From: Lepidodermella squamata
Lineage: Eukaryota > Animalia > Gastrotricha
Direction of reading: 5' to 3'
Length of the DNA: 64,000 bases
Assembly (NCBI GenBank): GCA_047495785.1
Contig: JBLDXI010000032.1
Span: forward strand, 1,550,001-1,614,000
Shown here: piece by piece, positions 1 to 64,000 of the stretch
Layout: each line of letters opens with the position of its first letter
Numbering within the stretch: the first letter of the stretch is position 1
Translations under genes and position numbers: made by a program
The notes under the pieces: generated by a model
The model's input: only the letters and a program-made list of their open reading frames with translations
Database searches by the model: none
What the model was told of the DNA's origin: nothing

Positions 1-999
1 CGAGAACAGCCGGTGATCGGCCGCTCGCCGTGCCGGAACCGGCACTTGTGCCGTTATTAACGTCGTAGTAATGCTGCATGCCTTTATTTTATTAAACCGC
101 GCGCGCGCAATTCAAAACCTTGATTCGGTTATGCAAGTTGAATTTATTAGATAAAACTTTTAAAATGATTCGACTAACGTCGACGAAAATGTGATAACGG
201 AATTTGCAAAGATGTGCGATGTCCTCGGTATACTGGTTTTCTAGCCACCCTGGTTGCCGCTATCCTCGGCCGATATTAATTTCGTTATTATTATAACCAA
301 ATGTTTAATCGAGACATCATGCGCGTGACAGCCGTACAGCCATGGGCGACAATTATACGATGAGCGAGCGAGCTTTTATTGTTATCTGTCTTAAAAATCA
401 ACGTGCGCGACATTTGCGCGCTCGCGCCTACGGGCGTTTGTCATTCGATACCGGGCGCGGTTTTAACACTTTAATCGCCTTAGCAATGACAGCAAGTGTA
501 TACGCGGTTGCGGTTCAGCCATCTGTAGACGCGCATTTTGGCATATTGGCGTGTGTTTTATTCCCTATAGACGTGGCAAGCATATAGTACCATTTCCACC
601 ATCTTGCGATAATTGATTTATTTAATTTCAGAAAATATTCCGCGGATTCTCCTCATTTCTCTCTTCAACCGCGTAACCTATAAAATTTTTAAAATATTCG
701 TGAAAATCATAATTTATGAAAAAATTCGTTTAAATTAAAAAATTAAATTTTAAATATATGCTCGGGAAAATTAAAAAAATCGAGCCAGTTAGGTGTAAAA
801 TGCTAGTGGTTGAAAATAGATCATTCTGCGTATCGTTTATTTTAAAATAAAATCAAATAACAGCTATAAAAACATTGATAAATGAAATAAGCCACCGAAA
901 CAAAGAAATAATATCATCATTTTGTCGAGGAAGAAGCGAAAGCTTTATATGATAGGCTCCAAGTTCACAAACAGCGTCGCGGTTTGAAATATTTCGAAT

Positions 1000-1495
1000 T
1001 TACCAGTTGAAAGTGCAGAATGGTGCGTAAAGGCTAAATAAAATAATAATAGAAATATTCAAATTTTTTCAGAAAATTGAAAATAAAAAAATCCACCTTA
1101 ATTTAAATTACTTGTTAAGTTACTTACTCGACACAGGCATCAGCAGCTTTGCAGTTGGTAATGTTGGTAGTTGGCCAGCATCGGCGGTTGAAGCAGACCA
1201 TACAGCTGCCCTCCCAAATCGATCTTTGGCAGTGTTGCAACGCAGTTCTAGGCCACAAAAAGCGTCAATTAAAATCGCTAAAAATATATCAAATCCACTG
1301 GACTTTACTTGACAGTTTCCATACGGCAGTCATATGGCTCCTTTGTGGTGGTCGTCGAGGACTGAGCCTGAGCGAGGTGACCAAGGACGGCGACCAGGAC
1401 GGCGCAAATAAACGCGGCTGAATTATAACAAAAAAATTAGAACATTTTTGCTAGCTGCTTGCTATAGGTCACGCACCAATTGTTACTTTGTACAT
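1000..1495 (-). CDS. Secreted 8-Cys small protein, family member 1 (RRCWP subgroup), 4 exons, 93 aa
   Basis: Exons 1495-1477, 1417-1309, 1247-1128, 1033-1000, all GT-AG, intron phases 1/2/2. Spliced protein MYKVTIAAFICAVLVAVLGHLAQA-QSSTTTTKEPYDCRMETVKTALQHCQRSIWEGSCMVCFNRRCWPTTNITNCKAADACVDLYAPFCTFNW*. Signal peptide plus the Cys spacing shared with six other loci. Confidence 0.9.
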
Positions 1496-2980
1496 ATTCA
1501 ATACGTTCGCTATCAGTAAATTGCTATATAAGCTATGGTGTCTTTTCGGGTTTCTCGAAGACTTTTCAGGCGAGCAAAATTGACTATGGTCTGATGTGTC
1601 GGCCAGTAATTTGTAGCTGTCTTGTATAACTAAGCTATACAGGCCGCGTATATGCCATCGTATAGCACAGCCCTTTACCTTAATGTCATTTTAATGAGCC
1701 TGCCGGTCGGGTTAATTAAACTGCTACACGAGCACGCGTGAAACACTTTTTTCTCCACCTATATAATTCATCGTTGCTAATGTTGTTTAGTATATGCGCG
1801 TCGCAATTTTTTTTTCTCGGCTGCTTTTAGATCATCACAACATGTGTCGATGCTTTGACACCCGCGGCGGCGCCTGCTCAACAAGTGCTCCGCTATCGAC
1901 AACCATCTACAATAACGACAGCATATTTCGCGCGCTTTTTTTCGCGCTGATTTTGCTGATATTATCTTCTTCAATAGCACTGTCTGTAGTGTATAAAGCT
2001 TAATACGTTATGGCTAATAGATTATCATGCTTTCCACGATGACGCTCGTTTGGTCAGCGCTGCGGCGGTGAGTAATGATGTTAAGGCTACGTAGTACCTA
2101 ATTCTCACACTCACGTCGGCAAACATGGAACGTTGCGTGTCGTTTTAAATGACAGGTGTATGTCGAATATCTCACTTTCAACGAGAATGCGGTATGCGGT
2201 ACTGCCTAGCTATAAAACTATCAAACATAACAACTGAGCTTTCATCATTCAGCCAACATTTTAGCGTCAATATATCAGTGATATATTGACACAGATGGTT
2301 CACAGATTGCGTATAGATAGATTTGGATCGGTTTTCGAACTTTTACTCGGGTTTCGGGTTCGGTATTCGATATTCGGTTCTGCTGGATGTAAATAATATG
2401 GTGGCTCTCTAATTTCCTTGTATGCGTTCGCCTTTAGTCTCTTTCTATGCCCAACTTCTGTTTTTCCAAGTTTTAAGTTAATTTTTAATTGATGCATAAT
2501 ATTTTTTTATCGCGCAGGAATTTACATAAAATTAATTGAAATTTCCAAATTTACCAAATTACTTAATAAAAAAAATTGAAATTTTCGTGTGAGCTGAGTA
2601 TTTTTTTGAAATTATTATTTAAAGTGAAATTCGGTTTGCGATTATTGTTGGCGAAATTTTCGAAAAAAGCTAAAGTTGATTGAGTACGTTGCCATGGCTT
2701 AAACTTGCTCCAGCACGAGTCTCTATTAAGGTTTTTTTTTTTGTTCTGCCCAACATTTATCAGCCGAATTGCACATCGGCAATTTCAAGGCCACAAATTC
2801 GCAGACGATACTTAAAACATATTTGACCTATAAAAAATGTCTCTATAGCCAGCGAATGGGCCTGGTTCCATTTTTGCTTCAGGTGCGTTTTCTTATCGTC
2901 GTCTAAACGAAATGCAAATTAACGTCCGAAAAATCCGAATTACCTCAATTTTATTGCTTTGTTTTATTGCTGCATTAAAA

Positions 2981-5044
2981 TCACCATATCACACATGAGG
3001 CCTTATTGCGATGCACCTGAGGGCAGTGGAACGCGTTCGCAAAATTTGAACTCAATCTCGCGACGCCATTGACGCGGAATTTCGGATGCGAATGGCTGTT
3101 CAGAAGCAAAGAATCGTAATTCTCATCGATATTCATGCATTTCGACTGAGCATAGGACACGAAAAATAGTTGATCATCCGCCTGTGATGATACCGAGGAG
3201 TGTTTTCCTTCGAATTCCTCAAAGGCAAATTCAACCGCAACGTTGTCTGCTACGTCTTCTACAAGAGACATATTGCTGCTCGGTACCTTACCTAGTTGGG
3301 CGTAAAATTTCGATAAACACTGCTTCCGTTCGGTAACAAATTCATTATCATCGAATAACCAAGGCGGAAGACGATCGCTGTCAAATGAATGCGCAAGTTC
3401 GTGAAGAAGAGTTGCGAATAAATGGCCATAATTCACCGCTTCAGGGTATGAATCATCGTAATTAGGCGGCATCAGCAATGGCAATAGCAGAGTTATTGCC
3501 CTTTCCGATCCGCCGTGGAAAAAAGCGTTCGCCGCCAGGAAGATCTGACTATGATCTTCGCCGTTACTATGCAAACGACCGAAAGCTCTTCGAATATTGA
3601 AAAAATTTGCGTTGATATGATTCTGAAGATGCGATTGAGGGCTGATGACCAACTCATCGTAAAATTCGTCCAAAATCGATTGATTCACCGACCATAAAGG
3701 GGGATAAATCGCGAACTTGAGATTATCAATTTCATTAAGGAGGATTTCTTGAGTTTCTGAGCTGAATTTTTCCGAAGATACAACTTTCCGCCGAAAAACG
3801 AGTGATGCGTCTGCCATCATTTTTTCGAGGTAAACAACGGTTGATTCGTCGAAATAATTCCGCCTATACAACGAGGCGACAGCTATTGGCATCATGGAAG
3901 CCACCTCAATGTAGCATCGTCTTGAAGTTGACGGTCTTCTAACCAGGTGCCAGAATTCATTTGCACTTAAAAGGCTTAGGAAAATGTTGACAGCTCGCCG
4001 CCCGCGAAAGGTGAAATATTTTTTGTAAAATAGGCGGCACATTTCCGTTAGGAAGCAGCAAAGATTACGATCAAGGTGAAGATTGTTGTCAAAACCAAAC
4101 CCAACTTTAGATCTGATGATGTTGTCAATAGATGGCCAGAATAGGATAGGGCAGCATTTTTGGAATTTCGCAATTGGATCAGTGATGTAGGCGAACGTTT
4201 CGCAGCGATTAATTCGAGTTAATTCGTTTAAATGATCAGCAAGACTTGCAACATCTTCCATTGTTTGCCTTGAGATATCCAGCGCGAGATAAGCGACAAT
4301 TTCATGGATTCTCTCGAGCCTCATCAGGTTCAAGTTACCGGGTCTCGAAATGGAAGATGGCGTAATTTCAATGATACTTTTGAGCGAATATTGAAACAAA
4401 TTCTCAACGTTGAATTGCAGAACTGAGTAGTTTGAATCTCGATTTGAAATAGAATATATGCTTACGAAACTATTGACCAATTTTTTCAAAGACTCGAATT
4501 TTTCCTCATGCGATTCTCGACAGGCTTGGAAGTAGTGCGCGACCTTGAGATCAGTTATCCAACCAGTTTCTGGGTCAATTTCTTCTTCTATAAAAATTAT
4601 TTCAAAATCAGAAAAATTCAAAGTAATTTTCATACCTATAATGTTGATGATTGAATCATCGACATTTATGTCAGAAGCACTGTGAAATCGCGAATTAGCT
4701 AAATTGCCGCACGAGTATTGATAAAAGTCTGAGCAAGGGTCAACAGATGCATTCATAACGCTGAACATCAAAGCCATCCGCCTTAAACATGACCTAGTTT
4801 CACATTTCGACGCAATTTCGTCCTTGGCGTTCTCCAGTGACCTAATTATATGGCTTTGAGGTCGAGCTATCGAAAACCAGAAGAGCAATATAATGACTAT
4901 GGTTGTTATTATTACAATGCCAATTGACGATCTGCCAAAAGCTGGAAGAAAAATTGCAAAGAAATCAATTAAAATAGTTAAATAGTTAAAATTACCTTTT
5001 AAACGATAATTTCTTGATGGGAAATTTCCCGTCGATTGCCTCAT
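2981..5044 (-). CDS. M13 family (neprilysin/ECE-like) type II membrane zinc metallopeptidase, ~653 aa
   Basis: N-terminal TM anchor, VDPCSDFYQYSCG, ANAFF, HELAH zinc motif, EDVAD, HSHPKFRVNG and C-terminal CVIW. Two stop-free 3n introns (4942-4995, 4588-4635) lie inside the 704-aa ORF. Likely ATG at 5044. Confidence 0.92.
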   Translation of the reverse strand: MRQSTGNFPSRNYRLKGNFNYLTILIDFFAIFLPAFGRSSIGIVIITTIVIILLFWFSIARPQSHIIRSLENAKDEIASKCETRSCLRRMALMFSVMNASVDPCSDFYQYSCGNLANSRFHSASDINVDDSIINIIGMKITLNFSDFEIIFIEEEIDPETGWITDLKVAHYFQACRESHEEKFESLKKLVNSFVSIYSISNRDSNYSVLQFNVENLFQYSLKSIIEITPSSISRPGNLNLMRLERIHEIVAYLALDISRQTMEDVASLADHLNELTRINRCETFAYITDPIAKFQKCCPILFWPSIDNIIRSKVGFGFDNNLHLDRNLCCFLTEMCRLFYKKYFTFRGRRAVNIFLSLLSANEFWHLVRRPSTSRRCYIEVASMMPIAVASLYRRNYFDESTVVYLEKMMADASLVFRRKVVSSEKFSSETQEILLNEIDNLKFAIYPPLWSVNQSILDEFYDELVISPQSHLQNHINANFFNIRRAFGRLHSNGEDHSQIFLAANAFFHGGSERAITLLLPLLMPPNYDDSYPEAVNYGHLFATLLHELAHSFDSDRLPPWLFDDNEFVTERKQCLSKFYAQLGKVPSSNMSLVEDVADNVAVEFAFEEFEGKHSSVSSQADDQLFFVSYAQSKCMNIDENYDSLLLNSHSHPKFRVNGVARLSSNFANAFHCPQVHRNKASCVIW

Positions 5045-5459
5045 TGTTAATCTTGAAAGAAAAAAGTAGAAACCAGCATAGCGAATCGGGATCAAAATAG
5101 TCTAAAGCAAACAATCATCCGTTTTTTTCATGGACGGATTGGTCAGTTATAATATAGCTAATTATGCATTCAGAATTGTTTGCCTTAGAAACCGCTATTT
5201 TTTGATCAGCAAACACGGCGCCGACGACGATAGCAGAGCCCTATTAATGCACTGCACTGGAAACTGAGAACATAAATCGATTTTCTTACGGGCGCGATGG
5301 ATTTAACTAACCGTTTTTTTGAGACATTTATTTTTTTCGCTGCATCGATAAATCAAGAGCACACAGGTTAATAGCACCGTTGATGAAAATAAAAGCATCA
5401 GGTATCATAAAATAATTGAAAGCAAGCTGATCTAGCGAAATAATGTCAAAACTAATGGA

Positions 5460-7761
5460 TCAAAATGCGAAGAGCCAAATTAACCAGGTAGCCAAGATTG
5501 AGTAAGCTGGTGACATGATGGAACCGGAATTTTTCGTCGACCCAGTCGTGTCGTCGCTAGGCAGCGGAGTGCCATAGGGTGGGGGACACATAGCAGCTAT
5601 CCGTCTCTGTTGTATTAGCATCGAAAATTGATCCTGAAAATTTGATAATGAAGTCATGACTCACCGCTGTTTCTTCTGTAGGGCCGCGCAGGCCGGCAGC
5701 ACACGCCAAAGCCCACCTTAAAAAATCGATAATTTTTCAAATTGAAAATTGGACAATAGGCTTACGCGATGTAGGACTGCTCGAAAACACCTGAGAACAG
5801 CTCTGAGTAGACACCAGTAGCATAGACAGGAACATCCTCGCCACCGTGAGTTTCAGACTCAAGTGGAACTGAAGAAAATAGGAAAAATCACGTCGTACTA
5901 TTAGTTAATTTGAACATGATTACCTCGACTCTGTTGGTAATATTTACGGGCAGTCGTTTCGGCGAGAGTGTTATTCTGCCGACTGCCTTCATAGCCCATC
6001 TTACCGTCCGTTCCAACCAGCTTAGCGCCAGGACCATTCGCGTAGGTCAGAGAGGTGTAAGTCTTCTTGTCGTCCGCCAAATCGACACTGAGGCCAAGAA
6101 TGCTATCCTCGTGGCGGAGGTAACCTCCCATCGTCAAAGTATGGCTGTGATCCGCAGTCACAACAATGATTGTCTCGGTAAGGTCAACCATTGATACGAC
6201 CTTTTCAATAGCTCGATCGAATTCGACACCCTCCGTTAGGGCGTAACGCGCGATGCCGTCATGGTGGCCATGATCAATTCGGCCTCTAAAGAAAAACGTT
6301 AGAATATCAAAAGTTAATCCCTGAGAACATGCCCTTCAACAAAGAGGAAGTAGCCCTTTTCGTTTCTGCTTAAGATGTCGACAGCTTTTTCTGCCATATC
6401 AGCAAGTCTAGGTTGGTTCGGTCCAGGGTTATCGTCAACATAGGTCAAATGGTCCCAGTTGAAAAGTCCCAGGGCATAGTCGAGATTTGCATCGTCCAGT
6501 GCTTTCAATTCGCTAATGGTCGAAACATATCGGGCCTTTTTACCGTCTTTCGATCGATCAGCCACCCATTCCTTATTAAGCACAAATCAATCATGGTGGC
6601 TTACGCGATTTTGATAGGCTCACGTCGATAAGATTACGACCATCAGTCCTTGCACCAACTTTACCGTTATCGTCAGGATGCGAAACTGAGGTAGGAGTTA
6701 GCTGCACATAGGAGAAAAATTATCTGAATCTGCATAAGGTATACTTATGAGCTTACGTATCCTCGTCCACCAGCAAAAGCAACTTTGAGGTGACGAGCGT
6801 TCTCCACAAATTGCAGGGCAATGTCCTTACATTTAGGATGTGTGACATGGTAATTATGCTGGAAAATCCAGAAATATATATTAATGGGAATTTGAAGTGA
6901 TTTATCGCTTGCCTTTGTGGTACTTAGGTACTCGTAATTTCGCAGGGGTGCCGGAATGTGAGCATATAGAGGTGAAGGTGACGCATGGGTGATTGTTGTA
7001 GTCGTCACAAGTCCAGAAACTTTACCCTCGCGAACGGCCCAGTGAGCTAGCGACTCGATACGGCCCTTGGTTGTCTCTGCAAATCGAAATTCACGGATGG
7101 ATTGTTAGTTCTTTATAGGTGGGAATGCAATTTACCGCATTGAAGGTCTCCGCTAGCATCAAGTCCGATGAAACCCATGCGGGTTTTAACGCCTGATAGG
7201 TACGCTGTTGCTGTTCCAGCACTATCAGCAATTACGCTGTCCAATTCATAGGTCTAAAAAGCGATACAATGTCATCAGCCTATTACGTCTAAATCTGTAT
7301 CCAGCTTACTTTGGAATATCCCGAAAACGGGAATGTATCCCATATGAGGTGATTCTTGTAGAAAGGGTCCTTACTGTAAGTTTCTTTGAACTTTCGAATA
7401 GAAGTAACTCCGGAGACCCCCAAACCATCGCCGACGAACAGAATCTGAAAGAGTTTTTATTATGTTTGGAGAATTACTGAATCCAAATTTTACAATGTTC
7501 TTCGCACGTCGGTTTCGGTTTGAGGAGCTGAAACCCATCTTTTTCAGTTTATCCATCCTAGCTGCGATTGAGTCTGTGCTTTCTTTGTACCAATACTCAG
7601 CATTCAGCTTTTCGCCCAGAGCCGGGTCAAATTCCATGATACTTGGACTGCTTTCACCTGGAAATTCAGATCAAATTCAAGATCAGGCAGAAAAAACAAT
7701 CAGATTGCTCACCTAGGCTTAGGAATAAAGCGAAAATGGCTCCGACCAACGCCAGATTCAT
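5460..7761 (-). CDS. Alkaline phosphatase 1, multi-exon, signal peptide and GPI-anchor-type C-terminus
   Basis: Spliced motifs [25 protein letters not shown] (catalytic Ser), [30 protein letters not shown]. Signal [17 protein letters not shown]. Hydrophobic tail [12 protein letters not shown]. Confidence 0.93.
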
Positions 7762-9434
7762 TATCGACTTGTAGAAGAGGTTCGAAGTTGAGGATTCTTA
7801 TAATATTATGTTATGTTAGAGTGCCGAGTTTTTATTCTAATCGAGAAAAAGCGACAATGGAAAAAAATTCCGCTGTTAAGGCAGCTTTTTTTATAATCTT
7901 GTGTTAACGAAGTCAAGTGAAAAAACAAGCGGAACGAGGCGCAGCGCGAGTTTTTACCAGTTGAAGTTTAAGTGACGGAGCCTTTTCGAAATAAGGATCA
8001 AAACGAGTTATCTACCATAATTTTCAGGGACCAATTTATGCAATTTTGTTTCTCATCCCAATCCAATTTTCTGCCGAATAAATCAGATGCGTATTACTTC
8101 GCCGAACATGTACAGCCCAGCGCGAAATTATTAGAGCTGATTTTTACTGAAATTGCTGCAATTTTAGCAATGCGGAATTTGTGCTAGAACGCTCGCGTCT
8201 TCGCTAACACTTGTGTATGCGCGTGTTTTTTATTGCGAGGGCAAACATTTTCACTCGCCGCATCGCGATACTACGTTCAATAAACAGGAGACACAAAAGC
8301 GGCTTCAAAGCATGGGAATCGTTGAAACTCGTCTCCGCACTAAATCGCACGCGGCTGCGCCTCGTTCCACTATTGGTTCGACTCGTTTAACGTCTCGACC
8401 AACTCGCTTCACACGCCCTTCGCAACTAGGCTCGGATTCACCTATTTTTAATTCAAAGGCACCGCAGCGCTCAGCTTCTGCAACCTCGGCTTACGACTCA
8501 GTTGTTAGCAGCGTTTTGTGTGCGCTATAGAAATGAAATTACTGCGTGCGTAAAATTGCGTTGCTCCTGATATTTTATGAAAATGAATTTGCGCGCACTA
8601 ATTCGCTAATTATAACAACGCTCACATTTTAAGCGAAAAAACTGCAAATTAGAAATCGCGCGATTTGCATTGTGAAGTTAGAGGCGGTGCTCTGATCTGA
8701 TACAAAACAGTGCGACAAGACTTGGCACAATGGGTATAATTTGTTGGGCGTGTCTGCACCAGTTTCATGATGGTTCAATTAAGCAATTTAACATCGCAAT
8801 ATCGCTGTGAAATTGCCCTACATTTGTTACACCTGTGCCTTATCCACAGGAGCGATTGGTGTCCTGATGTAATTGATACAGTTGAGCCGGCTGCTGGTGA
8901 TAAAATTCCCACCGCAAATTTGCATTTTTTCCGCCTGAGTGCCGAAAAAATGGCCGATAACAGAAATGACTTCCGCGATATGACGTTGAGTACACATTTT
9001 TAGAAAAAAGGGAAAGTCCAGTCTAATTTTGGACGTTGAACCCGATGGCGTTAAAAAATCTGGGTCGAAAAATTGAGACGCTCCCGCCAGAAAACAACAA
9101 AAATATTCATTTCATTTCATTTAAATTTTATTTATAATGAAATTTTATTTTGCTGGGTTCGCAAATGTGTTCAGAAAAATTAATGTTTCCTATTTTCCGA
9201 CTTAATCCTTTTTTAAAGGACACGTCCATTAACTATAGACTATAGAGACAACCGTTCGTAGAGGCATGTGGGCTAATATACAGAATTTATTATGCTTAAA
9301 TAGAGGCAAACCGCTACATTATAGCGACAACATTGGATAGAGACGCCAAAAATAAAATAGAGACAAATCGAGACGTGATAGTGACAAATCCATTTCCATC
9401 CATTTTCCGTTGTCAATTATTGAGCATTGTCATA

Positions 9435-9814
9435 TTAAGCTGATCTTACTGCTGACTTTCCAGAAGTCAAAGCGCGCGCCTTGTTCAAAATTGCGCACCA
9501 CGATCGGTTCGAGATTCGATCGAACGAGGCGAATTTGCCGTGCCTTACGCAGTGTTCCCGCCATTGCTGGAAAGCTTTATGTGTCAGCTTCGGTGGCGTC
9601 AAACCTTTTGAATAATCGATCAAATCGTAAAGGGCTTCAAGGTCGCTCTCCTTCCATTTTAGGCGCCGTTTCACTATAAAAAGCAGTACATTGTAAAAGG
9701 GGCATAACAGAAAAGCATGGACTTACTGCTCCGCGAATGTTCTCGCCTCTCTTCAGGACTTTGAGTCGTTAAAGAAGGAGGTGGAATCTGTATCGTTTGA
9801 AGCGATTCTGCCAT
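9435..9814 (-). CDS. Small two-exon protein (~108 aa) with a single Myb/SANT-like helix-turn-helix
   Basis: Exon 9814-9727 (MAESLQTIQIPPPSLTTQSPEERREHSRS) plus a 53-bp GTAAGT..TAG intron (9726-9674) joins in frame to KRRLKWKESDLEALYDLI...NRSWCAILNKARAL. The W-x3-D-x2-L and RS-x2-AI-x-NK patterns resemble Myb-like repeats. Confidence 0.6.
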
Positions 9815-10254
9815 AGTTTAATATTCAATTTCGAGCGTGCTAAATATTGGAGAAAATAGGTTGATTTTTTGTGGAAAATTTGCGCATAATGTTTTTGAAT
9901 AAAAAATCCATAATATGATCGAATAATCAAGAATGTCAATTGATACGAATTTGACAAAAAATTGACCTGGGAGAAATGGTAGGAGAAATGTTAAATAAAA
10001 AAGAGATGTGACCTGATACTTCAATCGTGTCTTCCTTTTATAATCGTTTGAGCATGTTTATTGCGTAATTACTTCAAAGTTAAGCTGTTCAACCGCTCGT
10101 GTAGTGCGGCGCAAGACGTCACCTGTATGTCGCGTGTCGCGTGTCACCTCGCGCCTTGCCCTTCAGCCTTGCCCTTCAGCCTTATACAATTGCTCTAGAT
10201 TAAAGTATTTCTCAGAAAAAAAGTTAACTTTAATTTTGACCTCGTGCACTCATT

Positions 10255-10790
10255 TTTACGAATTGTTCAACGAGCCATTCGACAAGGAGTAAAAAAGAAT
10301 TCACTGTGAAATTGCAAAATAAATAATTCGAAATGCAGGTGATAAAAAAATGGGCATGCTTTTTCAAATATTCGTTGTGGCGATGAATTGATCATCCTCT
10401 TAATCAGTAACAACGACTTCGCGACGGCTGCTTTGCCTGAATACAATAGAGGATCAGTGGCTTAGTGAACAAAAGATATTTGCGGAATTTTCGTGGGGCT
10501 TTCGGGACGGCAATTCCAGCAAAATGGTCGATCGAGCCGATGGTGCAGCGTATCGTTAAAACTCAACCCGGATCTAATGAATCCTTGGTGGGCGCGATGG
10601 GCAGCTGGCCGCCCAAATCACCATCGAAAGAATCCAATCAACGACCTCGAAAAAATTGCCAATTGTTCGGAAATTTTTCAAAATTATTTAGGAGTAAACT
10701 TTGGGCAATTCAGCAGCATTGTTACTTTATTAATATCTTTCTTGATTGCGCGTCAACAATGGGTTCGAATATGATCACATGATGTCCCTA
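10255..10790. repeat. Diverged copy A of the spacer in the ~5-kb tandem duplication unit carrying AP2/AP3
   Basis: Colinear similarity to ~15425-16255, e.g. gcgatgaattgatca, ttgcctgaatacaa, tggcttagtgaacaaaaga, aattcagcagc. Confidence 0.8.
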
Positions 10791-10859
10791 GTTTTCCATG
10801 TTAAAAGGCATTTGCATCCAGTTAAAGGTATTAAACTTAAAAAATTAGCTTAATTATGG

Positions 10860-11240
10860 TTGAGTTGGCCGAAACTGCGATTATAGATTTGGATTTTCGG
10901 GAGTTTCCGGATTTTTCGCCAAGTGCGAAGTCCATTAAGATACAAAAATGCTGTCTAAATCGTTGGCCGAATCAAGCCAAACATTTCGTTCGACATAGTT
11001 CGGCCAGTATTCGAAAATATCGCCGTTGTTTAAGAAAATCCTAAAAGTAATGCGTTAGACGAAGTTGGCCGAACCTGTTGAGGACATCGATATGATATGA
11101 GAAGTCCTATTCGGCCAAGTTCGCTTAGGCCAAACTTGCTTCGACTAGGTTCGGCTAACCGGTGCTGATAGGTTCAATGAGGTTCGACCAAGCTAAAAAA
11201 GCTTCGGCTAGGTTCGACCAAGCTAAAAAGCTTCGACCAT
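10860..11240. repeat. Array of short direct and inverted TTCGGCCAA/TTGGCCGAA-type motifs, probably a transposon-derived subterminal repeat region
   Basis: Many copies of gttggccgaa / ttcggcca / ttcgacca. Direct repeat aggttcgaccaagctaaaaa at ~11180 and ~11210. Confidence 0.6.
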
Positions 11241-11573
11241 TGTTCAAAAACGGGAATTTTCAATTAAAACCGGCCGCAGTATTTTCGTCACCAACCTTTT
11301 CTCTCGAACCCCATTCTAACGAAAATTACAGGAAAGTTTACCGAAGACCTGATCTGTCGACTGGTGAAAACCGCATAAAAAATCCTCATGATCACGGATT
11401 TATTCAAAAAATGCGAGGCAAACAATTTATTAACCATACTTTATTTCCTCTGTTCAAGCAGTATATCTTCAGGTTACCCAGTGCGTGCTGTGTAAACTAA
11501 CAAACTCCTATGATTATCAGATTGAGTTTATTTTATTTTTAATCGGGATAATTAGGAAAAAATGCTGAAAGCC

Positions 11574-12003
11574 TCAATCATCAATCACTCGTCTGAAATG
11601 ATTTCCTGAATTTTCCCGGTCGATCACTCTGATATCCCAAAAAGACAGCGAACCTTTCTCATTGCTGTCACGCGGTTTGTCAGCGCAAGAGCCGGTAATA
11701 AATGAGCTGGGTGATGTTTCTAAAATTAGTAAGCATGAAACGCGACCAACGTGCTGCGGTGAAGTCATGACACATTTTCCACACCGAAAATCCCATATTT
11801 TGAATGTTCCGTCGTCCGCGCCAGTAGCTACCACTTTCGAGCCGAGACCTGGTAAGGGCTTGACATCCCAAACCCCAAACCCTGCCAACATGCTCTTCGC
11901 GGAATTCCGAGACGAGCTTCCCAACTTGGGTGTCAAAAACCCGAACTGCCGAGTCGAAGCAGGCTCCGACAAGCGCGTCCTTTGTTAGGTGCGCGCGCAC
12001 CGC
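11574..12003 (-). pseudogene. Orphan 3'-terminal exon of a WD40-repeat gene, frameshifted
   Basis: ACFDSAVRVFD, HVGRVW, ATGADDGTFKIWD, HVGRVSCL and GSLSFWD are split over two frames by a 7-bp tandem duplication (caaaccc x2, 11869-11882). An acceptor AG lies at ~12004 but no upstream exons occur before AP2. Confidence 0.75.
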
Positions 12004-12010
12004 CTATTGT

Positions 12011-12145
12011 TAAAACTTCGGCCGCGGTGGCCGAAGTGCGCGCGTTTGTGAACGAAAATCTAAACTTCGAGCAGCGATTGCGCAACTTCGGAGGCCTGTT
12101 ACGAAACTTCGGAGGCCGAAAACTTCGGACGCCTCTCCGAAGTAG
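12011..12145. repeat. AACTTCGG motif array in both orientations
   Basis: aaacttcggcc, gccgaagt, aaacttcga, aacttcggaggcc x2, aaaacttcggacgcctctccgaagt. Confidence 0.55.
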
Positions 12146-12321
12146 TTTGTGAACGCACTATAATAGTTTTCAGCTAATTCAGAATTCAGAATATTCGCTA
12201 ATAAAAGCGGCAAAATATTGTCTCAAATGATGGTTTTTTAATGGTAAAAGTTCGGAGTTGTCGATTTTCGGACTGTCTGTCCCGACATTAGAATTTGACT
12301 GACTTGATACATCTAACATAA

Positions 12322-14746
12322 TTAGCATTTATTGAATTGCTGACAGGTACCGCGTGAAAGCATCAAATGAAACCAAATTAGGCCGATAAAAGTAACTGAG
12401 TGAACCGTTTGAAAGCTTTGACCGGAATTATCAGCGAGTCCTTCATCCTGAGGCGTCTTCCCATGCGACGGAAGACAAATTTCAGTAATACGCCTCTGTT
12501 GAATGAAAGATTGATGATGAAATCAGGTGGAAAATTAGTATGAAACTCACCGCCGTTTCATGCGTAGGACCACGCAATCCAGCTGCACACGCTAACGCCA
12601 ACCTTGAAATGAATCAAGTTCAAATTGAATTTATTGAAAGCGAAGAATTCGACATACGCTATGTAAGACTGTTCGAATACACCTGAGAACAGTTCCGAGT
12701 AGACTCCCGTGGCGTACACAGGAACATCCTCGCCGCCGTGAGTTTCGGTTCCAAGCGGAACTTGAAAAAATTATCAAATTTAATCACGGACTTTTTCATT
12801 TTTTCGTGAGCATTTCAATGCCCTAATAAGGTAGATATATAAGGTAGATAGGCTTCTAAGAAGACTTCTAATTTTTCAGGTTTAATCTTTCATTCTTACC
12901 TCTGCTCTGCTGCCTGTATCCACGAGCAGTTGCTTCTTCAACAGTGATATTCTGCCGGCTCCCTGAGTAGTCGAACTTGCCATCAGCCCTAACTAATAGG
13001 GCGCCAGGGCCGTTTGCGTACATCAGAGCGGTGTATGTTTTGTTGTCATCCGCCAGATCGACTCCAATACCGAGTATGCTATCTTCATGGCGAAGGTAAC
13101 CTCCAATTGTTAGAGTGTGACTATGATCCGCAGTTACAACGATGATCGTTTCGGATAGGTCGACCATTGATACGACCTTTTCAATCGCTCGATCGAATTC
13201 GATGCCCTCAGTTAGGGCGAAACGGGCGATTCCCCAATGATGGCCATGATCAATGCGACCTCTTAAAACAGCTATCATTGCCGAAATCCTAGAAAATGCA
13301 ATGGATCAAAGCATACCCCTCAACGAACAGGAAAAATCCATTTTCGTTTCGACTCAGAATATTGACTGCTTTTTCAGCCATGTCAACTAGTCTTGGCTGG
13401 TTTGGCCTTGGATATGCGTCTACGAAGTCAAAATGGCCCCAGTTGAACAAACCAAGAACATAGTCGATATTTGCATCGTCCAGAGCTTTCAATTCAGAGA
13501 TTCTAGATACAAATTTTGCGTACTTGCCACCTTTGGATCGGTCTACCAGCCATTCCTGTTTGAAAGAGTTAAAAAGAGGAATGTTATTCGCAAATGAAGA
13601 GGCAAACTTGAATAAGGTTACGTCCATCAGTTCTCGCGCCAGCTATGCCGTTATCGTCGGGATGTTTGATTGAGGTAGGTAAGAACTTTTTTCATGAATA
13701 GAGTTGTCCACGGATAACCAGCTTTTATGGTAAGTATATAAAGCTTACGTAACCTCGTCCACCGGCAAACGCGACTTTGAGGTGGTGAGCGTTTTCTAGG
13801 AATTGAATGGCCAGGTCTTTGCATTGCGGGTGGGTGACGTGAAATCTATGCTAAAATCAAGAGGTTCAGGTTTTTCAGTTCCCAAATAGTCATAGGCACC
13901 TGGGTATAGTTGAGAAACTCGTATCTGCGAAGGGGAGCCGGGATGTTTGCATAGAGAGGTGAAGGTGACGCATGGGTGAGTGTGGTAGTCGTTACAACAC
14001 CAGCGACCTTGCCTTCTCGAACGGCCCAGTGAGCCAATGAATCGACATAACCTTTATTTGTCTCTGAAATATCGAGTTTTGACGCGGAATATTCTATCAT
14101 GGAAAGCTTGGGAAATTATACCGCATGTCAAGTCGCCAGTAGCATCTAGTCCGATGAAACCCTTTCGGGTTTTAACGCCTGACAAATACGCCGTAGCTGT
14201 CCCAGCACTGTCAGCGATTACGCTGTCCAATTCATAAGTCTGGAATGTGAAAGCTGTTGTTAGAAAAATTCTCAAGATTAAACCTCTGACTTTTGAGAAC
14301 CCAGAGAAGGGGAAAGTGTCCCAAATCATGTGATTTTTGTAGAACGGGTCCTTGCTGTAGGCCTCTTTTAATTTCCGCATAGCAGTAACTCCAGATACGC
14401 CCATACCATCACCAACAAAAAGAATCTAGAGAATCTTTACGTAGTTGCGTGTGAGGCTACATAAAAATCCTTACAATATTCTTTGCACGCCGATTAGTGC
14501 TAGAATGGCTGAAGCCCATACTTTTCAACTTATCAATCCGAGCAGCGATTGCGTCTATGCTTTCTTTGTACCAATATTCAGCATTCAGCTTTTCGTCGAG
14601 ACCTGAGTCCAAATCGATACTGAACGGACGGCTTTCAACTGAGAATTGGAGATAAGGCGTATACAATCTGTCGAAATTGTTTTTGGTAAAGTTTTACCTA
14701 AACTGAAGCATAGTGCCAAAATTGTAACCGCCATAGGACTATACAT
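12322..14746 (-). CDS. Alkaline phosphatase 2
   Basis: Same exon layout as AP1. Signal MYSPMAVTILALCFSL; [39 protein letters not shown]. Confidence 0.92.
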
Positions 14747-15424
14747 GATCGTTTCAATGAAGGTTCTACATAAATTTCTACTGGCGGCAGTTTAATTGCG
14801 ATGCTCCAGCTGCTAACGAAGTAGTGTTGGGAAAGTTCTGAAGGTGGATTTTGCTCTGAATAAGATACACGTAGAGAATAGAGTTACCAGCAGAGACCAG
14901 CAGAGAACTCCTATTGGAAACTTTTCGTAGAATTTCATTATGGCGGATCTTTTTGAAACTTTTGAACATGTTTACATGTAAAACAAGGGTGTTTTTCCAA
15001 GCGCTATTGCCCCTTATCCCCCATCAAAGAATTCAAATGTTTCCATTTTAATCGATGGGGGTTGGTTTCAACTATAACCTGTTCAAAGGAATCCATACGG
15101 AAATGAACGGTTTTGGCGCCATAGCGGTTTTCCCGAAGGTCTTTATTTCGGGGGTTCAAAAATTGGTGTTTTTGCCTTGATCGGACTATCGCTTTCTTTG
15201 GTGTTTGAACTTCCAATAATTTGAATGTCAAACTAGTGTCAAACTAGTTGGAATCATTGCTAAATAAGATGGCTACGCTTCTGAATAAGGGCTGGGTAAG
15301 TTAGGTATACGCGCTTGAAGTTTAAACCATAAAAAATACATCCGAAAACCGTTCAAAAGTCATAGCAACGATCAATTGATCAATCAGCGTGCACGCCAAA
15401 GTTCAACTTTTTAGTGGTTCCACA

Positions 15425-16255
15425 ATGGAATTTTTCAGCGAGCCATACTTCATTTGACAGGGAGATTTCTTGATTCTTTGCTCAGTCAAAAACATTCACC
15501 GTAAAATTGGGAAATAGAAAATTCAAAATGCAGCTGATAAAAAAAATGGGGCATGCATCATTCTTTTTTCAAATAGATAAAGTTCGCGATGAATTGATCA
15601 CCCTCTTCACCAAGAGCAACAACTCTGCGATTGCTGCCTTGCCTGAATACAAGACGATTCATGGCTTAGTGAACAAAAGAAAATTAGCGACTCCTTATTG
15701 ATTGTGGGGCTTCGGGTACGGTAATTCCTGCAAAATGGCCGATTCGAGCCGAAGGTGCAGTGCCTCGTCGTCTCGTTAGAACCCGGGCTCAACCCTTAGA
15801 ATACGGATCTAGTGAAACCTCGGTGGCGCAAATGGGCAGCTCGCCGCCCATCTCACCATGCCTCACTGTGAATGATTACTGGTTTAACGGCAACTTGAAG
15901 CGTAGGTTTGCAAACGATTATCAAGTCCAAAACTGCTTTGATGGCTGCGGTCAAAAATGAGTGCCGAGCGATGGAAGAGACAAAGGTGAGTACTTGGAAG
16001 GGCTATCAATCAGTTCCGCGATCGCGTAAATGGGGGCTCAATTACAGCGCATCTGCGCTGCGCTGCTGACATAGCTCCAAAAAATAGTCCCTCGTATTTT
16101 TAAATTCGTTCATTAGGTTTGCACTCAACCTAAAAAAATTGCTAATTCTTGAAAAATTATTGAGGAGTAAATTCTGATTAATTCAGCAGCTCTTTTGACT
16201 TCTACTTCATAGCTCTTGATTGTGCGCCAATGATTAGTATGAATAGTGATCACGT
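15425..16255. repeat. Diverged copy B of the duplicated spacer, with a decayed exon-like segment
   Basis: Homologous to 10255-10790, with an extra ~260-bp internal segment. Acceptor-like caaatag at ~15576 and donor-like gtgagt at ~15986. Confidence 0.75.
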
Positions 16256-16956
16256 CGCCCCTTTTGCCCTATAAGGACAAGTTTTCAAAAACCCATGTAT
16301 GAGCGCAGCCCCGTAGTAATTCATATTTTTGCGATCGGCGTATTTTGTTTCCCGGGCAGCAGAAGTATGGCAGAAGCGTTACCCTTGTTGTCTACTATTT
16401 CGCATAAGATGCGAGCAATCTGTAAGTTTTCTTGCATAAAAACGCATATGCGCTCCATTTTTTATGCACGATGAGCAATGTGACAGCGGTTAGCTTGCAT
16501 AATAGTTCAGACTTTCTGCATAAAAACCTGGCTTTCTTGCAGTTGGTGCCCGGTATTCTACAGTAGTATATTCCCCGCCAAAGCAGGCTTTCCTGGCAAA
16601 AACTGAATTGTTGCCCCAAGCCAGAATATATTTCTCGCACAGTCAATCACAGTTGCACCCGTTTGGTTTCGATGTCTTTGTCTTCATTGTCTTCAATCTT
16701 CAAGAAAACTACAAAAACTTGATTGAGATAGAAGCAGTGTGTGACGGCGATGCATATACTTTTTGTTCAAATTGCCGCTCAGAATTGAATTTTTAGAATC
16801 CATTTTTTATGGATAATTAGGAATTGTCGGTCAATAAAACGGCAAAATATTTTTCTGAGTTGGCGAATTCTGTACAGTCTGTCCCGACAGTGGTAGTAGC
16901 GCCGAAATAATTAGCATTTTGATTTGATACATCCAAGATCATTAACATTTATTGAA

Positions 16957-19267
16957 TTAGTGACTGGTAACACGTGAAAGTATCAAATGAAACCAAATTA
17001 GGCCGGTGAAAGTTATTGAGAGAACCGGTGGAAAACTTGGACCAGAATTATTCACGGGTTCTCCAAACCAGGACGTCTTCCCATGTGGTGGAGGACACAT
17101 GTCAGCAATACGCCTCTGTTGAATGAAAGATTGATGATGAAATCAGACAATAATAGTAGTATGAAACTCACCGCCGTTTCTTGCGTAGGACCACGCAGTC
17201 CAGCAGCACATGCTAAAGACCACCTTGAAATGTATCAAGTTGAATTGAATTCATTGAAAGTGAAAAATTCGACATACGCTATGTAAGACTGTTCGAAAAC
17301 ACCTGAGAACAGTTCTGAGTAGACTCCCGTGGCGTACACAGGAACATCCTCGCCGCCGTGAGTTTCGGATTTAAATGGAACTTGAAAAATATCAAATTTG
17401 ATCAGTATAATTTGGCAAATCAACGATGATTACCTCTGCTTTGCTGCAGGTATCGGCGAGCAGTTGTTTCTTCGACAGTGTTATTCTGCCGGCTCCCTGA
17501 GTAGCCGAGCTTGCCATCAGCCCCTACTAATGCGGCACCAGGGCCGTTTGCGTACATCAGAGCGGAGTACGTTTTATTGTCATCCGCCAGGTCCACACCA
17601 ATACCGAGTATGTTATCTTCATGTCGCAGGTAGCCTCCCATTGTCAGAGTGTGACTATGATCCGCAGTTACAACAATGAGTGTCTCGGTTAGATCGACCA
17701 TTGATAATACTTTTTCAATCGCTCGATCGAATTCGATGCCCTCAGTTAGGGCGTAACGAGCGATTCCATCGTGGTGGCCATGGTCGATTCGGCCTCTTAA
17801 TTAAAGTCATTAATCATTGCCAATATCATAGCACATTGAAACAATCAGAACGTACCCTTCAATGAACAGAAAATATCCGTTTTGGTTTCGACTCAGAATA
17901 TTGACTGCCTTTTCAGCCATGTCAACTAGTCTTGGCTGGTTTGGTCCTGGATTGGCGTCTACGAAGGCTAAATGGTCCCAGTTGAACAGACCAAGGGCAT
18001 AGTCGACATTCGCTTCGTCAATTGCTTTCATTTCAGAGATTGTAGATACATATTTTGCGTACTTGCCACCTTTGGATCGGTCTACCAGCCATTCCTGTAT
18101 GAAGCGGCTAACAAGAGGAATTTCGTTCGCAAATGAAGGGACATACTTCAATGAGGTTACGTCCATCAGTTCTCGCGCCAACTTTGCCGTTATCGTCGGG
18201 ATGTGTAACTGAGGTTGGCGTAAACTATTATCAACAGAATGGTCCACGGAATGAGCTTTCACCGTATATCTAATAGCTTACATAACCGCGCCCACCGGCA
18301 AACGCGACCTTGAGGTGGCGAGCATTTTCAAGGAATTGAACGGCCAGGTCTTTGCACTTCGGATGGGTGACGTGAAATTCATGCTAAATTCGAAAGTTTC
18401 AGGCTTCAGCTTTTTCAGTTCCCAAATAGTCATACCTTGGTATAGTTGAGAAACTCGTATTTGCGAAGGGGAGCCGGGATGTTTGCATAGAGAGGTGAAG
18501 GTGACGCATGGGTGAGTGTGGTAGTCGTTACAACACCAGCGACCTTGCCTTCTCGAACGGCCCAGTGAGCCAATGAATCTACATGCCCTTTATTTGTCTC
18601 TGAAATATCGAGTTTTGACGCGGAATATTCTATCATGGAAAGCTTGGGAAATTATACCGCATGTCAAGTCGCCAGTAGCATCTAATCCGATGAAACCCAT
18701 TCGGGTTTTAACGCCTGACAAATACGCCGTAGCAGTTCCAGTACTATCAGCAATTACGCTGTCCAATTCATAGGTCTGGAATGTGAATTGATTAGAAGAA
18801 TTATTAAGGCTACAAATCGAACTTTTGAGAACCCAGAGAAGGGAAAAGCGTCCCAAATCATGTGGTTCTTGTAGAATGGGTCATTGCTGTAAGTCTCTTT
18901 GAATTTCCGCATTGCAGTAACTCCAGAAACACCCATACCATCACCAACAAAAAGGATCTAGGGAATATCCTTCAATTGCGTACAACGCTGACTAGAAATA
19001 TTTACAATATTTCTTGCACGCCGATTTCTGTTTGAATGGCTGAAACCCATCCTTTCCAGCTTGTTAATCCGAGCTGCGATTGCATCTATGCTTTCTTTGT
19101 ACCAATATTCAGCATTCAGCTTTTCGCCGAGAGCTGGGTCAAACTCCATAATGAACGGACGACTTTCAACTGAGAATTGGAGATTAAGCATGCAATATTA
19201 TTTTCGGCACAGTTTTACCTAAGCTGAGGCATAGTGCCAAAATTGTACCCGCCGTAGGACCATACAT
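16957..19267 (-). CDS. Alkaline phosphatase 3
   Basis: Paralog of AP2 (offset ~4.5 kb). Signal MYGPTAGTILALCLSL; [36 protein letters not shown]. Confidence 0.92.
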
Positions 19268-20294
19268 GATTGATTCAACGAATGCCCTATAAAAGTTTCT
19301 TATGGGTGACAATTCAATTGCGATGCTAACGAAAATATGCTGGGAGTTTGAAAGGTGTCTTTTTGCTCATGCAGAACACCAGCTAAACTTAGCGACGTGC
19401 ACACAATAGTGGGCCAGAGCTGTTAGGATGTTAAAAACAAGGTGCACCAGCTTTATCCACTGGTTGAAATATTTGCTTGTATTTCCAGCGATTAGGCCGC
19501 TGGAAAGGATCGTTATCATATACAATGTTGGGTTACCTTTTATTCCAGTTCGATGAAGCGTTTCAATTTCACTGCGCAAAAAATAAATGTACGCATGTTC
19601 AACTGAATTTCAATTCTGATTCAGGATGCGCGTCAATTAGTTCTGGGACAACAGCATTTACAAACTATACCCACTTCACTGATACGATATTTTTAAAAGC
19701 TGGGATCAGATAAAAAAAGGAGCGCTATTTAAATCTCCAACAGGGAGATATGATACTCAATACTCAATACGAAATGAGTTATTGAGCTGTTCAATTTTGA
19801 CTCGCATTGTTTCGCCAGGGTTGAGTGTGTTTCAAATTTTGCCTCATTTTATATTGCTTTACGTTAATATTTATTCAAATACACGATTATCAAACATTTT
19901 CGGTGTTGGGTGCGGCTTCAAATATAAACCACGCATTTTGCTCGCCATCATCAGGCCGTCTTTTCTTTTTCAGCCTTCTCTATTTCATAGTTTCATTATT
20001 TTTAGGCATCCGAAACCGTAATCCGCTTGCGCTGAAGTGTTACTGCCATTGGTCAAATGTCAAATATATAATTTAATGTAACAAAAACACAAAAGTTACC
20101 ACGTTTCAGCTTATCTCATGACTTGCCGCAGGCTTAAGCGAATTACTTCACGCCTCTGACCACGGCCAACGGGCAAACATGTGTTAGCTAACATTTAGGC
20201 GGTAAGTCAACTTTGAAAATATAGAGCACTGACCGGCAGCCTTAAATTCGTTCATTTCAACATAATTCTGCTTTGGAATATGTCGTGCTTTAGG

Positions 20295-20753
20295 ATGAAG
20301 CAATACACAGGTAATACCATTCATGCACTTGAGGTAGTAAAGTCTTAATTTTACCGAAATAGTTGTATCGATTCTGGGCCTTTTTCTTCTCGTCAGTCTG
20401 GCCGCAGCTCAGGGGCAAACCGATTGCCGCACGCCCATCATAAGGTGATTACATGATTTGCACTCTTATCCGCAAGTCACAAATATTCTCTAAAATTGAA
20501 CTTTTATTCCCTGCAGCGCTGCCCTCGACAGGTGCTTAGGATCGGTCAATCAGTCCAGGTGCTGGAATTGCCTCACTAGGAGATGTTGGCCAAGGTACGA
20601 TGTGAAAAATTGTGCCGAAGCTGCCGCTTGTTTCGCGTGAGTTAACATTTGACTGTTCATGCTGATGCTGATGCATTTCATTTTCACTCACATAGAGCTA
20701 ACGTCTGGGATTGCTCTCATGGCCAATTTATCGTCAACGATGTTCCTACATGA
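20295..20753 (+). CDS. Secreted 8-Cys small protein, family member 2 (RRCWP subgroup), 4 exons
   Basis: Exons 20295-20310, 20363-20444, 20517-20636, 20696-20753 (an in-frame ATG also at 20280). Protein MKQYTVVSILGLFLLVSLAAA-QGQTDCRTPIISAALDRCLGSVNQSRCWNCLTRRCWPRYDVKNCAEAAACFAANVWDCSHGQFIVNDVPT*. AATAAA at ~20868. Confidence 0.9.
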
Positions 20754-20923
20754 GCTGCCGAGTTAAGACCATTTAAAATCGATTCAGAGGATCAGACTTT
20801 CTGTGTGGACGACGTGGCTGTGCAAATACTGTAAATGTCTTTGATTCATTCTCGTAGCGAATTTCAGGAATAAAAAAAAACATAAAGAAATTCCATGTCA
20901 GAGCAATACGCGAATCCGAGCAA

Positions 20924-21745
20924 CACAGTAAAAAAAAACTCGGTTTTCACCCAGTTGGAAAAACGGAATTTACCGTGTAGCGTTTACGGAACTCGGTAAA
21001 AACCAGATCACAACCGAGTTTTTGCTAATTTTCGCAGTTACCGACCTAGTACAACCCAGTAAGAACCATGCATCTACGAAATATCGGTTATGAACCTGGT
21101 TTGTACCGACTTTGTACCGACTTTGCCACATTTCTACAGAAAATATTTCCAAGTCCCTATTCCCATTGGATCGCATGATGAATCGTACTACCCCTCGAAA
21201 ATTAGGTAGGGTATGCAGTGGGCAACTTCATACAGCTGGCATACAGTTCGCAAACGCTAATTTGAAAAAATTGGAAAAATTCATGAAAAACTTAAGAGTC
21301 GTTATTAAGGTCATGTGTAGAAGTAGGAGCCGTGGTCTAGTGGTAACGCGCGCGCTGTATGAATCCAAGGTCCCGAGTTCGAGCCTCGCTTGATGACGTA
21401 AGTTAACTTATCATTTAATTTGTTTAATATTCTTTCAAATATTGTTTCTAATCATCGATTATTAAAAATCATCGATAATAATCGAGGGGTCGATACTCTG
21501 TAAATACCGAGATCACAGCTATATCGGTATATACCCATAAAGCTGAATGGGTTATTACCGTGTTTTTCGAAGCTCGGTTAGTTCCAGCCCGGTTTTAACC
21601 GTGTTCGATGGAACCCGGTAAAACTCCTAAACCCCGTAATGACCGAATGTGCACAAGGTTTTTTTCCCTTTTTGATTAACATGTAAACTGGTTATTACTG
21701 GGTAGCTTATTTGGCACGGTAAACACCGAGTTTTTTTTTACTGTG
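20924..21745. mobile_element. Non-autonomous DNA transposon (MITE-like), probably CMC/EnSpm-CACTA type
   Basis: Perfect 21-bp TIRs CACAGTAAAAAAAAACTCGGT (20924-20944 and 21725-21745), flanked by AA on both sides (2-bp TSD). Repeated ACCGAG/CTCGGT subterminal motifs. No transposase ORF. Confidence 0.85.
21326..21397 (+). other. tRNA-derived Pol III promoter (SINE head or pseudo-tRNA) inside the MITE
   Basis: A box TGGTCTAGTGG (21333-21343), B box GAGTTCGAGCC (21375-21385) and a paired T-arm (CGAG/CTCG). Acceptor and anticodon stems do not pair. Confidence 0.7.
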
Positions 21746-22256
21746 AATGGTCTATACTTTCGACCAACTTCGATGATTTTATAGTTTATAGTTTGTGATG
21801 GCGTGCCTCGAGATTTTCTGACATATCTGTCATTTATTACTAGCCTAGTCCAAACACACGATAGGCTTGGTGAAAATTGGAGAATGGCATGACTTATTAG
21901 CTGAAATCCTTCCAGTTCGATGCGAACAAACATGACAGCTTCATCATAACCAGATCTTCTTACAGTCTAACGGGGGCATTATTAGGGTACCTTGCTCATT
22001 ATAGAATAGGCTTGACGATCCTAACCATTAAATTTCCTTGGGTGACATCGGCACTGGCACTGGTGGCAAAAGCAAGAAATAAAGACGCAACAGCATATTT
22101 TTATTGTGCATATTTTAAGCCCTAACGCATTCAAAGCATCAGATCAGTTTTAAATTATTTAGATTTTTAATAAACACTTTGATAACAAAAGTCGATCTCA
22201 TAAACTTCTGCCGGTTCTTCATTCATTTGATTATCAGCAGGACAAACTCACAAGCT

Positions 22257-24787
22257 ATGACAATCAAATTGTTCTTAGCTGTAATCTTAGGCTCTGGTCT
22301 CAGCGTCCAAAAAACTGAAGCAAAAATAATTCCAATGAATACGACCATACCAGAATCTATGCGTTCAGACATCTGGAGGGAGAGTGACAATTTCACGGAC
22401 TTGCAGGACCGGCCGAAGTTGCTGCGTGTCCTGACATCCATGATCTACTCTGGACTGAATCATGTCGGACCTACTTCAGTTCTAGCCGTAAGACTGGCGA
22501 CTGAAAAGCTGAAAGCGCTGCCAAACTGGTTGCCAGGCTACGACATACAATACGATTTGATTGATGATCAATGCGATGATGCAGTTGCAATAAACGAAAT
22601 GACAAAAAAGTTGCGTTATTACGAGGAAGTCGAGAACAAAGCCGTGTTGCCGCTGGCTGGCCTTATGGAATACGCAGCTGATAGCCAAATGAAATTAGCA
22701 AATATAATGAAAGGTTTCAACATGATTGGCATGAATATTTACCTGACACCTCAAGTTGCGGCGAACAAGAAGCGATATCCAAACTACCTGCCTTTCGGTG
22801 AGCCTCAAGACTATTTTGTTCCTGCTGGTCTCGACTTCATGCAGAAAATGGGCTGGAATCGTTTTGCTGTAATATCGGACACAAGCTCATACGATGTTAT
22901 GGTACGTTTTCAACTGTGATCGTGAATCCCACCTCATATGTTTCTTCTCTTTTTTTAAAGCTCGATTCGGTAGTTGTTAAGGAGGCTGAGGCGCGCAAGA
23001 TGCATATTGTATTCATGGGCCGGTTTTGGGAAGGCACAGAAGATGCTTACGAACTTGATTCTTTATTCAGCGACTTGAAACACAAGGAGCCGAGAATCAT
23101 TTATCAGAACACAATGAGAAACGGCCTGCCTGTCGCATGTTACCTTCACAAGTATGGCCTCTACGGTCCTAGGATGGTGATTATATCATACTCTTGGACA
23201 ATGTTCGATGAAAATACTCCGATACCAGAATTTTTGCAATCATGGTGCTCTACAAGTATGATCCTCGAAGTTTTGCAAAGCTCGATTTTTTTCGCAGATG
23301 GCCCGATGGCTGATGTTTATGGCCCAGATGCGAAGGACTCTATGGGCTACACCAAAGATGGCTTTTTGGACATTCTGAGGAACAGCGTCGACGACATTTT
23401 TCAGGCCAATAGCTATGAATACATCACTCCGATCTTTTATGACAAAGCTATCATTATGGGATACATACTGAATTACACCGAAACCTATTTAAGGCAAGAA
23501 AACTCAACACTCTCCGAGTGGACCATGGATTCGCCCCATTACAAACGCAATCCCCAGAAAATTCTTCGGATATTCAAGGAAATGGCAGGTAAAATAGATT
23601 TGGTTGGAATTAAGGGGGATTGGAGTTATGATACCAAAAGGGATTTGCCATCAGGGGGTATGCCGATCATCTTCCTCCAAGTGAAAGTATCAGACGGCCA
23701 CAGTATGCCTACAACAATCGGCTATTACAAATCGAACAGATTGCCTGAGAAATTGGTGTTGTATAAAGAACAAATCACCTGGGACACAGCAGATGGCAGT
23801 GCTCCCAAAGACGAACTGACAATCGTTCACATAGGGAAGCCCCTTCTCCCTCTGATAGTCAACATAGCCCTTCTTTTTGTTGCTGGAATCATTTACGGTG
23901 TTATTCTAGTCATCATTGCTTTGAAGTTGAAGCTTGATAGAAAGCAAAATCATCGTGATTACCAAATCATTGCTGGAAATGTTGTGCTGCTTTCACACGT
24001 TTTCGCTATTCCAATTGGACTTTTGAAGGATCCAAGCTGGAATTGTGGAGCAGTGGCTATGCTGGTCGTTATTGGATTTTCGATTCTTCTATCAGCATTG
24101 CTGGAAAATCTGGCTGATGGAGTAAGAAAGCTATCGAGCCCTGATCGTGAATCGAGCAAGCGTTTTCCAACGTTTTACCGTAAAGCTCATTTCACAGTAT
24201 ATGGGCCGCCTGCTTTCCTCTTGATAGGCATTTTGCTCTCAAACTCTGGCAGTGAGCTAGTTCTATTGGAATTTGAGTTCTCTGAGACTGACAGCAGTTT
24301 GGCCTATCAGTATGAATTCATGGAATGCCGATTGATTTCTGCATTATGGGAGACTACTACCGCATTGGCATTCACGGCGATCGCAGCTGCCGTTATGTTA
24401 TTATCCTTGTTTCGCGCCACTTTTTTGGCATTCAGAGCGATTTCTCTCATCAAGAAGCGAGGCGGGAGCCCTAATAGCTCACGCGACTTGAAATTGAATG
24501 CCATCTCCGTCTATTTGATCGTCAGTTTTTGCTTCGCAGGCTTGTTTATTGGATTGCTGTTGGGTGATGCTAATGCCGCGTTGACTATTTTGATTGCCAT
24601 CATCGCATTTCTCATCGTTGCATTTAGCATCAGCAGCACTGCATGGGTACTGCTATCGGCGGCGGAACCGCAGACATGTCGACCTGTTACGTCAACTATA
24701 ATAAATGTGCGTCCAGCATCGTCAACAAACACCAATCTCAGCAGACTAGGCTCGTTACCTACCTCAAACCTAATCAGTCATTACTAG
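22257..24787 (+). CDS. Divergent class C GPCR, GABA-B-receptor-like (Venus flytrap + 7TM, no Cys-rich linker), ~823 aa
   Basis: Signal peptide, LPGYDIQYDLIDDQCD, YPNYL, MGWNRFAVIS, EPRII, ITWDTADGSAPKD, seven hydrophobic segments. Single phase-0 intron 22902-22960. Confidence 0.85.
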
Positions 24788-25261
24788 TCACGAAAGGTCT
24801 GCGTTGATAGTTGATATACGCAGTAGCTTGAATCAAGCGCAAATGTTGTAAAACTGTTGTTTTTGAACTTATCTTGTGATGAAATGTATGAACTATCGCG
24901 TGATAAAACTGTCCAAGGACGATGACTGCGATGTCAAAAGCAGATCTGGTCTAGTTCGCGCTAATCAGTTAGTATCGCGCATTCGATCTGATTAGCCGAT
25001 CAGTAGACTGCGTGAATTTTTCTTCAGACTTGCGTTAATTTATCCTTGCTAAAAATACAATTGAAAAGCTAAAAGAAAGTGAGTTGAAATATGTAACAAG
25101 GCCAAGAATGACCTAGTTCCCCGCTGTTTATTGAGCAAAATATAGTTACTAGTAAATGCAAATTGTTGTCAAATTGCAAAGTGAAATCAATCGCATTTTT
25201 CAAATTCCGGAATTACAGTGCTCCTTGATGGTGCCAAATGAAAAGTTTGTTAGAAGAAAAT

Positions 25262-25275
25262 GTCGCTATGGCAAC
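25262..25275. promoter_or_regulatory. Candidate RFX X-box upstream of 8-Cys member 3
   Basis: GTCGCTATGGCAAC matches RTHNYYWTRRNRAC; ~430 bp upstream of ATG 25701. Confidence 0.35.
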
Positions 25276-25700
25276 AGTGAATAATACTTACGAGAAGCCT
25301 TAGGGAGCAAGTTGGAACGGTTCGCTATAAACGGGATCCTTATCATTAAAGTGTAGTGTAAAGGAAGAGATCAAAAACAGACTTCGAATCGCAAATTGCG
25401 ACTGCTATGCCATTGGAACCTCGAATAGGTTATCTAGATCTCAAAATCCGCATACTGATCACTATCCAGTTGTACCTGCAATGTCCGTGTTGAAGTTCAA
25501 TTAATGGTTGCACGAATGTGTCAAAAAGGATGAACAGCTCATTTTATATTTGCTTAGCGTTTTTTCTTTAAGCTCAAACAATGCCAATTGATGGCGTGAA
25601 GAGGATGGTCACGAAGATGAGCCCATAAAAGCCAAGAGTAGATGTGGCATTTCAATCATTCAATCATCAATTCATCTTTCGAATACGAATCTCTAGCAAA

Positions 25701-26154
25701 ATGAACAAGCTGATTTTTGGTGAGTCTTATTAATAGTTTTTAAGGCGAATGACCGTTATGAACCTTTCCAGGAGCCTTATGCTGTCTGGCGCTAGCCTCG
25801 TTCGCGACGGCTGATATGTACCAGATGTTGGCCGCCCACGTGCCGTGTCCCACGGTGTTGCCTGTTCTTCAGTAATATTTAACCCATCTCAAAATGTGTA
25901 TAAAAATTCCATAAAATCATTCCAACAGCGAACTGTGTCCGAATGACAACTACGCTTCTCATGACTGTGTTGCCTGCATTGTCGGGGAGTGCCGAAAGGA
26001 AGCTGGCAATACGGTGAATCGTAACAACGTAGATTGCACCAAAGCCGAGGAGTGCTTGAGGTAAGCTTCCCTTGAAGGCTATTCTGTTTCGGCATTTTTC
26101 TATTTCCTCCATTTAAAAAGGCGAAAAGCGGCAACGTGCAAGAACGGACGCTAG
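25701..26154 (+). CDS. Secreted 8-Cys small protein, family member 3, 4 exons
   Basis: Exons 25701-25719, 25772-25871, 25929-26060, 26121-26154. Protein MNKLIFGALCCLALASFATA-DMYQMLAAHVPCPTVLPVLHELCPNDNYASHDCVACIVGECRKEAGNTVNRNNVDCTKAEECLRRKAATCKNGR*. Confidence 0.9.
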
Positions 26155-27565
26155 AGCAACGGGCAGGCAATCGAATTTCGATTTGAAGAATCTTTTTGAA
26201 TAAGTTCATAGGGCTTAATACATAAAGACGTATAATTTACCGCTTGATAAATAAAATTTGAGTTTAACAGTAGCTGGAGTCTCAATTCTCATTTTTGTCG
26301 TGTAACATGAGGCTAATGCCGCATTTAATGCGCTTTTAACCGCATTTTCAGCCGATTTTCAGTCGAATAACGTGGGACGCGAGCGAAGCCAGTTTTAGCT
26401 ATCGTTGTATTGAAATGAAAAGCCAGAATAAATACATCCACAAAATGGGTTTCGTCGAAATCCAAGTGGCACTTGATAAACATTTGAAGGGATCAATTCT
26501 CTAATTAACCTATAGTGAACCACCCTTTAGTTATAGTCAATAAAAGGAGATCTTCCAAAGCCACTTCGAAATATTTTGACAAAGAGCTTTTGATGGCTAT
26601 AATCGTGGACATTGAGTTAATTTGCGCAGAAGAAAGACCCAAACGATTGAAAAAGCTGGAGTTGCACGAGGTCGCCACGCTGGGTGAACGTAAACACCTG
26701 GTAAGAACTACAGAACGAAGCTAACGCGATCCGCTGCGTTTACGGAAAGGTAATTGAAACTGAACGCAGTTCACGCGAAGCATATCAGCCTCGGAATGAA
26801 CAAGCGAAGTTAAGCTTGCCAACGCTCCAGGGTAACAGGTTCCGAAGACGTTGTCCAATGTCCTATGGTATATACGTTGAGATCTACCGAGCGAAGCCAG
26901 TCGTGCGAGTAGCTGCAAAACCGGTGCAGTCTCATCGACATGGCGATCGAATATCGGGCTGTCGAGTACGCGGACCCACTATCAGGACCACTTAGCGAAT
27001 TTTAGCGTCATTTGACCGCTTAAACGACGAATTTTCGGTGCCCAGCATGACTTCCATTGTAATCGCAAGGGCGCGTGTGACGCTTCAGGAAAAGGGGGAA
27101 CCTCGCAATGAAAGGAGCGGCCGTAGTGTCTCCTGAGTAAAATCCTGTTGTAATGTCTTGCTTGTTACCACAAACTATAAATAAATAAATAATTTCAGCT
27201 TTAGATGCGATGAATAATGGCAAGTTCTTCAGGTTGCGCGCACTCAACACTATGAAAACAACCCCGCTAAAATGTCCATGTTGTTAGAATAAGAACATTT
27301 TTTGAACAAAGCAAGGAACGCTTTTTTAACCACACCGGCTAAATAAGAGCTATTGCGTGTTTACCTACCTATATGCATATGTGTGCGCAGAACGCATGTC
27401 GTCCTGAGTTAGTCTAAAGAGAGGCGATGTCTAGCTGTTTTTTCTCTATGAATATACGCTGCCAACCTTTTACCGCAAATAAACATGGGCTAGTTTTCTA
27501 AGCCATCTTGTGAAAAACCAAAGCACGTTTGTTCTTGAACGGACGCCAGTCATCGCAGTCGCGGC

Positions 27566-27572
27566 TATAAAA
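27566..27572 (+). promoter_or_regulatory. TATA box of 8-Cys member 4
   Basis: TATAAAA in GC-rich flanks ~100 bp upstream of ATG 27665. Confidence 0.6.
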
Positions 27573-27664
27573 GGGGCAGGGCAAGGCTGGGAAATGTCAT
27601 CGAAATAATCTCTTCAACAAATCATCAGCTTTACAAACTCACGAACACCTTCCGACTACAAACC

Positions 27665-28135
27665 ATGTCCAACTTGACGATTGGTAAGCAGTGATTCTCA
27701 TTGAATACAATAGAGCCATAACTTGTCCTATCTATCTCTTGCAGTTGCTTTTTGCTGCTTGGCCTTGGCCGCTATGGTTTCGTGCCAGTACCAGCCGCCG
27801 CAGTTCCCTGCTGGTCGCAAAATGCCTTGCCCCGAGCTTAAAAGTATTGTCAGGTAAACACTTAGAATCAACATCAAATGTCTTGTAAACATTCTTCGCA
27901 TTTATTTAACAGCGATCACTGCACTGTTGCCAGCACTAAGCAATTGAACTTCAACTGTGTCATGTGCATGGTCAACCCTTGCAAGCCTACTGGAAATTTC
28001 AACCCTAGCTCGATTGACTGCACCGAGAAAAAGACCTGCCTTGAGTAAGCCAAACTCTGCCAATTCAAAACCTGTTCTCATGTTTTTTCTCATTTTGTCA
28101 GATCGAACTTGAGCCAGTGCAACTCCTCGATGTAA
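27665..28135 (+). CDS. Secreted 8-Cys small protein, family member 4, 4 exons
   Basis: Exons 27665-27683, 27745-27853, 27913-28044, 28102-28135. Protein MSNLTIVAFCCLALAAMVSC-QYQPPQFPAGRKMPCPELKSIVSDHCTVASTKQLNFNCVMCMVNPCKPTGNFNPSSIDCTEKKTCLESNLSQCNSSM*. Confidence 0.92.
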
Positions 28136-28295
28136 AAAACGCAATTCTTTCAATAACGAACATACATGGCCTTTAAGTTATATTATACACATTCGAGATT
28201 AAGTGATTACGAACCCTGAGAATACCGGTTATTCATTGTTAATCAACTTTTTAATAAAGACTAAATATTCCTTTTCGCAACTCATTCCGTCTTAT

Positions 28296-29609
28296 TTATT
28301 CGATCAAATCTAGCAAATAATTTGGCTCTAATGGGTTAAACTCAGAATAATCCAGATAACTGATTAAAACAACTGGCAAGTCAAGACTTTTCAAGGCTTG
28401 ACGGCGATCATCTAATCCAAGAGGAAGGTTGGCTAGGATAGCCCTTCTCGCCGTATTCTGAAGCGAAAGAGGGAAACGTTTGGCAAGAAACGCAAGATAT
28501 TCCGTTTGATCAGCTGATTTCTCCAGCGTTGGAAGCTTCAATGTTTGGCACGGCTTGTAACTCTGAGCAGCGACTACTATGTCGAAGAAAACATCTCGAC
28601 GGCCCCATAGCTTCAAACTCAACTGGGTGCCGCATCGTGATTCATCCCGTAGGAAAAAGCGTGTTCTTTTATCGAAAATCGTATCTTCCGGGTTAACGCA
28701 ACACCTAGCCCCGGCTCGAATCAGTGGTATCGTGGCGTATATCAAGAATCGAGCAGCCATTCGTTCGACCAACTCTTGATTATCCCAAGTTGAGTTCGCG
28801 AAGAACAGAACTTCGTACAAGTTCGTTGTCATCGGATTACACGAAAGGAGTGAACAGGAATTCGGAGTGTTGAGAAAATGCCGGCCAGCGTTAATAAGGG
28901 CAGTGGAACAATCATCGCTGTAGAAAGCGAGGATGTGGAGCTGTTTGAGGGCTTGAAGATCGGAATTCGGGCCAGGTCGAAAAGGAGACGCTGATGCATT
29001 GTCGCTACATTTTGAAAGAAGCATCCGCAAAATTCTACCAAGGTCAAGTCTTTTCCTATTGTCAGGCCAGTTTCGCTTGATTTCTTCAATGCAAACTGAG
29101 ATGGGTCTTGATTCGTTTTTCGTTAAGCCGAAATCTACAGGAGCATTGTAGTTCAGCAATATATTGACACTTTCTGGTGAGCTCTGACGAATCGCTGTAA
29201 GAAGAAGACATGATTTCGCACCATTCGAAACTTCGTTACCGTGAATTTCCAGATATTCATTTAGTTTTCGTGAAGCCTCGGTAATGATGTAACAATTGAG
29301 GAGGATTATCTCAGAAACTGATGTTTTACATGTAATATTTTCAATAAACCGTATGATGATGTTGAAAGCTCCATTCTTTCTGAAAGTGAAGTCGTAAGCC
29401 GGAAATGCAGCCATCCTGACCAATAGCTTCATACCACTGCTTGAATCGATGAGCGGATAAAAGATATGCTCGTCGCCATTCGCACTATGAACAGCATCTA
29501 CGAAATCGCATAGATAGCGGCTTACATTGCAGTTCGCTCGTAGCTTGGATGAAAATTCATCGAATTCCATGCCAAATTCAAGATCGGAAAAGTTGCAATC
29601 TAGATTCAT
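28296..29609 (-). CDS. Intronless ankyrin-like and SOCS-box protein (ASB-like Cullin5/ElonginBC adaptor), 437 aa
   Basis: Ankyrin-like LLLTAIRQSSPESVNILLNYNAPVD. C-terminal SOCS box PLSLQNTARRAILANL...LKSLDLPVVLISYLDY. Confidence 0.8.
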   Translation of the reverse strand: MNLDCNFSDLEFGMEFDEFSSKLRANCNVSRYLCDFVDAVHSANGDEHIFYPLIDSSSGMKLLVRMAAFPAYDFTFRKNGAFNIIIRFIENITCKTSVSEIILLNCYIITEASRKLNEYLEIHGNEVSNGAKSCLLLTAIRQSSPESVNILLNYNAPVDFGLTKNESRPISVCIEEIKRNWPDNRKRLDLGRILRMLLSKCSDNASASPFRPGPNSDLQALKQLHILAFYSDDCSTALINAGRHFLNTPNSCSLLSCNPMTTNLYEVLFFANSTWDNQELVERMAARFLIYATIPLIRAGARCCVNPEDTIFDKRTRFFLRDESRCGTQLSLKLWGRRDVFFDIVVAAQSYKPCQTLKLPTLEKSADQTEYLAFLAKRFPLSLQNTARRAILANLPLGLDDRRQALKSLDLPVVLISYLDYSEFNPLEPNYLLDLIE

Positions 29610-30309
29610 TGCGTCTGACCTTTTTCTGAAAAATAAGTCGACAGCTCAGTTTCGCGGGTGTATTTGCTACTGCTGCGTTCATTTCGAATTTTTATCGTTG
29701 GCCGCGCGAGTGAAAATTCACATCTGCTGTCATATGCTGTCAAAATAATCATGTCATTTGGAAAGTGAAAATCGATAGCCGCAATCACTCGCACTAGTTT
29801 ACGCACAGCACGATAATTTCATGCACCGACTTAATTAATGCACGAAAACTGACCTAGTGAAAAAGCCGGAATATTTCGGGTTTTTTCATCAATTTATTAT
29901 GAGCCTGATTTCTTTCTCCTGAGAGGGCGAATTTGAGGCTTCAGGGTCATTTTATTGGGTCATATTATGAAATGCTGTGCTACTCCGTCCAGGTGTATAG
30001 AGTCTCCTTTTAGCTGCGAAGATCTGCGCGGTTTCGACATCTGGCTTTCACAGAAATCCTGGAATTTTATAGATTATAGTCCATATCGGAATAGTCTTGA
30101 TCAATAATCTTTAAAAACCAGGTTAAAAGGACAACTTTAGCTGCAGAGCTTAATCACTCATGCGATTCAAAGATCGAACGATGATTGTTTACCCAACCGC
30201 ATTTTTTTACAGCGACCTACTTGAACCCATCCTCTTCAAGCTGCAAGTCGCAATGGTACTTGTTCCTATAATTCATCCGTGATATAAGACATTTCGAAAA
30301 AAAGCTAAG

Positions 30310-30720
30310 ATGAAGTCTACAATTGCCTTGCTATGCCTAGCCTTGTGTTTCGCTTCAATCGATGGCGAGAACCGACCGGCGTTCAATTTGGCTAAAGTTC
30401 CTTGTCAAGAGCTGATTCCCTTGATGATGTAAATTCCGCCTATACCATAATCTGAACCTTAAGCGGTAATAATTTTCTCATTTTCAAGGACGTCCTGCTC
30501 TTACAACAATCGTTTCAACTTCAATTGTCCCATGTGCACTTTCTCGCGTTGCAATAATGGCGAGCAGCTCCCGGATCCGAACACTGTAGATTGCAGCATG
30601 GCAAAACAGTGCATTGAGTAAAGCTTGAAATCATCTGTTTATCGCTAATTCCTGTAATGACTTGATTTTAGAACCTACGCACCTGCCTGCAGCAAAGAGA
30701 GTGGTTCGACGGCTAATTGA
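30310..30720 (+). CDS. Secreted 8-Cys small protein, family member 5, 3 exons
   Basis: Exons 30310-30428, 30489-30617, 30672-30720. Protein MKSTIALLCLALCFASIDG-ENRPAFNLAKVPCQELIPLMMTSCSYNNRFNFNCPMCTFSRCNNGEQLPDPNTVDCSMAKQCIETYAPACSKESGSTAN*. Confidence 0.92.
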
Positions 30721-31403
30721 GGCAATCGAATGGAATTAATCCGCAGGCTGCTGAAGCACGCTGAACTTGAATCAAAACTCCAAGTTATGAAAAGTATACC
30801 CGATGAGCATCTAAAATAAATCGTTCCATACCTTCAAGTTGTGAGGCATAAACAAAGTTCCTGCGCGACAGATCTGCCGCAAGCGAAGAAGGTTGAGAGT
30901 CAAGGCCAAAAGAGACTCGATTGTTGACACATCATCGGTGCCCTTCTAGATTAGAAAGTTATGTTTATTGAGTGAATTATATTATGACCAGCTTGGGATT
31001 CCACATTTCACCATTCTTGAAACCTTGCTGTGAAAACTGCCCGAGAAATGTACGTGGAAGAACTGCGATTCTCTGACGCGACTTGATGGAGCTTCAGCAT
31101 CAGCTGAATTTTCCGAGCGCGAAAGCAAGTTTGCCAAAATCTCCATTGATAGCTACATGATTCATTTCTAGGGGCTTATTATAGCTACAATTGGGGAAAA
31201 TAACGACATACCGGGCCACGACTGTTTGGCGATTACTGAACCGTTTCAATGTTTCAAAACACTTCTCGCCAAAAATATCAAAAATGTCTTGTGACAATCA
31301 CGCCATTGTGTTACTTGAATGGGACGAGCACGACTGTGCAACCTCGGGTATTTAAAGCAGGAAAAAACAGTCAATATACAAGCATTAAGGAATATCGTAA
31401 ATA

Positions 31404-32044
31404 ATGACCCAGACCATTATCGGTGAGTTTCTTCAGCTGTGAGCTTATATCGATGAGTGAAATATTTCAAAACTTCAAGTTGCAATTTGTTTGATCGCCG
31501 CTTTCGGCTTTGCCGCGTGCCAGCAGCCCTACTACAACAACCAGCAGCAGCGGGGCGGTCGCCAATGGGGAGGTCAGCAGCGAGACAGCAACAACGGAAC
31601 AAATCCATGGAACGGACAACGACCTGCTAACGAAACCAACTGGACCAATGGAGGCTATGGCCAGAACGCAACCCGCCAGGGTCAGCGTCAGGGTCAGGGT
31701 CAGGGCCAGGGTGGTCGCTATCACGAGGAGCGATGCTCTGAAGTGAAACGATTTGTTGAGTAAGGAATTTCTTAGTTGGTTCAACTTTTTATCGGCATCA
31801 TCCTTTTTGCAGTGAGCGTTGCCCTGCTGTTTCGACAAATGCCAAGCAGTGCAAGCAATGCTTATGGCAGAAGTGCGGCTCCCTTCTTCGACCGACTGGA
31901 GCATCAACCGAAACATTCGATTGCACTCCAGCCCAGACTTGTGTTGCGTGAGTCACCGCAAACAACCTTCGATACAATTGATAATGATTATTTCATTACA
32001 GATCCAGCTTGGCCGGCTGCGTAAACCCGACCGCAGCGAACTGA
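31404..32044 (+). CDS. Secreted 8-Cys protein, member 6, with G/Q/N-rich N-terminal extension
   Basis: Exons 31404-31422, 31480-31759, 31813-31947, 32002-32044. Protein MTQTIIVAICLIAAFGFAAC-QQPYYNNQQQRGG...QGQGQGQGGRYHEERCSEVKRFVDERCPAVSTNAKQCKQCLWQKCGSLLRPTGASTETFDCTPAQTCVASSLAGCVNPTAAN*. TATTTAAA at 31349. Confidence 0.92.
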
Positions 32045-32381
32045 TTATTTGGCAACAAAAGCAAGATCGCTTGACTCGTCTTGCAGAAAAGAGACGAAAA
32101 TTGTAAAATGACATTTTTAGCTACCAGAATAGACCGTTAATCTCTGATGACTTGTGTGCTATTAAAGCCGCCAATTCGCCTATCATAAGTGTCGTTGAAA
32201 ACGTCGGGTAAATAAACGGGGCGGTCGAGTTTCATGGTTTGCCAAAAGACACCGCTTTGTCCGCCATTGTTTGGTTTGCACGCAAAGAAGGCGAGCTAAT
32301 TAATGAATGAATGAACGCCTCCGATGGCAGTTGTTTGTCAAGTTTAAGGAGAGGCTCGGCACGACACACGATCCGGACGAG

Positions 32382-32388
32382 TATAAAA
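32382..32388 (+). promoter_or_regulatory. TATA box of 8-Cys member 7
   Basis: TATAAAA ~75 bp upstream of ATG 32459. Confidence 0.6.
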
Positions 32389-32458
32389 CGCGTCAAAATG
32401 TGCACGCAGCGGAAGATTCCACTACCTGAAAGACTAAGAATTTATTCCATATCAAAAG

Positions 32459-33113
32459 ATGACCCGCTTTCTCTTCGGTAAGTGCTGACATCAATAATGA
32501 TCAGGCAATTGGAAACGTAAATTCACTTTAGTTTTAGCCGCTTTGGTTGCTGTTGCCTCTGCCCAGTGGAACCAACAGCAGCAGTACTACGGCCGCCAAC
32601 AGCAGCAACAGCCCCAGTCTAATGATCCTTGGGTTCAGCAGCAAGCTCAGATGTGGAATCGCCCGCAACAGCAGCCTCAACAACAGATGAACAGCATGCA
32701 GTTCGATCCTCAGGCTATGATGGCTAGCGCTGTTTCCAACAGCAACAACAACAACGCTAATATGGGAGGTCGTGGGGGTTCGATGGGCGGTGGCATGCCA
32801 AACCTTGCCAACATGCCGTGCAAGAATGAACTCGCTCCGGTTGCCCTGTAAGATCTCTCATTTGTCCCAAAAATCATTCTTCTAATTTACTCATTCTTCT
32901 ATTAGGATGCGATGCCCCATGCAGAATGGCCAATTCAACATTAAGTGCTTGATGTGTGTCTACCAGCAATGCAGTTACCTTCTCCAATCCAGCCCGGTCG
33001 ACTGCAAACAGGCGGGACAGTGCCTTGAGTAAGACTGCTCGAATTACTATTTTCAATTGCATTGATTTTTTCGTTAATTTTTCAGAAACAACTATCGAAG
33101 CTGTCAAAAATAA
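32459..33113 (+). CDS. Secreted 8-Cys protein, member 7, with Q/M/N/G-rich N-terminal extension
   Basis: Exons 32459-32477, 32532-32847, 32906-33028, 33086-33113. Protein MTRFLFVLAALVAVASA-QWNQQQQYYG...GGGMPNLANMPCKNELAPVALMRCPMQNGQFNIKCLMCVYQQCSYLLQSSPVDCKQAGQCLENNYRSCQK*. Confidence 0.92.
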
Positions 33114-33221
33114 GCTGACCTGTGTAATCGATGGACTATTATTCCCCCGGTGATTTCGCATGAAATCGAAACACTGATATGATCCTTAGTTTTAGCAATA
33201 AATTACATCAAACTTGCGACT

Positions 33222-34315
33222 TTACTTAAGATGGATCCCTGCAATCATGCAGCGAATTCCACCTCCACCAATTTTTTCTATAATATCAACGTTGCAAATC
33301 ACAAGTTTTTCATGATAGACTTCGTCGATTATCTTGCGATTGGCAGCCGATAGAGATGCCAAGGCTCTTGAGCTGATTGCCAAAAATAGTTCTCCGGAAT
33401 CATTCATCAGCTCCAAACAGTTTCCGCCAAAATTAGCGACCTCATCTCGACTCAATTTGATAATTTTCCTTCCAGATGTCTTCAGGTGGCTTTCAACAAG
33501 TTCTCTTTCCTAAAACACCAGATACACTAGTCAAGATTGCGCTATAAAATCGAGTCAGTACCTTGTTGTCTTCAATTGATTCCAAGCAGATAGCTGCAGC
33601 ATGCGTTCCAATCCACATAACGACATTAGTGTGGTAATAGAGCTGGCCATTTGAGTCCTTTGAAGTAAAAGGAACAAAAGAGTATTTGAGCTTCTGGCAT
33701 ACTTCAGCCAAAAGCTCCTCATTCGTCCGGGAAGACCGACAGGCATATGCGATTCTGTTGATGTAATCGAATATTATCGAACCAGTTCCTTCTAGGAAAA
33801 TGCCTTCATTTGCCTTTGGAGTAAGATCGACCACTTCGAACTGCAATACAAGAATCATGAAATGTAGCTATTTGAAGATATACGGGTTACATTTCCCAGG
33901 GTTTGGATGTGATCAATCACATCGCGACGGACTTCGCACCTGCGAGACACGGGTTGCATCGGATAGATGAAAGCCAAACCTTCATGATGGACCGAAAACC
34001 AATTGTTTGGAAAAATCGCATCTAAAATTCCAAAATGAATATCAGCAGATCTATCTTAATAACGAAAATTATTAAACCTGGGCATTTAGGCTGTTCTTTG
34101 TCTTGGAAAACTATAACATTGACCCCAGCCTTCCTAATTTTCTCAACAGCTGCGTCGAATTCTTCCACAGCCTTGTTTTTCACATATTCGGCATCCAAAT
34201 CGGGCTTGCTCTGAAATGCATTGCTTTCGGCTGCTTCGGCATTGAAGCCGAAATTAGCCGGTCTGACCATGACGACAGTCGATGGCGACTGGAAAGGCGG
34301 TTGTAACGCTGCCAT
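33222..34315 (-). CDS. Amidinotransferase (pentein) superfamily hydrolase, CtlX-like, 311 aa, 4 exons
   Basis: Exons 34315-34078, 34021-33891, 33840-33562, 33509-33222. Motifs VVMVRPANFGFN..A.SNAFQ, DAIFPNNWFS, IYPM...RRCE.R, FLEGTGS, YHTNV, FGGNCLE and IEKIGGGGIRCMIA (catalytic Cys). Confidence 0.88.
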
Positions 34316-34572
34316 ATCTCTTTTCACCAGATGATTTTTCCTCAGACTGAAAGTTGAAACGAGGCGTAATGTGTAGATAAGGACTAATGCGTGCTTTATC
34401 AGTTCAACCCAACTTTTGGTAATTTTTTCAACACACACGCATGATAACAAATGAATGAATGCGTGACGACGTAAAAAATGAAATCAGAGCCACCACATAT
34501 ATTTTTATTGATAATATTCAAATTCATGATTCATGGCTGCGCTGTATCATGAGCACAGATCAAGAGCCTCAT

Positions 34573-35001
34573 TTATATGACAGATACGTTGATGGGCAAG
34601 CTGAGCAATGACAATAGACTACAATTTGCAAGACTAAAAGACACAGCAATACGTCGTATGAAAAGGTCTATTACTTGCGCTGTTCCTCTTTGTAGTAAGG
34701 ACAATCAGCAGGAGGCGTATCGTCGGCGCACTTCTTCCGCAAGAATTTCAAATACTGCGGCTTGACAGCTGAAATCGGCACGGTAATTTCTATGGTTGGT
34801 CATAAAAAATAGAAAATATCCAAAACGGAAGCTCAACTTTTTCTTACCGACATTACTGTCATCATACGATGCATTGGCTTCGAAATTTCCAGCAAGGAAT
34901 TTGAGCCTTTCCATCATCATATTCTGCCTATCCGCTATACTATTCGCTTGCACCAAAACAGCTAGCGCCAAAATGCAGGTAAGAGTTATAAGTCTCGACA
35001 T
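34573..35001 (-). CDS. Orphan small secreted protein or prepropeptide (3' end uncertain)
   Basis: TATAAAA at 35082-35076. Signal MSRLITLTCILALAVLVQA. Exon 35001-34848, 58-bp intron, exon from 34789 (...YLKFLRKKCADDTPPADCPYYKEEQR). Ends either at TAA 34671 or via a 56-bp intron (34674-34619) at 34573. Confidence 0.6.
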
Positions 35002-35991
35002 GATTTCAAAATAATAACGATATTTAATGCGTGTGTGTAATTGAACTATCGACTCGCATATGAGAAATTCGGCCATTTTATAGGCCAGCTCGTGTTTGCG
35101 ATAAGAGCCACGCGTGGGAAGTTCGTAATCTGGATTCAGCACAACGACATGCACTCGAAAAGTGAATAATACCCGTGGAATTCTGGCCACAATACAAATG
35201 CATATGATGACTAACCGCAAGGTTTGAAGTGCGTTGATATGACGCAATCATGTGAAATAAAAAACCCCACCTTAAATTTCAAATTCTGTTTGGCGTTCGG
35301 CCGAACTTTGTTTTTTCGTTTTTTTCATGGTTAAAAAATGAATTCACCTGTACTGTTTATTCAACGGTGGTATTGTTTGTATCAAAGAGTTGTAAAAACA
35401 CACATGATCTGTATGATAATAACGTACGTAAAAGGAAAATACATCGCGGAAAAAATAGCTCGCATGCCGGGTTATTTACGCAACTGTAAACACAGTGATC
35501 ATGATCCGCGGCCATAATTATTCGCGCACTGGCTCTGCAATCGCTGCCTACAAAATAAACCGAGAATATGATTTGCACATCGCAAAAAGGCGCCAAAAGA
35601 CCAGCCAGCCATGGGCATGGAACTATACTATAGATGCTGTAGTAAGAGATACAGCGCATGGGCGAAAAAACCCAATGGACTCGATGAAAAGTTGTGCCGA
35701 TCTTTATTGCATTTTTCAACACCCTTGTATATTCCGGCCTCAATTAAACCACGCCTTTTAAATTATCAATGCAGAGTTATTTACTGGCACAGACACCAGG
35801 CACCACTTATCCTATGCAATATACACGCTAAAATTGCATTTTGTGTCTTCCGCACTCAATTTGCTTTTGTTTTTATGAACATGTCACAACAAGATTTAGA
35901 AATCATTTGTGCGACGTCGAAAAGCTTCGGTGCGAAATTTCAAAGTCGCCTACTCCTAGTTCGGCAGCATTTCTCGCCGAACTCTCATAAA

Positions 35992-38131
35992 ATGGACGAA
36001 AGCTCTGCAGCGGTGGCAGAAGCTGCTGTTGAAGAGGTTAGCATAAAGAAGCAGAAACCAATAAAGACACCCAGAGAAAAAGGTGAGTTGAGTTATTTAT
36101 CAAACGAATCTTCTCACCTATTTTCGCAGCTATGAAGTGTTTAAGGCTCCTTCTCATCGCCACCATATCAATATCTGTAATGGCCCTTCTTAGATGGGCT
36201 ATCTTGTACTCGACTCCTAAATATGAGATTGTTTGGCTTAGCACCGATTGTCAGAATGACGCTTGTTCAGCTCGAGCCGCAGCTCTTTCGAATTACATGC
36301 AAAAATACGTTGACCCATGCGAAGATTTCTACGACTACGCTTGCGGAAATTTCGACAGCTCGGCCGATTTCCAACGAACCCAGCCCAAGCCTGCTACAGC
36401 TCAAGAAATTATCGCAGCCCTAGCGAGAGAAAATTTCATCAAATTGCTGCGTAAGTCTCTTCAGATTATATTTAATTTCAGAATGGCGATTTTGCTCTTT
36501 TAGAGGATGATTCGTTTTTCCAGTCTAAAAGCGATCGGAAGTTGCTGCTATTTTACGACACCTGCATAGCGAACACTGACCAAGACCAAATTCATGATCT
36601 AAAAGGAATTGTGACTGAAATGGGTGGATTTGACTCGGCAGCTATTCGTGATCGAAAATCCCTGCAATCTCAACTTGAAAAGCTACTTACTTACACTCGA
36701 GACAGTTTCTTTAAGATGGAGACTTATTTCAATAGTTCATCTCTACGTCCACTAGCTCATCTACAGCCTGGCACAATACAACTCCACGGGGCTAAGGAAA
36801 TCATGGTCTCAAATCACATCCATGCGTTGCTAAGTGGATCTGCTGGGAAATACATCAGTGAAGTTTCAGCTTTGGAGGAAAAACTGCAGAGCTTCAGATC
36901 CACGCCAGCAGGAGGTTACGTTGAAATGCGATTTCAGGATCTTGGCAACTGCTGCACGACTTTCAACTGGTCATCAGTCAGCGACTCCCTGAAGTCGAAA
37001 ATCAATTTCGACCTGAAGTCCGTAACATTTTCCTCCGACTCAAACTTCTGTGGTTATATGAAGAAAACTTGCCAGTATCTCGAACAGGCTCTGATTGAAA
37101 AGGACGGGTCTCTAATTGTCCAGAACTACTTCACATGGAAAGCCGTTTCTGAATACGCGAGAATGCAATCGAACATTCCTGAACATTGCGTCAGAGATGC
37201 AACACGATCTATGCCACTGGTTGTTGCTTCCATCTATAGGAGAGCTTTTTTCAATGAATCGTCAAATCGATCCCTGAAGGATATCGCTCAAGGAATCATC
37301 GACTCATACCGGCGAAAGATTGCGAACTCAAAAACACTCAGCATTATTGCTAGGAAAACAGTTGTAGCCAAGTTGAAGAAACTTACCGTTGAAATATGGC
37401 CGCCTTCATGGACACTGGATGCAGCTAAACTGGATGCATTTACAGATAATTTAGTTATCACCGATCGATCTCACATCGAAAATCTAGTCAGATCTCGTCG
37501 AGTTGAGTTTGGAAACGAGTTGAAGCTGATTTACTCTCGAAGCAGCAGCCTACTCACTGCTTTTGATCCTGATGTTTCCGTCGACGTTAACAATAAAGAC
37601 TCGGTTCAGGTCCCTGTAACTGCGCTGTTGCCACCACTCTTCGATAAAAATTACCCGGAAACTATCAATTATGGAGTAGTAGCGACAGCAATCAGTCAAA
37701 TGGTAACCCGAACCCTATCTGCCAATTTGATTCCAACTGTGAGAAGAGATGAGTATCTTATGGATAGGAAGAAATGCATTCAGGACTTCTACCGCCGAAT
37801 GGGTAAAAAGAATTGCGAAGTCTTGCAAACTGAATTGTCAGTCGAAGAGGACCTCGCTGATGTCGATGGATTGGAGCTGGCTTACGAATTATTCATGAAT
37901 CAAATGGAGGCGAAGCGCTATATAATCAAAACGGAGGATGAGAAAATGTTCTTCACGGCTTATGCTCAGACTCACTGCGATACCAGGCCAAAGGAGGAAA
38001 GGCCTTCTACCCCATCAGCTGGTCGGTATAGAGTAAACGGCCCTCTCGCGCTCAGCAAGGACTTCTCAAGAGTCTTCGAATGCAAGCCTGGCTCGATAAT
38101 GAACCCTACGTCGAAATGTCCAAATCTTTAG
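35992..38131 (+). CDS. M13 family homologue lacking the zinc-binding motif (pseudo-peptidase)
   Basis: Three exons, TM anchor, VDPCEDFYDYACG, NYGVVA followed by SQMVT instead of HExxH. No NAFY motif and no His in the HSP motif. Intact ORF ending FECKPGSIMNPTSKC. Confidence 0.88.
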
Positions 38132-38441
38132 AATGTTTAACATTTTGTTGCTTCATGAAGAGTCCTACTCCGTTACCCAATGCTCCTTTGCATGTGCAGT
38201 AATTTGTTTCGGACGGTTTTGTTTATTGTTATATAGCTGTCGAGTAAAGAGAATAATGATCTAGTCTCGTATCTTCACATGCGTTACAGCGCGTGATTGA
38301 TTGTATAGAGGGGTATTTCTCACGCAAAAAGTTGCAATAGAGTTATGGGAAAATCGCTCAGCAACATTATTAGAATAACCGATGTTGTATAGCGGATTTT
38401 TTGCTCTGTTCAACTAACACTCCTTTTTCTCAATCATCGTC

Positions 38442-40550
38442 ATGATTGAACCATACACATACAGCAAGCGTATCAGCCGTTTAAAACTTGGAGAAAGTGC
38501 TGATCGACCTTACACTCCTGAAGATACTCGAGAGGAGCGTCGATTCGGTAGGCTTTTAAGAGCTCGGAACTAAAAAATTCATAATTTTCCGATTTTCAGT
38601 CATTCGTGCGCTTATTTTCACACTTCTGATTTTATGCAGCCTCTTCGCAATTTCTTTCCTGCCATGGATTATCGCAACTGTTTTTGAATCGCGAACAGTG
38701 CAAGCAGTTTTTAATGGATCAGAGTTCCTCGAGGGTTGCAAAACTGATTCTTGTATCAGCCGCGTGGGTGATATTTTAAGAGCTATGGATACCACAAAAG
38801 ATCCATGTGATAACTTCTACAGCTATGCAGTCGGCAATTATGAGAAACTTGGTCGCGAAAGTGCTAGTGAACTCTTGGAGGCTTCCTTTTTCCAGCTATT
38901 CAGTAAGAGTTTATGGATTATGGCAAAGGATTTTTCATCGTTTTCTTATTGACAGACGATTCTGAAAATTTTCCAGGTGAAGCTGGACAAAAAATGTTTA
39001 ATTATCTTCGAACGTGTGAGACAGCAACCTCGGAATTACTTTTTCAAGGGCTGAATGACATCGCGGTTGAATTTGGTGGAGTGAATAACGCCGAGGCTGT
39101 TTATGGCCAATTTGCCTTCCAAATGCACCTGGAGCACCTGATTAACTTCAGCTTTAATCACATTTTCACATTCTCTTATCTGGATCCGCTGCATGATGAA
39201 ACGCCGAGAGCTGCGATTTTCGAAAACTCAGAGATCAAACTTAATCCGGTTACAATGAAAACCCTGAGTGAAGGAATTGGGCTGAATATTTCATTTTCTG
39301 AATTCGAGGACATTGCTAATCTGGACGAAGCTTTAGTTACACTCTCATCTAATCGCTCGAACGTTACTGATATTGAAATAAGTTTCAAAGAACTTGATCG
39401 TTGCTGTCCCATTTTCAACTGGACGGCGATAGGTGGAGCTATCAGTCAGCGTATTCATTTCGACGTGAACAATGCTACCTTCAACACAACTAGCACATTC
39501 TGCAACAACTTGCAAAAAATCGGCTCTCACCTCGTTACGCAACTTGATAATGCTGAAACAAGAAAAACTCTACAAAATTACTTTATTTTTACTGCTATCG
39601 TTGAAAGCTGGCTAAAAGCAGCTCCATGTCAAAGCTATATTGCTGATTACATGCCTTTAGCAGTCGGTTCTTTCTACCGCAGGCATTTCTTCGAGAATGA
39701 CACAAAACAGTGGTATTTTGATATCGCCAACAACTCAACAGCTTTTTTACGTAGAAGATTCGAATCGACTATTTCAATCAGTAATTTCTCACAAGTGATT
39801 CCTCTAGATCTGAAATTCGAGTTGTGGCCGCCAGATTGGGCGATGAATCTAGATAAGTTGGATGCTTTTCATCGCGATTTGGAAATCAACTCTCATTCTC
39901 CTCTTATCAATAATATAAATCTTAGATTTTTCCATTTCGGTAACGTTCTGAAAGCAATCTATAACAATATTGCAGGCGATCTAGTATCGCCTTTAAATGT
40001 CAACGCCTTTTACGAGGCGTTTGGTGCTAAAAGTATCACTTTCCCCGTTCAAACGTTGTCTCCTCCAATCTATGGCAGCTCATATCCTGTTGCGGTGAAT
40101 TTTGGCTCTGTTGTAAACATTCTTTTCCACGAAATCGCCCACTCCTTTGATGGCGTCTTTACGGCCGACTCAAATGGTACCTTCTGCATCATCGAACATT
40201 ACAATAAGGCTCGCCAGATGCAGTCAGAATCATACATAATGAACCAGGACGCCGTTGAAGAGGACATGGCTGACTTCTTGGCCATTGCTCCGAGTTACTC
40301 ACTGTTTCAAGAGTACACTGAGTTAACCAGAGGAAGTCTTCCAGCAGTCGCCGAAGATCAGCTGTTCTTCATATCTTACGCCTTCATGCGAAGAGATGCC
40401 GGAAATTTCGATTTGTTTGAAAATACTGCTCATTCTCCTGCGAGTGTTCGAACGAATGTACCTCTATCCCACAGCGAGGAGTTTTCTCGCGCATTTAATT
40501 GTCCTATCGGAGCTGCAATGAATTCAAGAACTAAATGTAAAATCTTGTGA
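38442..40550 (+). CDS. M13 family metallopeptidase
   Basis: Three exons; DPCDNFYSYA, VNAFY, HEIAH, EDMAD, HSPASVR, FNCPIGAAMN. Confidence 0.92.
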
Positions 40551-40751
40551 TGAAGAATAAAGAGCTTATATGTCTGATATTGCACTCATCATGTTCAACA
40601 ACCCACGCTTTACTTGCGTGTGAGTAGCGGTGGTTTCTTATCGGTACGAACTGGAGTGTGTGTAGTAGTAATGTAAACTCACAAAAACAACATTCAATGT
40701 ATGCAATCCGCTTTTTTCGTGGCTTTCCCGGTGCGAAGTCTGCGAATAGCA

Positions 40752-42937
40752 ATGGTAACGAGAAAAAAACATGATCAAGACCCGGAGCGAGGAAACGGCG
40801 TCGATAATCGGCTTCTAGCAGATAATCAAGCGATCACAACGAAAATTCGAACAAAGCCATGCACAGGTTGGAATTTTCTTGAATTTTTCTCTAGATTGCT
40901 GACTAATTTCTTTGAAAATTAGCTGGCCGGCTGTGCGTGTTCGCCGCTGTCCTCCTCATCACAATAGTATCAGGAACAATTATTGTATGGGCAATACTAT
41001 ACACCGATGAATCACGTGAAGAACATTCGAAAGAGCGTGAGTTTTTGGCAGGCTGCCAAACCCAAGTCTGTGCCAGTCGAATGAGAGATATGCTGGCTTT
41101 TATGAACGAGTCTGCGGATCCGTGTGAAGATTTTTACGAATACGCTTGCGGCAACTTTGGCGGGGAAAACAAGAACCAACCACCGAAATCAGCTGCAAGT
41201 GATTTTGTGATGAAAGCCCATAAGCAAACCCTCAGACTGCTAGGTAAAATTGTTCGATATTCTTCAAATTATGTTTTATTATTTTAATCAACAGGGGATC
41301 GGTCAATCCTCAAATCGGAAAGTGATCAAAAGTTGAAGAATTTCTTCGATTCCTGTCTTTCAAGTGAAGAGACCTCCAAATCGAGAGACTTGAAGAGGAT
41401 AATAGCAAAAATGGGAGGTTTCAATTCCAAAGCTATCACTGATCGGATCTCATTACAAAGCCAATTCGAACTTCTGATGCATTTCAATATGGATAATTTG
41501 ATCAAGATAGTTGTTCCGTCTCCACTCTCGAAAATGTCAAGCCCTTCAGCTATTTTAACTATCGGAAGCAAGCATACTATGATCCCAGAAGAATTTATAA
41601 CCATCCTGAAAAGACTGGGGGAAGGCAATACCCTCAGCGAGGCAGAAATACGGAGAGCTGTTGTGATGGACATGAAATTGACCACGAATTCAAGCGAAGA
41701 CAACGTTCTGACAACAAAGCTCACCGCATCATTAAAGATATCTGAACTCAACGACTGCTGCTCGTTTTTCAACTGGACATCAATCGCTGAAAAATGGTCG
41801 GCAAGTCTTTATTTCGACTTGACGAATGTGACTTTCAAAGCTAGCACTCAGTTTTGCGCTCAATTATCTGCCCAATGCCAATACGTCGAAACTCAGATGC
41901 AATCTTTGCAAGGACGGGAGAACCTTCAAAATCTGTTTGTCCTGAAAGCACTCGTGGAAGCAACCCGGCTTAAAACAAATCCGCAGCAAAGTGTCTGTCT
42001 ATTGACAATTACGAAATTCCTCCCGATATCAATTGGCTCTCTGTACCGGAGACATCATTTTGATGAAAATGTACTCGGTTTTGTCGAAAAGATCGCCGCA
42101 GAGGCGAGGGAACATCTGCAGCAGAAAATAGCTGAATCAAAGCGTCTAAGCCCCGCTGCTAAAGAATTTCTGACCGATGAAATTCAAAGCTTTAAAATTG
42201 AATTCTGGCCACCGAATTGGGCGTCAAACTCAACAGATATGGATGCGTTCACTAGTCAGCTTTTAATCGACAAGGATTCATTCGTTTACAACTTCATTGA
42301 AGCTAGCAATTTCGCGCTGGGTCGCAAGTTACTGTTCCTTTACTCTGGGTCTGGGGAGATGTTTCCTCCTCTTTCTCCAAACGCAGCTTACGAGGAGCCT
42401 ACCGAGAAAACTCTGACTATATTTATTCCTATTCTGATGGCGCCTTTTCTGGAGTTATCGTACCCAGATGCTGTCAAATTCGGCACAGCTGCAACCCTCC
42501 TGTTCCACGAAATGGCTCATGTTTTCGACTGTCAGCTGAAGCCGCTTGCTTTAAAAAACGATACTTTCCTAATGGAGAGACGTGGGTGCATTATCGATTA
42601 TTACACTCGAATGGGGAAGAGAGACGGCACAACTCTGCTGAGCAAATCAACAGTAGTTGATGATTTGGCTGATTCCCTCAGCATCGGCTTAGCCTTCGAT
42701 TTCTATCGCAAACACAGCTCCAACTCAGCTAGCGACAAGCTATTCTTCATTTCCTATGCACAAACAAAGTGTCGGACGAGGGCGATTGAAAATGTTGACT
42801 GGATCTATTACACCAGCCACTCGCCGCCATTCTACAGAGTCTTGGGCCCTCTGTCTCTGAATCCTGACTTTGCAAGAACATTCAACTGCGCAAAAAACTC
42901 GAGATTAAACCCAGAGAAAAGATGTGAATTACTCTAA
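40752..42937 (+). CDS. M13 family metallopeptidase (third zinc ligand Glu replaced by Asp)
   Basis: Three exons; DPCEDFYEYACG, PNAAY, HEMAH, DDLAD, HSPPFYRV, FNC...LNPEKRC. Confidence 0.92.
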
Positions 42938-42948
42938 ATAAATTTATT
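42937..42948. terminator. Palindromic bidirectional polyadenylation signal AATAAATTTATT
   Basis: AATAAA on + (42937-42942) abuts AATAAA on - (42948-42943), between convergent stops at 42937 and 43006. Confidence 0.6.
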
Positions 42949-43005
42949 TTCAATATCATGAGATCAGGGAATGTTCGTTATATCACAGCAAAATCATGTT
43001 GTTCT

Positions 43006-46000
43006 CTACTTGGTATCGCAGAGTAGGGCAACTCCTCGCATGGTCCAATGATCCGGATCTTTCGCCGTCTTCAGTTGAAGAGGGAAGATATAAGTCAAGT
43101 CGGTACGACGTGGTTTTTTGTACACTGGACAGTCGTAGAAATTGCTTGATTTAGGCTTATTCTCCGCGTTTACAGCGTAGACCCAGATCACAGGCATCAT
43201 TGTGTACAGTACTTTAGGAGGCGGTTCGACCAGGCGAGAATTGCGCCTGTCCCAACCGGCTCCCTCCAAATAAAGCCCGTAGATGTAAACACCCTCTTGC
43301 GGGCCGTGGTTGACATCCTCTTTACTAAGCTTAGTGACTTCATTCGCTAGAACTACAGCATCAAGAGCCCAGCCTTTGTGAGCTCGGGCGATTTCCTGCC
43401 TCATAGCGGTTAAGAAACCCTGTGGGTTGAAGAAACCAGTCAACCAGAAAGTATCAGGCCGTTCGTTCATAACCCAAGTCGAAAACTGCGTGTTACGGTC
43501 AAGTAGGTCTGTAAACCAGAAACCCAGGGTAGCCGAGTCCCAGGACACCCTCTTCCACCCAGCTGGGATTCGGGCATCATACAACGCATCTAACGCATCC
43601 TTCAACGACTCATTCATGATGATAGTACCATCAATCGCGAGTTTCAAGTCCGTTAGGGTGGTTCGGACGGCTGAAATTACGCGTTGCATACGCGCAAGCT
43701 CTTGTCGCAGGAAAATGTTGAGGGGCTGCAGGTGGCCGAGTTTTTTCAGCCTCTCCTTAATCTCGTGCGGGTTGTAGTCCGGCGGCAGCTTGCCCAACAT
43801 GTCATCCGCAAGGCGATACACGGTCGCCTCTCGAGTCTCCCCTGTTCCAGAGCCAGCATCTTTCGGCTGGATGGACATGATTGTCGATAACATCGAGTTG
43901 GCTGTGTTGGTTTGGTAGATGATATCGGCGTTTGTATGCAGGCCGAAACACTCGGGTGAGTCATTGGTCGCCATAGCTTCGATGGAAGCCCGGTACTCGT
44001 CGAGTAGTCGGCACCTTGGGATCTTGTAACCCTTGCCGAATTCGAAGGTGTCCTGGAAAATCGCATCTCTAAACCAGACCCGGGCGTATGTATTAAGGAG
44101 GCGCTTGTCGTAGTCGTCAGTAACACGACCGCCATACTGCACCTCGCCAATCATGTAGGCAACAGTTGACCACGAGACGCCCTTCTTCGGATCCATGTCA
44201 TCCAGATGATTCTGCACGAATTGAACGGTAGAAGTGAAATCGGCCTGGTTGAACTCGTAGGGTATGTTCCAACCAATCGGGCCGAACTTACGCCGCTCCT
44301 GCACGGCAGTGTGCAGGAAAGCGACTGCGTACAACATCGGACGCCACTGGAACGCATTCGTGTAGTCGATAAGTTCCTGGGTCAAGCCGCCATACGTGCG
44401 TTTCAACCCAGCCTTAACGCCCTGGGGAGGTTCGTTGGTGAATTTGATCGAAGTCTGCAGTAAATTGATCGGGAATTGCGGGTGGGGTTCAGTGGTAACC
44501 CAACAACGGAAATCTGCATGGATCTGAGGGGTGTCGGTAATTGTGTCCAGCAACTCGTCCATAAAGGCTAGACCTAAATGGCAGTTCTGGAACAGTACCC
44601 AACGCCCTTCATACATGCCCTGCTGCAGCAACCGTCTCGCATGAACCTCCTGGCCCTGTCCCATTGAAATCGCGTTAGTTTTCACGTTCAGTTTTTTGCC
44701 GAGTTTATCAATGTCCTCAGTAGGATCCGCGCCGGTTGATAGGAAAGAGATCATCGGAATCCTGTTGGTTGATTCCTCCCACATTGCCTCCCAGTTGAGG
44801 ATTACAGGCTCGGCGAATGAGTCGCCCAACGCCTCGGCAACGTACTTCCTCGCCATCGGAGCTGTTCGATCCGGGCACCAACTTCGAACCAACAAAAGTT
44901 TGTACCACGTCCCCAGGCTTGAATAGCCATCCGGAATCGCAGCCTCCTCCGGCGCCTCGGAGTCGAACCACGCCTTCCAAGCCTTGTCGTTATCAGCAAC
45001 CTGCTTCAAAATGTTGGAAAACTGAAGCAAATGCGAAAGCTCGACCAGGTTCAACCACGTCATGTCCGTTATCCATTTTTTAGGCTTCGGATCGACAGCG
45101 TTAAGATCCAAGGCGGCGCCACCTTTGATAAACACCTGAAACTCCTCGGGTCTGATCTGTTTCTGCTGGAGCTGAACCTTCACCGCCATTTGCAGGGTGA
45201 ACATGAACTTATCTCTCTCGTACAACCCACGGCACGTGTATTTGAAAACATCAAACGTCAAATAATCGATGATATTTTGAATTCGCTTGTTGGTATACGG
45301 CGATTTTGCAGATTTCGCCATTGAATTGTCGAAAATCCCCAAGAATTGCTTCAGCGATGTTTGGTACATACTGTTCACCATCGACATTTCAACAATCAAG
45401 AAGTACAGAATTGAACCTCGAGCTGCAACAGGTCGGAACTCTTCTCGAGCTGAAGTGATTTGAATTTCAGTTTCGCCAGCGACTCGAAGCTTTTCTTTAA
45501 CCTCCTCCGCAGTTGATTTAGTGGTGTACAACACTTCGATAAGCTTATCATCGTCGACTAGGGAGCCTTCAGTACTTGTCAGTCGGTACAAAAGGTTATC
45601 TTCAAGTTCCTTCATCTTCTTTTTGTTAGCCATAACATCCTCCACGAGTTCTTTCCTCGCCTGCTCCAAATCAGCTTTTTCCGTCACGATTACAATGCTG
45701 AGAAGTTGGTCTTCTAAACCACGCATTGTGACCGTGAAATCGATAATCGCGGTCCTGGCAGCGATTTCAGGTCGGTAAGCAGGGTTCGCCATTTTTGTGG
45801 TGATGTACAGCCGGAAACCTTCAGCTAAATCAACCTCTTTATCGCCGAGTTTCACCTTCATACGACTGCCTTGACGGATGAAATTCTTCTCAAGCACATT
45901 GTCCAAAACTGGGTCAAGTTCCTCGGCGATATCTTCAATCAGCAGAGGACGTCCGAGGCTGAGGCAATCTTCAAGGTGTTGCCTGAAGAATTTGTGGTTC

Positions 46001-49000
46001 AAAGTCGTGATCTGAAGGTCTTTTCCATTCTCGCGGTTCTTAATCCAAGTTTTACCCTGGCCTTGAGGATCGATAAGCAGCGGGTAACGCGAGGCCTTCG
46101 TGACAATAAGACCGTTCTGCGTTGATAACTCATCATTTGGCAGGCCCTGAAGATTCCACTCGCCAATGACTGCCGGGTCGACCAGCATCTGCGAAAAAAT
46201 TGATTATTAAAAAGTCCTCCTTAAAAAAACAGAAAAGTTACGTCGATAATTTTCAAATCTTCTGTAAATGGGATTTTGTTTGTAGACATTTCTCGCTTCC
46301 ATTTTCTTATCAGAAGAGTTCGAAATTCTTGATTGAACGGCCCGGCGTATGACAAAAAGCCAGTGCAGAGGAGGACATCGCCGACGAGTCGATGAATTTG
46401 CGATTCGAATTGCCGGCTAGCCTCGGTCCAGCGAATCTTCTCACCGGCCAGACCGTCGATTAGCAACATGGCGTTGTTCATTTTCCGCCGGCACGCTTCA
46501 GCATCTTCAATCAACGCCTGTTTCTTCGCCATAGCTGCGTTGTACAGCGCCATTACAGCGTCGAGTTCACGCTGTTTCTCATCCAACTGGCCCTGGGCGA
46601 TTTTCAATTTCTTCTCAGCATCGCCGAGACGAGCTTCTTGGATGATGAGATTCGCTTTCAGGGGCAAGACTTCTTTGTTGATTCCGAAAAATGTCGCCAT
46701 AGCCTTTGTCCAGGAGCAGAGACCGGCTACGTCACCGCAGACCTTTTTCGCGGTTTCATAGTTGTAGTCTTCCATGTCGAATATGGGCAGCATCAGCTCG
46801 ACAGTTTCGTCGTTGATCGTATCCTTCGGGAAGTTCAATAGACCGGGTAAGAAAGCTCCACTCATCAGACGAAGGGCTTCGTTCCAAGATGGCTTCATGC
46901 ACGGTCTTTCCGGGTCTTGAACAGGCGGGTCCAAGTGACGTTGGAAAAGTAGCAAGACACAATCCATAATTCTGAAAAAATTCAAAATTTCATTAAAAGG
47001 CTGGTAAATTAGAAAATAACGCATTTCTTCAACCAAATTGTTGTACGAAAATTATATGCATTTTTCAAATTTTTTTAATTGTTGTCTATGAGGTGTCCAA
47101 ATTTAAGCCGATTTTATAAAAAAAAAATTGTAAATTCAAGTTTAAATTTGGCTTTTTAAAAATTTGGCAAACCGATTTCAAATTTTAAAATCTCTTAAAA
47201 TTTCAAATTAAAATTTCACCTGAAAATTAACAAATTAAAATTAAAATTTCTCCTGAAAATTAAAAAGTTAAAATTAAAATTTCTCCTGAAAATTAAAAAA
47301 TTAAAATTTTACCTCATGATGAGATGAGGCGGTTTGCCCAGTTTTTTGACCGTAGCAATGTGGGCTGGTTTGATGGTCAGCAGCGCAGCCTCGGCTTCCG
47401 CCAATGCCGGTTTAGCAGCCTCGAGTTTCCCCTCGGCGATTTTTTTATCGGCCATAATAACATCGTAAAGACCCTGCGCCTTGTCCTTAACGACCTGGAC
47501 CTGCTTCTTCACAGACTCAGCGGCTTGTGCTGAAACTGTCACATCAGCCAACACCTTATCAGCCTCAGCCGAGGCGATAGCCAGGTCCTTTTCCTTGACA
47601 ACGAGTAATTTCGAGAGTTCGTTAACAGAAACCGTGGCTTCGACAAGTTTCTGGAGACCAGTGTTCATTCTAGCGGCTAATTCACCGATTTCGCCCCGTT
47701 TTTGCGCGTAGATTTGTTTGTACCCGGCAATAAAGCTGAGATACGACTTCGGGGTAACACTGGTTTGACGGCGGAATCTTTCGAAGTACTCCGTGCAGAT
47801 ATCAGCGACTAAATCCTGAAACTCGCCCATAACAGCCATAACTGACTGTTTAACAGCCGGTGTGCAGGCGATGTCGAAATCTGCGAGGAAATGCCGGGAT
47901 ACAGCCTGCAACGCGTCTTTCGGCCACCGCTGGAACCAGTCGACCGTACAACCGGAAATCAGGGCCGGAAATTTCAACGCACGAGATCGGAATTTCTCGC
48001 CAACAGGGCTGAAGCACAGCACGACGTGAAGGTTAGTCCTAACGCGGCTCAGGTAGTAATCGTAGAGATTTTCGGGGGTAGGCGGCCGGCGGGGGTATTG
48101 CTTCTTCATAATAGGTATCAACTCGCCCATAATTTCATCCATTTCATCTCGAGCGAATAGATTCGAAACCTCCCCGGACGCTAGTACGTTGTTCATGTAC
48201 TCAAGGAATGACTCATCCTTGATTTCGTTATCAGTAAAAACGAAGGTGATACCCTTGCCCTCGAGGCCAGCTGTTCGGAATAGGTATTTGAGGTCTTCCA
48301 TAAGGTTCGATACGATATAGGATCGATGTAGGGTGATTTGGAAGGTCTTGTAGCCGGCGATGAACGATGCTAGCCTGGTTAAGGACTGTTTCCCTGAACC
48401 GCCGACACCGACTAATAGGGCATTACCCCTCGGCGTTCGGATGATTCGTGAGATTTTCAACAGATGAGTCATCGCGTCTTTGAAGAATACAAGGTCCATA
48501 TTAGCGCCTCGAACAGCTTCGTTGTACTGCTCCATGAACATGTGGAGGCGAGCTTCAAGGGCATCGAGAGACGCGATGGGTTCGTAGATTTTCGGCGCCT
48601 CGAAATCAGCATCGTCCGCCTCTTCACCCGTCGCCTCAGGGGCGTCTCGCATGAAATCGACGAAGAGCGGCTCGGCCGGGATGAGCGCTACAGCCGACGC
48701 GCCGCAGTCCTCCTCAATAACTTGTTTAATCGCCTTTTCGAACCAGTCCTTGTCCTGTTGGATGGTGAAGCGGTCGGAAATGACGCGGCAACACTCGTGC
48801 TTCCACAGGCCTAACGCCGCTGTCGGCGAGTGGACAACCTCCGCGATAGTATTCAACATGCCCTGCCAGATTCGAGACAAATCTCGAAGGTTGAAAACGT
48901 AGTGGAACTTGGCCGGGGTTGGCAGCATTCGAATTTTAACGCGCTGCCACAATTTACGCGTCGCTGGTACCAGTTGCTTAATCATCTCGATAACAGGCGC

Positions 49001-52000
49001 TTGGAACTTGCGTTCGACGCAGAAATGGCCGAGGCCTAATGTTCCGAAAATCTTATCGATCGAAGCATTCGACGGCAATGTGCAGTTGAAAATGTTGAAC
49101 TGCCGTTTCAACCGGTTCGGAATGTCATTGCGACCACCGCCCGGGTGCGGCATAGCTGCGACGAATTGAATGTCGACCAGAGTTGTGAATTCGCCGGGCT
49201 TCTCCAAATTGTAAAACCCGCCGTTTTCCATCATTTGACGCGTGATTTCGTTTGTGACTTGATCGCCCCATTCGTTGATGATTGGCATGTTCACATCGTC
49301 GATGAAAATGGTCATTTTCTTGCCGCCTGGAGGGCCGAACGTCGTACCGACTCGTTTGTCTACGTAGGACTCAATCGTACGTTGAACCATTGTATTCGTT
49401 GTGGCAGATGAAAAGTTGAAGGACTGAAATAGAAAATAAAATTAATTGAAGACTGAAATTATTGAATTTCTGAAAAAAATCGAAATTTAATATTTAACAA
49501 TTTGAATTTCAAATAATTTTGAAAATTTTTAAATTTTTGAAAAATAATTTTCAATTTTTAATTTAAATTTTTTGAAATTTCAAAGAATTTGAAGTCATTA
49601 TTTTCCTCTTAATTCAATTTTTAATCAATTTTTATAGAAATTTTTTTATTTTTAAAACGCGATTTAATTCTCATACCTTGAACATGTGTGCTTCTGGGTT
49701 GTATTTCAGACCATAGCCCTTGATAATGACAGTCTTCGCCGTACCCTGCTCGCCAATAAGCAGCACCGCCTTGCCTTGCCTCGACAATAAATCGATGAGA
49801 AAATCAGTTCGAACATTATCAACGTTCGGCACTAGAATCGACGTGTACTCCGGCACTGAATCTTTCGGGTAGATGTACTCAGGAACGCGTTCAGCCCAGT
49901 GTTGCCACTCGCCATTTTCGCCGACAACGTATTCGAACATGCTGTGGTCGTCTTTGTTAGGCGGCAGGGGCAGGCGGGCGGGTAGCGCTCGCCATGTTTC
50001 TTCGAATTTTCGGCGATCTTGAAGCTCGAGCAGAGCGCCCAAAGACCACATGATTGAGAAGATGATCATGCGTTTAAGCTGGTCCAGATTGATATCTTTT
50101 TGATCTTCGAATGGCACCAGCAAGCCCTCGAGAATATCGATAGCTTGACGGATATAAATGCACTCTAACGAGTTCATTTTCGGTGTCAGAACCTGGTTTA
50201 AAAAACCGGAAAAATAATTAAAAATGCTCAAAAAATGATTCAAAGTGAGGACTCTAAATTAAGGAAATTCGTGAAATCTCAGACGTGAAAGACCAAACTG
50301 AAACTAGGTAAAATCGACCAATCACAAGATACTCGCTCAATAAAGACAAACAAAATAAAAAACGTACGGAGCTCTTTTGTGGATAAAAGCCAATGAAATT
50401 AACGGGTGATCATTACGCTTCATTGTGAATAAGATATACCTGTGCTACAGCGATGTAAAGTTCGGAAAAGCAGCAGTCGAAAGTGCCGAAAATTGGCGGT
50501 TCTTGATTTTGCGGTCGTTTCAGCAGCCAGGCTCGTAAAATCGGCTGCCAGTCGAGCTGCGAGCTCGACATGTAGACCATACCCATTCGCGAGACAGTAG
50601 CCGGCGAGGCGTTGTCAATAACATCGACTTCGAACACCAGTTTGCAATTAGGCGCCATGGGGATTCGATCACCGTTAGCCAGCGTCAATGTTTTGTTATC
50701 GTCCAATACGGAGTTCAAGTTTTCGATCCAAATAGCGTCGACGGGGCCGTCGAGAATAATCCAAACGTTTTCGGTCTTCTTGATTTTCAGCGATTTACGC
50801 CACAGGGTTGAGAAAATACCGTCAGTCCAATCATTCGTAGCCACTAAAAATTGGGAAAAGATATTTTTAAATTTAAAATTGTTCAGTTTTTAAATTTTCA
50901 GATTTTAAATTTCGCAAATTTCAGTTTTCAAATTAAAAAATAGATTTTGATATTCAAATCTTAATTTTTTCCAAATTAATTTTTTAATTTTTTAATTCTT
51001 AACTTAATTTTTATTTTTATTATTTATTTATTATTTTTATTCATTTTTATTTTTTATTTTTTATTTATTTCTTTGAATAATGAACTGACCATCAAGTCGG
51101 CCGAACATTTGCGGCGCCGTGATAGCTTTCGGATTCATGCGCCACTCTTTATGCGGCTGTCCACAATCAGTCATAGCCCTCAACAAAATCGTGATGCACT
51201 TCGACTTCCCGGCTCCAGTCGGGCCCAGGGTCATGATACCGTGACGGACACGCTGGGTCTCGTACAGCTGAATCAACTTCAACGTCCACGGCGGGTGGTT
51301 AATCAATTTCGCCTCTTGCACCTGAGCGGCAATGGCGGCTTCCATTTGCGGGTAACCAGCCTTGGGCAACACCATTCCAGGGAACAAATCTTCGATTAGG
51401 GACATGAAAAGAGGCTCATCTTCATCGACCAGCTTAGAAAGATTCATGTCACGTAAAACACGCATGACAATAGCAGGTTCCGGGTCGTTCGGGCTGCCTC
51501 GTTTCACGGTACCCAGGGTTCGAAGGACTGACAGAATGTTTCGCAGACCAAAATCGTAATGGACCTGTTTCGACAGTTGTTCTTCGCAAAGTTTGTAGAG
51601 GGTGTAGAATTTTTTCGATAACATGACGTTTTGCTGGAAACCAGCCGAGGCAAGTTTGACGCGCATGATGATAGCTCGATCTGGCACCATCATAGCGCAA
51701 GTTCGGAAGTTGATCTTCAAGTTTTCGGGCAGTTCTTGACGACCGGCGTAGCCAGGGTTCATGGTCAAGAAAAGGCCAAATTCCGGATCCATATCAACCA
51801 CATCACCGTCCTATTGAAAAAATTTAAATAATCAAAATTTTAATATTTTTGAAAAAAAATTTAATTTGAGAAAATTTAAAAATCTTCAAACTCCTAAAAA
51901 AAAACCAAAATGTTGAAATTTTATTTTTCAGAGTCAGCGTCGATATTTGAAATCTAAAATTAAATGTTTACAATATTACTTCAAATTTTAAATTTTTTGA

Positions 52001-55000
52001 ATTTTTTTGAATTTTTAAATTTTAAAACACACCGTAAACACGAACTGGGACCGTTTCTCCTTTTTGCAAGACAAAATGATGGCAATTTGTTGGGCAGCGA
52101 CTGATAGCACAGGTAAATCGATTCGATTGAACTCGTCGAAACAGCCCCAAGATCCAGACTGAGCCAAACCCTTGTAAATACGGCCCAAGCCACGATAGTC
52201 CATCTGATCCGAACAATTGAAGACGACAACGTATTTCCCGAGGCAACGGCCCATATCTTTCGTAGTTTCAGTCTTCCCAGTACCGGCTGGCCCGGCCGGG
52301 GCGCCGCCCATCGACATGCCAAGAGCTTGAGCTAGGGTGATGTAGCAACGATCAGTCAATGGGGTGATTACAAGTCGATCCGTGCAGCCCAAAAATTCGT
52401 TTTGATAAATAAAATCGACGTTGGTAATCGAAACAATGCAGCGGTCTTCTTCCTCCTTGAAGTAGAAACGGCTTTGTTTCAGCCATTCAAAGTCGAACAC
52501 AGACTTGATGTGCATCTTGACGAGATCGTCGAAAATATCGCGTTGATGCACGTGGATCGTAATCAAGGTTTCGTATTTGACTCGCTCGAATTTAGACAGA
52601 TCTTTCGTGGTGACGTCGATGAGTTCGTTCAAAATGTCCAAAAATCGCTGATTGGCAACATTCATCGCTTTTTTGTCATGTCTAGCCGCGTATAGAGCCT
52701 CTTCCGCATCACCTGAAAAAATCGAAAAAATCTCAAACTCAATCTGGAAAATTTGAAAATTTAAAATGAAACAGAAAATTAATTAATTTAAAATTTAAAA
52801 AATTAGTAACTGAAAAAATTAAATAGAATTAAATCAGGGAATAATTGCTGAACTTACGAGTCCAGATCATTTGAATGCCCAGCAAGCCAATTTGGGCCGG
52901 AAACTGGTTTTCGAAGTCGAGAAGCTTGAAGGAAGAAACGTCCTGAATTGTGATCCAAGCAGCTCGGATGACGCCATTCACAGATCGGCGAGATTCACGC
53001 AATAAATCAGCCAACCAAGCTTCAACGTTACCCTGAAAATTGATAATTAAAATTTCGAAAATCAAGTTTTTTCAAAAAAAATTTGTAATTTTAGGAAATA
53101 ACATTTACCTGAGCCATACAGTAAGATTCGAGCTGGACCATTTCACCCTCGCTCGAAATAACAGCAACAATTTTGTCGTAAGATTTTTCGTCAAACTTGA
53201 CATTTTTCGTGTTATCAAAAATTGACAACAAATGCGCTTGGATGGTATGCGAATCCGACGCCTGGCCCAAAATTTCCAACAACTGCGGGTCGGAAACGAA
53301 GAAAAATCTCGGGAATAACAGACGCTTCTTCTCCAAATAACCAGCCAGCGATTTTTGGCACAACTCGAGCTGCTCGCTTAAATGCGGCAAAATTTGTGAC
53401 AGCGTATCGTCCGAGGTGCAGCAAGTCACGACCAGGGTGTTTTCATGGGCTCGCCGCATGACATTCTGCCACGATTTATCGATATTCGAAAATCGTTTCG
53501 CCTCGGCTGGCAACTGTTTCGCGATATCACCACCGACAAAAACCGCCTCAAGGTAGACCCACAAATTTTGGACATACATCCATTTTTCGATAATTTCGGA
53601 TGTCAGCGACAATTTATTGACCCACTCTTGAATTTTCGCCTTGAAGGGTGTGTTGTATCGATTTGACATCAAAGAGCCTAGGACCATTAAGCTGTCCTCG
53701 AGCGCGGCGATCAATTCCTGAACTGTGTCGCCCTTCAGCAAAAGTTCTCCCTTGTTTTTGAAGGTCCCGAATGTGAAAACTCGAGCCAGCCAGTCGTTCA
53801 TCACAACCTTCAATTTAGCCTCAATATCCTTTTCCTTCACGGCTGAAATGCAGATGTCTTCGATATCTTCTCGGTATTTCAGCAAAGGAGCTTCCATTAA
53901 ATTTCGAAGGCAAAACGTGTCAGATTCGTAGTCGAATTTGTGTCCAGTCAAATTTTCAATTCGTTCCCAATGCCGTTTCTGCATTGATTTGTTGGCCATC
54001 AACTCCATTAGGGGGCAAGTTTCCGAGAAATCGTTGATAGTTTTCGACAACGCGTCATACGCCTTCCATTCTTTGAGCGCTTTCGGCAATTTTCGGCACC
54101 GATTTTGAAATTCGGCGAGTTCGGTGTTGATTTTTTCAACGTTCAAATCAGCCCACATCATTTCGTAGTAGTTGTTCACTGAATCGATGACTTGATTGTA
54201 GAGTTGGTACAGCTTTTGCAGTAGATTCAGTTCTCGCTTCACACGTTGAATTTCCGGGTAAGGAGTAACAGGTAGGCCAAATAGCTCCTCGCCGCCACTA
54301 TCAATTTAAATCACAAAGCTTATTAAAATTTCAAATCGATTTTTTGTATTTCAAATTTTGCAGTGAAATTTTTCAATTTTAAGTAAAAACTCAAATTCAC
54401 ATTCTGCAATTTAATTCACATTTAAATGTTTGACAAAATTAATTTTAAAATTTCAATTTTTTTAATTTCAATTAAAACAAAAAAATGGATGAAATTTTTG
54501 TTGGCCAACCTGTATGAAACGAATTTGCCCCACAAATCGTCGAAATCCGATTGGAAAATGGTCATTCGATCCGAAGCTTCTCGAGGCGGTATGCCCTGCA
54601 CCATCGGTCCTCGTTTTTCATAGGCTTCGACGTACTTCGTCAAAGTAACGCCGTAAATCTTGATATTTTCGATCAACTCAGTCTTGAACTCGGGCTGAAC
54701 GGCCAGCAAATGGTCGCCAACTTCAACGGCGAGTTCTCGCACTCGTTTCCAGCCATAGCCGAGCGAATCTACCCGCTCAGCATTTCCGTCACTGAATTGA
54801 AGCTCGAGCTTATTCAATAGCCCATATGCTTCTTCAATAGGTCGGATAGTCATATCAATTCGGATTTCATTCTCCCGAATTTCTTTCAAAGCCGCCATCG
54901 CGCCTCGAATATCGTCAAGATCTTTGATCGGCCGCGATAATTTGATAGTTTGCGAGTCGAAAAATTGGAATAATTCCGCCATTTGCAGGCCGGCTTTTGC

Positions 55001-58000
55001 GTTCAACGCCTTAGCGTAGGCGACCTTCCAAGCCCTAGCCTCTTGAATCAGGGCCAGGCGAAGTTTCTCGGTCAGCAGAACCAGCGGGCCAACTTGGAAA
55101 GTCGGCTTAATTTCTTCGAGGGAAGTTTCGCGTTGGTGATAAGTTTTGATAATCGCCTCAAATTCCGCGTAACTCGGCTGCCGTTTTTCGAACTCGGCCA
55201 CCCCAGCATTAGGCTCTTGCTGCCACAAATCGGCATGGACATCGAGGTGTTGTATGACCTTTTCAATGCCACTTCGATTTCCGCTGATTATCGACTGAAG
55301 TTGGCCCATATGACGGAAAACGTCCTTGTGATCCGAAATTTGACGGGCATGGATTTGATGCAGTTGGTCATGGGTTGCCTGATCTTCGTCTGATAACGTT
55401 TCCGAGTCTTTATTCAACAATGCCAGCATTTGGTGAACCTAGAAATTGATTAATTAATTGAATTGAATTTTTTATTTTAGAATAAATAAATTTAAAAATT
55501 AAATTATTAAAAATGAAAAATTTAAATTTTATATTTTTTTCAAAGATTTTAATTTCAATTTTAAATCTGTTAAAATTTTAATTTTTTGAAAATTTCTTAG
55601 TCGAAATTTAGCAATTATTTAAACAAAATTTAAAATCGCTGACCTGATGCTGCCACAGGGTGACTGATTGTGGAACTTTTAGGATAGCCTGGGTGATTTT
55701 AGCAACCGACTGTTGGACCTCCTCAAGTGACGGCTTCAGCACAATTTGCGGGATGGCCAGGGTCAAATCAACCGCAAATACCGGCATCATGTTACTGCGG
55801 CTCTTTTTCGCCGTTTTCCCGTAAAAATCCTGCTGCACCTGTAAACGGCGCCGTAGGGTGTCCAGTGCCTGAGAGGCGCATTTTATCAACGCATCGCTTT
55901 TCTGTTGCGTCAGTTGGCTCATAATCGAGAAGAAAATACAGTTTTCACATTCGCCGCATCGTTGTGTCAGCCGTTGTTTTGATGAATCATCCGGGGGTGG
56001 CTGCTGGGGTACGGGAGTACCCTGGCCCGGAGCTGTTAGGGTGTTCGCAAGAGCTGCCTCTTGTTTAGCCTGCATTTGCTGAATAGCCCTGGGGTAAAAT
56101 TCAAAATCAGCCAAAGAAAGCAATTGCGAAAAATTCAATTAGTGAATTTCTATTGTTTTCTATTTGCTAGTGATTTTTTCGACAAATCTATGCTATTTTG
56201 GAACCTCAAATTTTCATAAGCCGAGCTCGAGCCACGAGTACTGTCAAATAAATAAATTTAAAATAAAAGCAATGACTACAATGCTGTGCTTTTTCTAGGC
56301 TAAATAAATCCAACCTGCGATGAACGGCTGAGTTAACCTCTCTTTAAAAATTACCAACAAAAATCGGATAATTTTTTGAGATTTTTTTCATGACTTACTT
56401 GGCCACAGTTCGGCACATGAAGTAGCCAGAAACGCCTGGGATCGATTTTTCGCTTCTCTCCGTCTCCGAGCCGAGTCGAGCCGCGTCGCCCGGGTCGCGC
56501 TGGCTCTGCATTGACCGCAGCAGGGTGACCAATTCCAGGACAGACGCTTCAACCTGGCGCGTTATCGAGTTGATTTCAGCGCCGATTTCCGCAGCTCTTT
56601 CTTCGCTCTGGGCAACGAAATCGGCAACGTGGGCCGGTTCGTCGGTTGGCATTTCAATCAGCGGCATTTCGGCAACTTCGCGAAGACGTGCTTCGATTCT
56701 AAACGCGACCAAATCGTCGATTTGTGAGACTAGGGTGTTGAACTCCTTCAACCCGGCGTGGCATGATTTTATGAAGCCGTCGATTGAAACAGACCGCCAT
56801 GTGACGGTTAGTAAACCGGGTGCTAGGATTTTCTCGAAGCGAGACCTGATAACCTTGATAACAGGGCCGAGAATGGGCGGAATGCGGGATTTTATGGTTT
56901 CGAATGACTTCAACATCTCCTCGAGTTCGATCTTCCATTGCTTGAATTGCGTTGATTTCTTTTGCAGGGCTTCTGCCGCAGGTGGCACCTAGATAATAGA
57001 AATTAATAAAAAATTCAAATCCTTTTAACAGTACTAGAAAAGTTGCGGAAAAATTCGAGTTGTTTAATTTTTGCATTATATTATTTATTTTCGTTTCTAA
57101 CCATTTGCACCAATAAAAATGAGGCTCCATCACTAAATCGTCCTGGTTTCCGTTTACGAAATATTCCGAAAAATTCTTGATGTTCCAAGACGGATGATAT
57201 CGGAAAAATCACTGATTTGTAAAATCGATACTTGGAATCGATATCGGCTCTGCAGACTGAAATATTAATCGTAAACTGGCAAGTCATGGCGCAAAATGCG
57301 CGTAATATAAATATCTATCAATTCGGTACGGTAACAAAAACGTCAGATTCCAGTGGAGGCATGAAACTCGAAAAAACCCTAGTTTAAGGAAATTATGCGC
57401 TGAAACCATTAGGGTGACCCATTTCTTATTTTCCCCTAATTTCAGCCAATTTTGAGTCGTATAAGTTTATGGCATTACTGAATCATTATGGCATTATGAT
57501 TCAGTTATTCCAAATTAGGAGTCTAAGCCACCATAGCGATTCTGTTTTCAAATTTTCTTTTTCCATCTTGATAGTTTTTGGATTCTTTGTAATGTTAAGA
57601 AAATCTCAAAGTAGGAGATGTAAATAATTGGTTTCAAAGCCCAAGTTTGCTAAACCAAAGCTTTTTCATTCCACGTTTTGCTAAACCACTTTTTCATTCC
57701 GGATATGCTCGGATATTTTAGGTGGAGAAAATTTCAAATTTCAAAGGTAAATTTTTGTCACCTAATTCAGGCCTCTGTAGAAGTTTATACATTTTTCATT
57801 TATGAATATTTAAGCGAGGAACGTTTCAGGAAATCCGTTCGCGGTGTCCATTCGACCTTTTCCTAACTAATGGATAGAATAAGGAAATAGGACACGAAAT
57901 ATATTGAAGCACCTACTGATCACTTGATAGCGATAGAACACTAGACATCACCAAACAATTTTGTTCAAAAGAAATGTTGATTATTTATGGCATCTTTTTC

Positions 58001-61000
58001 GCAGCAGTACTCAAGTTAGCAATGGCGATAAGCAAGCCTGTAGAGCTATCAATTCTGAAACTAATTCCTACAAGTGGTCTTGGAGCGCAAAATGGCGAGG
58101 CTTGTCGGGTTGCAAACCAAATCGTCACAGATTTCGTCAATTCAAGGCCAGACATTCTACCCAGCTACAGAATCAACATGATCTACGAAGATGAATTCGT
58201 CGGAAATCAGGCAACTTCAAAGGTGATAAATTTTATCTCGAATTCGAGTTTCAGCCATAAATCGCCGCTAATTTTCGGGCCTCATTTCTCCACCGGGTGC
58301 AAAGCCGTAGGACCAGTGCTACCAAACATCAATTCTATTGCACTAGGATCTTGCACTGCGATTTACCTGGCTGATAGATCAAGGTATCCAAGCCTGTTCC
58401 TTAGTATAACATCAGCTCAAACCACAGCTTTAGCAATGTTAGCCTTCATCCGAAAAATCGGTAATTGGAACAGGTTTGGATTAGTCACAAATACGGGTAA
58501 CATCAACGACTACGGCGCTGCTCAGTTTTTGATTGAGGAGGCTTCAAAAACCGGCTTTTCAATCCCATGGTTCGATATGACCCCAGAACCCGATGAATCT
58601 ACGGTTTTAGCCCTGAAACAACGCGACATTCGAATTATTGTCGTCTTAGTATCGAATGACCGACTTTTTCAGAAATTAGTCTGCGAGGCTATCAAGGTGG
58701 GAATAACTGGGAAGAAATTCATTTTTCTCTCAGACCCAGCTGCTTTCACTGACCCTTCACTACTACCGAGTAATGCAACGACTCAAGGTTGTAGGAAGTC
58801 GGAAATTTTCGATCAATATATTCGAACTATCTGGATTGGAACAACCTACCAGCCATCTGACGCTGATAGGACGTGGAAATCGAGTATAAATCAAACTTGG
58901 CCCGAATTTGAAGCAATGCTCCTGAATCGAACTGGCGGCAGACTCCCGGCTGATGCAAATGCAAGATACATATGCTACGATGCCGCCTTGAAAGGAATTT
59001 TATCCCTTCACGAAGCTGAAATTGCTTTGAATACACAAAATTTGACCTTATCAAACTACTCTGAAATGCCATCGCCAATAGTCGAAGCTGTTAAATCTGC
59101 TCTATTGGATTCAAAAGTGTCCGGATTGAGGGCTGGTATGTTAATTTTCAACAAAAACGGCTCGCTGAGTAGTGACCAAACACAAATTGGTTTTTGGTCT
59201 CCAAGAAATGGCTATATCTTACTAGGAAAAGCACGGAAGAATTCATTCAACACATCTATCTCCAATTTTGAAATTATTCTTCATCGAGACATTGGCGATT
59301 TCATTCAATTACCAAACGACCAGCCAATTTTCGAAAATATCTCTATAAATGTCCCAAATTCGATTTTCGATGCAGTTTTATTATTTGGCACTATGGAAAT
59401 CTGTCTCGAATTAGGAGCGGTTATTTTCTTCAAAGTCCTAGATAAGCGCAACAATTGTTGGAATTATTTCAAATTAACTAGATTGGCGAATTCAGTTAGC
59501 TCGATTTTTTGCGATGTTGGCGCGATTCTACTCGCTATTCCTGAAATATCACCTCAAATCATGATTTTAGCCACGTTAATAACATGTTTGGGACTAGTTT
59601 CTATGGAATCTATGTTATCCTGCAGAACTATCATACTTTTCGTAATATATCGACGCCGCAAAGGTCGTAATAATAGGATGGCGAGATCAGTTAAGAACAG
59701 TGATAACTACAAGAAATCGAGGTCAAAATTTTGTCTAAAAATCGTCGACTGGAAACGAATTGACCTACTATCACTAGGACCTTCATGGATTTTCGCGATC
59801 TTTTTTGTCTGTGTTTCTATGTCTTTAACAATGACTGATAGTCCCAGTTGTGAATGGCAACAAATAATCGAGCCAGAAATTGTAATGGAAAGCGATAAAA
59901 TATTGTCTCATTTCGATTATTTATGCCAAGTGAAAAATTTGAGCATTGTTATGCTTGCATTTATGGTAATAAGTCTGACCTTACTTTTCTTTGGAATTTT
60001 CGCCCTTTCTCAAATTCATTTTTTTCGCATCAGAGTGAGAGAATTTCCGGAGAAAAACTATTCTTTTCTTTGTCTTGCGAATACGTTGACACTTGTCATT
60101 GCCTGTTCGCTAGTTATTTTGATCTTGGAACGCTTTTCGCAACAGCGAGTCGCTGCTTCATTCTCGCTGCTTATTTTGACTACTTCAAACTGTTTTATAT
60201 TGTTATTACCTTTGGTCAGGAAGTGCAAAGAGCGAGTATAGAGCGCAGTCTCAAATTCTACACCTTGAACCCTTGAATAATGGGAGACGGCGAAAAATGA
60301 ATAAAATTGCCTACCTTAAGGCGCATTTTCAGCATGAATCGCGTTTCTTCGAATAATTCCATCATTTTCGGGTCGAAATTGACGAAAATCTGCGCTGTAT
60401 TCGGGTGTTGTACCAACACAGTCGATCCTAGCCCAATCAAGGCCGATTCGACAGCCTCACACCAAGATTGGTGGTACAAAACCTCGTACTGAGTCAAAAC
60501 AGCCGCCACCTTGTTGTAAGTCATTACGATCTTCTTCGCCTCGGGCGATTTAATCAACGGCTCGCGTTTCTTCAACAAATTCATCGGACCTTCGATCGAG
60601 AGGTAAAGCTGCCGGGCCCAGGCGATTTTCGAGGCAACGGGCGGCATGTTTCGACTCGGCGGAGGATTCAGTCGATTTTTCTGGTAAATTTTCTTGACAT
60701 TGTCAAGATCTCGAGCGAACTGTTGCAAAACCCGGGAGTATTTATCTTTCAAATCCATTTGAATGCCCTGAAGAGACTCGAATTTCGAGAGAAGTTGCAG
60801 AAATTTAGCGACACTGAGAGGCTTGTCGAACCAGGCGTCGACGTACTTTTGCAGTTGCATGTTGATCGTGTCGATCTGGCGCTGAAATTCAGCGAAATCA
60901 GTGTCGAATTCGGTCTTACGAACGTCGAGAAAATCGTAGGTTTTACGCCGCATTGCGTCGGCTACGGTTTTGAATTTGTTGACAATTGGATCGAGGCCCT

Positions 61001-62823
61001 CGAGGCGAACATTAGCCAGGGCCGAGTAGTTGTAGATGTTGTTGACAAGCGCCAGAACGCTGGTCAGACGGCCGCAGAAAGCGTCAAATTTTCCGAAAAC
61101 TGAAAAAATTAAAGTAAAAAATCCTCCTTAATTTATGAAATTTTAAAATCATTTTAAATTAAATTAAAAAATCCTCCTTAATTTATTTTATTTTAAATTC
61201 ATTTTAAATTACCGTAATTTTCGCTGAACTCAAAATGCCGTTCAGTATTCGACTCTTGAAGGCGAGATTTCGCCCGCTGAAATGACTCTTGGTAGCGTTG
61301 GTTCAATTTAACGCAATCATCAGCACGCCGCACGAGGACATCACGTTCAATGTCCCAAATTTTGCTCTCATCGCCCATGATGTAATTGCGGCACGATCGG
61401 ATCATTTGATTCGTAATTTTAACGAACAGACTCGTCATGCGATCGCTGGTGTTGTAGTACTGCGAGACGGCGTAGATCATGCCGATAGCGTTCATTAGAC
61501 CCGGCAGGTGTTCAACCATTTGAACGGGCCCGCAACGGCTGAGAAGGGTCATAAAGTTGTCGAGCGTGTACAGGTACTTGACATTGTCGCGGGCTTCGTT
61601 CATCGCGACTGTCACGCGGCTGTCGAGTTCACGAAATCGGACACATTTCCGGGACTTGGCAACGTGCAACAGGCGAAGGACAGCCTAAGAAAAAAATTTG
61701 AAGTAAAAATTCGGCATTCTTATAAATCGGTTTATAATTTTTGTTATTTTATTTTTTATAAATAAATTTAATTTGAATTTTACCTGACAACGAGGTGTTT
61801 TGATTTCTTCGATTAAATTCGCGAATTTTGCCAATCGCGATTTCCAATAAATTAATTCGGCCGATGGCCCGGCGTCGTGCGCCTCTCGTCGCATTTGGTC
61901 CGATTCGGTCAACACCTGTTCGATCTGACCTAGCCACACGTCGATGACTGATTCAAGGTCTACAACAACGTCTGGGTTCGTCGCCAATCGCTGGCATTCA
62001 ATCGGCGATTTAACGATTTCAATTAAATCCTCCTTATTAGTTTTTGCAAGGGCGGTTTTCCCTCTAATTCCGTCCTCGGCTGATTGCAGGATTTGAATGA
62101 ATTTATCCAGTTGTTGGATGAAATCTTCCGGGCCGTCTTTTGACAACTGACCCCAATCGTCGAGTTTTCGCAGCGATGGAACCATAAATTTCGACAAAAC
62201 CTCGGCGATTGTTGACAATAGGGTGGATTTACCGAGATGAAACGACGACGTAATAATGTCTTGCGAAACATTGACAGCATTAATCGGCTTTGACGTATCA
62301 TCCGTGGTTCGCAGAAAAGTAATACATGTCCCACTTAGAGGCTGAAAATTCGAAAATTTTTGAAAAATCATCTTCACATAAGTATTCTTAATACCTCTGT
62401 TGAGCCGCTGGTAACAAAAAGCCGTTTTCCATCTGATGTTACCGGCTCGATATCAACAGCATCTTGGTAGAAAAGCGTTAAATATCGCCGGCCGCCGTTT
62501 CGCGCGTTCAGAAATTCGTCGAACTGATCGAACTGCTCGTCGCAGGCGAGGAAATTTTCGACCTGTTCCGTATCGAGCCCAGAACACATGGCGATATGCT
62601 GAGACAGGTATTTGTACCGCTCATCTTTCATCTCAACGAGGCGCCTCTCATCCCTGACTAGTTTCTTTATCTGAGGTTTGCCTTTGTTTTGATTGCCATG
62701 AGGGAATATCTGATAAACCGATTAAAAATAAGAATTTTTTATGACGGAATAATGTAATTTTTTTACCGATTCTCTTTTTGTGGAGTTTATTAAAGGCGGC
62801 GCGAGATCTCCAGATTCCGCCAT
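43006..62823 (-). CDS. DNAH5: Axonemal outer-arm dynein heavy chain, gamma type (DNAH5/DNAH8-like), ~17 exons, ~4600 aa
   Basis: P-loops [32 protein letters not shown]. Also [33 protein letters not shown] and C-terminus [14 protein letters not shown]. First exon [19 protein letters not shown] at 62823-62767. DNAH5 versus DNAH8 or another gamma paralog cannot be resolved by eye. Confidence 0.93.
47210..47308. repeat. 33-bp AT-rich tandem repeat x3 in a dynein intron
   Basis: Unit aaaatttctcctgaaaattaaaaagttaaaatt; cctg recurs at 47219, 47252 and 47285. Confidence 0.8.
57974..60241 (+). CDS. Intronless divergent class C GPCR (GABA-B-like), 755 aa, nested antisense in dynein intron 56989-60314
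   Basis: Signal peptide, [69 protein letters not shown], and seven hydrophobic segments. Confidence 0.87.
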   Translation: MLIIYGIFFAAVLKLAMAISKPVELSILKLIPTSGLGAQNGEACRVANQIVTDFVNSRPDILPSYRINMIYEDEFVGNQATSKVINFISNSSFSHKSPLIFGPHFSTGCKAVGPVLPNINSIALGSCTAIYLADRSRYPSLFLSITSAQTTALAMLAFIRKIGNWNRFGLVTNTGNINDYGAAQFLIEEASKTGFSIPWFDMTPEPDESTVLALKQRDIRIIVVLVSNDRLFQKLVCEAIKVGITGKKFIFLSDPAAFTDPSLLPSNATTQGCRKSEIFDQYIRTIWIGTTYQPSDADRTWKSSINQTWPEFEAMLLNRTGGRLPADANARYICYDAALKGILSLHEAEIALNTQNLTLSNYSEMPSPIVEAVKSALLDSKVSGLRAGMLIFNKNGSLSSDQTQIGFWSPRNGYILLGKARKNSFNTSISNFEIILHRDIGDFIQLPNDQPIFENISINVPNSIFDAVLLFGTMEICLELGAVIFFKVLDKRNNCWNYFKLTRLANSVSSIFCDVGAILLAIPEISPQIMILATLITCLGLVSMESMLSCRTIILFVIYRRRKGRNNRMARSVKNSDNYKKSRSKFCLKIVDWKRIDLLSLGPSWIFAIFFVCVSMSLTMTDSPSCEWQQIIEPEIVMESDKILSHFDYLCQVKNLSIVMLAFMVISLTLLFFGIFALSQIHFFRIRVREFPEKNYSFLCLANTLTLVIACSLVILILERFSQQRVAASFSLLILTTSNCFILLLPLVRKCKERV

Positions 62824-62976
62824 TTTATTGCTTTAAAAATCACCAAAATAATGATACCAGCTGCCTAAATTTGTGAAATAAAAATAATAAACAAAGGTGC
62901 TGTATGTTTAAGAACCAGCTGGAGGCTGTTAGCGTATAGAATAAGGTGGCTGCAAGCTAAAGCCGCCTGAAAACCG

Positions 62977-62991
62977 GTGGCCATTAGCAAC
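62977..62991. promoter_or_regulatory. RFX X-box in the dynein promoter
   Basis: GTGGCC-ATT-AGCAAC matches GTNRCC-N0-3-RGYAAC, ~155 bp upstream of the dynein ATG. Confidence 0.65.
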
Positions 62992-64000
62992 GACAGCATC
63001 TCCCACGTTCAATATTATTGTGCACCCGATATAGCGATCAAATTGTTGCGCGCTTCGTATATGCCGTTTCCTTTTATTAGGCAGTTGAGTGTGCCATATG
63101 TAATAATAACGAATCAGGTATAGGTATAGGTACAGGATAAAAAAAATCGAAGGCGTTGACGCGCTTCGTGCTATAAATTATGCACGTGGCTTTTTTGTGC
63201 GCGACCGGTGAAATTGGTTACTAACTCGCGAACTCGCCTGCGATAATATTTTGCCGGCAGTGCTGTGATCGATTTCTATCCGATCGGATGACTTAGCTCT
63301 ACTAGCCTGGTAGAGAAGGTGGCTCGATATCGTGTGTGTTCACTTGGCCCTTCGCAGTGACCTCAAAAGTTCCTATTATTACTATGACCTATACTTGCCG
63401 TGCGCATTCAAAAAGAGCCGCAATATCTGTTATTGGTAGTGTCAATGTAGGTCACACATATACGAGTCAGATACGTTTTTAATTCAAAATCCAACAATCA
63501 CATATTACCAGTCTCAGCCGGAGAATTGTGTTGCTTTTTGTTGTCAGAGGTTCGATATAACTTTCAGTATCATTCCCCCCCCCTCCTCCCCATTGATAGG
63601 GTAGCTGGAAGAAGCCGCCGGAGGCGAGTTTGTTGACTGTAGTGCGTATCGTTTTTAATGAGAATTGGAAAATTTCAATATAATTGCGACATCGATCTTT
63701 TCAATGTAAAAGCGTGGATGCATCAAATATTTTTGAACCTCACCTATTTTCAGTAAAAAATTTACTATGATTTTGGCATCCTTTTGTTTCTGTTGCTTCT
63801 TTATGTTTTTATCATGATTATATTTGACCGCTTTTTATGCTGCTGAAATCTGAAGAATCCACGCGAATAGCATGGAGACAGCTGGCAAACAAAAGCCAAT
63901 TTTAACGCGTTCCATTTTCCTTTTTTCTCGCCTTATTGCTTTTAACATTTTTAAGAGTTCTCGCCTTCATTATTGTTGTTTTTGCCGCTAAAAATAACTG

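Follow-up and report, generated by a model that had tools for sequence, protein, structure and literature searches.

Seven predicted genes for secreted eight-cysteine proteins clustered in the genome of the gastrotrich Lepidodermella squamata

Lineage-restricted families of secreted cysteine-rich proteins encoded in tandem include the Drosophila Eig71E/L71 late-puff cluster, the macin/defensin arrays of invertebrates and the attractin pheromones of molluscs. Here, we describe seven loci in a 64,000-nucleotide stretch of DNA from Lepidodermella squamata (hereafter the window), which show the features of this generic kind of family: the encoded proteins have a signal peptide and invariant cysteines in even number, and the paralogs form a local array and share intron positions. 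Like the families named above, the genes are short and arrayed and encode proteins with a signal peptide, an even invariant cysteine count and little else conserved, and they fall into a size class of about 70–100 amino acids. New folds, ligands for receptors, inhibitors and components of biomaterials come in large part from small secreted disulfide-rich proteins. Genes of this type are the ones that most often escape annotation, since every exon falls below any length cut-off for ORFs. In the present case, a complete seven-gene family was spotted by eye and verified from sequence alone, in a lineage that is barely present in public protein sets.

Gene models at the seven loci

Independently derived models place one gene on the minus strand and six on the plus strand, each spliced to a protein of 91–161 amino acids, and begin in all seven cases at the ATG whose coordinate and strand had been given in an earlier note on this DNA. 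All 20 introns follow the GT-AG rule and measure 52–94 nt; their phases recur as 1/2/2, except at locus E, which lacks the first intron (phases 2/2). Each protein starts with a hydrophobic core followed by small residues at positions -3/-1, with cleavage predicted after 17–24 residues, and contains the frame C-x10/11-C-x8-11-C-x2-C-x4-C-x8-15-C-x5-C-x7-C. The x2, x4, x5 and x7 spacings are invariant, and Cys6 is preceded by Asn in loci A and B and by Asp in loci C–G. Thus, the earlier description of gene starts, canonical splicing, signal peptides, cysteine frame, Asp/Asn residue and recurrent intron phases was reproduced throughout. Six of the eight cysteines, Cys2 to Cys7, and about 70% of the domain lie on a single exon, termed the core exon in the following.

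Locus A (1000..1495, minus strand; exons 1495-1477, 1417-1309, 1247-1128 and 1033-1000) encodes 93 amino acids including a predicted signal peptide of 24 residues. Its introns of 59, 61 and 94 nt lie in phases 1/2/2, the cysteine spacings are 11/8/2/4/8/5/7 with Asn before Cys6, and the protein carries a Ser/Thr run. The ATG is preceded by TATATAG at a distance of 35 nt and the stop codon is followed by AATAAA after 159 nt. Coding log-odds amount to +0.145 in the model frame and are negative in both other frames, and the core exon scores 50.4 bits with the family HMM. Locus B (20295..20753, plus strand, as are all further loci; exons 20295-20310, 20363-20444, 20517-20636 and 20696-20753; 91 amino acids) has the same spacings, 11/8/2/4/8/5/7, and likewise Asn before Cys6, with introns of 52, 72 and 59 nt in phases 1/2/2 and AATAAA 116 nt downstream of the stop codon. 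It is the weakest of the seven models, with the donors GTAATA and GTGATT and the lowest coding log-odds (+0.019); the sequence is also compatible with a start at the in-frame ATG at 20280 and with an alternative last exon at 20788-20857. Locus B could be decaying, because its splice donors are weak and its coding score is the lowest.

The 94-residue product of locus C (25701..26154; exons 25701-25719, 25772-25871, 25929-26060 and 26121-26154) has spacings of 10/9/2/4/14/5/7 and Asp before Cys6; the introns measure 52, 57 and 60 nt (phases 1/2/2), AATAAA follows the stop codon by 96 nt and the core exon scores 64.4 bits. At locus D (27665..28135; exons 27665-27683, 27745-27853, 27913-28044 and 28102-28135; 97 amino acids), the model ranked first in an unbiased enumeration of GT-AG splice combinations. 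Here, introns of 61, 59 and 57 nt lie in phases 1/2/2, the spacings are 10/11/2/4/12/5/7, and the gene is flanked by TATAAAAG 99 nt upstream of the ATG and AATAAA 118 nt downstream of the stop codon. Locus E (30310..30720; exons 30310-30428, 30489-30617 and 30672-30720; 98 amino acids) has an intronless signal peptide, introns of 60 and 54 nt in phases 2/2, spacings of 10/9/2/4/13/5/7, AATAAA 95 nt downstream of the stop codon and a core-exon score of 68.7 bits.

The two remaining genes encode longer proteins. Locus F (31404..32044; exons 31404-31422, 31480-31759, 31813-31947 and 32002-32044) specifies 158 amino acids, with introns of 57, 53 and 54 nt (phases 1/2/2) and spacings of 10/9/2/4/15/5/7. 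A linker of 71 residues, 58% of which are Gln, Asn or Gly, separates its signal peptide from the cysteine domain and contains a (CAGGGT)x6 repeat at 31677-31712; ATTAAA and AATAAA lie 117 nt and 167 nt downstream of the stop codon, respectively. In locus G (32459..33113; exons 32459-32477, 32532-32847, 32906-33028 and 33086-33113; 161 amino acids), whose stop codon ends at position 33113, the Q/N/G-rich linker comprises 85 residues (51% Q+N+G), the introns measure 54, 58 and 57 nt in phases 1/2/2 and the spacings are 11/10/2/4/10/5/7; TATAAAAC precedes the ATG by 77 nt and AATAAA follows the stop codon by 84 nt.

A six-frame scan of the window for C-x2-C-x4-C returned 13 matches, whereas 20 shuffled sequences yielded 2.45 on average; seven of these 13 share an exon with the extended pattern C..C-x2-C-x4-C..[D/N]C-x5-C. 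A local HMM of the core exon recovers exactly seven copies in the window (48.7–68.7 bits), everything else scoring at most 9.2 bits. A look-alike at about 34.19 kb on the minus strand was rejected as a chance match, because it sits within another frame of a DDAH-type gene. When codon usage was referenced to Pfam-verified genes of the same window, coding log-odds were positive in the model frame only at all seven loci. GC content is 48–56% in exons versus 26–35% in introns, and every intron but one has stop codons in all three or in two of the three readings. The introns are comparable in size range to those of a neighbouring dynein gene (about 53–300 nt). Every locus is equipped with a separate ATG, stop codon and poly(A) signal, the last-named 84–167 nt downstream of the stop codon. 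The statement that several loci have clear TATA boxes was fair: strict TATAWA boxes are confined to the upstream regions of three loci, A, D and G, where 0.08 would be expected per 150 nt, and TATA-like variants, judged by eye, precede loci C, E and F. No shared upstream motif pointing to co-regulation was found among the seven loci. Unrelated genes are interspersed in the cluster, namely an ANF-receptor gene (22179-24787) and, on the other strand, a SOCS-box ORF (28296-29609).

Taken together, the seven loci are most probably intact, independently transcribed protein-coding genes that go back to a single ancestral gene duplicated in tandem long ago. Three other readings, namely fragments of ORFs arising by chance, relics of dead pseudogenes and exons of a single large multi-domain gene, are very improbable. 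They might be argued from the weak splice sites and marginal coding score of locus B and from the fact that the loci are known as DNA sequence alone. Against them stand the intact reading of all seven spliced models from ATG to stop, the conservation of introns in position and phase, the motif number, the frame-specific codon bias, the GC contrast, the poly(A) signals, the location of one unit on the opposite strand with unrelated genes in between, and the retention of eight cysteines despite saturating divergence, which requires selection.

Common descent and the search for relatives

Intron 3 is located 1.67 codons downstream of Cys7 in all seven genes. Intron 2 precedes Cys2 by 2.33 codons in loci C–G and by 5.33 codons in A and B, and the signal peptide is interrupted by an intron at codon 6.33 in five genes and at codon 5.33 in B. 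The eight cysteines are the only invariant alignment columns; outside of them, paralogs share 2–29% identity, which agrees with the high divergence reported earlier. Since the synonymous divergence pS between paralogs is 0.63–0.99 and has reached saturation in 15 of the 21 pairs, the divergence between the cysteines can be ascribed to the age of the duplicates: judged by these distances, the paralogs are ancient and not recently expanded. The six pairs that allow an estimate of dN/dS, a check suggested in the earlier note, gave ratios of 0.24–0.75, all below 1. Accelerated evolution of the loops is thus not supported, as nothing here demonstrates it. Held-out paralogs score 15–33 bits against a profile of the remaining members, and profiles of A/B and of C–G are blind to each other (-1.3 to 6 bits), so that sequence searches had little reach.

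Databases were queried with single exons, and the protein collections were searched without the source genome's own proteins. None of the seven core exons produced a Pfam-A match above gathering threshold at E<=10; the lone match, of the locus F exon to a zinc-ribbon, reached 13.4 bits versus a cut-off of 25.2 and is due to chance. Exons with the signal peptide, Cys1 and linkers gave one sub-threshold, low-complexity match in Pfam at E<=1. A profile search of PDB sequences returned nuclear-receptor zinc fingers at best (E=0.36), reflecting a chance cysteine pattern, and metagenome scans for the family gave no match. The only two matches among 1.84 billion proteins are both spurious repeat proteins. 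The profile HMM approach advocated previously thus yielded no credible match in Pfam, PDB sequences or the 1.84 billion protein representatives, at the low reach of single exons. The last result is a weak negative, because held-out true paralogs attain so few bits, and it cautions more generally that even a blank search of this size says little when true paralogs reach only 15–33 bits. The claim that the family is lineage-specific can therefore not be concluded, since relatives separated from it by the distances seen among the paralogs would have escaped the search.

The cysteine frame appears to match no described family. We tentatively propose that it may represent a new four-disulfide fold and cysteine framework, confined to a poorly sampled small-spiralian lineage with only metagenome contigs as close public relatives. 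The host is not an insect, and its dynein most resembles metagenome contigs and, after these, an annelid and a rotifer. That the family is instead a diverged branch of a described disulfide-rich superfamily, with a saposin-like, PSI-like, EGF-like or insulin/relaxin-like fold, is rather doubtful. Such kinship would be invisible, because the queries were single exons and the sequences are short and drift fast; the eight-cysteine domain was queried in exon pieces rather than whole, and the paralogs themselves are hardly recognizable by profiles of their relatives. However, the core exon has no Pfam match at E<=10 save the chance zinc-ribbon, PDB sequences matched through chance zinc fingers only, and to our knowledge no disulfide framework fits the short x2/x4/x5/x7 spacers in combination with the lack of an adjacent cysteine pair.

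Predicted module and possible role

Following cleavage of the signal peptide, each protein would consist of a spacer and one eight-cysteine domain. The spacer measures 5–14 residues in A–E and is replaced by the 71–85-residue linkers in F and G; the domain comprises about 57–66 residues. Passage through the secretory pathway is expected to pair the eight cysteines in four disulfides, giving rise to a small rigid extracellular module. Its scaffold would be held by the three fixed spacers (x2, x4 and x5-x7) and the Asp/Asn before Cys6, and the length-variable loops Cys1-2, Cys2-3 and Cys5-6 would carry the binding specificity of each paralog, whatever that is. A helical conformation is probable for the stretch around C-x2-C-x4-C. 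For this part of the earlier proposal, two AF2 models of the core exon provide support at low confidence (pLDDT 55.7 and 60.4), too low for a meaningful Foldseek comparison.

As to the role, we tentatively favour participation in a secreted material of the coat, mucus, adhesive or egg-envelope type, either as one of its components or as its binding partner, on the basis of composition: the Q/N/G-rich linkers of F and G make a matrix, coat or secretion component at least as likely as an effector. The Ser/Thr run of A and the near-neutral charge of the cysteine domains are further compositional points in favour of this role.

Defence or offence effectors, i.e. antimicrobial peptides, toxins or inhibitors delivered in venom or mucus, with loops diversifying under positive selection, are small, secreted, disulfide-rich and clustered as well, and the invariance of cysteines alone and the absence of a match to a housekeeping family would suit them. 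We nevertheless consider such a role unlikely. Synonymous sites are saturated too, so that variability reflects age rather than demonstrable acceleration, and no estimable dN/dS ratio exceeds 1. Classical antimicrobial peptides are cationic, whereas net charge here is near-neutral (-1 to +2 in mature A–E; -2 to +3 in the cysteine domains). In many toxin superfamilies, the signal peptide is markedly more conserved than the mature part, which by inspection, unquantified, is not the case here, and long low-complexity linkers as in F and G are atypical of effectors. The earlier deduction of toxins, antimicrobial peptides or pheromones from a fixed frame with hypervariable loops is therefore not supported: age explains the divergence, and neither charge nor linkers fit.

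It is more unlikely still that the proteins are extracellular signalling ligands, such as hormones, pheromones or receptor ligands, with one receptor per paralog. A compact secreted four-disulfide module with variable loops is suited to receptor binding, and five predicted mature proteins have an N-terminal Gln; cyclisation of this residue can give pyroglutamate, which occurs at the N-terminus of many secreted peptides. The ANF-receptor-family gene inside the cluster is a matter of mere proximity, as no link connects the family with neighbouring receptor genes. Moreover, dibasic processing sites flanking the domain are absent by inspection, and seven ancient side-by-side paralogs and low-complexity linkers are untypical of hormones.

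Comparison with described cysteine frameworks

Saposins contain six cysteines in about 80 amino acids, arranged as C-x2-C ... C ... C ... C-x5-C with about 10–28 residues between the pairs, which form helical spacers. Like SapB domains, the proteins described here are secreted and probably helical, and their core has a C-x2-C towards one end and a C-x5-C towards the other. However, with eight cysteines and only 4 and 8–15 residues at the corresponding gaps, and with no Pfam SapB match of the core exon at E<=10, SapB membership was rejected. PSI domains are eight-cysteine extracellular modules of about 50 amino acids with an internal C-x2-C and a Trp beside the following cysteine. Loci A–G likewise have eight cysteines and an internal C-x2-C, and in A and B a Trp adjoins the following cysteine. 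In contrast, PSI domains sit within large receptors and are not free mini-proteins as here, the other spacings differ from those of PSI, and no exon matched PF01437.

WAP domains and other eight-cysteine inhibitor or antimicrobial frameworks resemble the present family in being small secreted domains with eight cysteines and four disulfides, the latter inferred in our case. WAP and most eight-cysteine toxin frameworks have an adjacent CC pair, central in WAP, or C-x-C; WAP membership was rejected, since no member has adjacent cysteines or C-x-C in its domain and Pfam gave no match. CS-alpha/beta defensins and macins, which pair a helical C-x3-C with a C-x-C on a strand, were dismissed as well, as the frame has neither motif and no Pfam match was obtained. 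The same applies to ShKT, knottin and plant nsLTP/prolamin domains, none of which was matched by any exon in Pfam; nsLTP moreover needs CC and C-x-C motifs that are absent here. The earlier judgement that the spacing fits none of these families, nor saposins, is thus borne out.

Should the framework prove truly undescribed, a new scaffold would be added to the catalogue, and with it a new structural class missed by ORF-based annotation; should the family instead descend from a known fold by divergence, that fold would be extended into a new animal group. Compared with the Eig71E/L71, macin/defensin and attractin families, to which the exon searches gave no sequence, Pfam or PDB link, the present family is set apart by its eight isolated cysteines with x2/x4/x5/x7 spacing. 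Unlike these tandem families, it consists of ancient rather than recently expanded paralogs, two of which carry long Q/N/G-rich linkers.

Gene models of the mini-protein loci

A six-frame scan of the window for C-x2-C-x4-C returned 13 matches, as compared to 2.45 expected from shuffles. Seven of the 13 carry a longer cysteine pattern on stop-free segments of 46–63 codons, and these lie at the loci that the earlier note had grouped into one family, namely locus A (1000–1495, minus strand) and, on the plus strand, loci B (from 20295), C (from 25701), D (from 27665), E (from 30310), F (from 31404) and G (32459–33113). Unbiased enumeration of GT-AG introns recovered the models of B, D, F and G in full; those for A, C and E came from reading the sequence, after which the whole set was fixed and verified. 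Every start coordinate given in the earlier note, and its end coordinate, was reproduced, and the independently verified splice models confirmed the eight-cysteine frame, the signal peptides and the intron phases 1/2/2, with locus E lacking the signal-peptide intron. The spliced products comprise 91–161 codons encoding a hydrophobic signal peptide, a spacer and then the cysteine domain, a layout that, as predicted from sequence, shows them to be secreted. In all seven, the cysteines (Cys1 to Cys8) follow the frame C-x10/11-C-x8-11-C-x2-C-x4-C-x8-15-C-x5-C-x7-C. When the window was scanned with a local profile built from the core exon, i.e. the exon carrying Cys2 to Cys7, exactly these seven loci were found (48.7–68.7 bits), and nothing further exceeded 9.2 bits. 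A putative eighth copy at ~34.19 kb on the minus strand proved to be a chance occurrence of the motif, read in a different frame of the DDAH-type gene that Pfam identifies in this region.

Tests of gene reality were internal to the sequence. At all seven loci, coding log-odds, scored with codon frequencies from the Pfam-verified genes of the window, were positive in the model frame only and negative in both shifted frames. Exons have a GC content of 48–56% and introns of 26–35%. The introns measure 52–94 nt, those of the adjoining dynein gene ~53–300 nt plus one of 3.3 kb. Intron 3 occupies an identical codon position at all seven loci, that is 1.67 codons past Cys7; intron 2 precedes Cys2 by 2.33 codons in C–G and by 5.33 codons in A and B, and the signal-peptide intron of five loci falls at codon 6.33, that of B at codon 5.33. 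An AATAAA or ATTAAA signal follows each stop codon at a distance of 84–167 nt, and strict TATA boxes precede A, D and G. Because codon bias, GC contrast, introns, poly(A) signals and TATA boxes combine in this way, very little room is left for reading the loci as chance open reading frames or pseudogenes.

Locus B provides the weakest model, with poor splice donors, a coding score of +0.019 and an alternative start that also fits. Moreover, an alternative last exon at 20788–20857 (plus strand), reached through a 151-nt intron, preserves C-x7-C; it could represent an alternative 3' exon or be due to chance. Upstream of the loci, no common motif exceeded the null expectation. The 9-mer GACCGGCAG is shared by the 250 nt upstream of A (~1570–1700, minus strand) and of B (~20240, plus strand), which are the most similar paralogs; it could be a regulatory element that was retained, or a chance occurrence.

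Divergence of the family and search for relatives

When the seven domains are aligned, the eight cysteines are the only invariant columns, and identity outside of them amounts to 2–29%. Two subgroups can be distinguished: A and B have a short Cys5–Cys6 loop, a common Arg-Arg-Cys-Trp-Pro and Asn before Cys6, and C–G have a longer Cys5–Cys6 loop and Asp before Cys6. Values of pS range from 0.63 to 0.99, synonymous differences being saturated in 15 of the 21 pairs, and the six dN/dS ratios that are computable lie between 0.24 and 0.75. Saturated synonymous sites together with ratios in this range therefore indicate an old array that has been kept by selection on the scaffold. What had been described as hypervariable loops is, judged from these alignments, the outcome expected from long divergence alone.

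Relatives were sought exon by exon, using single exons of the spliced models as queries. Pfam searches at E≤10 with the core exons yielded nothing beyond one chance zinc ribbon, the other exons had no Pfam match, and no PDB sequence was a significant match to a profile built on the seven core exons. These exon-level searches thus matched no described family. Among 1.84 billion representatives, the core-exon profile hit two proteins at E≤0.001, one a Sushi-type repeat protein and the other a tandem repeat protein; both were rejected as spurious, since they are internally repetitive and were matched in 6–10 stretches. A word-indexed protein search with the 60-aa stop-free segment of locus D gave no candidate, two metagenome scans, one with a SOCS-box ORF of the window and the other with the A/B core alignment, returned nothing, and protein collections contained no exact match for three window ORFs. 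The searched library thus includes neither products of the window itself nor near-orthologues. A literature search for the spacings CX2CX4C, C-X2-C-X4-C and CX5CX7C retrieved only Fe-S/zinc motifs, an IGFBP-type venom peptide and the Antigen-5 C-terminus.

The reach of the profiles can be gauged from the family itself. True paralogs that were held out scored only 15–33 bits against a profile of the others, corresponding to E-values of 0.004–1400 at library scale, and the A/B and C–G profiles are blind to each other. Because of these low scores, a negative library search cannot establish lineage specificity, and the label 'lineage-specific' used in the earlier note exceeds the evidence.

Gene neighbourhood and the dynein comparison

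The window has a GC content of 40–47% and eukaryotic character, and Pfam searches on long ORFs identified animal-type genes; a scan of the window for tRNA and Rfam matches found none. The gene at 43006–62664 (minus strand), identified by Pfam, encodes a DNAH5/8-like axonemal dynein heavy chain; it is complete and aligns to a Dimorphilus protein over ~4,550 residues. Its single long intron of ~3.3 kb contains, in antisense orientation, an ORF of 755 codons of the ANF-receptor family (57974–60241, plus strand), and several of its introns carry AT-rich tandem repeats with periods of 7–50 nt (47197–47308, 50863–51066, 55488–55595 and 61106–61211). Between members of the mini-protein array lie a second ANF-receptor-family gene (22179–24787, plus strand) and the SOCS-box ORF of 437 codons (28296–29609, minus strand); the 623-codon ORF at 22916–24787 (plus strand) has no Pfam domain. 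One WD40 gene was also found by Pfam.

Four M13/neprilysin paralogs are located at 2981–5095 (minus strand) and at 36542–38131, 38913–40550 and 41333–42937 (plus strand). They are old, with a mutual identity of 25–31%, and a word-indexed protein search with one M13 ORF detected no relative at E≤1e-20. In the ORFs as read, the copy at 36542 lacks the HExxH zinc motif and the copy at 41333 lacks ExxxD, so that some copies may be catalytically inactive. In contrast to the ancient mini-protein and M13 duplicates, alkaline phosphatase underwent a recent tandem duplication in the same region (~12.3–14.5 kb and ~16.9–19 kb; ORFs 12868–13278 and 17810–18262, minus strand), the duplicates being 60–95% identical by tblastx.

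The 1060-aa C-terminal dynein ORF served as query for comparison with other organisms. It is 78–84% identical to ORFs on ENA metagenome contigs, 74% to a cluster containing the annelid Dimorphilus gyrociliatus, 70.5–72% to the rotifer Brachionus, ~66–69% to molluscs, vertebrates and a glass sponge, and only 57–62% to insects. On these values an insect or dipteran origin, which short introns and Kozak-like starts had suggested, was rejected. A rough and only indicative distance tree, in which dynein paralogs are mixed, places the window dynein with the metagenome contigs, beside rotifer and annelid. The host is best described as an animal with a compact genome, probably a spiralian of small size, and its annotation is absent from public protein collections; there is no sign of a human, viral or pathogen origin. 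The six contigs with the closest dynein relatives (L001–L006) carry no members of the mini-protein family and share no synteny with the window past the dynein gene. Two of them, ENA ERZ23486787 scaffold_905 (L001) and scaffold_2184 (L005), are compact, eukaryotic and derived from a single environmental metagenome; their dynein genes are 84% and 78% identical to that of the window, respectively, and suggest that a relative of the window's host has yet to be sampled.

Predicted structure, candidate roles and known families

AlphaFold2 (AF2) modelling of the core exon gave three helices when based on the seven-sequence alignment (mean pLDDT 55.7) and one helix over C-x2-C-x4-C when based on the C–G alignment (pLDDT 60.4). 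A helix across Cys3–Cys5 is the sole element common to both low-confidence models, a hint that this segment may be helical. With four disulfides, the domain would be a rigid extracellular module whose variable loops could bind a partner; three loops of the domain do differ in length. The net charge is close to neutral, ranging from -1 to +2 for A–E. Signal peptide and cysteine domain are separated by Q/N/G-rich linkers of 71 residues in F, where the linker includes a hexanucleotide repeat, and of 85 residues in G. A short Ser/Thr run is present in A, and Gln is the first residue of five predicted mature N-termini.

Linkers of such low complexity occur more typically in proteins of matrix, mucus, adhesives or egg coats. 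Neutral charge, old age and these linkers therefore set the order of the candidate roles. Ranked first, though tentatively, is a secreted coat, matrix or secretion component. A defence effector comes second and would be rather unlikely: such a role may suit secreted cysteine-rich products, but near-neutral charge and old age fit poorly with antimicrobial peptides of the classical cationic type and with a venom set in rapid diversification. A signalling ligand, ranked third, appears less likely still. The inference of toxins, antimicrobial peptides or pheromones goes beyond the evidence, given the near-neutral charge and a loop variation that reflects long divergence with saturated synonymous sites. 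The original reading is borne out in part: the family is real, secreted and unmatched.

Compared with known families, the frame contains no adjacent cysteine pair, no C-x-C and no C-x3-C. WAP domains, nsLTPs, CS-alpha/beta defensins and macins are excluded by their defining motifs, and saposins by cysteine number and spacer length; none gave a Pfam match. That the family is a diverged member of a known fold is doubtful but conceivable, because searches and models covered single exons. The cysteine framework had no match among the families compared, and the kind of family is familiar: local arrays of small secreted cysteine-rich genes are common in animal genomes.
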